From the NCBI GenBank assembly GCA_002633005.1, contig NMRA01000050.1, positions 513,353-577,352 of the forward strand: a stretch of DNA of 64,000 nt. Reading direction: 5' to 3'. Under the pieces are notes generated by a model. It was not told the origin of the DNA. It saw nothing but the letters and a program-made list of their open reading frames with translations, and searched no databases. Of this stretch, positions 1-64,000 are shown one piece after another. The position numbers and the translations under genes are program-made. The stretch is from Phoronis australis (lineage: Eukaryota > Animalia > Phoronida). How positions within the stretch are numbered: the first letter of the stretch is position 1; each line of letters opens with the position of its first letter.

Positions 1-290
1 TCAGCAGGTCTCCTGTCAGCAAGTATAAAATGTATTACTTAACAGCTGGCTTTGAATTTTGATTTTATTTTGCTGTTTTTACTAATTTCAGCGTATCATA
101 GGCGTATGCGATTTAATATGGAAATATATCATAAAAAGGCCTCCAAACCTACTTACTTTGAGTTGTAAGGTGGTTCGTTTTTGCAAAATCCAAATGTGCT
201 GTTGAGTTGTGCATTTGTTTGCTATCATATGTGCATACTTGTGTCTCAATCACTCATCATAGATTTTGACATAATTTGTTTCATCCATAG

Positions 291-590
291 CCTATGACTG
301 TATTGAGTGGAACGAGTGGGTGAGCACTACCTACCCAACACCAGCCACCAAGGGAGACTATGAACCCTTCACGAAGGTGCTCGAACGGTCCCCACTTTGT
401 GCTGAGCCTATCCAGATTCAGTGCCGCAGTGCCGGTCCATTAAAGACGCCATATCAACACACTGGCCAGACAGTGCGTTGTAACTTATGGGAGGGACTGG
501 TATGCAACCACAAGGACCAGAAGGCCAACGACCCATTCTGCTACAACTATGAAGTCAGACTGGGTTGTCTCAAGAACACTTCTGAGTGTC
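291..590 (+). CDS. exon: mucin CysD / Mucin2_WxxW domain
   Basis: tcatccatag acceptor, gtaagt donor; YDCIEWNEWVS..GDYE..IQC..C..GLVC..DPFCYNYEVRLGC; phase 1-1. Confidence 0.92.
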
Positions 591-3500
591 GTAAGTCTTA
601 ATTGTCACATTGAACAGTTTGGGCTTGAGGGGTAACTAGTCTGCATAGTTGCTTAGAATTTTGCAAGTCTTGGGTGTCGCTTACACACAATATGCTTTTT
701 GAAACTGACAAGTGAAAGTGGATCTGTGTGAGCCGTGCTGTTATTCATACAACTGTCCCAGATGGTCTGTGTAATTAAATATGGCTTAACAAAGGGTTTA
801 TGGTCCTGGCTGAGAAGATAAATCTTTTATTATCCCCTATGAGTTTTAAATAGCCAAGCATGGAATAACAAGGGCATGTGGTAGGTCAGGTGTCAAAAGA
901 ACTAAGTCATGCTGAAGGCCTAGTTCAGGACGTCTCTTCACCTAATTTCATTCAAAACTATTGAAAAATTGACTGATTGCAGTGCACTCTCACTGGCAAT
1001 AGTACTGTCTACTGTGTGACCATGATTGCAGTGCACTCTTACTGGCAATAGTACTGTCTACTGTGTGACCATGATTGCAGTGCACTCTCACTGGCAATAG
1101 TACTGTCTACTGTGTGACCATGATTGCAGTGCACTCTCACTGGCAATAGTACTGTCTACTGTGTGACCATGTTCATTGATAATAGCATTAACTACTCCAC
1201 CACACTCGGCATTCACCTTCAAATGAAGTGTTAGACGTCTTAACCCTTATCCTGCTGAGCCTCTGTTCAGACTACTTTCCCTGTGTGCTGAGCTAACTAG
1301 GTCACCACTACTGCTGTACACTAAGCTATTGTGGAGGTCACCCAGACTAATGACCTAATAATTTTAAATTAGAAATTTGAAGGGGAAATATTAATTAAAC
1401 AGAAAAGAAGTCAATATAAAACTTGTGCAGAATTTAATGGAGATTTTCACCATGTGTAAGTCTTTATCATAACCTTGGTGAAAGTAAACTGATCCACTGT
1501 CATCCTATCCCATATGGCTCCAGCCATGTAATGAAACTGTGTCTACACTTACATAAACCTGCCAATATCTCCCAAACTATTAATCACAGCCATATGGTTT
1601 AAATTGGAGAACTGTAGAGGAAACTGTGAAGTATGGAATGCTGGGGGTCACATATCTAAACAACATTACAGGGCTCTTACAATTTCTGAATGAAAATCAC
1701 AAGTGTACTGGGGTGAGTGCACTCTCCTAGCACAGCCCAGCTGTAACTTATTATAGTCGATTGAGTACACCCAACGCATTTTAATAGTATAATTGGTATG
1801 TCGGCTGACCTCGCCTAGCGCAGGATAAGGGTTAAGAATTCTGGAATAATAATTGTGCATAGACTCGACGGTTCCTAATGAAACTGCACCGTGTTTTCAG
1901 CTTGGTTCTTCCTGCTGTTTTAAAATGTGATGAATACAGTTTGTCCTTCTTGATGTTGTTTATTGACCTAAGTGCCACCTTACCTATCTGTTACGTTTTT
2001 GACTTTGCAGTTGAGCCTTATTCAAAACCATCATCTATATCACCATCTCCAACACGGTCATCTATATCACCATCTCCAACACCGTCAACAACACCTACAA
2101 CGATAACTCCTTGCTTCAGTATCAAGGATGTCAGCAGCTGTCCCAAGGAGGGCTGTCCCCAGGGACAAGCTTGTGATGGCGTCAAGTGTGTTGACCGCTC
2201 TGAGTGCCCCTGCCTCATTGATGGCAAACTTGTGCGGGTAATTTAGCTGACTGTTTGTTGAAGATATCACCAGACATTCACTGTTCCTTGTCAAGTATAC
2301 TCTCATACTCAGACATTGACTGCTCCATGTCAAGTATACTCTCATACCCAGACATTGACTGCTCCTTTTCAAGTATACTCTCAGATCCAAACATTCACCG
2401 CTCCTCATACCATGTAGGATTCATTATTAATCTTTCACACTTATTCCTTCTAATGGTTTGATTTGGCACTTTGACGTTCCCTGTAGGCATAGTTTGTGGT
2501 TAATCCTTAAATTTGTCATGGCGAAATTATTTTCTTTAATCAAAACACGGTTTAGTGCATCTTTCAATTGAAAGTAAATTGCTCAAGCATTGCTACTGGT
2601 TGGTGCAGGTGTCATTTTGTTATTCATCACCAGCCATTTAAAGGTAGTTACAGTATTCATTTCACCAACTCAGTCATTGTCAATTCTTTATGAAGTAATG
2701 ACAGAGAAGCTTCACAAATGCATGTGTACTTGTACATGTAGAAGGAAATTCCATATTTTTCCATTTTTAACTTGTGCTTCACATTGTGCAGAGGGATAGG
2801 GTCGACTCTACTCTTATGTGAGCCTAGTACATGTCCTAGTAGACATGTATTTGGTAAAGTCTTTGTGTTTAGAGCAGGTACATTTACCTGTAACTAAACG
2901 CATGGACAACTTCACATATCTGTGCACGTTTATATATGAAACCTTTCAAGAATTTAAGAATTTTGAGCAAAGCTTAGTTGTTAACATTTGGCATTATCCA
3001 CGCTTGAAATTTTCTTTTTATCGGGTTCTATAAATTTGGCATGAAAGTCCTTGGCAACCAGCTCTGTACGTGACTGTGTAAATCATAGTTTGACGGAAAT
3101 GCCATCTTGTGTACATGTTCTAAACTGTATTCTTTCAGCCTGGTATGTTCTCCACCAATGATGAGTGTAAGACGTGCACCTGCTTCAATGGTAAACCACG
3201 ATGTCTCCCCAAAGTGTGCCCACGATGCAAGAATGTGAGTTGTTGTTTGTCACTATTTCTTCCACCTGCATAATGTGTTGCCTGTTGGGGATTTTATCAT
3301 AGTTACAAGCTGTCATTCTATACATTTATACTGTGGCCAGTAAGCAGGTCATTAATTGGTTTTGCGAAAAGTGTTAATTTTTCTTATACTTGTTCCTGTA
3401 TCTGTTTCTTGTTCCTGTAAGTGGTTTTTAAAATGTCATTTTGTTATAGAGTAATTATGATACTGAGAATTTATTAGAATAGTTTAAAGTTCTCTTCCTA

Positions 3501-6500
3501 TCTTATGTTTTGGTATTTCTCAATGTATATGAAACTTGGTAAATGGGACATATGCTTTGTAATTTCTGTTATTTGCAAAACATTCCAATGAATTTCAAAT
3601 GATCATGATGGCTGCTTCTTGCATAAGGTTCAAGTTACACCAGACCAGTATTGAGCCACTCAATGGACTCTAACACCAGCCTATTGCTTTTAGGGTGAGC
3701 GACAAGTGATCAGCAAGGAGAACTCATGCACGTGTGAGTGTATCTCATGTCCACCCGAGGAGTTCATGTGTGGTACAGGTGAATGCATACCCATGTCACT
3801 GCGATGCGACAACATCTTCGACTGTGATACAGATGAGGAAAACTGTTTGACAACAAGTAAGTGACTGTGTGAATTCATCCCGCGCACGTTTTTTGTTGGC
3901 ACATTTTGATAGTAAGATCTATGAACCATTGGTAGGTCTTATGTAGGAGCCCTGCCTTAAAAACCAGATGTCACATTTGAGTGTTATGATACATTTGAGC
4001 TTCAGGAAATCCAGCATTTACTGGGTACGGGTTTTGACTTCCCATTATCTAGTTACTGACTTAATGGAGATCCGTCGTCCCTGCCCTTCTGTCACAGAAG
4101 ACAGACATTATCAGATAACATTTCATTATTTAATAGTTAAGATAATATTGTACTTAACCGACAAGGCTACGTGTCCTAAGTGTTGCAAAGGTACATTCCA
4201 TCTACTAGCTCCCTTACTGTTCACTTATACATAACCATCCCAAGGTTGTGGCACCATCTTTGTCCACTCACACTCTGGTATTACTTGTTTGTACAGTTGA
4301 GCTTCTTCCTTAACTGGTTTTAAGCACCACACAGTTGAATGGAATGATGCTTCATGTGCTTTTGCATATTTCAGCTGGTTGTAGTTTTGCCATGCACTTA
4401 CGTAGCTTACTTCGCATTATCCGGTCGTGCACTTTGTACTTTGCACTCACATTTTCGCGAAACCCACGATGTTGGAACGCGGTATGAAGAAATCAAGATG
4501 CCGCATGTTTTTGAAAACGTTTCCGGGAAATTTTCGATTGTAAAACGCAAAAGGTAAAATAACATTATACAGCAATGTGTTAGTAATTTCAAGCTCTCCT
4601 GATGTTATGGTTTTCGAGAAGTGGTTTGGGTGAATCCCAGTTGAAGTCACTCATTACTTCATGCATTGTCGCTGATAACCCTTTCCTTTGTTTGTTGTTT
4701 CTATGGATACTGTCTTTCGTAAACTGATGTTATGTATTTATTAGCGTATTATCATTGAATATAATGTACTTAATTGTTGAATTGTAAAGACATTGTTTTT
4801 AATATTTAATAGGTTATTTAATACGTACAAGACAGTATCAAAGTTATTTGTAAGATCATTGAAAATCTCTGTTTCTTTCTGTCCTTCTTATTTGTCTTGG
4901 TTATCAGCTGGCATGTATGAGTTATAGTGACACCCAGTTAGAAACATTCTGCAGATATGGAGACGATATCTGCGTGAAAACCATCGTATCAGTAGCTTGC
5001 CATTTTAGAACACATTGCTCACATTTCTCTTACGTGTGATCCTCTTGTGTGTAGCTAGTTACTCTCTGTAACTCTTGGGTCACTAAGTGTGACATCCGAG
5101 CACAAACCATATTGGTGGTTGCTGAGGGTGTAGGTTGTGGTTCAATGATTTTGTTGTTTCCACAGCACATGCTGAAACTGTTCACAATTGTGTTTTCCAT
5201 CATGACTCATGGTTATGTGATTCTTGCTATCGAGCAAGAAATTCCACTTGCACTGCGTCATCATAACAGGGAATACAATTTGTGATGAGTGATGGTGATA
5301 GCATGCTATTTAATTGTCACATACCTTTTGACTGTTATTGTGTTTGACAAATACCCCAGTGCACTTCTTTTCATCCACCCTCAGAAAATGTGTGATTGAT
5401 ATCCTCAAAATTAATTTTATTTACTAAACGCTTAACATGTGCAATGGAAAATTGTGTTTTACAAGTTAGCTGCATAGAATGCCATATGGCATGAGAGCCC
5501 TCAATGTCAGTGACTGTCATATGGCATAAGAGCCCTCACTAGCACTGTTATATGGCGTAATAGCCCTCACTAGCACTGTTATATGGAGTAATAGCCCTCA
5601 CTAGCACTGTTATATGGAGTAATTGCCCTCACTAGCACTGTTATATGGAGTAATAGCCCTCACTAGCACTGTTATATGGCGTAATAGCCCTCACTAGCAC
5701 TGTTATATGATGTAATAGCCCTCACTAGCACTGTTATATGGAGTAATAGCCCTCACTAGCACTGTTATATGGAGTAAGAGTCCCCACTAGCACTGTCACG
5801 TTTGTCAAGCTAGAAGCCATCCATATGTTAAGTGTACACCCCATCATCTCCAGTCAGTATGTATAGCCTGCATATTTCTTTCAACACATCTAGCTACCAG
5901 GACACCCAACATGACTGTGACCGTACCCACCAAGGGTCCCACTATGTCTAGCTCAAGGACTCCACCATTGACTGGTAGCTCTATTACAACCATTCCTCCA
6001 ACACCGACACCAACAGTCAGCACCACTTACTGTACGTATCTATGGCCAAATCTGAGTTTTGTTCTGTAGCAGTTCAATTTTATAGTATTTCATCACTAAC
6101 ATTTGAAACTTTTCATTTGTTTATCCAGCAGACTTATTAATGACCTTCATAGCAGAAATACTGGAGAGTAATATGATTTGGTAGCAAATTGTCTTTAATG
6201 GACATATTAAATCATGGTTGATTTAATGAGCAATAAGTGAAAAAATGAAGACTGTTAATCAATACCTTCTGTCCAATGAAGAATATTCTTGCCACAAATA
6301 TGAATTCTAAGTAGCATCATTTTGTATTCACAGTTGGCTTGTACAGCTTGAAAGTATCCTGCCATAATATTCATTGATCTCAAACTACACTTGAAACAAA
6401 AAAAAAACAGTTGCAGGCAGTCTGATACACGTTGTACCAGATGTGCGCAGGCCTTGTATATGGACCCAGTGCACTAATCACCTGGAACTATTTTTATGCT

Positions 6501-9500
6501 TTATTAATATATGGTTAAAACTGAGCTGAGGAGCTAGAAACCTGACTCAAGGGTTTAGCAGTGTGACCTGGTGGAACTCGAACCCACGACCTCGAGTAAA
6601 GAAAGCGGGCACTTATCAACCAGGCCACACTGCCTCCTCACACTTGAAAGTATCCTGCCATGATATTCATTGATATCATATCAAACTACACTTGAAAGTA
6701 TCCTGCCATAAAATTCATTGATGTCAAACTACACTTGAAAGTATCTTACCATGATATTCATTGATATCATATCAAACTATAAGTATCCTGCCATACTATT
6801 CATTGATGTCAAACTATACTTTTTTCCCAACAGCATCACCAGTGAGTATTGATGACACCCAAACTGGTAAAACACCTGTTATCAGCACAATCACGCCTAC
6901 CACTGTGTCACCAACCAAACGGCCAGGTATGTTGACTCCTAATTACCATGTTCTTTGTTGTATCACTAAGCTTTCAACGGTTGAAAGGTTTTATATTTAT
7001 TTTAGTATTGAATGAAGTATGTTGTCCACAGTCTATACGCATTTGACTTCCTGGTGATAAGTACTCATTCTAAGCTAGTGCAGATTTGCGCCTTTTTCAG
7101 TTTGAATTATTTTTTATAATTTAGATTTTTTTTAGGAAGATTTGACTTTCTTTTGCAGATTGTGCCAATGTTACTTGCCCGACTGCAGTGACTCCCACTC
7201 TGAAGGAGGGGTATGTGATGAGGCAAATATGGACTGATGATGGATGTTGCCAGCAACTCATCTGGGAATGTAAACCAGAACAGTGCACAACCAAGGAGTT
7301 TAAGTGCGACGCACCAAAATCTGTTGTGAAAAGAAACAAGCAAGAGTGCTGTCCTACGTTTGAATGCTGTATGTTATTTTTTCTTACTAAATTCATTAGT
7401 AATGAGGAGCATGTAATGTAAAACAATGACGTTATTACTAACCTTGCTGTGTTTGATCTATGACCTGCTGTTATATGCAAGTGCAGTAGAGTTTTATTTG
7501 GCATAACTCAGGACGCTATGACAACCTGAATGGCTCACACACAGACATGTAATGTAATTCTATATTAGTTTGGAAAACTGGGTTTTGCTGAGTGAGAAGT
7601 GAGCTATTACTATAGTAGTAAACGCCCTTCAAGTGTACAGATATAGTATGTTAACTGCTCTGACAACTGTATGTGACTGACGAGTACAAGTTTTTGTTCT
7701 GTTAAATTTTCTGTTCTGTTTTCGTGACGTTCTCTCGTTGTGATTGCAGTGTGCCCGACATGTAAACCAGCCCCAGTGCCTGTCTGTCCGACAGGAATGT
7801 TGGCTGAGCGAGTTTTTGATGCATGCGGTTGTGAAGAGTACAAGGAATGTAAACCAGAGAGGAACACATGTTTCTACAACAGTACTTTCCTGGTCACAAA
7901 CAAGGGTGAAACTGTCAAACGTGTTGTGCCAGTACTACAACGCTACAAGGTGAGAAAGATTGTTTGAATACAGAAGGGCAGCCATGTTTATCGGGGGAAA
8001 CATGTAAACAATGTATTTGCAACAATAGCAGTCGAATCTTTGACAAATCATCAATCTCCCCACAATGTGCATGGTCAGAATACAATTTTTGGATTCAACG
8101 TAGGTGCGAATTCGAGTTACTCAATAATTCAGTGAGTTTTCTGTGTGATAAGGTGTTGGTGGATAAAGTATTGACTCAGAGGTGAATTGGAGCTAAAGCT
8201 ACATACAGTAAAACGACTCTGAGTAAATTCTAATGTTTGGTTTATTATAATTAGTTGATACTTTGTGAGATGTTTTTACCATACTTTTTCAGTGGATGAG
8301 TGATTATCTAGATTCATGTGCTTTTTGACTATTTCAGCCTGGAGATGTGTGGAATGATGGTAACTGCAGAGCATGCAAATGTGAGCTCAACAAGTTGGGT
8401 CTTGATGACCTTTATGAAAGCAAGTGTCTAGACACCACTTGTGCAGCAGTGACTGATGTGAGTAGCAATCCGGCGCCACCTTTTGTAGACACATGACAGC
8501 GTTTTCCCGTTCAGTGACTTTACCAGATGTAGGGGGATCTGAGCGTGTGATAACATCTAGCTTCTTTGTTAACTGCCAAGCACAGTCTTTTGTCTGTTAT
8601 GACAACAAGCAGGCCAATTCTACTAGGCTTATTACAGACCACGTGTGAACACAGTCAAGCTCAAAGTGAATTGGTGTATTCGGAAAGAATAGATTGTCGT
8701 AACTTCAGTTGGGTGATTTTGGCGATTCAAAAACTGATCACCATTTGACGAAGATTTCAGAAATACTGTTGGTTTATGTTCAAATATGTTATAACTTAAC
8801 TTTCATTCTTAACAGCACAGCCCAGTCAGGGTACATATGATTTTATTGGAGATTAGAACAATTATCGAACAAAAGAGAGCTGGCCCTCCAACCATGAATG
8901 CCAGACTGGAGTTAATCAGTCGTGTAAGATATTGGCTACAGGGGTAAACTTCCCAACTTGTTGTTGGGCTATAGAATCGAACAAGTTGGGAGCAATGGGA
9001 AAACGCCGTAATGGATTGGCTAGTTCTTGTTGGCCATTGTGTGATGTCAGGGGAACTAAATTATCTCTAAACAGGTACACTCTACGTGTTTTTGACCTTA
9101 ACCTATTGTATTGCATTGCAACAACATCTAGGAGAAATTCTATCCACTCCCTTTCCTAAAACTCCAGTGACTTTGGAAGAGACTGAAAATACAGTATTAC
9201 ACACAGTTATTTGAAAATTGTAAACCTATAATTAAAACATAGCCAAGGTGTGGCTGCAGAATGATGAATAACTACACTGTCTTGGACACTAAGTTGAAGA
9301 CTGGACACCAAGCTTTATTGTCCAGAATTATGGGCAGCTTGATGAGGTAAAAGGATCCTTATTTCAGAATGGAATCCTAAGTTGGTTGAGAATCAATTTA
9401 ATGAGAACTTGATATAATATTGCCATACTCAATGGGTGTTAACTGGAAGTTAACTACTGATTGAATCAACCATGCACAATGGATTTTAACTGCCAGTTAA

Positions 9501-12500
9501 CTATTAAAGTGTATACAATGGCTGCTAACTGGGAGAAAATGAATTGTAAACATACGATGGATTTTCTTGGTAATTTACTGTTAGCAGATACTTCTCAGAG
9601 TATATCTTTGCTATGGCTATGTACATTTGACTGTGTTGCTTCAGTCTAGCACCACGCTAGAATTCATGTCAGTGATTGCAGCCATGTTCTCTGTGATGTT
9701 TCCAGGACATGATTGAGTTGCCATACACGACCACAACCCAGTGCTGCAAACAAACCAGAAAGGTCAAATGTAAAGCAGTTATCAACAGCATTGAGAAGTT
9801 GATGAATGAAGGTGATGAGTGGTCCAACCCTAATAAGCCATGTGAGACGTACAAATGTGTCACCGGTCTTGACGGCAATGTTCAAATAGAGACGATCAGA
9901 CAAAACTGCAACCGAGTGTGTGAACCAGTGAGTAGAATGTCAACGCGATTGTGAAATGGAAAATCATTAGTATTGCTATGAAGGTTATGATCTTCACTAA
10001 CGTGGTTGTGATTGTTATTGTAACTAATGTTTCAACTTTTGTTAAGACTGGCTAGTTTTTGCCAGTTTATTAGTTACAAATGTGAGACACTGAAACAAAA
10101 CACTTTAGCAGTAATTGTTAACATAAAAGTCCTCTCAGTAAATAATGTTATGACCCTCTAGGCAAAGGAATGCATTTTTATCTTGTTTAAAAACGAAGCT
10201 ATCCCAAATGTACAGCAGAGTAAGGCCAAATTATAAGGTCATTCCAATTCTTCATATACATGGTTAGTTATTATTTTTGTTTTCTGCAAATCAGTCGTAA
10301 CCACAACGATAGGTGCTGTTCAAATTAACACAATGATAAGTGCTGTTAAAATTAACACAAAATTAACTGGCTAAAATCATTCGATAAGAATACTGAATAC
10401 TGTTCTCAATGATGAAGCTAAACAACCCGTGTTATAAAGTTCAGGGACATGTTCCAAGAAACTGGCTTACCGTAAGTTCCTTTTTGACTTAAGTCTAAGG
10501 TTTGTCTCAACTTCCAAACTTTGAAACTTCCACATCTGTTAAGTTAGTCAAAATTAAGTCAAAATTTTGGTAAAAAATAAGTCAAACTAAAATTTTTTAC
10601 ATGAAACAGGCTGGAGACAAATTCAAGTTTTATCTTAGAATTGACTGGAATTTAAGATTTGTCTTAGCTAAGTCAGTTTTCTTAGAACAGGACCCAGTGT
10701 GGCGAACATGGTCTTCTGATCATTCTGCTCCTGAATATAGTTCCATTCTCAAATACATGCGGTGTCCTTATGTGCAGGATTTTAGTGTATTCTGTTTCTT
10801 CCCAGGGTTCCCTATACAAAAATCCATCAGATGCCAGCACCTGCTGTGGTACCTGTGAACCCGTTGCCTGTGTCTTCGAAGGCAAGGTATATAGTGTTGG
10901 TGCTAGCATTCCTAGCAACAACACATGTATCCGTCTCAAGTGCGACAAGTTTTCATCTGGAGTAGGCATCACCCAAACTGATATACCATGCACACCACCA
11001 AAACGATTCTGCAAACCAGGGGAAAGTGAATTTTCCGACAAAGACTGCTGCAAGCAATGCATCCCGAGCTCGCCTGGTAATTTGTTGCCTCATTTTTCTA
11101 GAAACTAGCTACTGATAGAAATATGGTATCGCATTGTCAAACATTTTGACCATAAGAAGCTTAAAAGCTTGTGGTCAAAGTGATATGAGTGTTTTGTTTT
11201 TGATTATCTCTTGCTCATGCTAATGTAGATTATGACTCTTCCACTTGTTAATATTTGGCTTTGGGATTTTTTCTTCATTACACTTGTTTTTTATCTGGTT
11301 ACTGCTTCTTTGCAACTAAATGTTTCGTAGCTTTGATGAAAATTGTCAAGAAACTAACTGAAAATTTCTCCCACACTGTGAAAACAACTGGATCTTTTTA
11401 CTGAGCAGAATAGCAGCTGTACGATTTCTGCAAAAACTGCTATGCACTCTGCTGATGTTCTTAGACCATAACCTCCACAGAGCCTGCCATGAGTCAGATA
11501 ATGATAATTTGGCTCTTGTATTATAAGCGATTCTTGGCTTTCACTCACACTATGACACTGCCTTAAGAAGGTGAAATCTATATTTTTCCAGTTCTTCGTC
11601 TAATGACAGTCATCTAACTTTCAAACTTATTTTTAGTCTTTTACTCTCAAAGTCATTTTTTCCTTAATTAGCAAAAGGTGTAAATCATGGTTTACTTCTG
11701 TACATTTCTAGCACAATGTGTAGAGTGTGCTGCTAGGGATCCTAAGACGGACACTATTGGTTATTTCCAACTGACTGTGCCAGGAAAAGGAATTTGCCGC
11801 AACACCAAACCAGTTGCTGGTCTCAAAGTATGCCGAGGCTCCTGTGCCTCGAAGTCTCACTATTCTTTGGTCATGGCTGGCTTTGACAACCAGTGCAATT
11901 GCTGTCAGCCAGCTGCAGTGGAAACCAGGCAGGTGGAGCTGTTGTGCAAGAATGGTGAAACTGTTGTACGAAACCACACTATTCCTACAGCATGTGGCTG
12001 CGGACCTTGTAAGGCAGGTCTTCGGTAGATTCAGTCACTTAGGACTGCACCATGATGATGTCAACCAAGGAATTTGAACTGGACCATGCACTGTAATTCT
12101 TCTATAAAAATAGGCAGAGCCTGGTCAAAGATTACAGTTGATGCTATGGACTGCCGACTTCACACTGTTAGTTAAATGTGTAGTGTTTATATCTACATAT
12201 AGACAAATCTCACCATGTGTTCATATTTAACATTAACTGTTTTATGTTATATTCCCTTAGTACAATATATTTGGATGACGAAATAAACTTTTATTTTTGT
12301 ACGCTTTTTTTGCTAAAATGAACAGACTGAGGGTATATTATTCCAGAATTGTATACAAATATTTGTGATTCATATATATCTTTGATTTAATTTGCACCTG
12401 GTGTTCTTAATCTGCAGTTGTGTTCATGAATCTTTTGATAACATTGTGTCCTACTTTGGACGTCACTGACATGCTGCAGTAGGCTATATCTTTAATTGTT

Positions 12501-15500
12501 GAAAGTAGTTTCATTTGATTGCTTTGGTGAGAGTAATAAATCTTATTGCAAATAATTATTCTTTGTGTTTTAGTTACCACACGAGTACAACTACTTCAAA
12601 ATTTCACATTAATTCAAATACCAGAAACAAGCAGGTAATTTTAAATAATCGAATTAAATGCGCCATGATGGCATATATTTTTGTTTAAAGTACTATTGTT
12701 GCAATTTTGGCTTCTTTGAAGATAGTCATCATTTCTTGAATTTTCTAACTCTGCTATTCTGTATCATGATGGTTGAAGTGACTTAATAGTACAGCACTTG
12801 GGTGTTAGTCTGGCTGTTTCAGTATAATTTAAAAACTTGAAAGTCAGATGCGTACCTAACGAAGGTGGGGGGAAACTGCTGTTAAGAACTGGGTAGCAAA
12901 TATAGATGGTGCAAATATCTTGGCATCTGTTGAGGAGGTGACATTGGTGTTGACATAGAGGTGCAAAGTAAGGTCACAATTGCAACTGTTGCAGAATTTT
13001 GTTACAATTTCGGGTTTGCGAAAGCTCTTGTAACGTTCAATGATAAAATAGAGACTGAGTAATCTAATTGCACATGATTCAGTGGGGGATTGTACAAGTC
13101 CTCCATGTATCTTGTGGGATGGATAGTTCTACCACCTCCATACAATGGACACCAACCTGGAAAGTGAGGAAACTGGAGGCAATCAAAGGGGCTGCACTGT
13201 TTTTCCCTGTAGTTTATGGCCTAACAAGATACCAGTGGTGATGACCAGGTGGTGGCACCTGTCTAGGGCAGTAGTGATCTTAGCATAACACTACCGCTTG
13301 AAAGTCCTGAGTTTCCGTATGTTTTTTGAATATGTAAATTTTCTAAGCATTTCTAATGTTGAGTAAGTTGCTTGTTTTAAACCAGTTGAATACTTTTGAA
13401 CTCATTGAAAACTTGAGCTTTCTGTACACAAACCTTATGTGACAATTTTTCATGAGATATTCAAAATTGCTCCCAATTTAAACAAAAAAGGGATAGAAAT
13501 TGACGAGATCAAACTAAGACGCCAACCAGCAAAATGCTTTTGGAAATTCCTAATGTGTCATTTAAATTTCGTTCTAAAATCACATGGTCAAGCGATGATG
13601 TGTTTGGACTTGATAGACTCGCACAGCAGCAACTAGGTCAAGCTGAATCATCTTGTTGAAGCCAACAATGAACTTTCACTCCATGGTCTTGTCAGATGGT
13701 ATATTATAAACAAAACAGAATTCAACCCCAAAACATGAACCAAACAATATGTTTTTGAAGCAGGCTTAGTTGAACATTTTACTGATTGGTGTCTTTGTTT
13801 TCATTTATTGGTAACCTGTTTGAGTGTGGCAGATTTGTCATCATTCCTCTCGGTCCATTTTCAATTCCTTTCTACCCAATGCTCTTCCCATCAAGTTAAT
13901 TTCACTTCAAGGAAACACAGCAGTATCCATCATTTTAAATATTCTCGAAGGCTATATGCAAATTGTGCAATTGGCAGATCTAGCTTTGTGAAGATTGCTC
14001 CCCATGGACTTGGTGTCCTGCTTGTAACGAATAAGTTAATGTGACCTATTGCTTCAGGGATCTGTTTCTAGAAAGTGACTTAAGGCAGAAGTTTGATCTT
14101 GTGCTCCCACTTCAAAACTGTTGAGTAAAGACTTAGCTAAGTGTGTATGAGCACATCACAATCTAGATATAACTGTTGAGTAAAGACTTAGCTAAGTGTG
14201 TATGAGCACATCACAATATAGATATAACTGTTGAGTAAAGACTTAGCTAAGTATGCATGAGCACATCACAATATAGATATAACTGTTGAGTAAAGACTTA
14301 GCTAAGTGTGTATGAGCACATCACAATATAGATATAACTGTTGAGTAAAGACTTAGCTAAGTGTGTATGAGCACATCACAATATAGATATAACTGTTGAG
14401 TAAAGACTTAGCTAAGTATGTATGAGCACATCACAATATAGATATAACTGTTGAGTAAAGACTTAGCTAAGTGTGTATGAGCACATCACAATATAGATAT
14501 AACTGTTGAGTAAAGACTTGGCTAAGTATGTATGAGCACATCACAATCTAGATATAACTGTTGAGTAAAGACTTAGCTAAGTATGTATGAGCACATCACA
14601 ATCTAGATATAACTGTTGAGTAAAGACTTAGCTAAGTATGTATGAGCACATCACAATCTAGATATAACTGTTAGAAATTATTTCAGTGATGAGCAGTTAT
14701 GTGAATATATGTACAGAGACTGCACTTTCGCTCAAGTGAGATATACTTATTTTTCAAAAATAGCTATGTGGACCATAAGACTTAACTGTCTGTCTTGTGT
14801 CTCAAGTCACTTTTTATGAAATGGGCCAGATGCCTGGCTTGCGCATTGTCTTAGGGACATGTCTCAAGTTGTGATAATTGATGTAGTTTCATTGAAACTG
14901 ATTTTGTGTCGGACTAAACTGGCATTGCAATTTACACTTCTTGATTCTGAAGGAAACGTTGCAATTTCCCTGTATCTTAATTTTGAACTGTGTACTAAAA
15001 TTCCCACATCTAATTAGCAAACAGTAAACTTGTCATAACTGATCTTTTTTGCCTGTAGCCATGTTAGTCCCATCCACAATTGCTACCATTTCGCCGACGA
15101 ACAGGAACCTTACAACAGCAGAACTCACTACCAAGTTTGAGCCAAGCAAAGTACCAACGCTCAGTCCTACTATGACACCATCTTTGCCATCAGAGCAGAC
15201 CACAACTATGGTTATGCCTACTATGTCAGCATCAACAGGTATTGCCTTCACATGTTCAATTATTTTATTCACATCTTCCAATGTCATTCTGTTCTTGTTT
15301 TGAAATGATCTTGGAAGTTAAGATGCTGCCAGGCAAACCAAATGTAACTTGGAGAGTCAAAATCTTTTGATTCAAGGAAAATCACTGCTGCTAAGTTGAC
15401 ATCATCTGGTTATGTCTCAGTAATCTAGGCTTTTTGTAACTAGCATTATTAATTCATTGGGAATATTGCGTGAATGTACTGGGAAACTTCTTGTGAATGG

Positions 15501-18500
15501 TTGAGACAAATATAGACACTTGGTGCAGAGTATGAACTTACCAGGAGCAGTTGGATTTTTGAACAATTTATGCTCTGCTTAAAATGTTAAATTAAATAAG
15601 ATTGCTGGGATAAAGTGTCACACGTGGACACATACTAACTTGTCTTTTTTCTTGGATTATTATGACTTTAATAATCTAGGTGCAATCGTGAGGAGTCATT
15701 TGTATAATTCTGCTGCTACTGCATTTACAGTGATTACTAAACCACAGGATACTATTGGAACTACATATACCAAAAAATTATCAACCCCAACTCCGACAAC
15801 AGTTGTTACGCGTAAGTGATCTTTTGAGGTTATATAAAAATTGTAGAAGTTAGGTTTATCTCATGTGCACCAGTTGGTTTAAAAGGAGTTGGTTTTCATT
15901 ATTTTTAAAAACCTGTCTTCATTTTGTGATATAAACCTTGTCTTTGTTTGTTTAAAGCAGTGCATTTTTGATTGACTTTTGCACTAATAATCTCTTTAGT
16001 CCAAAACCTAGTTTCCTACCTAAAATATTGATCTTCCCCCACCACTTTTGTCATCTTTGTCAGGTTCATGTATTTCTGTTTTTGCAGCTATATATAACTG
16101 CTCTGTGCATGGAAACAGCTTCAAGACGTTTGATGGCAAGCATTACAACTATGAAATTTGCAAGCACACACTTGTCAATGACATGGTTACTTCTAAACTT
16201 TCTGTTAAGTGTAAGTTTGTTGTTGGTTCTATGAGAGCTTGTTTGAAGGATTTACACTAGTCTTGTAGTTAATCCATGCATCTCTAGTCATAGGATGCCA
16301 ACTCCAGCTCATGGCCCATACATTCTAATTTTAGAGCTAGCGAACCCACAATTTCATGGGACTGGCCATGACAGTTTCCACAATGAACTTCCAGCTGTCA
16401 TCTTGACTGTGTTTTGATTAGAGTGCTGTAGTTGGCTAATCATAAAGAATGGGAATGGTTTAAAACCTCTGATTCTGATTTTTATGAACATTAAGAATTT
16501 ACTCATTGCTTTCTTATGCATTTTGTACTTTGACCAAAACGGTGGTTTCAAACCTTTTTTTTTGTATTAAGTAACTTTGTTAACCAGTTGTAGGCAAAAT
16601 AGTTTTAAGTACATTATGTTAATGAGTCATATGTTAAGCAACCCTAATTATTTACACAAGTTTGCACAGAATGAAATTGATCAAGGTGTTTATTTATGCA
16701 TTAGGCTATTTTATTTATAAAATTCCAATTCATTTCTAGTGAATCTGCATTGCCCTAAGAATACATTGAGCCGTGCTCGGTGTTCACGATCACTGGAAAT
16801 TGTTGTTGATGGACGCAAGCTTATCTTACGACAACGACTTCTTGTTCAAGTCAACGGCAAGATATACAGACCCTGGCAGTTTGATGTGGTCAGTTTAGTG
16901 TTGCTGATTGATAAATTTCATGCATATAGTGCCATTGAGGTGTAGTTTATTTTGTACACAATGCCGTGAAAACTCAAAACGAGGGATGATAACATATTTT
17001 TATAATTGTAGTAAACTCAAATACGACTATCTGGCAGCATGTCATCATTCAAAACACAACATTCTTGTGACAGTTATGCCTCATTTTACTCTTAATTACT
17101 TGATTTTGACCAGCGACATGTGTTTGACCATTCCACTATACGGGGTGCATTAACTCTTTAAATGTTCACAGCTGTCAACGAGCCTTGCTCCCACTTTCAA
17201 ACTGAAGAGTGTTGGAGATGAAAACATTGTCGAGATACCACAGTTCAACATGGTCATTCACTGGACTAAATCGTATGATGTTGATGTCAAGGTATGTCAT
17301 TGAAATTTGCATGAGATAGAAAATAGGAATGTGCATGGTGGACAATGCTAGATCTGTGAAATATCTAGGCATCTTGTGAAAATAATCTGGTGGTGAAAAC
17401 ACCTAGGGGACATAAATTAAATAGAATGGCATGTGAGCAATGGTAAGAGAAACTATGTAATTATCAATAATTATCAAGCAATTATTCAGCTGTGTTTCTA
17501 TTTACATTAGTCCCGACACAGTGAATGTTTTTCAGACTGATTTTATCTCCTCCCTTGTGATCGTCTACTGGTTGAACCTCAAAATTCATAGCTGGGAGTC
17601 ATGGGAGTGATAGCAGTCATAATGTTGTGTTGTTCCCAAGATCTGCGAGGGAGTTGTCTCTCAGTGCTTTGTGAGAATTTTTGTTGTCCAGAAATATTAA
17701 TCTTGATCTCAATTTGATAAAAGAACCAACGATACTTTGGTGTTGGAATGCACTTTGACCTTACTGATTTACCTAAGACATTTTTCTGATGTTTATTTAG
17801 GTCAAGGCTAACATGATGAACAAACTAAATGGTCTGTGTGGTACGCTGACTGGCACCCCAACTGATGACTTGATGACTAAGGACGGCAAGATCGTGACTG
17901 ATGTCAACATATTTGGTGATGGTTGGGGAACTAGGACCTATTGCCCAGCAGTGAAGCAATGTCCTGCTGAAGTGCGCCAGTTGGCTCAACAGAAGTGTGC
18001 TGCATTGAGGTGAGTTGTCAATAGATTCCAGCCTTGGGTGGTACATAGAATGGTTCAGGTATTTTGACTGCATTAGAGTGCAGAAAGTAGTGTAATTGAT
18101 CAACGAATTATACTTCCATGTGTCCCATGCTACAAACAACCCGAGGATTAATTTTGAAAGTTACTTTTAGTACTATTTTGTACTAATTACAGCACGCATC
18201 ACAAATTTTTGTCTGACCGGTCGGAAATTGGTCGACCAGCAGCCGACCAACAACGGTTGGCTAGGCGCCGTCTGCTGAGTCGCCTCTGCGGTCGGCACTT
18301 GGGTCGGCAAAGTGGTCGCCTAGCATAGACGACCAATTCGGATTAAGCGTGTCTTTGGTCGACAATTACCATTTTATGACTTAGCGGGTGAACTTGGGCC
18401 AATCAAACACTTAACTGTTCGCTGTTCGTTCACCAGTGGCAACTCCGGTCTTGACATCGGTTTGAAAGTTACATAAGGTACTATTTTGTGACCACTAATT

Positions 18501-21500
18501 ATTTTGTCTCATTTACAGCTTTTCACTATTCAGCAATTCTTTTTTTAATTAAATGTGTTGCCCTGTGCACATTGATAACAGGTTCATTAAATTAATATGT
18601 TTGAAATCATGTAAAACATTGTATGATCATAGGAAACAGACAAAGTAGTCCAGCTCAGAATAAAGTTGTAAATGCAGTTGTATGACCAACTAGACTTGCG
18701 AAGGACTAGATGACTGTTGCACCCTTTGTACTTGTTCCCCATGTCTTCTAGGGATAGCTTGTTCTCACAGTGCCACAAACTGCTCCCTGTGGACGACTAC
18801 ATGGATGTTTGTGTTGAGGACTTGTGCGAGTGTGCTGAAGACAATGGCATTGATGGCCTGGATAAGTGCAAGTGTGACAACCTGGCCTTTTTCTCACGCA
18901 GCTGTTCTACCGTTGGAGTCACCATCATCGACTGGCAATACAAACTTCAATGTGGTAAGTTGATATTCAGGTTTGGGGTTATTTTCTACCTTTGTAATCA
19001 AAAAGTAAATCAGTTTAGAGTAATGCAAGGCTAAGCATTGATAAGCCACACATTTAGAGAAGAAGCATTTTTAAGTTTATTATACTAATCAGCAAGTTGG
19101 ATTTTTAAAATAGTACTGCAAACTTAGGGTTTTTAGTGCAAGACTCGTTAACTAGGTATCAATGGCTTAAACAAAACACACATCAAGCTTTTCCAAGAAT
19201 TTTGTTTAGGTACCAATGGAATTTATTAATTAAAACTTGTCAGAATGTTTCCACTCTAACCGTCGACATGCTCCTACATATACTTGCCAATTGCAGACAT
19301 TCGGACGTGTCCTCCAGACCAAGTGTGGAATGAATGTGGTGGTAGTTGTCCACGCACGTGTCATGACTTCCGTGACAAGTCCCCCCTGTGTACAACCTCA
19401 TGCGTGCCTGGCTGTCAATGTAGGCCAGGTCTGGTGAAGAAGGGAGCCACCTGTGTTCCTATTGATCAGTGCGAGGATTGTAAGTGAATCTGTCACTTAA
19501 TAAAACATTCACTTATAATTATTCTACTTTTAAATTTTCTGAATAACCAAAAAAGGCAATTTTTAGAGTTTGCTCAGAATTATTAGAATGTTAGCAATAA
19601 GTCATGTAATCAACAGAAACTACAAACGTAAGGAGAAATAGTACCTTTTAAATCAGCAACATTGCAGATTTCCTACAATTTTGCAAACAGGGAAGCATTG
19701 CCAGTGCATAAGTATAAAAGCAGTAAGAACATTTTGTGTTCTCTGTTGTAAGACAATCCTTGTATCAATTTTTCAAATGACTTCTTTCAGATATTCAGAT
19801 TGCTCAACTATTAGTTTAATAAACGTATTTCAGAGGTTATGTATGCGAAAGTCCCCTGTTTTAGAAAGGAATGTTTAATGTGTCATTATTCAAATAATGC
19901 GCTGTCCTGTTGCAAATGGTGCTGATAAAATGTAGTTTCTTCAGTGAAAACTATGACTGAAAAGAAATTGTTTGGTGTGCAATTTGCTCAATCAACTTTT
20001 AAGGTTTTTCCAATTAATATCTTGTATTTTCTTGTGGTGACTTTCATCTCCAACTATTAGATATCTTGTATGTGTTTGTGTCCAGGTGTATGTACCGGTT
20101 ACGGTGACCCACACTATATCACCTATGATGGACACTACTTTGCCTTCCAAGGCAATTGTACTTATGTCCTGTCCAGGGACATTGCTCGAAAGGACTTCGA
20201 GGTGACTGCCCTCAACGAAGACTGTAACATGCAGCCGCATACAACGTGTACCAAGGAATTGCAGGTCAAATATAGAGGACACACAGCAACACTGGGACAG
20301 TTGTACAAGGTAGGGGTCTCCTCCTTGCTCTTATGGCACTCTTAATTCAGAACAGTGCCTTGACGATGACTGCCACTGCCCTCTATCTGAGAAATGAGCA
20401 AAGTAACTTTCAAGCAAAGTGGGAGTCTGAATTATAGGTGTATGCACTACTAAGGACACAGTAATTTTCAGTCACAGCATTGTCTTAAGTCACCTTCATA
20501 TGGTCCCAGGTGATGACGGGATTATTATAGAACCATTTACCATCGCAGTGAATACTACTGAATGCATTGCTAAACTCTGTGTCTTCAGATTGTGGTCGAC
20601 GGTCGCAAACTGACTGATGCTGACTTGCCGTTTGACAGCTATGGCTTTAACATTGAGAAGGTGGGGCTTCACACCATACTTACTGTGCCAGCAATCAACT
20701 TGCAAGTCAGGTACTCCATGGCCAACTATGGTTTCCGTATCACGCTACCGTCCTCCAGATATTACGGCATTACTGAAGGTCTCTGTGGTAAGTAAGCAGT
20801 CACCTGCAGTTACAGTACAGTTGCTGTCATACATTCTCACTGTCTTGGGCAAGCTAACTTAGACCACAATGGGTACGTCACATAAACGGATTAGAAGCAC
20901 TAGGCCTCATTGTCAGTGGGGTAGCATTGGCTTGTTCAAGGGGTGAATCAACAATTGGTTGGACTTCAAACCAGTCAGCTGAACTACAAAACCAAATGGC
21001 TGGTGTTCTAGCTTGGTGGTCAAACCTCAAAACAGGTTGGCCGGTATTCCAAAACCAGTTGGCCATGCCCAAGAAATTGATTTGCTGGACCTAAAACAGG
21101 TTAGCTGTTGCTCAAACCGTCGGCTAAACAAATCGCCGATTTTGAACAAAACAAATGTTTGCGAAAAATAAACACTAGATGTCACTTGAATCCTTCAAGA
21201 CATTCAAAGCGAGTCTCTGAGGAAATCCGGTCACTGTGTTTGATCACCAGCTAAGTGGTTGTAGCACCAGCCGTCGTGTTTTGGGTCCAGCCAGTTAGTT
21301 TTTTGGGTGCATGAGGCCGCTACGTTTTGAAGTCGGAACAACACCTTTGATCGCCATTGGTTTGCAGTCCAGCCAACTGGCTTTGAAGTCTGGGCAAGTT
21401 GTTTTGAAGTCTAACCAATTGTTGATTCCCCCTTATTGTTGGTGGAACCAAAATCATAAGTTTTTTAGTAGTCGGGATGTGTTATGAATTCAATTGAGTA

Positions 21501-24500
21501 CTAGAGGTTTGAGACAGGAAAACACAACCAACAAGGCAAATGGGCGGTGAACATATAGTGAAGATGTTTGGTAATGATTGTATAAGGTAATTAAAGTCAC
21601 AAACTTTACCAGTCAAGAGAATGTATTCGTGTTCATGAGGATACTGTCTGCTGTTGGCAGGAAATTGCAACAATAACAAAACGGACGACCTGAAGGGAAG
21701 TGACCTGGTGTTGAAAAGTACTGTGGATGAGTTTGGTATGTCTTGGCTGATCAACAACACTGACAGCAGTCAGTGCATTGTAGAACCAGGGTGTCAACCA
21801 ACCTCACCTAACAAGGCCTGTTCGAAGATTTATGAAGAAAGGTAATGTGCAACCAATGTTTGAAACTGGGAAATGATACTCCTGGCATGTGTTCTAAGTT
21901 TTGTCAAGGAGGTAACTGAGGGTTAAACATTTCAGGATGTCATGTCACAGTTATGGCAAAAGTCCAAAAGAAAATGATTCTGAAATGAAGAATATATTAA
22001 TTAATATTAGATCGTACTAACTGTACCGACACTGCATTTCGTAAATTTTGTGTTAAACAGGAAGCAAAGTTCGAAAAATGGGAAGCAAACCAAACTTCAT
22101 ATGGTCCATCATGGTTTTATCATGAATCCTGACTTGTGGTAGTGAAAAAACAAAGGGCTCCACCCAAAATATGTCCCAAAACAATGTCTTCAAAGAAATA
22201 TAAGTGAGCCTTTTAGAAGCTAGTTGTGTAATAACTACATATTATATCTCTGCATCTGAGCTATGGCTCATCGTGTGACCATTCTTTTGCAGACCCCTGA
22301 ATTCCATGATCCATGAGAGGAACAAAGTCTTATCTTGTGAGTTTTATGCTTCCAAACATTGATAATCTCTCCTTTGCTCCAGGTTCAAGGAATGTCACCC
22401 TCTGATTAACCCCTTGTCCTATTACGACAGCTGCGTCTTTGACAGTGGTTGCTCAACAGGAGATGGAAAGACAGAGGCTGTGTGTGAATCCTTCACTGCG
22501 TATGCTCGTGCCTGTGCCATGGTTGGAGTCTGTCTGACCTGGAGATCGGAGGATATGTGTCGTAAGTTGATTAGTTAGGCACACACTACTTGATTGATCA
22601 AATGTTTGGATGTCAAAAGGTGGTTTGTTTGCCATTATTTGTGGTGAATCGATCATATTCTTTATTGTTGTTAGCTAAGTGACTTATGAGTGCTAGTTCA
22701 AGGCCATGTTATTTATGTTCCCCTTTATTCCAGCCTATACTTGTGGTGCCAACATGGAGTTCAATCAGTGTGGTCCGTCTTGCACTAAAACCTGCCAAAA
22801 CAAAGCTGTTTACAATGAGACGGATTGCACAAAGTCGTATGTTGACGGTTGCTTCTGCAAGCCCGGTTTCTTGTCCCATCGTGGACATTGTGTGGAAGAG
22901 AATAGTTGCATCACAGATGAACCGACTCCACCCACCCCGAGTAAGTGATACTACGGAGCAGTTAGAAAAAGTGACATGTTACTTTCCCAGTTTCTGCAGA
23001 GTTACGCTCTATTGGGAAGCACAACTCCTGGACTTAGCAATCGCAACTCCTTTCAAAATATGTGGATTGGAATTGAAATGCTGAGTTGTGCAACTCTGCT
23101 TGGGTGGAAACCATTAACTTCGCTTCAGCTGAAGTAATATTTAGAGGTCGCAAGACTTAGTGAGACATTCGTCATCCACGTTATTTGTAGTTGCACATAA
23201 AGGACTAACATACCGTAAATGTTTGGGTTAACGCCCACGCTCAGTTAACTGCCCACCCTCTACTTTAGGTGGATTTTCGATTTAACCGTCCACTGCTCGG
23301 TTAACCGCCCCTCTGCGATTTTTGAAGATTTCCAGTTAAGCGCCCACCTTTCAGTTAGGTGCCCATCCCTGACTTTTTCATATTGAAGATTTAGCGCCCA
23401 GTGTTAGGAAACGCGCGATTCCCAACTGTTATATACAGATGATGATCTCAACGAGCGCAACGACGCTGCATGTGCCTCGGGACGGCGGTTTGGCAATGTG
23501 AATTACAATACAAGTAACGAATTATTGTCCCGGGTCATGGACTTACTTCAAAATATAATACTTGAACATTTTTGTCATTTTATTTTCTTCCCATGTTTGC
23601 AAAGTTTAAGAACCCCGCCGGCGTCAATACCTCCGCTTTCAGTGACGCTGTCTGCCACGCTGATTTTCTGTCTGCAGTCCACTAGATAACACATATATTC
23701 GAAATAATCGGGCCAGAGAAATGTGACAATTATGGTCTTGCAAACCCTCCAAATTCTCTTTAGGTGGGAAGCTCTCGTATGTTGAAGAATTAATTCCCAT
23801 AACTCACGCAAAGATGTCAAATTCTATCTATTTTGATGAATGTTATTGCCAGGTTATGGAGAATATGTGGCAACCAAAGGGACAGTGTGCCTCAAAGGTT
23901 CAAAGGTTGGCAATACGTTACTGTATGTTAGAGTATCATCTTGAAGTAATAAAAAACTTCTAGTCAAATTTCATTGATTTTCGCTTATTGCATCTCAGTG
24001 AAACTGGCGTTAGCAGATTTAACTAATGTTGCTGGCTGTTCTTTACTACGATTTCGTGTCAACCCCGCCTGACTGTGTGAATGATTGCTTCCATATTCCC
24101 TTTTTAGCCATCCAGAATAAGTTTGTTTCTACATTGGCCAGTTCCAGCCTGAACAAATTTCTTACCATTCGAGCCTGAAATATCTACGACACAGACTGAC
24201 TGAAAATTGGCAATAGTTGATAGGAGGTGCACGAAGCTAGCTATGGGCATGGCGCACTCGGGCTTAGGGAACATCGAGCAGGAAAATATCATAGGCCCTA
24301 CGTGCGTGCTGAGTCCCGCTGCTATCTTTGGCCATTAAGAACGCGACGCATATTGAAAGAAGTCATTATATTACTTAATGGCCTTTCCAAGTCAAGATTC
24401 CTTGCCGTGACATTGCGCGCAAACAGCGGGACCGACCAGTTCCGCAGTGCAATAGTGTAGGTGATATTATACTAGGATATAATCTGGCCATCTTGCATGT

Positions 24501-27500
24501 AAAATAAATGTGTTTTCCACCGTGACCACAAAGTTGGGTAAGGTGTTCGTTTATGAATGTTTTGCGATGTTTTATCACATATTTATGCCGTGGTTCAAAA
24601 TTGATTGACGACTGGCGCATGTCCGCTTACCCCCCCCCCCTTATNGCATGTCCGCTTACCCCCCCCCCTTATTCTTGTCTTACTTCTTTGCTGAGCATTG
24701 AAAATGTTATTGAGTCACGGAGTGTCGACTATAAACATCCCAAACACAAAAAACACCTGTATTAGTTTTTCAAACTTTATTACAACTAATTTTAAAACTG
24801 CTCTCTGACTCGGCACTTGACAGTTAGCACGGGACTGTAACCTTGATGTCAGCTGTGACCTCTGCAACACATGAGGCTTGTACGCGCGCACTTTTGCAGT
24901 GTCATCGCTTGCGATCAAGTGGAGCGCTGCGTGGTCACTGGTCGTCTGCGCACTACAGTTCTAACAAACTAACAAGACAGCAGGATGGCATGGGTCCATT
25001 GCTCAGCAATTTTATAAATTTAATCGTTAATGACTAATCTGAGGGCAACAGAACCTTTGTTGGGATTATCCGCTGTTATGAAGTTTTTACCGACGTGACG
25101 ATAAAGCTCTTTGAAAAGTGCTACGCGTACCGAGTATGTGTATGGTGTGGGGACGAGGTAAGATTAACCGCCCAGGGCGGTTGTCTATCGTAATAAGCGC
25201 CCATGTTCGGTTACCCGCCCACCCTAGATTTCTTGAAATTTCACGTTTAAGCGCCCATGTCTAGTTAACCGCCCACCCCCATTTTTGGGTTTGCCAATTT
25301 AACCGCCCAGGCCGTTAACCCAAACGTTTACGGTAACATAAAATCTGACAGGAAATAACACAGTTCATCATGTATGGCAAAAGATGTTTATTTATTCAAA
25401 CTGATTAGTTTGAGTCTTCGATACAAATATGCCATGTGGTGTCTCAATTAGCAAACTAAGGGTAGCTCTGATGTTGCCAGCCAATGGGAAAGGTAAGTGG
25501 AGCTGTAGAGTTGCAATAGTTCCTCATTACGGTTTGGTGGGAAAATGGATTTTTTTAATAATTTATTCTAATTGGGCAGCCACTGATCCAACAAAAATTC
25601 AATAAAATGCTGTTCAAGTAATCAGCTTGTTAAACTGAAGCATTGCATCTTGAATGTAAAAGAAAGTTTTGATTTACAATGATTGAATTATTGGCAACTG
25701 GAGTGGTTGTAATCAGACAATAGGTGACTTAATGGTTGAAGGACAAGGATTGTGACCATGGTAATTACTTTGAGGCGATGCAGTTAGGAGTTTGGTGTTC
25801 TAATATTGCTTGGTAATGTTTAGTTGGGGATTCACAGAATACAGGGTACTTGTTATTCTCATGCCTGAATGGACATTTAGAAATAATAGGCATGTGGTGT
25901 ACACACTCTGTTGATGTACTGTTCTGTGTTTCATCCTCAGGGTGTCCACCTTGTCCCACACTCAAAGTTCCAATTCCTAGCCTAGGTGAGGAGTTGCGTA
26001 CAGTGAAGACGGCCAATGGATGCTGCGATAAATACGAAGTGGTGTGTGTGCCTTCAAAGTGTACAAATACTTCCAACTATTGTGAATCCCCTCAGCAAGC
26101 CGTCCGCGTGAATATGGGTCAATGTTGTCCAGTGTTTGAGTGCAGTAAGTTTAATTCATTATCCATGTAAAAGAAACTGCGAGTAGGACCGAAAGAAGAT
26201 AGATTGGCATTTCAAAACATTCCAAGATATGCAGTCAGTAGCTACCTATATTTGCAGACTCAAGAAATTGTACAAGTTATATGCTTTGACTCTTCAGGTA
26301 TTCAGGGTTTCACAGGGATATACTTAGCCACTCGCCCAGTCGCCCCATGTGAGTAAAAACGGTGTTGGGCGAGTAGAAGTTGACTTGCCGATCGGTCAGC
26401 TGGCGAGCGAATTTTCAGAGCGGAAAAGCATATTGTTTCCCAGATTAACACCATGAATAAATTTTCTGCTTCTGTTCAGTTTGGTGAGCGTGACAATACT
26501 GCGGCAGTAAAAAACATGGATCTTATGGATTCAGTAGATGTCACCTGATTCGTCTAGACACACAGTGTGTGGTAGTGTACAAAGGAATGTGTACTAGTCT
26601 GAAATGAAGAAAAGGGGGGAAAGGCCGAAGACTGATTCATGTGCTCACAGCAAGTGAAATACCATATTTCTTGGGAACTGATTTCTTATTGTGATGTACA
26701 ATGTCATTTTAGCCAAAGCTACTTTATAAATAATAACATTCGTCCTAATAAGCGCCCATGCCCCTATGAGCGCCCCCCTCTAGTTTTCAGACTTCACTAA
26801 AATAAGCGCCCAGTCCATGAACGTGTATATGCACATGCAATAAATGCCTTACCTACAGTTCTAAAATTCTCCAGTAATGTGTTCAATTTATCAATAATAT
26901 CCAACAGTCCTGAAAAATCATTGTGCGCGGAATTTCTAGACCACGAGCCTTGCCGCTATGTCGGTATTTAGCCGTGGCTGTACAATTCAAACGTCCGCAG
27001 TGCTTCAAAAAGAACGCTAAAGTTTTGCTGATCTTGGGAGGAACGTGCCCCACTATGGTCTGGCCTTTCAGAACAGACGCTGCGTACTTGCCACAGGGAT
27101 TGTATTGTATCTTTACCATACAGATCTTCTCCCTCAACAGGAATCTAAATTACTTTGTACTCGTAAAAAACACGAATCAAAACTTGACCAGTGTTAATGA
27201 GCATGTGGACAAGAAGCTCGTGCTAGGGCCTACATATATGTGGGCGTGCTACTTTGGAAAGAACTCCGATGACGCGCTTGCTCACTGGGCACGCACTTGC
27301 AGACTTAAAACAAACATCACGTAACAACAACTTGTGTGTTCGTCCATAAGTTTTCTCGTGTTGCGAGGTGCGATCTAGCGCAGATTTGGATTTAATCTGC
27401 ACTTAATCCTAGCTCCACAGTACCTTAAAAAATTAGGGACACTATTTGGAAAGGTTGAGGAGGATTTCAGGTAATTTGTTGAGTCGAAAGTGTATTTTTA

Positions 27501-30500
27501 CTCAAAAACTCAAGTTAACCTATCGATGATTGTGAGACAGCAACGCATCAGTAGGCAAGTTTTCGCCCTGGGATTTCAGCACATTTTTTTAAAAAAGATC
27601 GTAATTTAACAACAAAATTTGATAGCATTGCACCAAAGTTTTGTAGGAAGCCTGTCGTAAGTTACAGATACGTCACAGTGCATATTAAAATTTGATGAAT
27701 CCTAACTTCCGATGTCATCCGTTTTGGAGACCAGGTTTCAACTGCTTATTAGGGCGAATGCAGTAGCCTATAAGATGGTGACATCAACGTACGAAAAAAT
27801 GATTTTTATTGACCGTGGCAGCAAGGTTGTGGTGACAGACACAAACAGCCAGGTGACAGAACTTCGCACTGGGCGAGTAGATTTTCTGGCTCGCTCACCC
27901 AGCTGGCGAGCAGGGTTTTGAAACATAGGTATATCCCTGTTTCAGAATTAAATGACATAACAAAACGTATATAAGTCAGGCGACATAATAGATCAGTGAA
28001 TTAAACACAAAGGCATTGTAATGAACTTGGCATACACATGCAATGCAACAGGTTGGATCTCTCATATAAAAATTGTGTTAAAATTATCAATCAGTTTTGT
28101 CTCAGATATTGGTGCTCGTGTTGAGCTTATTTCAGATATCTCACAAGGACATTCAAAAACTAGGTTTTAAGTAAAACTTTTACAACTGTTTTTGAGTCTT
28201 TACTGGTGATTTACAAAGAACCTCGAGGAAATTTTCTTGGCAGCAGATCAGAAATCCCCTGCACATTTTTCTGAAGGTATTGAGTTTCAAAACACAAAAC
28301 ATCATAGTATTAGTATCCTTGCAACTGAAGGTAATTGACATATTTCAGGATGTCCATCGACAAAAGGCTGTGTGATTGGAGTCAAGCCAGAATGTCCACC
28401 TGTAAGTATTAATTGGAAGCGTTTTGGTAAGGCTGACAAAAACTTTTTAAACACAGTTTGAAGTTTGCATTTTTGTTTCGACGGGATTTCCATTTAATGT
28501 GAGAATGGCCTTATATACGAGTCTGGCTTTTTATTCGGGCCTGGTAAATATTTTCATGGATTTTTTAGCGAGCCAATATTTTATTGACTTTGATTGTACT
28601 TATCTTTTAATATCCCAGGTCATGGACTAAATTTTGAGGTTGAGAGCTCTCAAAATGCATTATTTTGCTCATAAAATGCCATAGCCTTATAAATCAAGCT
28701 TTGCGGTAGATAAATTAATCATTGGTAGGTCTACCAAGGGGACAGTACGAAGCCCAAGTATCATCTTCTTATGAATTAGCATCCGTGAGAGTGGACGAGA
28801 CAGTGTGGCTCAGTGGTTAGAGCTCCAGACTCCCACTTGGGAGACCTTGGTTCAAATCCTGGCTTCACTGGTTGACATTCGGGCATGGCACAAAGGTGTT
28901 ACCTGTTCCTCTAAGCTTGGTCTAACTTGTGAACGTGTGCAAGGGAGTCAATGAGAACTTGGATATAATGCGAAAGCAGTTTCTGGGGCTGTGCTCTTAA
29001 CAAAAGCATCCATGACAGATTGTAATAGTAATGTCAATAAGGAAAGGTTAGAGGAATTTTATTCTAAGCTTTACAATTGATGTAAACAGTGACATACTTG
29101 ACCTGTCTAGGGTCTTGTATAGCTTGAGTGTAGATGAACGGCTTAGCTCTTCTTTATTTCTTCAAATAAGTAGTACTGTTGTTTTTGGTGAAGCAAAGCA
29201 TAGTTGATATTCCTCAATATTATCTATGGATAACCATCTGATGTAAGTTGTTACCTTCAATTTAGTGGACATCCCAGAAGTTCATGGAATTGAATGAAAA
29301 GCTTGATGCTTATGAGATGTCTTGCAAGGTCAAAGCTCTGAGACTAAGTATTATGCAATATTCAGTACAAAATCAATATATGGAAATTAACCATTTCAGG
29401 GCCTGGAACCAACTGTCGAGAAAGAGCAAAAGTGTGGCTGTATCTCTTATCATAAACCTTGCAGTAAGTATATGTGTGCTTTTGTTGATTAGACTTCTGT
29501 TGGGCTATTTTTAGTCATGTGGGGATATGAACAATAAGTATTTGGCACTGTCATAATGTCATAAGGTAAATCAGTCCTGTAAATTGTAAAATGTTTTGTG
29601 TATGTTATACTTACAACAATTCTCAGTTTTAACCTAGCCTAGTAAACATTTTGAAACCAGTTGGAAAGTGATCTAAATCATTCGTAAGTTAGTTTTAAAT
29701 GAGGAGGAAAGGTGTACAAGTTGAAGATATGCTACATATTTCTAACTACTTTTAGCATAAAATGCAAGTGATGAATTTTAACATTTTTAATGTGACAATT
29801 ACCATCATCATTAAACACCATAACAATCACATGAAAAGAACTTCTTTAAATCTTGAAACTGTGTGAAATTTATCCGTGTGCGAGACGACGCCTCTCAACA
29901 ACCATGTGGGACTTTACACGGTTACAACATCTACATCTTTGAGACAAAGAGCAATGCTTTAGCAGTATCCGAACCAAGTCTCATTCTTATGATCTTTCAA
30001 CCATACCTACTAGTATATGAACGTGCGCTTTTAGTTCCCCATTTTAAAGCATCACTGCTTTAAATAATCAATCAACGGTAAAATTTCACCAATTTAGGAC
30101 ACAATATGGCCACCAGATGAAATTTTATTTTCTAACTTATTTCACAAGTACACTTTACCACATTAATATTTTACCATGTTCGGGTTTTGTATGGTTTTTA
30201 CCATCACTCACTGAGAGGCAATTTTGGCAATTATTTTTGTCCCAAATTGGTGATCATTTACTGTACTTCAGCTGAATACACTAAGGAAACTCTATCAGGT
30301 GTAACAACAACATTGGACATGCCTTTGTGTGACATTTACTGGACTACTTATGAGCAACACAATACTTTCTCTACCAATACAAATTGAAGTACAGCACTCG
30401 ACACCAACTCACATTTGGGGACTCGGCAAAAATCCCAGGTCGCCAAAACTGACGTCGAAATCATAGAGGTCGTGCTGTACTCCGTTCTCAAAAAGTTATG

Positions 30501-33500
30501 AATACCTCAGTCTTCACTTTCTCCCTGTAAAAAGTATGCACCATAACCTTTTACTCAATTCCTCCTGCCAACGAGGAATGCAGATTATTGATCACGTACA
30601 CTGGAGGCGCATCTTTCCGATCTTAAACCATCTTTGCCAAACAATTCTGACTTCCATATCTTAGTTCCTGTAATTTTAGAGCATTTTATGTGTGCTGACT
30701 GCTGAGGGTGGCAAATGCACTGATTTCACGAAATAAACGGAAAAATTGTGAACCAACTAAAGGTGTTAAATCTAGGAAAACTTAGTAGTTTAAAGTTTGG
30801 AAGTCACCACATATGTTGAAACAAATTTTGGGAGAGCCATCTGTAAATTGATGCATTTCCCTGTCACAGGGACTAATTGTTTTACTAATCAAAATTACTT
30901 CTTTTTCCAGGACCGCCACCTGGTGTCTGCGTGTATAACAGTGCCACTCAAGGACAACGATTCTACAATGTGAGTAATACATAACTTGTGTTAGTTGATA
31001 ACAGTCTTGCCATGTTATCCACCATTCACTTAGCTGGTGACCAGTGTATTGCACTTGTTTGCTTGTCGCTTTTCAAGCATTTCATAATTTTGTTAGCAAA
31101 TTTCTCCTGGAAATTTTTTGTTAGTAACAGCCTGTGATGTGAGTGCAATTCTTGTCTGCGTAGTTATGTGTTATGTTGCTCCATTTATTCCACGGGACAA
31201 AGACTTATCTGTCATTGACATCCTGATGTGTGAGGTGTATGGTTTACCTAACAGTTGTTCATTGTCTTGCTTGCAGGCTTCAGACATTTGGCAAGATGGT
31301 CCATGTATCTCTTGTCAATGCGTCCCCAGCGCAATAGAGGGTGAGCATGAGGTGAAGTGTACTGTACAGCAGTGCCCCATAAAGGGTCAGGTGAGTGTGA
31401 TAGTGGTCTCACAATTTGTCAACTCAAGCAGTTTGAATAAGAGTTGTGGACAATTTGGCCTGGTATTAACTACAGCAAGCTGCCGTAGGATTGGGTAATG
31501 CTCTGAGTGATGAGATATAGAAAAACATTGACTTAATTAGCAACCTTTTATGAAATGGGTTGAGGTTTAAGAGAGCCAGCATAAAGATGACAACTAATCA
31601 ACACTGATGAATAATGGGATAACAAGTTAACTGAGGTCACTTCGAAAAAATGGTAGAAGGAAGACAACTTTTGTCCAACATTGAATCAACTTTTAAATCA
31701 GTAAATACTTGTTCTAGCCTACGCGCTGTTATAATTTGCAGGAATATGATTACGTCAACGTCACCACCACAGAGTGTTGTCGACCAATGATTAAAACGAG
31801 ATGCTTGGCAGACATTAATGGAGAGATGAAATTATTCAAGGTAAGCACGCCTGTCGCGCCATAACATGATTCACTGTTACAGTGACACCATTGTTGATTT
31901 TGTGTGACACCCATTTTGTAAAGTTAAATATGACTTGATTCGTGAAAATTTTGAGGGACAAGATTCAGAAACTCTTAGTCTACATAACTGCACATTATTT
32001 GATTTTGATGACATAATTTTAGATGTGATTTTGAGGCTTACATTAAGTTTTTGTCAATATTCTTTGTATAAATGGTATAAGAAATATGCAACCCATTCAA
32101 ACTGTTTTTGGGACAATTTCATTACTTGTATGCAACAACCATGATTTTTCAAGGTGCATGTGAATATACATGACGTTTTGCAATTCCTTTTTTTCTTTAA
32201 TATTTCGAAAAATGTAAATATAATTTTTATTTTTATTTTGCCGCATCCTTGTACACTAGCTTGCCCAAGAGACACAACCAGGGGTAATACTGGGTCACAG
32301 ACTTTCGGTTGTTTTCACAAAGCTCTTGTCTCCCTACAGGCTGGTGAATCATGGGAGATACCTACACAGCCATGCACCAGGTACATGTGTGTCATGGAAG
32401 GTGGCACGGGTGCCAGGATAGAAGTGACCAAGGACACATGCTCAACCCCTGCACCTACTCTACCAACACCAACATCAGGTAACCCGGAGTCTATTTGATT
32501 TACAGCAGCACTTTAATGACTCAGTTTACAGCAAACCAATGTTTTTAACCATGCTATGAACATTCCCACTAAATAAGATTGGTTCTAACCCCAGTGGTTA
32601 AGGTAAACGGCGGGGTATGGAAAATTGAACTAGACCGTATTTATCCACCTTGGCTGAGTCGCGCTCGGCTCACGATCAAAGGGATGCTGCCAAGCTGCTC
32701 TAGTCATCGAGTCACGAGCGAGGATAATTGGCTTCGCTCATGCGGATATGATCAGCTGATTANNNNNNNNNNNNNNNNNNNNNNNNNNNNNNNNNNNNNN
32801 NNNNNNNNNNNNNNNNNNNNNNNNNNNNNNNNNNNNNNNNNNNNNNNNNNNNNNNNNNNNNNNNNNNNNNNNNNNNNNNNNNNNNNNNNNNNNNNNNNNN
32901 NNNNNNNNNNNNNNNNNNNNNNNNNNNNNNNNNNNNNNNNNNNNNNNNNNNNNNNNNNNNNNNNNNNNNNNNNNNNNNNNNNNNNNNNNNNNNNNNNNNN
33001 NNNNNNNNNNNNNNNNNNNNNNNNNNNNNNNNNNNNNNNNNNNNNNNNNNNNNNNNNNNNNNNNNNNNNNNNNNNNNNNNNNNNNNNNNNNNNNNNNNNN
33101 NNNNNNNNNNNNNNNNNNNNNNNNNNNNNNNNNNNNNNNNNNNNNNNNNNNNNNNNNNNNNNNNNNNNNNNNNNNNNNNNNNNNNNNNNNNNNNNNNNNN
33201 NNNNNNNNNNNNNNNNNNNNNNNNNNNNNNNNNNNNNNNNNNNNNNNNNNNNNNNNNNNNNNNNNNNNNNNNNNNNNNNNNNNNNNNNNNNNNNNNNNNN
33301 NNNNNNNNNNNNNNNNNNNNNNNNNNNNNNNNNNNNNNNNNNNNNNNNNNNNNNNNNNNNNNNNNNNNNNNNNNNNNNNNNNNNNNNNNNNNNNNNNNNN
33401 NNNNNNNNNNNNNNNNNNNNNNNNNNNNNNNNNNNNNNNNNNNNNNNNNNNNNNNNNNNNNNNNNNNNNNNNNNNNNNNNNNNNNNNNNNNNNNNNNNNN

Positions 33501-35262
33501 CGTAAATTTGATGAATCCTAGCTTCCGATTTTACCCGTTTGGGAAACCGGGTTTCAACTGCCGTAGGCTCACTACAATAAGCGTCCCCTCCCCGTGAAGT
33601 GAATTTTTCTAAGCGTTTGTTTGAGCCAATACAGTATACAGCTTTCCACCAAGGCTAGGTGATGCAAGACATTATTCTTTGTTGCATTATAGTAACTGGT
33701 CTTGGCTAATTATCATTTTATGGCCTGGTCATCCATTCAGCCAAAAGTAGTTCCAGAGGTGGCTTATCAGCCAATTATTCACGCATGCTGACTCACAATA
33801 GAAGCCTGATAAGAGTGAAGGTGGATAAATGCGGTGTTCCTACAGTTTCTTGTTTTAGTGGATGTGTTCACCACATGCTTTTCTCCAATCTGAAAACCTG
33901 AAAGCCACTGCTTTTGTTGGTGGTAGTGAATGGTTATTTTTAATTCGTGCATTCTCAGTCTGCCATCAATGGCCTATGCTAGCATTGACAATTTCGCTGG
34001 GTGGGGGCTTTACTACCAGGTATTGGAATTTCAACATGCTGTACCCATTTTTTATCATCAGCTGCATAAGCAGCATTGCCATTACTATCAATAGCACCCA
34101 GTTGGCAAGAACTGAGAAATATAAATACCTGGGTGTTGTGATTGATAATAATTTATCATGGGCCGAACATGTTGAGTATGCGCCTGTGCAAAAAAGTTTC
34201 TCAGCAGATTGGGCTTTTGTACAGAGTCAGGAGCTATGTTGATCAGGCTACTCTTCAGACTATGTATAGGAGTTTAATTGTACCACACTTTGATTACTGT
34301 GATGTTGTATGGGGTAACTGTGCATCATACCTTCAGGATAGACTTCAAAAAATTACAAAAGAAGGCTGGGAGGCTGATACTCAACTATAGTCGCCTTTAT
34401 AACGACTTTCCTAATTCTGACCTCGATACACGTTGTTGGTACAGCCTGGTTAAAAGGCGTGCATTTCATTTAAACTTTATGGTGTACTAATTCACACATA
34501 GCCTCACACCTAATTACCTCACTACTACATTCAAACTAGTCAGAGATTCTCACAGTTACAATGCTAGAGCAAGTGTTTTTGGCTGCCTGGTGCCAGATTA
34601 ACCTAAAAACAACTGTGGCAACAAAACTTTTGCCTACAGAAGTGCTGTTGCTTACAACGGGCTGGGGACTGCCGTCGTGAACGTGCCCAATGTCCACGTC
34701 TTCAAACAGAATTACTGGGACTTTGTGCGTGGTTCGGGACTGTTGGCCTCAGCTCATTATTTTATTTCATTTATTAATCTTTTCAATCTAAGTGTACATA
34801 GCTCTTTGTATTTACTTCGTGTAATTCTTTCCGACTAGAACCACTGGAAAATCAGTGTATTCATTGAAGTAGTCACCCAGTCTTTTAAAGAGATTAAATA
34901 AATATTAAAAACCTAAACCATTCGTTTTTGTTTCAGTGTCACGACAGTGTGAAACGTGTAAGGCTGTGTTAACCTTTGGCAACCCTCAGGACACAGTCGG
35001 CTACTTCAATGTGGACATTGATGGCAAAGGCAAATGCAGGAACGAAGAAGTAATTGATGACTTGAAAGAGTGTGCTGGCTTCTGTGACTCCAGGACGATG
35101 TATTCACCACAGATGTTGTTCAAGAACAACTGCAACTGTTGCCAGCCAAAGAAGACAGAGTCTAGACGGATCAAGCTGAAGTGCACCAATGGGGAGACAC
35201 ATTTCCGCGACTTCCTTATGCCAATAGTTTGTGGCTGTGGCTCCTGCCTGGGTGGAAACTAA
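291..35262 (+). CDS. 3' portion of a hemolectin/hemocytin-like gel-forming mucin (VWF family) locus, 33 coding exons, 5' end upstream of the window; two alternative/paralogous C-terminal modules
   Basis: All exons have AG/GT boundaries and join in frame without stops; domain order WxxW, PTS, VWC-like, LDL-A, PTS, VWD-C8-TIL x2, VWC, CTCK resembles insect hemocytin/hemolectin (recalled, not searched). Confidence 0.85.
974..1170. repeat. 49-bp minisatellite, 4 copies
   Basis: tgattgcagtgcactctcactggcaatagtactgtctactgtgtgacca at 974, 1023, 1072, 1121. Confidence 0.95.
1244..1831. mobile_element. piggyBac-type MITE
   Basis: TTAA|CCCTTATCCTGC ... GCAGGATAAGGG|TTAA: 12-bp TIR and TTAA TSD, no coding capacity. 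Confidence 0.85.
2011..2237 (+). CDS. exon: short PTS repeat (SSISPSPT x2) plus Cys-rich TIL-like segment
   Basis: ctttgcag acceptor, gtaatt donor; CPKEGCPQGQACDGVKCVDRSECPC. Confidence 0.88.
2271..2405. repeat. 39-bp minisatellite, ~3.5 copies
   Basis: cagacattgactgctccatgtcaagtatactctcatac-type unit repeated. Confidence 0.85.
3139..3234 (+). CDS. exon: VWC-like segment (missed by ORF track)
   Basis: tctttcag / gtgagt; PGMFSTNDECKTCTCFNGKPRCLPKVCPRCKN. Confidence 0.9.
3694..3856 (+). CDS. exon: LDL-receptor class A repeat (missed by ORF track); phase-1 donor is the probable branch point
   Basis: ttttag / gtaagt; CPPEEFMCGTGECIPMSLRCDNIFDCDTDEENC. Confidence 0.92.
5519..5796. repeat. 31-bp minisatellite, ~9 copies
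   Basis: tatatggagtaatagccctcactagcactgt repeated. Confidence 0.95.
5894..6031 (+). CDS. exon A1: PTS (mucin-like)
   Basis: catctag / gtacgt; TRTPNMTVTVPTKGPTMSSSRTPPLTGSSITTIPPTPTPTVSTTY; phase 1-1. Confidence 0.8.
5894..12028 (+). CDS. C-terminal module A (8 exons: PTS, PTS, Cys-rich/VWC x5, CTCK), ~523 aa, no VWD
   Basis: Exons 5894-6031, 6834-6926, 7159-7368, 7750-7949, 8338-8457, 9706-9927, 10806-11076, 11712-12028 splice in frame. Confidence 0.88.
6347..6820. repeat. ~43-50-bp degenerate minisatellite interrupted by a SINE
   Basis: cttgaaagtatcctgccat.atattcattgat..caaactaca unit at ~6347, 6643, 6691, 6734, 6781. Confidence 0.8.
6397..6639 (-). mobile_element. tRNA-derived SINE with 10-bp TSD
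   Basis: minus strand ggcagtgtggcctggttgataag (A box) ... ggttcgagttcc (B box); flanked by acacttgaaa at 6387-6396 and 6640-6649. Confidence 0.75.
6834..6926 (+). CDS. exon A2: PTS
   Basis: ttttttcccaacag / gtatgt; SPVSIDDTQTGKTPVISTITPTTVSPTKRP. Confidence 0.82.
7159..7368 (+). CDS. exon A3: Cys-rich (VWC-like)
   Basis: ttttgcag / gtatgt; CANVTCP..GCCQQLIWECKPEQC..ECCPTFEC. Confidence 0.9.
7750..7949 (+). CDS. exon A4: Cys-rich
   Basis: ttgcag / gtgaga; CPTCKPAPVPVCPTG..CGCEEYKECKPERNTCFYN. Confidence 0.9.
8338..8457 (+). CDS. exon A5: VWC (missed by ORF track)
   Basis: atttcag / gtgagt; PGDVWNDGNCRACKCELNKLGLDDLYESKCLDTTC. Confidence 0.9.
9706..9927 (+). CDS. exon A6: VWC
   Basis: tttccag / gtgagt; QCCKQ..C..EGDEWSNPNKPCETYKCV. 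Confidence 0.9.
10444..10695. mobile_element. Harbinger-like MITE
   Basis: imperfect TIRs gggacatgttccaagaaactggctta / taagtcagttttcttagaacaggaccc. Confidence 0.55.
10806..11076 (+). CDS. exon A7: VWC
   Basis: ttcccag / gtaatt; TCCGTCEPVACVFEGKVYSVG..TCIRLKC..DCCKQC. Confidence 0.9.
11712..12028 (+). CDS. terminal exon A8: C-terminal cystine knot (CTCK)
   Basis: tttctag acceptor; CRGSC..CNCCQP..C..CGCGPC, stop TAG. Confidence 0.93.
12282..12540 (+). terminator. polyadenylation signals of module A
   Basis: AATAAA at 12282-12287 and 12535-12540, each followed by U/GU-rich sequence. Confidence 0.6.
14057..14826. mobile_element. Harbinger-like MITE containing a tandem array
   Basis: imperfect TIRs ggatctgtttctagaaagtgacttaaggca / tgtctcaagtcactttttatgaaatgggcc. 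Confidence 0.5.
14116..14672. repeat. 55-bp minisatellite, 10 copies
   Basis: aactgttgagtaaagacttagctaagtgtgtatgagcacatcacaatatagatat at 55-bp period; contains 12-bp palindrome acttagctaagt. Confidence 0.97.
15059..15238 (+). CDS. exon B1: PTS
   Basis: ttttttgcctgtag / gtattg; MLVPSTIATISPTNRNLTT..SPTMTPSLPSEQTTTMVMPTMSAST; phase 1-1. Confidence 0.8.
15059..35262 (+). CDS. C-terminal module B (21 exons: PTS x2, VWD-C8-TIL, VWD(GDPH)-C8-TIL, Cys-rich/VWC, CTCK), ~1098 aa
   Basis: All 21 exons splice in frame with GT-AG; first exon has a phase-1 acceptor and no signal peptide. Confidence 0.88.
15731..15811 (+). CDS. exon B2: PTS (missed by ORF track)
   Basis: catttacag / gtaagt; ITKPQDTIGTTYTKKLSTPTPTTVVT. 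Confidence 0.78.
16088..16210 (+). CDS. exon B3: VWD N-terminus
   Basis: tttgcag / gtaagt; CSVHGNSFKTFDGKHYNYEICKHTLV. Confidence 0.9.
16740..16888 (+). CDS. exon B4: VWD
   Basis: tttctag / gtcagt; C..CSRSLEIVVDG..VQVNG. Confidence 0.85.
17172..17291 (+). CDS. exon B5: VWD (missed by ORF track)
   Basis: ttcacag / gtatgt; LSTSLAPTFKLKSVGDENIVEIPQFNMVIHWTKSYDVDVK. Confidence 0.85.
17801..18009 (+). CDS. exon B6: VWD C-terminus
   Basis: tttag / gtgagt; NGLCGTLTGTPTDDL..FGDGW. Confidence 0.92.
18752..18954 (+). CDS. exon B7: C8 domain
   Basis: ttctag / gtaagt; FSQCHKLLPVDDYMDVCVEDLCEC..CKC..FSRSC..DW. Confidence 0.92.
19297..19479 (+). CDS. exon B8: TIL domain
   Basis: ttgcag / gtaagt; CPPDQVWNECGGSCPRTC..CVPGCQCRPG..CVPIDQC. 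Confidence 0.93.
20086..20309 (+). CDS. exon B9: second VWD N-terminus with GDPH motif
   Basis: tccag / gtaggg; [27 protein letters not shown]. Confidence 0.94.
20589..20787 (+). CDS. exon B10: VWD
   Basis: cttcag / gtaagt; ends YYGITEGLCG. Confidence 0.92.
20938..21434. mobile_element. MITE with long imperfect TIRs
   Basis: aaggggtgaatcaacaattggttggacttcaaa ... tttgaagtctaaccaattgttgattccccctt. Confidence 0.75.
21661..21841 (+). CDS. exon B11: VWD C-terminus
   Basis: ttggcag / gtaatg; GNCNNNKTDDL..FGMSW. Confidence 0.9.
22383..22561 (+). CDS. exon B12: C8 domain (missed by ORF track)
   Basis: ctccag / gtaagt; FKECHPLINPLSYYDSCVFDSGC..CESFTAYARACAMVGVCLTWRSEDMC. Confidence 0.92.
22734..22940 (+). 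CDS. exon B13: TIL domain
   Basis: ttccag / gtaagt; CGANMEFNQCGPSCTKTC..DGCFCKPG..C. Confidence 0.92.
23213..25333. mobile_element. non-autonomous Tc1/mariner (pogo-like) DNA transposon, 2.1 kb
   Basis: TA|CCGTAAATGTTTGGGTTAAC ... GTTAACCCAAACGTTTACGG|TA; TA TSD; many subterminal TAA(C/G)CGCCCA motifs. Confidence 0.85.
25941..26144 (+). CDS. exon B14: Cys-rich, paralogous to A3
   Basis: cctcag / gtaagt; CPPCP..GCCDKYEVVCVPSKC..QCCPVFEC. Confidence 0.9.
26313..27939. mobile_element. hAT-like non-autonomous element with 5-bp TSD, containing a nested pogo-like fragment
   Basis: TIR CAGGGATATAC ... GTATATCCCTG; TTTCA on both flanks; subterminal GGCGAG motifs. Confidence 0.75.
26890..27185 (-). 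pseudogene. degenerate HIRAN-like domain (transposon cargo)
   Basis: IRVFYEYKVI*IPVEGEDL / NPCGKYAASVLKGQTIVGHVPPKISKTLAFFLKHCG..GLEIP; stop and frameshift. Confidence 0.6.
28349..28401 (+). CDS. exon B15 (53-bp micro-exon)
   Basis: atttcag / gtaagt; CPSTKGCVIGVKPECPP; phase 1-0. Confidence 0.8.
28797..28870 (+). mobile_element. tRNA-derived SINE head
   Basis: gtggctcagtggttagagc (A box) ... ggttcaaatcc (B box); acceptor stem does not pair. Confidence 0.65.
29400..29463 (+). CDS. exon B16 (64-bp micro-exon)
   Basis: atttcag / gtaagt; GLEPTVEKEQKCGCISYHKPC; phase 0-1. Confidence 0.82.
30076..30265. mobile_element. small mariner-type MITE
   Basis: acggtaaaatttcaccaatttaggac ... gtcccaaattggtgatcatttactgta imperfect TIRs. 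Confidence 0.5.
30911..30969 (+). CDS. exon B17 (59-bp micro-exon)
   Basis: tttttccag / gtgagt; PPPGVCVYNSATQGQRFYN; phase 1-0. Confidence 0.82.
31277..31390 (+). CDS. exon B18: VWC, paralogous to A5
   Basis: ttgcag / gtgagt; ASDIWQDGPCISCQC..VKCTVQQC. Confidence 0.9.
31742..31840 (+). CDS. exon B19 (missed by ORF track), paralogous to 5' half of A6
   Basis: tttgcag / gtaagc; EYDYVNVTTTECCRPMIKTRCLADINGEMKLFK. Confidence 0.88.
32340..32478 (+). CDS. exon B20, paralogous to 3' half of A6
   Basis: cctacag / gtaacc; AGESWEIPTQPCTRYMCV..CSTPAPTLPTPTS. Confidence 0.88.
32763..33500. other. assembly gap (N run)
   Basis: 738 N; right flank 33504-33560 matches 27688-27743 (same pogo-like family). 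Confidence 0.99.
34071..34903 (+). mobile_element. 5'-truncated CR1/L2-group LINE (RT C-terminus plus 3' UTR)
   Basis: KYKYLGVVIDNNLSWAEHV; KKVSQQIGLLYRVR; YRSLIVPHFDYCDVVWG; RRAFHL; frameshifts; ends ttaaataaat. Confidence 0.85.
34937..35262 (+). CDS. terminal exon B21: second CTCK
   Basis: tttcag acceptor, phase 1; CAGFC..CNCCQP..C..CGCGSC, stop TAA. Confidence 0.93.
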
Positions 35263-35537
35263 ATAACATGTCTGGACGTTGTGAATGAGAATGGACAGAG
35301 TTCTTTAATTTGTAATCGTTTGTGTAGCTCAGTGCTTTGTGAATCTTTATGGTGTATTTTCAATGGTCAATGTTGAGAAATGACCAGACGTTCAGTTGAG
35401 GTTACAACTTGTTTATTGCTCTTCGTACAATATATAGACAATACCACCACAGTACTTTGAATATTCAATAACTTACAATTTCAGGTGGTGGGAGTTATAA
35501 CTATTTTTTCTACAATTTTATACATATTAGAACTGGT

Positions 35538-35543
35538 AATAAA
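35538..35543 (+). terminator. polyadenylation signal of module B
   Basis: AATAAA ~275 bp after stop. Confidence 0.55.
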
Positions 35544-37514
35544 TGACATTGCATTAATTGGTGCGCATTGTTTTCTACATCAAGATGACTAATACCCACT
35601 TTCTAAACCTGACATTCAATGATATCAATGTTGATTGAGTGGCACTAGATATAGACAACACGACCTTACCTTAAAATTATTTCAAGTACCAGAAAATGAC
35701 TGGCCCTTTAACAAGTCCTGACCAAAAGAAAAGAAGTCACTGTCACTTAGTGACTCACATGATCTAATTTTTGACTGATCAAATGATATAAAATGCACTG
35801 GCTGGTTTGTTGCCCAAGACCTTGATGGCGTGGTAGCTGCAAGTTTAGGCACGAAACATTGACTCTATTCTTCAACATTTTTGTCACAGGTGCATAGCTT
35901 AATAATACGCTAACTTAAACCTCAGCAAAGAAGACCACTAGATCTTAGCAATAGACATCATGCCATAACCTCAAGCACATACTCTGACCAATTAGAAGGC
36001 ATTAAGTATAAACAGTGCCAACACAAGATGCAATTCGATACCCAATCGCAGTTAACATTCACATAAGGTAAAACTAATGATTACTTTCAAGAGACGACAT
36101 GATTTCATGAGTGCTAACACCTTGGTAAGATAACAGAATTTTACAAAACTTCTCGACAAAAATGAACATTGAGAATTTTTTTATTATTTTACAGTCAACA
36201 CTGTGCCCTAACATTTGGTAAAAATCTGAGGCCTGCTTTAACAAAGGTCATAACACATCAACCCACAGTTGCAATATGCTTGATACCATATAGCTCTTGT
36301 TTTGATCAGCTACTCTGCATTGCAGATGTATTAAATTCTTAACGCAATGGGTATTATACAAGACAGACGAAACTGACAGATTTAGTGTTCTTCTTGGCCA
36401 AGTTGTGCAATCACAGTCAATGAAATGTTTTATGCGCAAATGACCAGAGGTGCATTCCTAAAATTATCCCTGCTACATAACCACCTTCATGCGCCATGGT
36501 AGCAAACTGTGTCCAATTAACATTGAAGTAGCAGCGACCTTTCATAAAACGGTCCTTTGAAGCATAACATAATGTATCACCGAAGTTTTGACCACAGCAA
36601 CGACCTTTCATAAAACAGGCCCTTGAAGCATAACATAAGCCTTTGAAACATGAACGGTAAATGATTTTTGTCCCACCATTGTAGTCTTTATCATAAACGT
36701 ATAAAATAGACATGCAGTCAAATTACACAAACTGTTCAAAACAAGCAAAATTCACGCTCAGAACCTGGCTATTAAATGAACTACTCGTCCTCAAATACAA
36801 AGGAAACCATAGGTTCTTCTAGAATTTACATATTTATGCAACCCTACATGGGTGAAAAATTTCATATGGTGAAGGCATAATTTAGTTCTGCATAATGATA
36901 AACTAAATATTCCATGCTGGGCTAGCATGCCATTCTCATTTGCAGTTGACACTTAGGAAGTTTTAGTTCAGAGAACACAAACTCCAGTCAGAAGTGAGCT
37001 TACACATCAAAAGTTGATTTTCATTCAAGAGATGAAAATAGGAAGTGAGTGAGGAGTCAAGTACACCAAAAGGAGCAATTTTGCTGGTAATTGTTAAATT
37101 CCTGGGTAGCGAGAAGAGCTACAGCTGAGCGGTGCGATTTTTGATCGAGATCTAAAGATTGCTTTTTCAACATTTAGGAATAAATTCACGATGACTGTAC
37201 TGATTGAGTAGGAGTGAAAATGATAAGGGAGAGAGCTTTGTTTTAATGATATAGGTTTCAATCTGATAATTCTCTGCACAACACTGGCGACGTGATTTTC
37301 ACGTTGTTAGACGGGAGGATAGGTTTCCTTTAGGCTATTTTAACAGGCATAGGGCACAATTCAAACTCTTAGTATATACATGGGTAAAAAGTTTTCATTT
37401 TGGCCAATTACGTATAAATATTACCTCATAACCCATCCTTACCTAAAAAGTCGGAGTGCTTCTGTCAACAAAAATGTTTACTGATATGACTTGCAACAAA
37501 CTGAACACCAAGAG

Positions 37515-37795
37515 TATACTTAAGCATGACTCAGTATGGTTCTTTGATGTGTAGCTAGATATACTTAAGCATGACTCGGTATGGTTCTTTGATATGAGTG
37601 GCTGGATATACTTAAGCATGACTCAGTATGGTTCTTTGATGTGTGGCTGGATATACTTAAGCATGACTCAGTATGGTTCTTTGATGTGTAGCTAGATATA
37701 CTTAAGCATGACTCAGTATGGTTCTTTGATGTGAGTGGCTGGATATACTTAAGCATGACTCAGTATGGTTCTTTGATGTGTAGCTGGATATACTT
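37515..37795. repeat. 45-47-bp minisatellite, ~6 copies
   Basis: atacttaagcatgactcagtatggttctttgatgtgtagctagat repeated. Confidence 0.93.
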
Positions 37796-38909
37796 CCTCA
37801 TCGGCATGCTAGAATGAATACCTCGCTACTCTGACAATTGGTGGTCAACAAACTGAGGTGAAAACGGGACATCAAGCTCAGCCATGTCAGACATACACAC
37901 TGGAAAACAACTGCCTGCAGCACAGCAACTGTTAGATAGCTGTCCCCCTATTGAACATTCATTTATTGTAACATTTGGCCACCTCGGGTAACAGTTGATT
38001 GAAACTTAATAAGCCAATCTTGAACGGTAACACTAGTACATTTGGTTCCCAAACTATATTAAAAGCATTGCTCTGAGCCCACTTGTTCTATAAATTATCA
38101 AATGTAACGAACTGTTAGGCGTATTGGTTTTCTTTTGTCATCACCGCGAGAATCACCAGCCGTTTTCAATACAACTGTTATCGACCTTTTGTTGTTTGTG
38201 CAGGGATCTCGGGGTGATGCAGTAGGGCGCAAAAAGTCATACTTGTCTTTCATGTTTCCCAGATGTGTCTTGACAAATAATAAACTGTCAGTTCTTTGCA
38301 AACCCAGATGTTCTTGCATGGCATACAAGGTGATAGCCACTTTAAATAGTACTACAGAATTTGAGGAAGAACAACATATTTTACTCTGCGAGAAAATAGT
38401 GGGAGTCCTAGATTGCTTAATGAACACAAAAACAGACTAGCATTTTCAGTGACCTTTACAGAGAAAGTAACACTCTTACCTTTAACAATGAATTCAGTGA
38501 ATCATGAAGAGATGAGCTTTTTCTTCTTTAAATTGATTGTCAGCCAGTTTTAAAATGAAAGTTAAATTGGAAGCTACCACTGGGTGGCTACCTACCTTCT
38601 GTTGTTATAAGTATTTTTGATTGATAAACAAAGTTGACAAAAACGCAGTTCTAAATACATAATACCTTAATCCTTATAAAGCAGCCCACTTTGTAGATTG
38701 TTCGCAATACCTGGTGAAACAACAACCAAAATGAAATGTTTGTGGCAAGCTGGTCGCAAGTAAAGTTGTACCCAGAATCACCTTCAAAAGTTCCCAGCAA
38801 GCTGCAAACATTGCTGCGAACTTGCCGCGAACTCACAGAAACCTACTGTTCGCAGAATGATCGCGGAAGGACCAGTTGTTAGCGGAAATTTTGCAGTTAA
38901 GTTAAAAGT

Positions 38910-40650
38910 TGTAACATGATGAGCTCACTCTTTGTTTATACTGTAAGCTGCAATTAATCATGGCCACCAACGTAGCTTTGTGGCCTCAGTCACGCTTTGT
39001 ACATCTTACCATTCCGTTCATTTAATAGATACTCGTATATGTATGTGTATGTGTATGTGTATATATATCGAAACAAGTCTCTCTTGCCTTAGTCTTGATG
39101 GTACATAAAACATTACATGGTGCCAGGAACACTGGAGCTTTCAGGACTGTCCTCGCCGTCAATTGACTGGGATTCGAGCGACATCGTAAAAGCTTGGAGA
39201 TGTTTTCAACAACATGTTGACTGAATCTCCGCTTGACCTCAGGCCAAGAAAATGAAGAAGTAAAAGCCCGTACTTATAATTATACGTCAACAACAAAGGA
39301 AGAGACAAATCTAATGCTTGGACATCTAAGAAGGATAATCTGGAAGCTTATTACAAATGCTTTGCAGGCACTGTTCAACTGCGCCACAACCAAGAGTTTG
39401 AACACTTAGCCTACAAGATCAATAATGCTGTACAAGGGGAGGATATAATTGAACAGATCGTGACTCCCTCCGCCTTTCAGTAAAAACTTCCTCATATGCT
39501 AATCCAAACAAAATGATCCGCGACCAAATGGACTATGGAGTAAAAGACGAGAAAATACGTGAAAAGCTAGTAAATAGAGGAGATTCATTAACACTCTAGA
39601 AAAGGCAATCTCGAAGCTTTGCTATGTTCAACCGTGCCACAACTCGATCAGTGTTAGAACGCTATAAGTTCAATAATGCTGTTCAAGGGGAGGATATTGA
39701 ACAGTTCGTGACTCACCTCCGCCTCTATGTAAAAACTTGCTCAGGTGCTACTCCAGATGAAATGATCCACAACCGAATGGTCTTTGGAGTAAAAGATGAG
39801 AAAATACATGAAAGCTAATTAATAATGGAATTTCATTAACACTAGAAAAGGCAATTCAGACAGAGCAACGAGTATGCCCAGGAGCAATTGCAGGCTAGAT
39901 CTGATCAAGAACCTGTACATGCTCTAAATCATGCAACAGACCACGACATACTGGATGAAATCCATGTCCCAGTGCAGTAAAGCAGTATCCTAATGAAAAT
40001 TGTGACAACTGCTGATTGCAACATTACAAGCCAGACATATGTCCCGCGAAAGGGAAAAGATGTGCAATATGTGACAACTGGAACCATTTTGCATTTATAG
40101 CTAGTTGGACAAACCACCAACCACAACATAAAACTGTGAGTAAACCTAATTACCACAAACCTAGAGGTAGAAGACCTGTCCATTACCTTGGATCAAGTCA
40201 GTATTTAGAGTTGATTCTATTGAAACTGGCACAGGAGATCAAGCATTCGTTAGACGAGTCGGACCCGGTGGACAAGAGATCAGATTTAAAATACTAAAGA
40301 TCCTGGTTTAACTACGAACATTATACTAAAAGCAATATTCCATAAACTCGCCATTCTTAATGTCATACTTGACGCTCACACACTGAACCTGAGAGTGTAC
40401 AATGGTGCAACATTGATGCCCATTGGCTTATGTTGATTACTGACCGAAGGCACGAAGTACGCAAGCAAAGTACTGTACAATTCATTATAGATACATCACC
40501 CCAAATTTTTGGTTATCGTGCAATTCTGGATTATTTTTTGTCAATCAAATTTATTGAATGCCATGGAGACCGCGAGCACGATTTCCAAAGCAGCCATAAT
40601 GGCTAACTACAGCGACTTGTTTCAAGAAGTTCGCAAATGTATCAGAGGTG
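38910..40650 (+). mobile_element. decayed Gypsy LTR retrotransposon: 5' LTR (38910-39117), PBS, gag-protease remnant
   Basis: TGTAA...TTACA LTR then tggtgccagga PBS; ELSGLSSPSIDWDSSDIVKAW; MIRDQ..GVKDEKIREKL; CPAKGKRCAICDNWNHFA knuckle; many stops. Confidence 0.8.
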
Positions 40651-41929
40651 ATGAGCCACGAAACTACATGCTGCAGGACCATAGTCCTGTATGTATGCCT
40701 GTGCAGCTTCAAATCCCCCCGGGCTCACCAGACACGGCGTCACCAAAGAAAGGTCGGCATACCGACACCCCCTAAAAGATAGAGGAAGTCGCGAATAAGA
40801 GGTATTGGCAGCGAGTTTGGAAAGTGAAGATGAGGATGGAGATGGGAGAGGTGTACTGGGAAAGGGCTCCATTCAAGGACACGCCAGTATCGTGAAAAAG
40901 GTAACCCGTCACGTGCTTTTTTTCTTAAACATGGGTAACACTCCGGGATAATCACCAACATATTTTAATTATATAGCCAAATAGTCTGACTAACTAACAA
41001 TGTCTAACCAACACCAACATATTAATTATAGTCCAAGAAGCACACACTTGTTACACAATCCGTAATAGAATAAAGTTTAAATAAACGCACCACCCACAAT
41101 TCAGACCCGAAAAACACACCGCCATTTTGAACTTACCACGAACCCAGAAGTACAATTCATTCAGGAACCCAGGCTTAGCATACGCCGTCTGTGCGACTGG
41201 AGCAGTATCTGTTACCAGCCTGCAAACGCAGATAAAATAATCGACAGCGCGCCTTAACGGTAATAAATTCAAAATACGGACAATTGCATCGAAATTTTTG
41301 AAGAAATGTGGCAAATAAATTTTGACAGAAATTATTTTGCCAGACTCTGGCCCACAACCGATCGGACCCGGGGCGGACTGAGACCAGACAAAGGCGAACG
41401 GTAAAGGCATACAGTTGAGTAGTATATAGCTCTCTAGAGTTAGAGATAAATATATTGAGTTCCGGTTCCACCTGCGTTGTTGTTCCCACATGGTGGCAGC
41501 GGCGGTTTGTGTCATTTTTGCGATTCTGGCGAAACAACTGGGCATTATAAGCTGATACCTTCCAGAGGTTTGTGTCAAGGACCTTTCGTGCTGTTTTCGA
41601 TGGATTTTTTTTGTGTGAAATAACAGAAAATAGCCTGGAATAGCCCATAAAAACGGTTGACAGTGTAGTTATAAAAATTTCGGAATTTTCCATGACGTCA
41701 TAGACCTGTCTTGTTCTGTACGTTTGAGCTGACTGTTCATGTGGATGGAGTGTGAGACTCTATACGATAACTTTTTACGCGCGACTTTACATTATAAATA
41801 CAGATATACAAAAGTTTGTGAATTTAATGACTGAATAAATTTACCAGTACCTGCACGAGTGACACGCAACATTAGTGAACACGTTAACGAAGGGACACAT
41901 AAGCTGACAACATTCAGAACATTACAAAA

Positions 41930-42320
41930 ATGGCAACATATCAGATACCAGAGCCAACCCCCATGTCAATGCAGGGGAACGTGGCGGAGAACTGGCGATA
42001 ATTTGAAACTGCGTGGATAGACTACATGACTGCCAAATAACTAGATATAAAAATGGTTAAGGCTTGCAGTACCCCAGACCTGAAAGGGGTATCTATTGTT
42101 GCTGCAACACTCTGCTCTATCATGGGACAGGAGTGTAAGCGAGTACTGTGTAACTTACCTAACGTCAGTGCAGAAGACAGGCGCAATCCCCAGAAGATCA
42201 CTGATGCCTTAAAGGTTACTTTGTCCCTCAAAAAAATGTTCTCTACGAGAAATTTGTCTTCAATCAAGCAGCCCAAAAAAACTGGAGAGACCATACTTTA
42301 AGAATCGTCACCACTTGACC
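41930..42320 (+). mobile_element. Gypsy gag N-terminal fragment
   Basis: MATYQIPEPTPMSMQGNVAENWR*FETAWIDY..VAATLCSIMGQEC; upstream LTR-like end ..gcaaca at 41871. Confidence 0.75.
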
Positions 42321-42334
42321 AACTGAGAAAGGGG

Positions 42335-43727
42335 TAACTCATGATGTTGTAATGCAAGTGTCGGCATCTTATTTGAATCTTGGTCATGCGGTATACATGG
42401 ACAATTTTTACACCAGTGTGCCTTTATTTGAGGATTTATTGTCCAAGAGAACCTTGGCGTGTGGCACCATACGCAGCAACAGAAAGGGCCTGCCGAATGA
42501 CACAATGTCCAAGACCTCCCCTGCAGTCAAGGGAATGAAAAGGGGAGACTCCCTTTATCGTTTCAAAGGGTCTGTGACAGCTATGTCCTGGAAAGATAAT
42601 AAACTAGTAACACTGCTAACTACTATTCCTGTAGGCGAGGAAACTGAGAATGTGGCACGGTCTAGTAAGCGAAATGGCCAGTTCGAGAAAATTGACGATC
42701 CACGGCCGATGGCGATCGGTCTGTACAACGCATACATGGGTGGCGTGGACTTATCAGATCAGCGGATTAATGGGCACAAACGGTTAATGCGTGGAACTGT
42801 ATGGTATTTAAAGATATTTTGGTTCTTGATTGACATTTGTCGGATCAACTCATACCTTTTGTATCAAGAGTTGAAAGGATCCAAAATCAAGATGAAAGAT
42901 TACACTCTGCAGCTTGCCGAGGAGTTGATCGGTAACTTTACATCGAACTCTCGAAATGTCGCTGTCGTTCCGGAGTTGGTGCACCGCAATCGGAACCTGG
43001 ATCATGCCCCTGAGCTCTTGAAAACGCGATCTGCATGTACTGTACATTTGCAGAGGGTTGATACACCATGTGTATGCTCAGTATGCAAGGTGCATCTTTG
43101 CCCCGCTCCGTGTTTTTATAGATTCCATTACATGAAGGACTAACAGTTTCGCGATCCACAGCGACTGGAAGCACCATCGCAAAGAAAAAAGAAAAAGTAA
43201 AAAAAAAACAAGACACTGACTGTGCTGTTCCTTGTGTAATGGATTAATTGGATATATAAACTTATGAGGACTACTCAGAACAGTGAGTCTGATACCAAGT
43301 GTGCAAAATGTTTTTTTTTTTACTATTTCGAAAGTACTCATGCAAACTTTTTCAAACGTTCAGAATTTTTTAATAACATGTTTGTGCTTGTGTTCCTGGA
43401 GTTTCAAGTGAGCAAGTCTGTTCATAACAAAGCTACCGTGATTTAAACATAAAAAACAAAAAACACGATTCCATTACTGTAAATTTTGATGATTGTTCAA
43501 CCTGCTGTAGTTTCTTCAAAACATTCGCTTTTGCAAAGATAAAATAAATGTCAGATGCAGAATTTTATCCTCTTTCCGAAAATGTAAATATGTTGTATGT
43601 TTGTTTAAGAAATAAACATGTCATGGTAATTTGAGTGCACACACTGTTGTTGTTGTTATCGCTTACTGTGAAAGTGGGTCAGGCTCACAGGCACTTTAGT
43701 GTAGAATGTATGTCAGGCCCCAAATGG
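42335..43727 (+). mobile_element. piggyBac 3' half: transposase C-terminus (PGBD4-like) and right end
   Basis: VYMDNFYTSVPLF..CGTIRSNRKG..WKDNK..YNAYMGGVDLSDQ..C-terminal Cys-rich domain (ORF to 43143); ends gccccaaatgg|TTAA. Confidence 0.92.
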
Positions 43728-43739
43728 TTAAGATCATAT

Positions 43740-44390
43740 ATGTCATTTGATGAAATGGAAGATGAAGATCACCACTATGAACCTACTCCGCTTCAACTGT
43801 TAGACTTGGAATAATTTTAAAATTCCCACTGGACTACATGCACTTAGTGTTTCTTGGAGTAATGACGCGTCCTCTCGATTGTGGGCTGGGATTGTGGTGT
43901 AGACAGACCATTTCTGATTGTTTGCTGTCCATGAAGAAGTTAATCCCTAAAGAATTTGCATGAAAACCAAGATCTCTTTTAGAAGTGGACTGATGGAAAG
44001 CCACAGAATTTCACTGTTTCCTTCTGTGTACCTCAGTTGTATCATTAAAGGGTATAACAGACAATGCTATTTATAATTACAGTATAACTTCTTGCTTCTT
44101 TCAATTGCCATTCACCTGTTATCAAAGGCTACATCCGGTGCAAATGCCTGTGATTATGCAGGAAGGCTGCTGCGTCACTTTGTCAATGAATATGTTTATC
44201 TCTTTGGATGCCATCTCCTGACTTACAATGCTCACAGTTAAATACATCTGGTTGATGATGTGAAAATACATGGCCCTTTGGACACCTATTCTGCCTTTCC
44301 TGTCGAAAATTACTTGCATTGCCTGCAAAGATTAGTTAGGAAACCTGATTGTGAACTTCCACAAATTGCCTTGAGGTTATAGGAGAAGCA
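43740..44390 (+). mobile_element. CACTA/EnSpm (CMC) transposase fragment (missed by ORF track)
   Basis: FPLDYMHLVFLGVM; IPKEFA*KPRSL..*WKATEF; YNAHS*IHLVDDV..GPLDTYSAFPVENYL..LVRKP. Confidence 0.85.
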
Positions 44391-44413
44391 TGTTCAAGTC
44401 AAAGGATGCAATG

Positions 44414-44514
44414 TGTTAGTAACGACCCCTGATGGAACTTGTACAAATGGAATAAAGCACTTCCGGTATAGTCATCTCAACGTGTTCTCTGGTGCTTCCT
44501 AACATGGTGTCAGA
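44414..44514 (+). mobile_element. short Gypsy-type LTR plus PBS
   Basis: TGTTAG...AATAAA...CTAACA followed by TGGTGTCAGA. Confidence 0.6.
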
Positions 44515-44631
44515 TTGAGCTCCCATGCCTGCAGAAGTCGAGTTTTGGATAGAGTGTGTGGTCAAGAAGCTTGAGTAGTCAACAAAGAAGCAGAGGACAC
44601 AAGTGATTAGTGTGTGATGGTGGACAATTAA

Positions 44632-45478
44632 CCCTCTTAGTGCTGCAGGATTAAACTTAATCCAAACCATTCCTACCCCTTCGCTGCTGCGAGATCAAGT
44701 ATGCGACCATGACCTTTCATTCATGTCCTATCTTGGGGGTCAATTTCAGCCAATTAAATACATTTATTTTTGCCCGGGTTCTTGTTGAGAACTTTGGCGA
44801 CGAATGAAATTACATGTTACAATTTGAATGGCAATTTTACCTTAAGTACTTCCCGAGATACAACGTGTCAAAAACCTGATTGGCCGGCGCTTTCTGACTG
44901 CCAGATGGTTTTAAAAATGGCGAGTAATAGAGGCGAGTACTTAAATTTGGAGCGTACTTTAGATATTATTGCACGATTCGGATTCAGAAGAGGAATTTGA
45001 GGGTCCTGAGTTAGAGGATATAGATAGTGGCGACGAGGACAGTGATCTGTAGGCGGTCATTGACGAGTTACCGGAGGAATGGGTGCTCGATCACGGCAAT
45101 CAACCAGTGCCGATCTGGTGTGTAAATTTTGACAAGACTGTTGGACGTCGTGGAGCGTTGTTGGACACTCGTCCTGCGGACTATTTTGCTTTATTTTTCA
45201 CCGAGGAATTGCTGACATTGATGCGGGACGAAACTAATCGGTATGCCGAGCAATGCATTCAAGAACGCGACTTGGCAAGATACGCGCGTTTGCGAGACTG
45301 GGTTCCAGTGACAGTGACCGATGTCAAGGCAGTGACGGCACTGCACATAGCGATGCCCATTGTCAGAACGCCAACTGTTCAGCAGCATTGGAGCACAGAC
45401 TGGTTGTTTGCGAACTCCTTTTTTCCCCAAATAATGTCAACAGACAGGTATCTGCTGATCAATAGTATGATGCACTTC
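44632..45478 (+). mobile_element. piggyBac 5' half: left end and transposase N-terminus
   Basis: TTAA|CCCTCTTAGTGC; acidic DSDSEEEFEG; PADYFALFFTEELL..ETNRYA..W.PVT..HWST..MSTDRYLLI..HF. Confidence 0.88.
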
Positions 45479-45697
45479 GGAAGTCGAGATTTCAGCTACG
45501 GCGTTACCGGAAATGAACATTTTCCTGAGTAAACAACTGTTGTGTGGCTATGCGATTTTATAAAGTTTGCCCAGTGTACTGTCCAGTGTTTGATAAATAT
45601 GAAGCTAGAATAGTAAAGAAAAGACAATCGTAATATCCTGCTACTGTTAGTGTTACTTCTGAGTGGAACACTGCAAAAAAATAAAAAAACCTTCATC

Positions 45698-47510
45698 ATG
45701 GCACAACCCGTTGCAAACAGGGCAGCAAATCTGATTCCCCCACCTCAGCCCATGGAAGTAAAAGGTCACCTAGCCAGCAATTGGCAATTTTTCCGCGAGA
45801 CATGGAAAAATTATGTCATTGCCACTGAACTGAATCTGAAAGGTGAAGCGATCATAGTAGCAACCTTGATGACTATAATGGGGAAGGACTGCTATCGGAT
45901 CTACCAAAATCTATCCCTCAGCGATGAAGATCGACAGGACTCGAGCAAGATTTTGGATGCTCTCACCAGTTATTTCGAGCCTCAGCACAACACGGTATAT
46001 GAACGCTATGTATTCAACAGCTGTGCGCAGGAACCTACAGAAGGGATTGACATGTATGTCAACAGACTTCGGAAACTTAGTGCAACTTGTAAATACAGGA
46101 CGCTTCTGAATGAGATCATAAGAGACCAAATTGTAATAGGGGTGCGAGACTCCACTTTGCGTGCTAGGTTATTGCATGAGAAAGATTTAACACTGGAGAA
46201 GTGTATAGACACGTGTCGAGCGAGTGAGATGTCGACACAGCAATTGAAAGCCATTGACGGGGAGGTGGAGACAGTCCATGCTGTGAATCCCAAAAGACGA
46301 AGCAAAATAAAAGTCAAGACAGCAGGATCTGAGCAAAAGGCAGAGGCAAGATCAGAGCAGAACATTCAGACAGACTGTGATTACTGCGGGACAACTCATC
46401 CCAAGCGCAAATGTCCTGCCTGGGGCAAGCGGCGCAAGAAATGTGGTAAAAGCAATCATTTCGCCAGTGTGTGCAGGTTAAGGGCAACTGCAGTCCACCG
46501 GATAGATGATTCAGAACCCGAAGACTCAGAATCGTCAGTTTTCGCGGTTCATGATGGCCGAACCAAATATCTGGTAGAACCTCTGGTCAGATACAAGCGA
46601 AGCGATGCCTGGATACCGCAAGTGTTTCAGTTAGATAATGGGGCAAGTGTGAACTGCCTGCGATATGAAGATTGCTACCGAATTGTGAACTCGAACGAGC
46701 CACTTCTAAAGAAGAGTAGCAAGAGGCTAACATCTTACAGTGGAGATCGAGTTGAAAATGTGGGGCAGGTGACGCTGACTTTTAAAATTAACGCCGAGAG
46801 GAGTACATTAAACTCAAAGTGGTGAAAAACATCATTAAAAAAACAAACAAGATGGAACTGATTTGTGGTTGGCCATTCTAGAACACCGCAATACCCTGGC
46901 TGCAGACAACACAGGAAGTGCAGCACAGAAGCTAATGAGTCGCAGAACAAGAACCCTCATTCCAGTTAGTGCTAGCAGACTAGAAGCCAATGTGGTACCA
47001 AAGGACCAGGTATTTCAGCAGCAAGTGGTCCAAAAACAAAAGGCGAAGATGTTCTTCGACAAAGGAGCAAAGAAGCTACTGCCACTAGTTATTGGACAAC
47101 CTGTACGTACGAAACTTAGGCTGCACTCATCAGCCGCCTGGACCGCAGGGAAAATCATATAAAGAGATTAGCTCCCAGGTCCTACCTGGCAGAGCATGAG
47201 AGTAGGGTCTATATGCAAAACAGGAACCATCTTAGGCCCAGTGCCGAGGTCGCCACTGCAAACCAGCCTCAACTGGTGGTGGATCCAGCAACTCCAGAAT
47301 CACATAGCGCTCCAGCCAATGAGCGTTCACCACCTACACAGGGCAGCTCCGTAATACCGCCAGTGCAAAGAAGCCCTGTACCCACACCCATCAAGTTGAG
47401 CCCGTCACTACCTCTCGTCAAGACAAGCAACCCTCTGACTCAAGATGGGATGCCTTGGGATGGTTACACCACTCGTTCCGGATGTACCATAAAAGCTCAA
47501 AAAAATAGTT
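45698..47510 (+). mobile_element. Gypsy element: open gag-protease ORF (45698-46825) joined to integrase C-terminus; RT/RNase H missing
   Basis: IRDQIVIG..LTLEKC; CDYCGTTH..CPAWGK..CGKSNHFASVC; LDNGASVN; then LEHRNT..SAAQKLMSRRTRT..PRSY..NRNHLR..TRSG. Confidence 0.9.
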
Positions 47511-47529
47511 ACCGGCGGGTCGTAACTCG

Positions 47530-47900
47530 AAAAGTGATCTTACTTTTGCTCAAAGGGCCGTTATGAGATGGTCTTAATACCATGGTGATGAGCATTTGTC
47601 CTTTCCTGTTCTAGAGATAGTCAACAACACATCTGCCAAAGTGGTCATACCAGTCATTGACCGCATTTTCAGTGTGTTCAGTGTGTTCGGTTTGCCTAAA
47701 GTGATCAAATCGGACAATGGACCGCCCTTCACCGGTCATGCTTGAAAGCAATTTTTGACTTCATTTGGTGTGCAAAACCATAAAATCAAACTGTTGTTGC
47801 TTCGAGCTAACGCACAAATGGATAACAATAATAAACCGATGAAGACCATTCGAGCTGCGACAGTGGAACGACAAAAATTGGAAGTCCCCTGTGCCCTATT
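47530..47900 (+). mobile_element. Gypsy integrase core (rve) fragment
   Basis: TSAKVVIPVIDRIFSVF..GLPKVIKSDNGPPF..FLTSFGV..RANAQ. Confidence 0.85.
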
Positions 47901-49289
47901 TCCTTCGTGTATATCAATCAAGGCCGCATTGGAGTATGTTATTCACGCCCTTCAGAGTTATGTTTCATCATGAGCCATGAACAAAGTTGCATGAAGCGCC
48001 CACAAAATTTCACAATCTCGTAGAACCCTCGACTTTAGGACGAGACAGAAAATCCGCGAGAGAAAATCTGTGTACCATACATTTACCGTGGAACTTATTT
48101 CATTATACTTTTGACACCTTCCCAATTTGTGCATTATGATCACAGCAGCTAGTAACCAAAGCAGGCCGAGTTATTCATTCATGAATGCCTAGCTTCTGAA
48201 GAGGTTCATATTATTGGCAAAAATGTTGAAGATGAATACACTGATGAAGTTCCACAGTAAACGAATGAACCCTAAAATGAAGAATTATTGTACTGCTTAT
48301 CCTCATTTATAACAAATCAAAATCATTTACTGCAACAATGGAGCCTAATGAAGTACAGTTTGCATCCTCCATTTCTTACATTTTAGTGATGACCCTCCAC
48401 TCTCAAATGTAAGAAATGTTTTAGTGAAATTTTTTGACCTCTGCTGTCAGTCTGTTGATCCTCTGACTTGCACAACTATTCATTTATTTACCAAATGACA
48501 ACATCCAGGGAATGACACAAGTGGTTGAGGTCTTGTTGAGAAAAATGGGGATTTGCAAAATGCAGGTCCCAGCTGATTGTCTAGAAAAGGCAAACCGAAA
48601 AACATACACCTTGATTTCTTCAGCTAAATTTTCAGCCTAGAAAATTTTTACAAAATAGCTAAAGAAACAAGATGTTTTTCTAGACAGTGCTTTATCATCA
48701 GGTGGAAGCAATCCATGACCACGCCTGTGCTCCATCTAACATCCCTTAAACTCCAGTCCCAGACCAGCAGACACCAAACCCATGATACAGTTCTTAAGTC
48801 AAATGACAACTTCTTGGGATGCCGTGTAATGAATGTTCATTGCTGCCATTGTTACATTGTATTGAAGTGGTGATTATTACCTGTCCACAACTTTCAATCT
48901 CATCATCGGGGAACTGGGGGATCTCTGGATCACATAGTCACCTGTGAGCAGTGCTAGGCAGTGTTCCAACTCTACTTCATGGTTTCACTTGAAACGAAAT
49001 ATTGGTAAATGCTGGGCAGCTCACAATCACGGTCTCTGTTAAAGTCTTGCTTATTCCCCATGATTTTAAGCAATTTTCAGATTTTTTGGAAAGTAGCAAA
49101 TTTTAATACTGATTGAATTGCTATGTCTGGTAGCATGCCAGTCTTTCCAATAAAATGTACTTATTATCTCATCTTTTTCAGCAACCCCGTCTGTAATTCC
49201 AGCCAACAAGTAGTGAATGTTCGACCTCAGATGAAAAGGAAGCTTTAAACTTTGTGGTTTGACCGCTTTATGGCTCAAAAGGACCAAAG

Positions 49290-51600
49290 GCACTCAATAA
49301 ATAAACTGCTAAACCAGCAAGGGTTCAAACCAATACAATCGACACTCAATACAGAGTGGGATGTTCATGGAGGATGACAAAAAAGCTACATTTATTTACG
49401 CAAATTAAGGAGTCTTTTCAGGCAGTCATCAGCATTGTTAATCCACGTCAGGAAACGAAACCCTGGGACGAAATCCGCAGCACTAATCTCTAGCATAAAG
49501 AAACTCAGACATCATCATCACTCAACATATCAACTATTAGCAGCCTTATTCAGGCATATTTGGATGCCTCACCAAGAGCGAAAAGTGCAAATCTTGTCTC
49601 TGTGCCCACACGATTACACGAAAAAAGAGTTGCAACAGGCCATACCTGGACTCACTGAACATAAAATTGATCAAGCAAGGAATCATAGTATTCATATTGG
49701 CATGGGTGAGGAAGTTCCTATGCAAAGAATAACCAGAACCAGACTTGATCCAGATAAGACACACCATTTCACTGATTTTACTAAGTCAGCCAAGGTATTT
49801 ACAAGATGTTGTATTACGCATCAAAGTGCTAAAAATGTACAGTGGTGACAGAACTGTCGGACCAGGCGTTATACGCACTGTCATGCCCGCATGCATTATT
49901 AAGCAGTACCAGCAGTTTGTACAAAAACTGGATTCTTTTGGTTGAGTTCGAGCATGCTCATATGAACAATGAAGTGTGTGGTGCATCACAGAAGAAGTCG
50001 CTTCAAGGGCTTAACTACTTGTCTGCTGAGGATGCAAATGGCTTTGACATTTTTGATATCCTAAAATCTATCTCAACAGAACAACAAGCCTTATGTCCTG
50101 ACTGAAGAATGCTAAGACGTACTTGAAAAGCGAGTATGCTGCTCATGTGCCACCAGTTAGTAAGGTTGCTGATTGCTGCATGACATATGCCTTGAGTGAC
50201 CCAGCTGGTCATCATCATTCCTCCTGCCCTTACTCGCATCACATGGAATGTCTATCATGTAAGGATACTGTCAATGTTGGTCGGAGGTAAAGAAGGTGAT
50301 TGAGATGCATTCCAAGAATAAGGCGACTGACCTTCACGACTTCAGTCACACTGTTCGTGGCGTATTGGAATGAAAGGCGCATATTCTTCAGTCTGCCAAT
50401 CACAACCAGGCTAAGAATTGGTGCGTGGCTAATTTGTCTACATCACCATGTTAACTTATAATTGATTGGGCTACGAAGTTTCTACCCCACTACTACAGAC
50501 AGCGAATGACCGACTTTTTGCTAAGAGAGGGAAAAGCTGGCATGTTAGCTGCATAATCACAAAAGACAGTCACCAACAATATAACACCATGTTATATAGT
50601 TATATCTCATTCTTTGAAAGAGTAACTCAGACCTGGGAAACAGTGTGCTCAATAATCAAGAAAATTTCAAGACCACTCATCCTGACATCGTGGAATCATA
50701 CATCAGGTCAGACGATGCAGGGTACTATCACAACACATCACTGCTGGCTAAAGATACGACTTCAGTAAGAGCCAAAGTGGTAAAGGTGTGTATGTCATGT
50801 GGCAAAGATATGACGTTTCAGCTGTTGACATGAAGAGACCGATGAAGTCACATGGGGGTGTTGCTGGTTCTTCTGTTTCAGTGTGCAGGTTGGATGGTAG
50901 TGGGACAGCACAAGGCTTCTCCATCCCTGGACCAGCATGCTGCACAAATTATGCTTTGAAAGAGGAGGTAAGCTCTTTTGCAATGATCAAAAGTTCTGTG
51001 TATGTTATAAGGCTACTTTTGTTTTTGTATTGGAATTATTTTCTATTTTTCAAAAATGAGTATGCTATTGAGTCACATACCAATTCCTGTATAAATCATT
51101 TTTTCTTGGAATAGGTCTGCATCAGGTGCGAATAGACCTTAGTAAACATAACAGGAAAATGTACCTACTGTTATCTCGTTATCAGACCTATTCAGATATG
51201 TATCATTCTATATACACCATTCTCTTTTCAGAAATACTGAGGCGTTGGAAGGCATATGAAATTCGTGAGAGATTGCCTTTCAACTTCCCAGAAGTAGTTC
51301 CCGATTCTGAGCAGCATCTCAAAGTAAGAATCCACCGTGGAGTTGACTTCAAGAACACTTGCTGTAAGACATGAAAAGTCACAGTTGTAGACGTGCAATG
51401 ATGAAAAATACTGCAGGGTTTTCTCTCCACAAATTTAGCTGCAGGCGCATCAGCGAGAGGGATGGCATAAGTCCAGGGGTTCAGAGGACATAACAGTCTA
51501 TGATGGCATCAGAAGAAAGCAGGCTTCTGCCACATCAGGAAATATTGCAAAGGGTAATGCATCATTGTGGTTCACCTCGATCGCAACCATTTTCAGGGGA
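49290..51600 (+). mobile_element. decayed DDD transposase, probably Sola3-like
   Basis: QILSL..IPGLTEHKIDQAR; CGASQKKSLQGLNY; KAHILQSANHNQAK; DWATKFLP..AKRGKSWHVS; SDDAGYYHN; RRWKAYEI; many disruptions. Confidence 0.65.
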
Positions 51601-52049
51601 TGCAAGTGCAATGAATTGTTCGAATTTGAGTCTATGCTAATAATCTTCCAAAACTGTAAAGATTGTAGGGATTTCTAAGTCTAGTTTCCATACTTTTTCC
51701 TCTCTAAATTGTTCACTTCAGCTCAATATGTTAAATGCTCTCTCGTAGAAAATTCCAGGATTCCTTGGAGACGCAGCTCTGAATTCAGCTTTTGCCTACA
51801 AAACTCCAGTCAGAATTTGATGGTATGTGGAGTTTAGGGTGTGGGTATAGAATTAGTCTCCTCGGTTCGGAGGTGAATATATGGTGTTGCAGCTGGAATA
51901 TGGTTGCATATCCATTCCCAGAGTGTGGCCAAATATTATCTATTTCAATAATACTAGTGATAAGTTTGACAGTCCCCCGTTTATAATACATTTGGCTTTG
52001 TGGTTGGCAGCTTCAATATTGTCTTTGGCAATCACAGTAAAACCTGCCA

Positions 52050-52760
52050 ACTCAGAGTTAAAGCAGGCTACTATTACAAAAGGTGGTATTGTTTAGGCAT
52101 GGGTGGCAACTATGAAGTCTACCTACTGAAATTCAGAGAATATTGCCTTGGAAAAAACAATATTGTGCACGAGCGCTACAAAATATGGCAAAGGTCACAA
52201 ATGGTCAATGAGACAAACTGAGTATGCACCTCTTGCAGAGGGCAATCCCGTCAGAGCTCTCAATGAGAAAGAAAACCAATGGAAAGCTGGAACTATCATG
52301 AAAGAGCACTGCGATCAATCGTACACTATCAAAACGTGAGGATGATGATTGTGAAATTCTAGGCAATTTATTTGGGACAAATTATAATCATACCAGTGTC
52401 ACAGTTGAAGGGATTGTGATTCGTCCAATAATCATTCTGTTGGTCCGCCAACTACCACCAAATCAGGACATATCATGAGAGCACCTAATCGCATGGACCT
52501 GTGAACTTAGTTTAATTGATTGGTATTAGACAGTGATCCTAGAAGTTTGTTTAAATCATTTGTAATTTTAATGAAAATATTAACCCTTTAGATTCGAACA
52601 TGGACATTTTGTCAGTAACTTTCTTCTTAAAGGGGGAGATGTGCTATTATGTGTGCACACGTATACTGATTAGATTAACAGCTAGCTTCAAAGTGAAAGA
52701 GAAAATCCAACCAATAGATCAGGGCGACAGCCAACTTCTAAGTTTCATTGACAATCAAAA
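52050..52760 (+). mobile_element. Gypsy 3' end: integrase tail, PPT and start of 3' LTR
   Basis: PLAEGNPVR..WKAGTI..SYTIKT; TTKSGHIMRAPNRMDL; aaagggggaga then TGTG at 52640. Confidence 0.75.
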
Positions 52761-53069
52761 TTTGCCATTGATTTGGCAGCTTAAAAAATAAAATCGATAG
52801 CAACCCAGCATTAAACAAAGGAAAGCAGACTGGAGTTTCTGTATTAAAAATAAAATGAAACATATTTAAAACAAACGGATCATTTGGGAAATGCAACTTT
52901 ATCGAGATAAACCCAAGTTTTTTTGTTATTTTGTGATATCAAACCTATACTTTCGACATTTCAGGCTGTAACTTTGTGTAAATGTGAGAGAAAACCAATT
53001 TCCGTAAAATAAAAACCACAATTGTTGAGAAAATAAAGGCCTTTCCCTACTAATTTAAATACAGATTTT

Positions 53070-53423
53070 TGAAGATGCCGAGATCAAGGTGTCAGCTTTG
53101 ACAATTGGGAATGATTAGATCACCACTTTGATGTTTTGTTGAATCATTGTTCAAGTTGGCATCGTCTCTGTAAGGCAGTATTATACCTCCAGCAATTTAA
53201 ACGATACATACAATTGCCAGTCTCTACAGAAGACACAAAATCACCAGAAAAATCCATTCTATGCTTTGTCCAGTTGAAACATTTCAGCTCCGCACTGAAG
53301 AATGCAAAACGACAGATTGATGGAAACTCAGAGACCAATGTGGTACAGGTATCCAAGCGTAGCTGGATATACTGGTTGGATGCTATCCTGATAATACCCA
53401 AGCATCATGTAATCATGCAATAA
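53070..53423 (+). mobile_element. BEL/Pao pol fragment
   Basis: HCSSWHRLCKAVLYLQQF..EKSILCFVQLKHF..SWIYWLD..IIPK. Confidence 0.7.
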
Positions 53424-55072
53424 GATCATTGATTATGGACCACATACATCATTAAGAAAGCATATATTCATTTAAACGTTTAAAGTGAAAGAACAAGAGA
53501 ATTGTGGTTTACGCTAACAGTGAAGACAAGATAGCCACCCACATACTGGCTTTCTTTGTCGTTGGTATAACATCAGATCGTCCTCTTAGGTTCGTTTTAG
53601 GTTATTTTGGAATGATCGGCGCCACATCCAGCCAGCTTTTCAATTTTAGAACGCCATATTCATACTAGAAACAAACCGTCATTTAAAGATGTGTAGCGGT
53701 AACTGTTATTACCAAATATGATTAAATTATTCATTGCAAAAGACAACGCCATAGTGGAAATAAATATGGAAGTAAATTTCAGGTAGAGGCATCAACCGCC
53801 GACAAAGTGAGTACAAACCAGAAGTTAGATATACACGACACATGCCGCCGAACCATTTATGTGTTTTTGTTTGACAATGCCTTGTTATGGTTTGTAAGGG
53901 ACTGGACATATTTCCTAAAGACATCAAAGACATCAAGGAACTATCAGTACAATTTTGGTTCAGGTCAAATTCAAGATTCATGTGGGTGAGTCATGTCATC
54001 CCCTGCCAATTACAATAACAATTTGAAGTTAAAATAACTTGAGATGACTAAAGTAACACATAAGCTCAAGTGGAGCTCAACTCATATCCGTTGATGAGCG
54101 TCCCAATGGCAGCTGAGGTTGGTGATCGTATTAACTATACAGCTGGCCGAACCACATAAACTCTGAAAATGTTTATTGAGTCGCTAATACTTTTAATAAT
54201 CGTTATGTTTTTTAGACAATCCGTGCATCTGTGGCAAACGTAATAGAAGCCTTCTCAGATGAAAGCACGAGACAGTGAAACACATACCAATGTTCCACAG
54301 AATGTTTGATTGCTTGAATGTTCGTTCGGAATTTGAAGCTTTGAAAAAGTTCAAATCAGACCTGCTTCCGTACACTAATGTGGATGATTACAAATTTCAA
54401 GGCAAGTAAGCTAATAAGAATGGGAAATCTCTCATTGACTTGAAGACTGGTATGTAGGTAAAGACTCTTAATTTCAGTAATGAATCGTAAATTTTATGAC
54501 TTTTTTCTGGAAATTTCCTAACAGGGAAAGTAAAGTGCTCTGTACTAGATGTTGCTAGATGGTACTCTTGACTCCCTTGGAAATACGTGGCGAACTAGTG
54601 GAGTCTTGCATGACGTTACTTTTTTCTCAAGAAACTTGCCCTACTAAACGCACACCTACCTGTAGGAATACCTTAGTTCTAAGAGATGAGGAGCAGCAAC
54701 TGAGTATCTGGCATTTAAAGTCCTTAACTTAAAATGCCAATGTGACTCCAGTATCCGAAAGTACTTACCTAATAAAATCTTATTTTCAATACCCTTTCGT
54801 TATATTTGTTTCGCCTTTCGTGCCACAAGCGGATAATTACCGGCTATCATCGGTTATTTCCATACCCACAATTCGGGCTCATCAGTTCAGGAAGTTGTCT
54901 CGAATGCCGCCATTTTTCCTTGCGACAGAATGTGCTATCGCTTGCTCTAAAAGTCTTCATTATTTTATTTTATTAGTAATTTCTCGTGATTCTTTTGAAT
55001 ATATAGTGTATTTATAGTTCATAGTTAGTGGTCGTTGATTTTTTTTAGACATTGCGTGTATTTTTGTTTATA

Positions 55073-55150
55073 ATGGTGAATCGTTGTGTTGTGTTGGGCT
55101 GTGGCAACACGCATCGAACTGGACATGGATTACATTGGTATACAAATACC
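55073..55150 (+). mobile_element. THAP domain N-terminal fragment (transposon-derived)
   Basis: MVNRCVVLGCGNTHRTGHGLHWY. Confidence 0.6.
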
Positions 55151-55909
55151 CTTGTAATGGAGCTGTTGAACTCGACGACTCATCCAACCTACCAATGCGT
55201 GGAGCTTTAACATACTCCTTTGTCAAGCCAATATGCGAGACCAGATAAAGAGGAGGCAGTTCAGTCGTTTGTTATCAGGTTTCACTGATGAGTGACGACT
55301 TGATGCTGTTGAGCAGTGGACACACGGTGTTTTCTATATATAACTTTGTTATAGATATACCAAGGTTGTCGTTGGTTATTAAATTTACGTTCTCCAAACA
55401 ATCCATTCAAAAAATCATTTTTATAACAGTGAAAAGCAGAATTGGAAGCCTTGATTATTTAAGTTGTGCAATGTGTTTAGGTGTTTCACAAAACTGTGTC
55501 CCTATTGTGTATGTACTCAACATCTTATTGAGGTAACTGAAAGTCATGTTTCTTACTTTTATCAGTATAAATCTGTCAGAGAAGGTAGTAGCTGTGACTT
55601 ATTTATTCAGCTAGACGAATTAGGTTGAGGTGCTCTGAGACTGAAAACAAGACCGAAGCAAGAACTCGAGAAAAGTCTACTAAAATTTGGCGACTGCATA
55701 ATTCAGAGTACTGAACATACCCAGTAAATCTTATAGTAAAAGGTACACATTCTCAAAAATTCGAGCCCTCCACCATGTTTAGGCTTGGTGCCCTCATTGC
55801 AAAGTCTGGGAAAATCTCTCATGAAAGCCAACAACTTTGCACAGTTCGCCAGAAGACCTCAAGTTTATTTGAGCTAGCGCTGTGGCCAGGGGCCACCTAG
55901 GCCTAAGGG

Positions 55910-56245
55910 TAGCCTTGGTGCAAAGCTGTATACTAAACAAGCTGTATTTTAACGATAGTCCTCACACTGCTAGCTGGCAGGCTAGCTAAACTAAGGGCTG
56001 CTGCAGCAGTGTGACACATGACTAACGTAATTTCATGCAAATGTCTGAAACTACCTTAAGTATACAACATCTATGATTTGAACCTTTTGCTTCGACAACC
56101 GCATGCCTTCACCGTTCACCAGTGTCTGGTCTCGGTCCGCACCGAGTCTAATCAGCTGCAGGCCTGATAGCCTGCCAGCTAGCTATATGAAGACAATCGT
56201 CTGATACAGCTTGTATACTTAGTATACAGCTTTGTACCAAGGCTA
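55910..56245. mobile_element. palindromic MITE with ~75-bp TIRs
   Basis: tagccttggtgcaaagctgtatactaa..ctagctggcaggcta / tagcctgccagctag..ttagtatacagctttgtaccaaggcta. Confidence 0.8.
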
Positions 56246-56639
56246 CGGGCCCGAGTGTGGCAAAAAAATATATCAAAATTTATTCAAATTTCGTCAGCAA
56301 TTTCGATACAATTGTCCATTTTAAGGTGCGCTGTGAATTATTTTATCCACGTTTGCAGGACGGTAACGGACACTGCTGCAGTGGCACAGAAATCATACTA
56401 AGCCTGGGTTCCTGAAGGAATCGTACTTCCGGGTTCGCGGTAAGTTCAAAATGGCGCAGTGTTCTTCAAGTTCAAATCGTGAATGGCGCGTTTATTTAAA
56501 CTTTATTCCATTACGGATTGTGTATTAATTATGGGGTAGATACTTCTTGGATCCTTACAACATTTACTAACCATGTAATAAGGGTTAAAAACGTGTGCTT
56601 TTTGAACTTTTAAGTTATTCATTGGTAACTAAAATGTTG

Positions 56640-57385
56640 AATAACAGAGATCTATATTTCAGAGTAAATCACAATTTGGTCAAGCAGGATGCAACGGTCA
56701 AGATCGAGGAGTGCTTGTGTAACGGTAAGGTGGGCAACGACCACTGCAGCCACGTGACAGGTCTCCTGTATACTATCAGTCACTTCAAGAAGATGAGTTT
56801 TAAGAGCATTCCACCCATCGTTGTAAAGACCTCCTTGCCGCAGGCATGGCATGTACCCCACAAGAAAAATGAGATAAGGGCAAATCCTGTTGATGCCATG
56901 GTTGTAAACAACGTCAAGCCAGTGAAGTCCAAGAAAAGTGGTGGAGGGAATTGTGCCAAAAGTATTTTGCCTGGTGGAACAGTCAATTCCAGTTGTTAGT
57001 TTCATATAGCAGCTTGTAGTTGTAAATAACCTGTCCTCTATCAACAGTGAATCACAAGCTCTCATTGTGCTGAGTAAGGTGAGTGACCTAGAACTGTCCG
57101 ACTCCAAATTTGATCAAGTACCACAAGGAATGGTACTATTGTACAAACAGCAGTACCAGAGAAAACCAGAGGACAATATTCACATCGATTCTCCAGAGCT
57201 GCTTGTTTGACCTGTCGCTGTCAAAGACATACATGCCAACTTTGACAAAACCACAAATGGACAGATACAATATTATGGTTTGTACATTGATAACACTTTA
57301 AAGTTTCTTGAGCTGGAGACGAGGCTTCAGTCAGAATGCCATCTGTGGACAGCAGCAAAAAAGGGACGACTAACTTCTAGGAAGA
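56640..57385 (+). mobile_element. SWIM zinc finger plus YqaJ-like exonuclease fragment (ISL2EU-type accessory gene)
   Basis: CLCNGKVGNDHCSHVTGLLY..TSLPQAWHVP; LELETRLQSECHLW..GRLTS. Confidence 0.65.
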
Positions 57386-58385
57386 CAGTAATATGACAAT
57401 TGTCCCCCCCCCCTCCCCAGAGTCATAGCGTGCATTGTTTATACAATTCGAGACACAGCAGTGCAGCACCATTCACGTTGTCCTGTCCTCATCTAGCTGT
57501 TGTTCAACCCGGAGACATCTTAACGTGAACAGAGCGACTGTATACAACATGTAAGTACTAGCTGACTGAAACAGACTGAAATTTAACAGAAAACTGCACC
57601 TTATGACCCCAAAGTTGCATGTAATGACCCTAAAGTTTGTGACTGAATTTAGTTTACAAATGCATAACATATGAAAGGTCTAGCTCAAAAATCACTTTTG
57701 CACTGAATGACCTTTCGACACAGTGCTTGTTCGGCTCTTGAGGATGAAAAATTATGATTACCGATCTTCGGGTCGTGAAACCTTTTCAGCAAACATGAAG
57801 AAAATACTATGGCCCATTTCAGAATGTGAAAGCCAGTTTAGTTGGACAAACTGACTTGTGTGAATTGCTTTAGTGGATTGAAAAGGAAGAATCACGTTTT
57901 TGCAACTGAACTTGGTAAATGAACAGTAGTCTACTGAATGAAAGCAAGAGTTGAGAACAAGTATGTATATTTCGTTGAAAGTGATTTTCTTCATATCCTG
58001 TACAATGGTTTCACATAAGCCTATAAGCATTGTCACGTGATTCAGTCTTCCAATATGTAAACTTGATGTAAATATCAAAAAACATCTATGGTAAGCACTT
58101 TTCAGTTTTGCACAAATTTCCATTTTCCGTTTCTCAAAGGCCAAATGTTGACATCAGAATTTTGACTAAGTTTTGTTTTGTTACAGCTTTTGGCTTATTA
58201 CTGAGCAAGTTAACAAAATAAAATTCCATGTCCACCATACTTAATCATAACATTGAGGGCAACTTCCACTACACATTTTGCATTTCGTGCAAAATGTGTA
58301 GTTTGAAAACCGCCCAAAGCAATGTTTAATGACGTTAACGTAAAATTATTGTACAATAAAGTATGAAGTTCGTAATTGTTTTAGG

Positions 58386-58900
58386 TGTACATCAGATCAG
58401 AGTGACAGCAACACCGGGGTAGGTTGTGACGCATAACTACCAAGGGTGGATGAACGAAGAATTGATGTTGGAGTGGATAGAAAAGATTCTCCGGCCATAC
58501 ACTCAACGCCGCCCATCCATGTTAGTCCAAGATTCGTTTTCTGCCCACGCGACGCAAGCCGTGGACGAAAGTTTAAAGCGTAATCATGTTATACCAGCTA
58601 TCACTCCGGGTGGCTGCACGTCGGAAGTTACAGCCACTAAATGTGTCGGTCAATAAGCCTTTCAAAGGGTTTGTCAGAGAAAAGTGGGGTTTGTACATGC
58701 AACAGCAACCTCTGGGCCAATCATGAATGTAAACAAGCCATCGATGCAGCCGATGGTTGACTGGCTTGAGTACGCATAGGAGAAAACGAGCCGTCGAGTC
58801 ATCCAGAGGAGCTTTCTTTTAACTGGAATTATTCCGCGACGAGATCTTCCACTCGGCGATTCTGATTCCGATTCTCACGAATCATTCCATAGTTTTGACA
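58386..58900 (+). mobile_element. pogo/Tigger DDE transposase C-terminal fragment
   Basis: GWMNEELMLEWIEKIL..LVQDSFSAH..PGGCTS..QPLNVSVNKPFK..SFLLTGI. Confidence 0.88.
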
Positions 58901-60239
58901 AAAACGTGAGTCTCCCTGGTATGCGAAGCTCTTTCGATCCATTCAACTAAAGCCATGTTTGATGTTCAATTGTTGCTTCAAGAGGGATTTAATTGATTAA
59001 TGAACAATTGTCTTTGTAAATAAACGGCAAAAGTAAAAGAAAAAAATATTGCAACTGAAATGGAGTTTTCTTGTTTTTGATCCACACGTTCATTAGAAGT
59101 GTTTAACGCTGCATAAGATTCAGGTTTGGTCGCATTTTAACGGAACAAAAGTACAGTCATGCTCCATACGTTTCCGTGTTAGTGTCTTCAGACAGAAGAG
59201 CAATTGTACTTTCACAAACAGGATGGCTTACCTTTGGTGAACTACTGCTTCCCTCTCATCAGATGGTCCCTGATTTTAGAGGCCGACAATAACGATTAAA
59301 ATTTGGATTTCAGTCGGTTAGCTTAAGTGGCGATTAAAATACCGATCAAGACATTACCCGGCAAAATGAGATTTCGAAATCATTGAGGCGACAGACGAAG
59401 GGCGTACAACTTTTCCTATCAAATAATTCTGATCTACCCTTAAAAAATTCATGCTTATGCGAACAGTTTATCAAAAAGTTTCTGAAGAACTGCCAACGAC
59501 ACTGGCGAAACCGCCAACGTCGATTTGAGATGCAATAAGATATCAAAAAGCAATGTATGTCTCAATTTGATTTTTTATTACTTCAAGAGGATACAACAAG
59601 AACAACCAGTGGGGTAGCCAGGTCTATTATCAACGTATGAATTCCGAAACCAAGAGGCGGCAGAACTTTTGCATGTACATTTCGAGAAAACTGAGAATGT
59701 TCAAAATTGGAGGGCATTTCGGCGAAAATGGGAGGATTTAACACCTCACATGTGTTGTGGGAATTCTAAAAAACGGGAGCCTATCACCTAAATCAAATAG
59801 GAATGATTGGCAATTCATCTGTGACATTATGTTGCCTAATTTTTTCTAATACATGTTTTATCTACTGCACTGCAGTCGGAAACTAAATAAGGGCGGACGG
59901 TGTCGATGCCAAAAGCCAAAGACTTGAAGCCTGTGTCTTGAAGTTAGCGTAGGAGCAAAGGGAAAACATGAAGTGATAAAGCTTTCAAGTACCACGGGTA
60001 TTACAGAGACAATATTGTTACTAGTGGTAATTCACATTAACAAATCATCCTCTCGAAGGCCACCCTTGTCTTCAGTCATTCATTGTTGTTACCGATGTTT
60101 CATCTATTAGTTCGAACATTTGAGTTTCATCTCAAATAGTTCATACGACCAATTTTGTATCTATTAATTCGTACTCAAAGCTCTAAAGGGAAAAATAGTT
60201 CGTACACTAGTGTACAAATTAATAGAGAAAACACCATAG

Positions 60240-60650
60240 ACCTACCTCAGAGATATTTCAGCAGTCACCCAAAAGGGTTTTCTGGTCTCGTTGCACTAAA
60301 AGACAGGCAAATCCGTCTACATATCAACCGAAGTGTAGAACCAGTGGCCCACCCACTAAGGAGAGTCCCGCACAACTTGAAAGACAAAGTAGACAACAAA
60401 ATAAAGGATGATGGCTCAATACCGTTATCATTCCCAAAAAGGACAACCAGATTAGGCTCTGTATTGACATGGGAAAAGCAAATAAGGCGATTATCTGAGA
60501 ATGACACCCAGTTCTAACCGTTGACAAGACTCTGTTGAACACAAATGGTTCTACAGTTTTCAGCAAATTGGACCTTAAATGGGGATACCACAAGATTGCG
60601 TTGGATCCAGATTCCAGAGGTATCACAACTTTTGCTGTATAATCGGGTTT
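60240..60650 (+). mobile_element. Gypsy reverse transcriptase N-terminal fragment
   Basis: PLRRVPHNLKDKV; PKKDNQIRLCIDM..ANKAI; FSKLDLKWGYHKIALDPDSRGITTF. Confidence 0.88.
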
Positions 60651-61259
60651 GAGACAATAAATAATGTGTTCGTCTCAAGAAGAATAACAAGAAATTTCAC
60701 GAATGTGCAGGCAATTCATTAAGCACGGGGGCATATATCATGCAAAATAACGGGAAGAAGACGAAGAAGCCCTCACAGAAATGGTGGACTTGACATCCCA
60801 TGTGAATATACTTTTCGATGCGAGAGACGACGAATTGTGAATGTTATGCAAAAAAAACTTCAATCAGTAACAGGAGCGTGGTGATTGATAGTTTACTCGA
60901 GGACATTGCGTATAGAGTAGTTGAGTACACTTACTTGTGATGCATAATGGTCTATGTTAATGCATTCCTGTACTTATTGTTAATACATGTCTGAAATTCT
61001 TCCCGAGTTATTGTTTTATCGTGAAAATTGCCTCCTGTTCTACCTAGAATGTCAAAACAGTACCATCCGGGAATTGCCTTGCTTTTTAGCGAGGTTTAAG
61101 TGTTACTGAACGGGAGGCTGGTAATGCCATCCTAATTGTATAAACTGCATGTTTTTGTACCTATTCAGATTATATCTCGTTAACACCTTTGTGAATATTT
61201 TTTTCAACATACAAGCTGAGAGTTGGAGCGATGGCGTGAGAAAAGTGCGCTCTGGTCAA

Positions 61260-61497
61260 AGCTGGTCACCGGTCCTCTATGAAACCGGCTAGCCAGCAGT
61301 CAGTTGTTGAGTGGCTCTACCGTTCGTGGGCTGAAGTCGATGACGCCATTGTAAAGAAGTCATTTCTGGTCACCGGAATCCTGCCTCCTATCAACCAAAC
61401 AGACTTGCCCACTCTCAGAGAAATTATAGGGTCAGACGATAGTGATTCAGACTTCGAGGGTTTTAGTAACTCAAAAGACGACAATTTTAGTGCTTAA
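61260..61497 (+). mobile_element. second pogo transposase extreme C-terminus
   Basis: VVEWLYRSWAEVDDAIVKKSFLVTGI..DSDSDFEGF. Confidence 0.75.
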
Positions 61498-62748
61498 ACT
61501 ACGGTATTGAAGTTATGGAAATTGATTGTATGTATAAAATTTATGTTGAACTTTTGCTCCACAATGTTGTGAACAGTTTTGCAAAAAAATGTCACTAAAC
61601 TTTGTGGAATTCTTTGTTGCATTGTCTATGGTGAGTGTGGAAAGTTTTATTAAAATTGGTTCATGGTTACTATGGAAATCTTGACTTTGAATTTCCGTTA
61701 ATATTGACCTCAATTATCTTAAAATTATAGTGTCACAGGCATATAAACCTTCATAACTTTCGTTAACATGATCAGATCTGAGACAGTTTTTACCATTAAA
61801 ACAGCATCAAAATTGCTCCCAGAAAGTGTAAATTAAAAAATGTCCATTTGGTAGATTACGACTCATTTTGGGGTGGAGGGTCACAAATAAGACCAACGTG
61901 GAGCATTGAAAGGCGCCCACGAATGCATTGCAAATGGTGTGCTTTTAGGGTTATCTATTAGTATCATAAAAATGCCCATTAGATGGCGCAAAAACATACA
62001 ATCCAACCAAAAACAGGAACATGCCATATTTCATAAAAATCTGTCAAGGAACTTCAGAGAAACAAAGGACGACAGAATAAAATAAGTAAGAAAGTTCAAA
62101 CAAATTTCTAAACGGACCCATCCTCAGCAGCAAATTTCACATACAAATTCCATCATACAGAGACAAACCTCAACACAGTAAGACTGACTAAGTCAATGCA
62201 GTGCTCACATGTGGGAAACCCCTACCAAATGTGTTATTTATAAACATTTATAAGTTTTAATGTCACAACTTCAAAGAGTATTTATTAGATTTTAACTTAA
62301 ATGTTCGTTATCAAAGCTTAATACAAATTACAATTGCTAAGCTTAAACTAAAGTTATCAACAATAAAAGACTGGGTTTACTTTACATTATGCAAGCGTAG
62401 TTTTACAAAAGTTGCGTCATGTGGTTGAAAGTTTTAGACACATAGTTTTTCAGCAAAATGCTCATTTTTATGGTTCAAGTGAGAAAACAAATCCTACACT
62501 CGTATGCCTCAGGATTTTGACGAAATTTCCAAGAGGTTTTGTCCATGTCATAAACCTGAGACTCGTGCAGAATTCTCTATCTCTGGGTGTGTGCACGTGT
62601 GTGTTAGTGTGTGGAAACCAGTACATAGTTTTACCTTTAAATTAACTATTTTTGGTGTCAATTAGTCTGTTATAATTAATGCTTACTGCAGCTGGACAGA
62701 CATTGTTCCTTTCAAGAACAATTCTGTAACCACTAGCTGAGTCAAAAG

Positions 62749-63230
62749 CTAACGATAACCAGGATAAACAGGTAAACACACCGCTGAGCATGACAACACA
62801 TCAAACCTGACATCTTTCACCTCGTAGGTTTCCTGCACCATACTGTACTTTGCAACATTTCTGATCATGTCGTCACCAGGAAAGTTGTCATGGAGACATA
62901 AATAAACATCATCACTATGCATGCATACAGGACCACATTTGAGATCTGTATCACGGGTACCTGTGTTAACTTCCTCCACAAGTTGTTGCTTCATGTTGAA
63001 TGCGTACAGTTTACTACTGAACATTCCTACCAGATATATGACATCTGTGTGAGGCATTGCACATGTGATTCCTATCTCAAACGGCATTGGAATGTTGATG
63101 AACGTCCAGTCTTCGCTGCTCAAATTGTAACACTGGATCTCGTGCTTGATAACAAATAGATGGTCATTGCAGAATGTCGCGGCAGCTGAGTAGGTGGGTG
63201 TTGGTAATGGTTTCAGCGTACTCCACTCAC
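62749..63230 (-). CDS. terminal exon of a kelch-repeat (KLHL-like) gene; upstream exons beyond the window
   Basis: ttgtttacag acceptor, phase 1; EWSTLKPLPTPTYSAAATFCNDHLFVI..IQCYNLSSEDWT..IYLVG; stop TAG; minus-strand AATAAA at 62281-62286. Confidence 0.8.
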
Positions 63231-64000
63231 CTGTAAACAACAACAGGTGAACTGTGCTTGCTTCCAATCGAGTATCAGCAGAACCAAATTTCATCGTAAT
63301 CCATTAAACTATTCCTATATAATCAATGGGCCACACAATTTTTCACTGGTGCATGTGAATGGCTTAAAGACAGGGACATGGACCAAAGACAACCATTTAT
63401 GGAATATGTCACTTTTTTTCTTACAGTCAATTCATAAATTGCCCGAAAAAAAACAAACTGACAGAACATTCGAACCATGTTAAAATATGTCTGGTTTATG
63501 AAGCACGCTTTCAAGTGTTCCTACTTTTCCTACTTTTTCGGCCAGTTCCTACTTTTCCTACTTCTTTTCTGAAATTCCTAATATTTTCTTTTTCCTATTT
63601 TTTTCTCATTGCTCTGAAATTTCTGTCTAAGTTACATTTCTGGAGTAGTGAGTAGTCGTTTTAGATTATCAGGAGCACAACACAAAGGACTTCCTCCAGA
63701 TGGGAAAATGCCTGGGGTTATTAATTAAGATGCCTAATAACTAATGAACTTCTAAGTGAAAAAACATCTTTTTCTGAAAGATAAAAAAATAGTAACTCTG
63801 GACACCATATCCACAACTTGATGCCATTTTTCCTGGTGTTTGCAGATAAGACGGGGGTGTTTGGACCCTAACAGATAACAAGACTCCCAAAAATGAACTT
63901 GAACAAAAGAGGAAATACGACAATTTTGATTCATGTTTATGGATAAAACATTTGAAATGAACAAAAATACAACCGAAGACATAAAAAATCCTTGTGTTGT

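Follow-up and report, generated by a model that had tools for sequence, protein, structure and literature searches.

The cystine knot sets the pairing and polymerisation of mucins and of vWF (von Willebrand factor). The closest mechanical analogy to the gene described here, although from an unrelated family, is the choice between the IgM and IgD constant regions, in which one donor serves a pair of paralogous modules that consist of several exons and have separate poly(A) sites. For GNAO1, NECTIN2 and ZFP64, duplicated 3´ coding exons are described between which splicing and the poly(A) site decide, as is likely the case here, and the accessible part of the same source counts 236 human cases derived from tandem exon duplication, with 8 to just over 250 residues each, 77 of them C-terminal (PMC8373072). 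In mouse Muc19/Smgc, too, a single transcription unit offers a choice of exon sets downstream; the available text describes Smgc as a Muc19 splice variant and does not mention a second cystine-knot tail (PMC7815129). As far as the excerpts available show, among MUC2, MUC5AC, MUC6 and vWF the forms that have a C-terminal D assembly and those that lack it are encoded by different genes (PMC10082768, PMC10880436), whereas here both are made by one gene. Arthropod hemolectin/hemocytin (Ixodes XP_042149989.1) consists of LDL-A, two VWD-C8-TIL assemblies, a VWC array and a CTCK, and the arthropod hemocytin records that we compared have one tail each, without a VWD-less form or a second CTCK module. 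The 3+2 VWD layout of such mucin-like proteins has been reported, as have CysD insertions in non-insect protostomes (Lang et al. 2016, PMC4948705), and the word "alternative" is absent from the main text of that paper. In the literature searched (titles and abstract openings, with few subscription journals), a choice between two cystine-knot tails was not found for any mucin or hemolectin.

The Phoronis australis gene presented here belongs to the known class of duplicated 3´ exons and is an unusually large variant of it, in the mucin family and with two knot-bearing tails. It is located in a window of 64,000 nucleotides, by which we mean the whole stretch of DNA analysed. As the preliminary description of this DNA had claimed, a single gene carries two multi-exon tails that are used as alternatives: reads link the donor at 3856 to the acceptors at 5894 and at 15059. 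This reading is confirmed by RNA, from short reads and contigs, and we hold it with high confidence. In comparison to the human cases, the exchanged ends are large (522 versus 1105 residues, encoded by 8 versus 21 exons) and unlike in domain content, and they are about two to four times as large as the biggest duplicated-exon substitution in the human catalogue.

RNA data came from a contig set (X1) and from three raw stranded runs (X2 to X4) carrying the same species label; reads were aligned to positions 200-20100 and 11800-17990 of the window, and X4 held next to no reads on the gene. Rebuilt from the sequence, the gene comprises 33 exons, all on the forward strand (four upstream exons, eight of tail A and 21 of tail B), and every splice site is GT-AG. 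The gene extends further 5´ than the window, and in X2 there are 242 loose ends in front of position 291. The shared exons encode a CysD (Mucin2_WxxW) domain (U1, 291-590; Pfam E 3.5e-23; joined to 2011 in 185 reads of X2 and 36 of X3), a short PTS stretch with a Cys-rich unit (U2, 2011-2237), another Cys-rich unit (U3, 3139-3234) and, as the last shared exon, LDL-A (U4, 3694-3856; Pfam E 9.7e-9), U2 and U3 being placed by the exon rebuild and by read joints. The U4 donor as well as the A1 and B1 acceptors are in phase 1.

Tail A (5894-12028, 522 aa to the stop) starts at the proximal acceptor with two PTS exons (A1, 5894-6031; A2, 6834-6926), followed by a ten-cysteine exon (A3, 7159-7368), A4 (7750-7949), two VWC-like exons (A5, 8338-8457; A6, 9706-9927) and A7 (10806-11076), which holds the end of one VWC and a full VWC with a weak Pfam match (E 0.0039) and for which no counterpart was found in B. 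Read joints support all eight exons. The tail ends with a CTCK stop exon with 12 cysteines (A8, 11712-12028; Pfam Cys_knot E 2e-6). Tail B (15059-35262, 1105 aa to the stop) starts at the distal acceptor, also with two PTS exons (B1, 15059-15238; B2, 15731-15811). Its first VWD-C8-TIL assembly (16088-19479) is encoded by B3 (16088-16210), B4 (16740-16888), B5 (17172-17291), B6 (17801-18009), B7 (18752-18954) and B8 (19297-19479), with five of five joints in reads, and the second (20086-22940) by B9 (20086-20309), B10 (20589-20787), B11 (21661-21841), B12 (22383-22561) and B13 (22734-22940); Pfam placed VWD in B3, B6, B9 and B10, C8 in B7 and B12 and TIL in B8 and B13. Cys-rich and VWC-like units, the last of them truncated, follow at 25941-32478 (B14, 25941-26144; B15, 28349-28401; B16, 29400-29463; B17, 30911-30969; B18, 31277-31390; B19, 31718-31840; B20, 32340-32478), here placed by the exon rebuild and by alignment; joints in the second assembly and in these units are predicted. 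The CTCK stop exon of tail B also has 12 cysteines (B21, 34937-35262; Pfam Cys_knot E 4e-5).

The two stop-free exon series seen earlier behind the LDL-A exon have therefore stood up to the exon rebuild, since neither frame has an internal stop, and so has the pairing of a CTCK stop exon with AATAAA in each of them (signals at 12282 and 12535 for A and at 35538 for B). The tail lengths, given before as about 523 and 1098 aa, are now 522 and 1105. The Pfam scan took in 19 exons; a tblastn search of the window found no third tail module further downstream. PTS stretches within the window are short (76 aa at 63% and 86 aa at 52%).

The joint from U4 to A1 (3856-5894) was found in 209 reads of X2, in 47 reads of X3 and in one contig. 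At B1, 47 reads of X2 and 22 of X3 run past 15059 into the sequence of 3827-3856 with an agreement of 1.0: the 30-letter consensus of the loose ends before 15059 is identical to the last 30 bases of U4, a 30-mer that is unique in the window, and the loose parts have a median length of 58 bases in X2 and 82 bases in X3. Both junctions named in the preliminary description are thus present. The joint between B1 and B2 was crossed by 53 reads of X2 and 14 of X3, and since this is similar to the number of reads coming from U4, input from U4 accounts for approximately all of B. Among the joints listed for the two aligned stretches, all three U introns and all seven A introns appear as GT-AG read joints; for tail B, this was seen for seven of 20 introns, the other 13 being predicted from the sequence.

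Tail A is the major form, and B makes up about 18% of the U4 exits in X2 and 32% in X3, with mean A:B joint ratios of 5.8 and 2.5, respectively. These ratios are rough, because the U4-A1 and U4-B1 counts differ in threshold (90 versus 92) and in method (joint versus loose end) and because the B joints are further away from the 3´ end, with a possible 3´ bias. The difference between the two runs may be individual or technical.

The A transcript has a 3´ UTR at 12029-12560: read depth falls to about 1 beyond 12627, and an X1 contig ends at 12543, which fits the AATAAA at 12535. Read pile-ups at 12332 and at 12531-12533 were considered as cleavage sites and not accepted, and the read ends listed include none with a poly(A) tail. 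The B 3´ UTR is predicted at 35263-35560. Its end comes from the length of an X1 contig: the contig starting at 17242 has 2984 bases, the gene model needs 2717 to the stop, and with the 267 bases left the end would be at 35529, which is nine bases short of the AATAAA.

Some observations on the shared part should be mentioned separately. In X3, the U2-U3 and U3-U4 joints have only 19 and 24 reads versus 69 leaving U4, the X2 counterparts being 204, 220 and 256; a further upstream skip or a divergent allele may be the reason for the low X3 counts. In an X1 contig, 87 bases stand in place of 21 at the U1-U2 boundary (590-2030), which lengthens the PTS repeat by 66 bases net without changing the frame and is likely a length allele. 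Furthermore, the intron in which the tails are chosen has about four-fold sense coverage in X2 at 3857-5893 and 12630-15058, compared to none in three B intron bins, as would be seen with read-through RNA or if the donor for which the tails compete were spliced slowly.

The two tails are paralogous. They match in blastp with 32% identity over 298 aa (E 8e-43), and their CTCK exons, A8 and B21, are 49% identical, whereas blastn detected no similarity between the modules at the DNA level. Introns occupy the same alignment column and phase in A3/B14, A4/B15 and A5/B18. The strongly diverged pairs proposed before (A3/B14, A4/B15-17, A5/B18, A6/B19-20 and the CTCK exons) are borne out by these matches: the tails are homologous alternative 3´ coding exons that are spliced, in the reads, to the same upstream exon. 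Identical bases were found at 14 of 48 four-fold sites, compared to 26% expected at saturation, while 39 Cys-Cys pairs are common to A and B. This saturation together with the 39 cysteine pairs and the open frames indicates that the duplication is old and that both copies were kept intact.

The differences between the tails suggest that the 3´ end was long ago duplicated in tandem within the gene and that reciprocal losses came later, in which the VWD block would have gone from A and one and a half VWC units from B. Tail A has the complete VWC layout of tick hemocytin, a fuller array than that of B, which is without the second half of one VWC and without the whole next one. A VWD remnant was found neither in the A region nor in the spacer (best E 2.4). 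The B VWD block matches the Ixodes protein with 34.5% identity over 655 columns, and its best match is the block behind LDL-A of tick and spider proteins (356 and 327 bits, versus 197-219 for the N-terminal blocks); thus, judged from sequence similarity, it was likely inherited rather than recopied.

Two homologue searches with single exons gave no matches, and a three-sequence profile search recovered homologues, which are gene models found through the knot. A U1 or U4 anchor was present in 28 of 63 proteins of at least 400 aa. Behind the anchor, 20 of the 28 have no VWD (16 from six species of lophotrochozoans, namely Mya, Sinanodonta, Haliotis, Batillaria, Bradybaena and Owenia, and four others), and the eight with VWDs all belong to the Ixodes cluster, Trichonephila or Caerostris. 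The lophotrochozoan models (Haliotis XP_048245088.1, Owenia CAH1788470.1, Sinanodonta KAL3831915.1 and those from Mya, Batillaria and Bradybaena) have the U1-U4 block, PTS, a VWC array and CTCK, as isoform A has, and among the annotated models compared none has a B-type tail. The U1-U4 part matches Haliotis at 50-59%; the Haliotis orthologue has F5/8 type C domains and, at its N-terminus, three VWD-C8-TIL units, all of which would be encoded upstream of the window in the Phoronis gene, a 7888-aa Haliotis model carries N-terminal VWD assemblies and none after LDL-A, and seven Haliotis isoforms share one C-terminus with this model. It is possible that relatives known as gene models contain second tails that are not annotated. 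In Mya arenaria, several VWD-less copies of the C-terminal half are present on three contigs (P0002, P0003, P0005 and P0009), in which additional CysD units follow LDL-A or CysD and precede the tail. A metagenome scan returned one locus (L001, with a spliced tail) out of 307 pattern matches.

One locus in Phoronis therefore makes both architectures, the VWD-less, mollusc-like A and the VWD-bearing, tick- and spider-like B. The initial view that B is the canonical tail and A the odd one holds against arthropods only, since the A layout is the usual one in 16 of 16 named lophotrochozoan homologues and A is the major isoform. The label "hemolectin-like mucin" can be refined to a hemolectin-type mucin of a non-insect, as CysD/WxxW is present and the tails group with lophotrochozoans. 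CysD, Cys-rich units and LDL-A precede the tail (Pfam for U1 and U4), as in hemolectin-type proteins, and the C-terminal VWD assemblies of that type are present in isoform B and missing in isoform A.

In trees, A as well as B groups with proteins from lophotrochozoans (100/99 versus chelicerates), nearest to Owenia. A and B are sisters in the trees of seven and six rows (92/94 and 96/94), and B joins Owenia in the 19-row tree (91/82). AU tests do not reject either alternative (A and B as sisters, p-AU 0.186; A with bivalve tails, p-AU 0.156), and for this reason the trees do not date the duplication. A truncated second VWC as a trait common to B, Owenia and Tubulanus was discarded, as the break points differ.

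If B were an independent gene, it would need a promoter of its own in the spacer (12561-15058, part of the 11.2-kb intron between U4 and B1) and could start at the in-frame ATG at 15061, which opens B1 and had been missed earlier. Coverage of the spacer is low, with a sense-strand depth of 1-9 in the bins wholly inside it, as might be expected for a separate unit. But there is no signal peptide at this ATG, and reads splice into 15059, two bases before it. The stranded reads of X2 and X3 show neither joints nor a start pile-up in the spacer, and a sequence scan of it returned no signal-peptide-like exon, in agreement with the earlier statement that no ATG/signal-peptide exon in the spacer feeds B1. 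As the 47 and 22 reads entering from U4 approximately match the 53 and 14 crossing from B1 to B2, a separate promoter is hardly conceivable. A second identical U4 could feed B1 if the locus consisted of two tandem genes and the 5´ half of the second were collapsed or missing in the assembly, or if the transcripts were trans-spliced. The assembly might be misjoined at a tandem repeat of 55 bp (14116-14672), and the loose-end consensus is visible over 30 letters only. Such an arrangement requires, however, that U4 stayed identical while the tails diverged to saturation. Every spacer bin is covered by sense-strand reads in both runs, and the shared joints in X2 (185-220 reads) are near the sum of both exits (256), as for a single source; we thus regard tandem genes or trans-splicing as highly improbable.

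It might also be that only A matters and that B is a leaky read-through relic of the ancestral tail without function. B is the minor form, its last VWC is truncated, the shared part contains 41 cysteines in B, which is an odd number, and all named lophotrochozoan homologues found dispense with the VWD block. A relic would nevertheless not be expected to keep 21 exons and 1105 codons intact beyond synonymous saturation or to contribute between roughly one fifth and one third of the junction reads. In B2, two alleles with indels that remove three bases net were seen in the reads, and they keep the frame. In MUC2, moreover, truncation of a VWC is normal, according to the part of PMC10082768 available. 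A functionless B is thus very unlikely, and we retain one gene with two alternative tails.

The last B intron, between B20 and B21, contains an assembly gap of 738 N (32763-33500) that had been missed earlier. The length fit of the X1 contig, together with the phase-1 donor of B20 and its Ser/Pro/Thr linker, which resembles the pre-knot linker of A and relatives, favours the absence of a hidden exon. The VWC that is absent from B is kept in four of the four relatives shown, and an exon could be hidden in the gap if the contig stopped early. The sequenced part of this intron contains no A7 remnant (best E 0.40). Beside the gap, at 33859-34600 on the forward strand, a degenerate stretch without a Pfam match resembles the end of a LINE reverse transcriptase.

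Both CTCK exons match the vWF CK domain (E 4e-14). The cysteine spacing of the two knots, 12-4-17(16)-2-1-14-16-2, is that of the vWF CK core, and both retain the C-x-C-C that matches vWF C2771/C2773/C2774 (bond list from the accessible parts of PMC8626975 and PMC6333368). The knots differ from vWF in that the last cysteine follows three residues on, not five, and in one extra N-terminal cysteine, and from each other by one residue in the loop before C-x-C-C. An AlphaFold model of B21 was mediocre (pLDDT 66), and a fold search with it gave no match at E <=0.001, vWF CK being at ranks 2-3. By analogy with vWF, dimers joined tail to tail by the CTCK are likely for both forms. Tail B in addition has its two VWD-C8-TIL assemblies with a GDPH motif at 20103. 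This motif is self-cleaved in MUC2, MUC5AC and FCGBP (PMC10880436, accessible part), and the MUC2 dimer is shaped by the C-terminal globular region and the stalk (PMC10082768, accessible part).

The U4 donor faces two acceptors, 2.0 and 11.2 kb away, leading to two stop exons. The choice is likely made by competition, with the use of A and its poly(A) sites on one side and a skip to B on the other. Recognition of A1 would lead to splicing through A and to a transcript end at 12.3-12.55 kb; if A1 were passed over and the polymerase read through, U4 would be joined to B1. In a matrix made from the gene's own sites, a weak score, A1 ranks 28th and B1 ninth of 33 acceptors. The choice would switch the dimer-forming end of a secreted polymer: B dimers would carry an extra globular VWD head with a predicted acid self-cleavage site, and A dimers a plain stalk. 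From what is known of the family, the A:B ratio would tune a gel or clot.

With an identical N-terminal half, the two isoforms form a natural matched pair for asking about the roles of the C-terminal VWD assemblies and of GDPH. Loci of this kind may be divided in annotation, or their second tail may be omitted. A more far-reaching and rather doubtful idea is that of an ancient regulated polymer switch, in which the tails would pair only with their own kind and build two mucin or clot networks, the locus being at the same time a preserved intermediate of the loss of the VWD block in lophotrochozoans. If so, this gene would have second tails, so far not annotated, downstream of its stop exon in worms and molluscs other than Phoronis, and invertebrate mucins would make repeated use of duplicated tails with cystine knots.

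Elsewhere in the window, a 184-codon open frame on the reverse strand (62752-63303) has kelch-type repeats by eye and no Pfam match. On the forward strand, pieces at 42319-43140 and 45053-45529 match the transposase DDE_Tnp_1_7, and their order implies two separate copies. Directly behind the second piece, a 402-codon open frame (45617-46822, forward strand) has a weak PNMA match (E 0.0055) and resembles an LTR-retrotransposon gag.

What the first reader, a model, noticed from the sequence alone, without database searches (positions are those of the whole stretch)
38910..61500. ~23-kb mosaic of unrelated TE fragments all on the same strand: candidate flamenco-like uni-strand piRNA cluster
Seen: about 16 recognisable fragments (7 Gypsy pieces, BEL, 2 piggyBac, CACTA, Sola3-like, THAP, SWIM-YqaJ, 2 pogo) are all in + orientation. 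None is full length, and several are abruptly fused (gag to mid-piggyBac near 42330; piggyBac N-terminus to Gypsy near 45480). With 15 independent random insertions the chance of one shared orientation is 2x0.5^15, about 6e-5 (independence is an assumption). Stops at likely Arg positions (FA*KPRS, VD*WKATEF) are consistent with CGA-to-TGA decay. Knowledge: uni-strand piRNA clusters such as Drosophila flamenco accumulate TE fragments antisense to the precursor transcript. Inference: a minus-strand precursor here would give antisense piRNAs against both retro- and DNA transposons.
Basis: partly seen in the sequence, partly recalled or inferred. Interest (0 to 1): 0.82.

Follow-up and report, generated by a model that had tools for sequence, protein, structure and literature searches.

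The report
One-way transposon graveyard with antisense RNA
Between the ends of two genes that face each other lies about 23 kb of broken jumping-gene pieces that all read on the plus strand while the RNA made there comes almost only from the minus strand, so the stretch is likely a source of transposon-silencing small RNAs, although those small RNAs have not been looked at.

Summary
With tools run on both strands I confirmed 9 solid and 2 weak transposon coding fragments between 39.3 and 61.4 kb. They are 5 Gypsy, 2 piggyBac, 1 pogo and 1 SWIM-YqaJ, plus a weak CACTA-like DUF4218 piece and a weak second pogo. All are on the + strand, none on the - strand, and none is full length. BEL, Sola3-like and THAP were not confirmed. 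One uncharacterised 400-nt repeat occurs in both orientations. The chance of one shared orientation is about 0.004 to 0.001, not 6e-5.

The block is not an intron. It lies between the 3' ends of a + strand mucin-like gene (ends about 35.56 kb) and a - strand Kelch-like gene (stop about 62.75 kb).

Three stranded RNA-seq runs of the same species label give 87 to 98% minus-strand RNA over 38.9-53.6 kb, with no splice joints. It is strongest at 35.6-44 kb and sparse beyond.

No small-RNA run was available, so piRNA production is untested. My best reading is a uni-strand, downstream-of-gene piRNA source locus (about 0.45). The main rival is an ordinary transcribed graveyard.

This scan has noted the same layout before on other DNA.

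The parts
16024..35560 (+). Left flank gene B: a gel-forming-mucin or VWF-like gene. It has VWD, C8 and TIL exons. Its last coding exon carries a cystine knot (34909-35259), the stop is at 35260, and an AATAAA lies at 35539.
   Evidence: Pfam on ORFs, sequence, RNA depth 72 with first mate on minus.
35602..38936 (-). The best-covered part of the minus-strand RNA. It has no recognisable TE coding fragment, no minus-strand ORF over 112 aa, and no Pfam hit. It contains a 45-bp tandem repeat at 37515-37795.
   Evidence: read laying bins show 83-98% minus-strand RNA at depth 1-8 in most bins, with one X3 bin at 0. ORF list, Pfam, TRF.
39271..40198 (+). Gypsy gag fragment (about aa 47-258), with a tandem duplication inside it.
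   Evidence: tblastn with 23 Gypsy polyproteins, self-blastn, the repeat finder family D2.
41043..41452 (.). Uncharacterised repeat whose second copy lies inverted at 56061-56533. It is the only element found in both orientations.
   Evidence: Self-blastn 78% identity, the repeat finder I1 84%. The minus ORF 41054-41668 has no homologue.
41912..42282 (+). Gypsy gag N-terminal fragment (aa 19-128). It abuts the piggyBac piece.
   Evidence: tblastn E 5e-16.
42319..43140 (+). piggyBac transposase C-terminal half, an open frame of 274 aa.
   Evidence: Pfam DDE_Tnp_1_7 2.2e-35, profile positions 187-349 of 349.
43961..44379 (+). CACTA-like DUF4218 remnant with two in-frame TGA stops (weak).
   Evidence: Pfam DUF4218 E 1.2e-4, 22 bits against a cut-off of 27. 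Codons checked.
45053..45529 (+). piggyBac transposase N-terminal part.
   Evidence: Pfam DDE_Tnp_1_7 1.6e-16, profile positions 2-92.
45617..47359 (+). Internally deleted Gypsy element. It has an intact 402-aa gag frame joined to the integrase C-terminus. Protease, RT, RNase H and the integrase core are missing.
   Evidence: the search for homologous proteins gave 23 gag-pol relatives, best 60% identity. tblastn aa 11-379 then aa 1156-1337 of 1364.
47587..47989 (+). Integrase fragment of a second Gypsy family.
   Evidence: tblastn E 8.6e-13. Pfam rve 1.3e-4.
56595..57387 (+). SWIM-YqaJ exonuclease gene fragment of a repeated family.
   Evidence: 239 homologues at E up to 0.001. 13 of the 15 long ones scanned carry YqaJ and 2 carry SWIM. 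167 of 167 tblastn HSPs lie here on +.
58423..58836 (+). pogo-type DDE_1 transposase fragment.
   Evidence: Pfam DDE_1 2e-9 and 6.8e-9.
60245..60651 (+). Gypsy reverse-transcriptase fragment.
   Evidence: tblastn E 4.5e-28. Pfam RVT_1 2.7e-5.
61249..61386 (+). Second pogo-like C-terminal remnant (weak).
   Evidence: tblastx against 58699-58836, 30% identity over 46 aa, E 2.7e-5.
62752..63231 (-). Right flank: terminal coding exon of a Kelch-repeat-like gene. A splice acceptor ttacag lies at about 63231 and the stop at about 62752. Its 3' UTR runs leftwards to about 61.3 kb, judged from RNA depth.
   Evidence: Atlas Kelch clusters, score 0.95. PDB KLHL12 E 2e-4. Sequence. Minus-strand RNA at 61.3-63.3 kb. 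Pfam gave no Kelch hit at E up to 0.01.

Best explanation
This is a 23-kb heap of truncated transposon genes that all read on the + strand. It lies just downstream of a minus-strand Kelch-like gene and is transcribed almost only from the minus strand. It likely acts as a uni-strand piRNA source whose precursor would yield antisense small RNAs against Gypsy, piggyBac, pogo and other elements.

Shown:
- the co-orientation of the fragments;
- the position between two convergent gene ends;
- unspliced minus-strand RNA, antisense to the fragments.

Inferred:
- that this RNA is one long transcript, started by read-through from the Kelch-like gene, by a promoter inside the block near 42-44 kb, or by both;
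- that it is cut into piRNAs;
- that selection for antisense piRNAs produced the orientation bias.
For: (1) Orientation. 9 solid and 2 weak TE coding fragments from at least 5 superfamilies are all on +. The same methods found none on -: Pfam ORFs and read-through on both strands and tblastn (95 of 95 and 167 of 167 HSPs on +).

(2) RNA. Stranded RNA-seq from three runs, calibrated on both flanking genes, gives 83-98% minus-strand RNA at 35.6-38.9 kb and 87, 89 and 98% at 38.9-53.6 kb. No joints were listed, and there was no + strand read-through from the highly expressed mucin-like gene.

(3) Locus-specific reads. Run X3 carries its own fixed differences in these reads, so they come from this locus and not from other copies (table 3).

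(4) Layout. The block starts about 1.4 kb after the stop codon of a minus-strand gene and faces against it. This matches read-through clusters in mosquitoes (10.1101/2022.08.22.504762, abstract) and piC-DoGs in mammals (PMC11615739, section 10).

(5) Baseline. In mouse, sense and antisense TE content within 10 kb downstream of genes was similar (about 15% each) except at productive piRNA clusters (PMC11615739, section 10). Antisense bias is therefore not the default behind a gene.

(6) Precedent in a mollusc. In the slug Arion vulgaris, clusters are predominantly uni-stranded. A top cluster makes piRNAs from the minus strand over densely packed + strand TE fragments (PMC11615739, section 9). 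The nearest named Gypsy relatives of this window are molluscan.
Against: - No small-RNA data were seen, so length, 1U bias, phasing and strand of small RNAs are all unknown.
- RNA is uneven. It is highest over the TE-poor 35.6-38.9 kb, falls across 39-44 kb, and is mostly below depth 1 (at most 2.5) from 44 to 61 kb. X3 has signal in only 4 of 21 bins at 38.9-53.6 kb. One precursor across the whole block is therefore not shown.
- The tissue of the runs is unknown.
- At 53.3-61.3 kb the strand ratio is only 70-83%, on very few reads.
- The block is small: 23-27 kb against 227-1085 kb for flam-like clusters.
- One repeat lies in both orientations.
- About 8 kb (48-56 kb) holds nothing I could name, and non-coding repeats could not be oriented without a repeat library or the genome.
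- Mollusc clusters are reported to be enriched in young TEs (PMC6128900, passages), whereas several pieces here are old and carry stops.
- Among some 250,000 scanned windows, a chance probability of 0.001 to 0.004 will occur many times.
Confidence: 0.45

Rival explanations
1. An ordinary intergenic transposon graveyard that is crossed by a non-coding or read-through minus-strand transcript. The shared orientation would come from chance plus mild selection against sense-strand TE signals (polyadenylation and splice sites) inside a transcribed unit. No piRNAs would be made.
For: - The best-covered RNA (35.6-44 kb) looks like a 6-8-kb unspliced transcript that overlaps only the first three or four fragments.
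- Coverage over the remaining 17 kb is sparse.
- The chance probability of 0.001 to 0.004 is not extreme for a scan of very many windows.
- One repeat is present in both orientations.
- The fragments include old, stop-ridden pieces.
Against: - DNA transposons, which show little orientation bias in transcribed regions (my own knowledge, no call), are co-oriented with the LTR elements.
- In mouse there is no general sense/antisense difference downstream of genes (PMC11615739, section 10).
- 11 of 11 is stronger than the 60-75% antisense bias usual for introns (recalled, no call).
- The direction of the RNA is the one predicted in advance.
Confidence: 0.38
2. The block is an intron, or a 3' UTR intron, of a minus-strand protein-coding gene. 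Its antisense TE bias would then be the ordinary intronic one.
For: - A minus-strand Kelch-like exon lies at 62752-63231.
- Minus-strand RNA rises again at 35.6-39 kb, as a distant terminal exon would.
Against: - The Kelch-like frame ends in a stop codon at about 62752, so later exons would be non-coding.
- No joint was listed in either lay. The two stretches overlapped only at 44-53.6 kb, so a 62.7-to-below-44 kb joint could show only as loose ends.
- The 4 loose-end consensus strings I searched, out of the 36 rows listed across the two lays, do not match anywhere in the window. A further 46 and 108 loose ends were not shown.
- No minus-strand ORF at 35.6-41 kb exceeds 112 aa or has a Pfam hit.
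- Depth at 35.6-39 kb (3-8) exceeds that of the Kelch-like exon bin (0.35-1.7).
Confidence: 0.07
3. The fragments are not independent. The mosaic would have been copied or moved as one composite unit, by segmental duplication or as cargo of a large element, so a shared orientation would carry little information.
For: - Abrupt junctions lack target-site structure (42282/42319, and near 45.5 kb).
- The piggyBac C-half precedes the N-part, which points to rearrangement.
Against: - Self-comparison finds no large internal duplication, only a 240-nt tandem copy and one inverted 400-nt repeat.
- Composite origin would still need the parts to have been co-oriented when first assembled.
- The genome is not held, so copy number could not be checked.
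Confidence: 0.1

Closest known systems
Uni-strand piRNA clusters of the slug Arion vulgaris (PMC11615739, section 9 read)
   Same: TE fragments are densely packed on one strand, with the RNA products from the opposite strand. The host is an animal of a probably related group: the nearest named Gypsy relatives here are molluscan.
   Different: In the slug the piRNAs were sequenced (strand ratio over 100, 1U bias). Here only long RNA was seen, and its coverage is uneven.
Read-through clusters: piC-DoG of mammals (PMC11615739, section 10 read) and core clusters of mosquitoes (10.1101/2022.08.22.504762, abstract and outline seen)
   Same: The block begins just behind the last exon of an expressed gene on the same strand as the RNA. 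Its TE content is antisense to that gene. Sparse same-strand reads continue past the gene end.
   Different: Continuous read-through from the Kelch-like gene is not shown. RNA is higher at the far end (35.6-44 kb) than at the gene, which suggests a second start. piRNAs were not tested.
Drosophila flamenco and flam-like clusters (PMC10643416 and PMC11400887, passages read)
   Same: Strand bias of TE remnants opposite to the direction of transcription. Gypsy pieces are prominent (5 of 11).
   Different: Those clusters are 227-1085 kb, and their bias is driven by Gypsy elements alone. This block is 23-27 kb, and piggyBac, pogo and SWIM-YqaJ pieces share the bias. A promoter, follicle-cell expression and Piwi dependence are unknown here.

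Membership tests
uni-strand piRNA cluster (general) | Dense, uniquely mapping 24-32-nt small RNAs from one strand, with 5' U bias | not testable with these tools
   The look-up of sequencing runs listed only three long RNA-seq runs and one small old run. No small-RNA library was listed.
uni-strand piRNA cluster (general) | TE remnants mostly antisense to the transcribed strand | tested here: met
   11 of 11 confirmed fragments are on +. RNA is 87-98% from the minus strand at 38.9-53.6 kb. One unnamed repeat lies in both orientations.
uni-strand piRNA cluster (general) | One long single-stranded precursor spanning the locus | tested here: inconclusive
   Minus-strand reads occur in 17, 15 and 4 of 21 bins (X1, X2, X3) at 38.9-53.6 kb, without joints. 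Depth falls from 1-8 to mostly below 1 (at most 2.5) beyond 44 kb. The start site is unknown.
Drosophila flam-like cluster | Size of hundreds of kb, with strand bias carried by Gypsy/ERV elements only | tested here: not met
   The block is 23-27 kb, and DNA transposons are co-oriented as well. Compare PMC10643416 passages.
read-through (DoG) piRNA cluster | Lies directly downstream of, and on the same strand as, an expressed gene's last exon | tested here: met
   Kelch-like terminal exon at 62752-63231 on the minus strand, with minus-strand RNA at 61.3-63.3 kb. The first TE piece lies at 61386.
read-through (DoG) piRNA cluster | Continuous transcript from the gene's promoter across the cluster | tested here: inconclusive
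   Only sparse reads at 44-61 kb, in X1 and X2. Raw short reads cannot link them to the gene.
intronic TE block with ordinary antisense bias | Block flanked by exons of one minus-strand gene | tested here: not met
   A stop codon ends the Kelch-like frame at about 62752. No joints were listed. The left flank is the 3' end of a + strand gene.

The most novel reading that the evidence does not exclude
A compact (about 27 kb) read-through type uni-strand piRNA trap sits in the gap between two convergent genes of a probable mollusc. It uses the Kelch-like gene's transcription, plus an internal start, to make antisense piRNAs against both retrotransposons and DNA transposons. Together with the similar layouts this scan has noted in cephalopod, sea-urchin and fish DNA, it would mean that 'TE heap facing against the upstream gene' is a widespread way for animals to build piRNA clusters, and one recognisable from sequence alone.
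Probability: 0.3. Interest if true: 0.6.

Novelty: new member of a known kind. Interest (0 to 1): 0.4.

Why it matters
If small RNAs confirm it, this locus would be a sequence-predicted piRNA cluster outside the model organisms. It would have a simple, testable architecture: a gene end, then a co-oriented TE heap, then an antisense transcript.

It would also support the idea that clusters arise by read-through behind genes in invertebrates as well as in mosquitoes and mammals.

Of the eight similar notes from this scan that I saw, six report no RNA test and one reports an opposite-strand spliced non-coding RNA. Here stranded RNA data could be laid on the locus, and they show RNA antisense to the fragments.

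If small RNAs are absent, the locus is an ordinary graveyard and of little interest.

Tried and rejected
- Whole genome not held, so there is no genome-wide strand background and no copy-number check.
- No RNA holder was listed for the 10-kb query. Only runs with the same species label were offered.
- Read pile-ups at 48747-48784, 55734-55768 and 62024-62085 are partial matches with loose ends on both sides. Two loose-end strings at 48.7 kb and two at 38.1 kb match nowhere in the window. I treated these reads as coming from other loci and left the bins 48275-48941 and 55340-56673 out of the strand sums.
- Pfam on + strand read-through of 47.8-56.8 kb gave 0 families.
- The 50176-50799 segment found no homologue among longer proteins. 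This is weak evidence.
- ORF 49378-49845 gave no usable atlas hit.
- The THAP-like ORF 55049-55207 matched THAP11 only at E 0.43.
- The long minus ORF 41054-41668 found no homologue of near length. It lies in an A-rich stretch of the + strand and is probably not a gene.
- Rfam and tRNA scans of 35-64 kb found nothing.
- Whole-window tblastx against itself gave E-values inflated by linkage to the self-match, so I did not use it.
- Base-composition skew (A over T on + across 36-62 kb) fits either TE sense strands or transcription asymmetry, so I did not use it as evidence.
- The paper PMC11067994 had nothing on cluster strandedness.

Full report
WHAT THE WINDOW IS

The window is eukaryotic, no whole genome is held for it, and it carries a 739-N gap at about 32.6-33.5 kb.

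Pfam on every stop-to-stop ORF of 45 aa or more shows two + strand gel-forming-mucin or VWF-like genes.
- Gene A has Mucin2_WxxW, VWC and LDLa exons and a cystine knot at 11684-12025.
- Gene B has VWD, C8 and TIL exons from about 16.0 kb and a cystine knot at 34909-35259. Its stop is at 35260 and an AATAAA lies at 35539.

No transposon family was hit on either strand in 1-35 kb.

At the right edge, the minus-strand ORF 62752-63303 resembles Kelch repeats.
- The atlas places it with Kelch clusters at score 0.95.
- The PDB search matches KLHL12 at E 2e-4.
- Pfam itself gave nothing at E up to 0.01.
- In the sequence it follows a ttacag acceptor at about 63231 and ends in a stop at about 62752.

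It is not inside an intron of a coding gene.

THE OBSERVATION

I scanned both strands with the same methods.

Pfam on ORFs of 45 aa or more over 35.1-64 kb gave 7 ORFs with TE-family hits (8 family rows), all on the + strand. One further + ORF, 49378-49845, gave a weak non-TE hit (CHRDL_1_2_C, E 0.0085).
- piggyBac C-half, 42319-43140 (2e-35).
- DUF4218, 44242-44379 (1e-4, below the cut-off).
- piggyBac N-part, 45053-45529 (1.6e-16).
- A weak PNMA/gag hit in 45617-46822.
- A weak rve hit at 47578-47742.
- pogo DDE_1 at 58423-58653 (2e-9), with a weaker DDE_3 row on the same ORF.
- A weak RVT_1 hit at 60505-60639.

Pfam on read-through translations (X at stops) of all three minus frames of 38.5-62.3 kb gave 0 families. 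The same treatment of the + frames re-found the hits above and added nothing at 47.8-56.8 kb.

The 402-aa ORF at 45617-46822 found 23 Ty3/Gypsy gag-pol polyproteins. The best has 60% identity, and the named ones come from the molluscs Mytilus, Littorina and Gigantopelta, a tick and a psyllid.

tblastn of those 23 against the whole window gave 95 HSPs, all on +, in five places.
- gag at 39271-40198.
- gag N-terminus at 41912-42282.
- gag aa 11-379 at 45695-46798, followed directly by integrase aa 1156-1337 at 46839-47359. This is one element that has lost about 2.3 kb of pol.
- Another family's integrase at 47587-47989.
- RT at 60245-60651.

The ORF 56589-56996 has 239 homologues at E up to 0.001. 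Of the 15 long homologues scanned, 13 carry a YqaJ exonuclease domain and 2 carry SWIM. tblastn of the 150 listed homologues gave 167 HSPs, all on +, at 56595-57387.

A second pogo-like C-terminus at 61249-61386 is similar to 58699-58836 (tblastx E 2.7e-5).

The tally is 9 solid and 2 weak fragments from at least five superfamilies. The two quoted stops are TGA, in a CpG-depleted window.

Not confirmed:
- BEL.
- Sola3-like.
- THAP (E 0.43).

Against 'all one way', a 400-nt unnamed repeat at 41043-41452 recurs inverted at 56061-56533.

With 9 to 11 fragments the two-sided chance is 0.004 to 0.001 if insertions are independent, not 6e-5.

Two cautions apply.
- Pfam alone saw about 7 of the 11 + pieces, so one or two decayed minus pieces could be hidden.
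- The extra + pieces were found with queries seeded from + ORFs, although both strands were searched. The one long minus ORF inside the block that I tested has no homologue.

RNA

One search for runs was allowed. It listed no RNA holder, only three paired RNA-seq runs with the same species label kept as raw reads. I laid them on 33601-53600 and on 44001-64000.

The libraries are stranded.
- The + strand mucin-like last exon has first-mate-on-minus depth 72.4 against 0.77 (X1).
- The minus-strand Kelch-like 3' end has first-mate-on-plus 2.7 against 0, and 20 against 0.9.
- So first mate on plus means minus-strand RNA.

From 35602 leftward limit to about 44 kb nearly all reads are of that kind in all three runs. 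Depth is 1-8 with about 18% of each run read.

Summed over bins, minus-strand RNA makes up:
- 83-98% at 35.6-38.9 kb;
- 87, 89 and 98% (X1, X2, X3) at 38.9-53.6 kb, with signal in 17, 15 and 4 of 21 bins;
- 70-83% at 53.3-61.3 kb, on very few reads.

Three bins with partial-match pile-ups were left out. Their loose ends match nothing in the window.

No splice joint reached the listing threshold. Nothing reads through on the + strand from the mucin-like gene.

X3 reads carry their own fixed differences across 35.8-41.6 kb, so they come from this locus in another haplotype and not from other TE copies.

It continues faintly to the Kelch-like gene.

Depth at 35.6-39 kb exceeds that of the Kelch-like exon bin (0.35-1.7). 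Simple read-through is therefore not the whole story, and a start near 42-44 kb is likely (inference).

The transcribed 35.6-41 kb has no minus ORF above 112 aa and no Pfam hit, so the RNA is probably non-coding.

HOW IT MOST LIKELY WORKS

I commit to a uni-strand piRNA source of the downstream-of-gene type, at confidence about 0.45.

The mechanism would run as follows. Transcription on the minus strand, from the Kelch-like gene, an internal start, or both, would produce a long unspliced RNA carrying antisense copies of many TE families. PIWI-pathway processing would turn it into antisense piRNAs. Insertions in the useful orientation would be kept.

Supporting context:
- Slug clusters are predominantly uni-stranded. 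A top cluster makes minus-strand piRNAs over + strand TE fragments (PMC11615739, section 9).
- Read-through behind genes feeds clusters in mammals and mosquitoes (PMC11615739, section 10; 10.1101/2022.08.22.504762, abstract).
- In mouse, sense and antisense TE content downstream of genes is similar except at productive clusters (same section 10).
- Mollusc clusters cover about 0.27% of a genome and are TE-enriched (PMC6128900, passages).
- Strand-bias-based prediction works in Drosophila, with a true positive rate of 0.80 and a false positive rate of 0.011 (PMC11400887, passages).

Against this reading:
- no small RNAs were seen;
- coverage is uneven;
- the block is small;
- one repeat is inverted;
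- several fragments are old, whereas mollusc clusters are reported to be rich in young TEs;
- the very large scan creates a look-elsewhere effect.

The main rival (0.38) is an ordinary graveyard crossed by a non-coding or read-through RNA. The intron reading (0.07) fails on the stop codon and the lack of joints. A composite or duplicated origin (0.10) could not be tested without the genome.

COMPARISON AND NOVELTY

The locus works like the slug uni-strand clusters and the read-through clusters.

It does not meet the size and Gypsy-only criteria of Drosophila flam-like clusters (PMC10643416, passages).

If true, it is a new member of a known kind.

This scan has noted the same layout on other DNA several times. 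Two of those notes led me to the read-through papers, which I then read myself. What this locus adds is stranded RNA showing antisense transcription.

Interest is 0.4. It would rise if small RNAs confirm the locus and fall to near zero if they do not.

I did not see the supplements of the cited papers. They may hold cluster coordinates and strand tables that bear on how common such small clusters are.

Noticed in passing
window 275-12025 and 16024-35260: Two tandem + strand gel-forming-mucin or VWF-like genes (Mucin2_WxxW, VWC, LDLa, VWD, C8, TIL, each ending in a cystine knot). The second is highly expressed in runs X1 and X2 (depth 72 and 16 on its last exon) and barely in X3 (1.8).
   Followed up: partly
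window 45617-47359: An internally deleted Gypsy. Its gag frame is still open for 402 aa (60% identical to a full gag-pol relative) and is fused to the integrase C-terminus. It may be a non-autonomous derivative rather than random decay. A few sense-strand reads lie on it (first mate on minus, 0.7-1.1 at 45.3-46.3 kb).
   Followed up: partly
window 48747-48784, 55734-55768, 62024-62085: Short stretches (about 35-60 nt) where 46-189 reads per run pile up with unrelated sequence on both sides. They are pieces shared with abundant transcripts or repeats from elsewhere in the genome.
   Followed up: partly
window 35830-41626: Run X3 differs from the window at dozens of positions where X1 and X2 agree with it, in all of its reads. 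X3 seems to come from a different haplotype or population.
   Followed up: no
window 14116-14672 and 37515-37795: Two tandem arrays: a 55-bp unit repeated about ten times between the two mucin-like genes, and a 45-bp unit repeated about 6 times inside the minus-strand transcribed stretch.
   Followed up: no
window 49836-50230 and 57404-57492: A short protein-level similarity, on the same strand, between the unnamed 50-kb segment and the region just after the SWIM-YqaJ fragment. It hints that the 50-kb segment is a remnant of a related element.
   Followed up: no
window 32573-33500: Assembly gap of 739 N inside the second mucin-like gene, with a repeat at 33.6-34.3 kb covered by reads of both orientations.
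   Followed up: no
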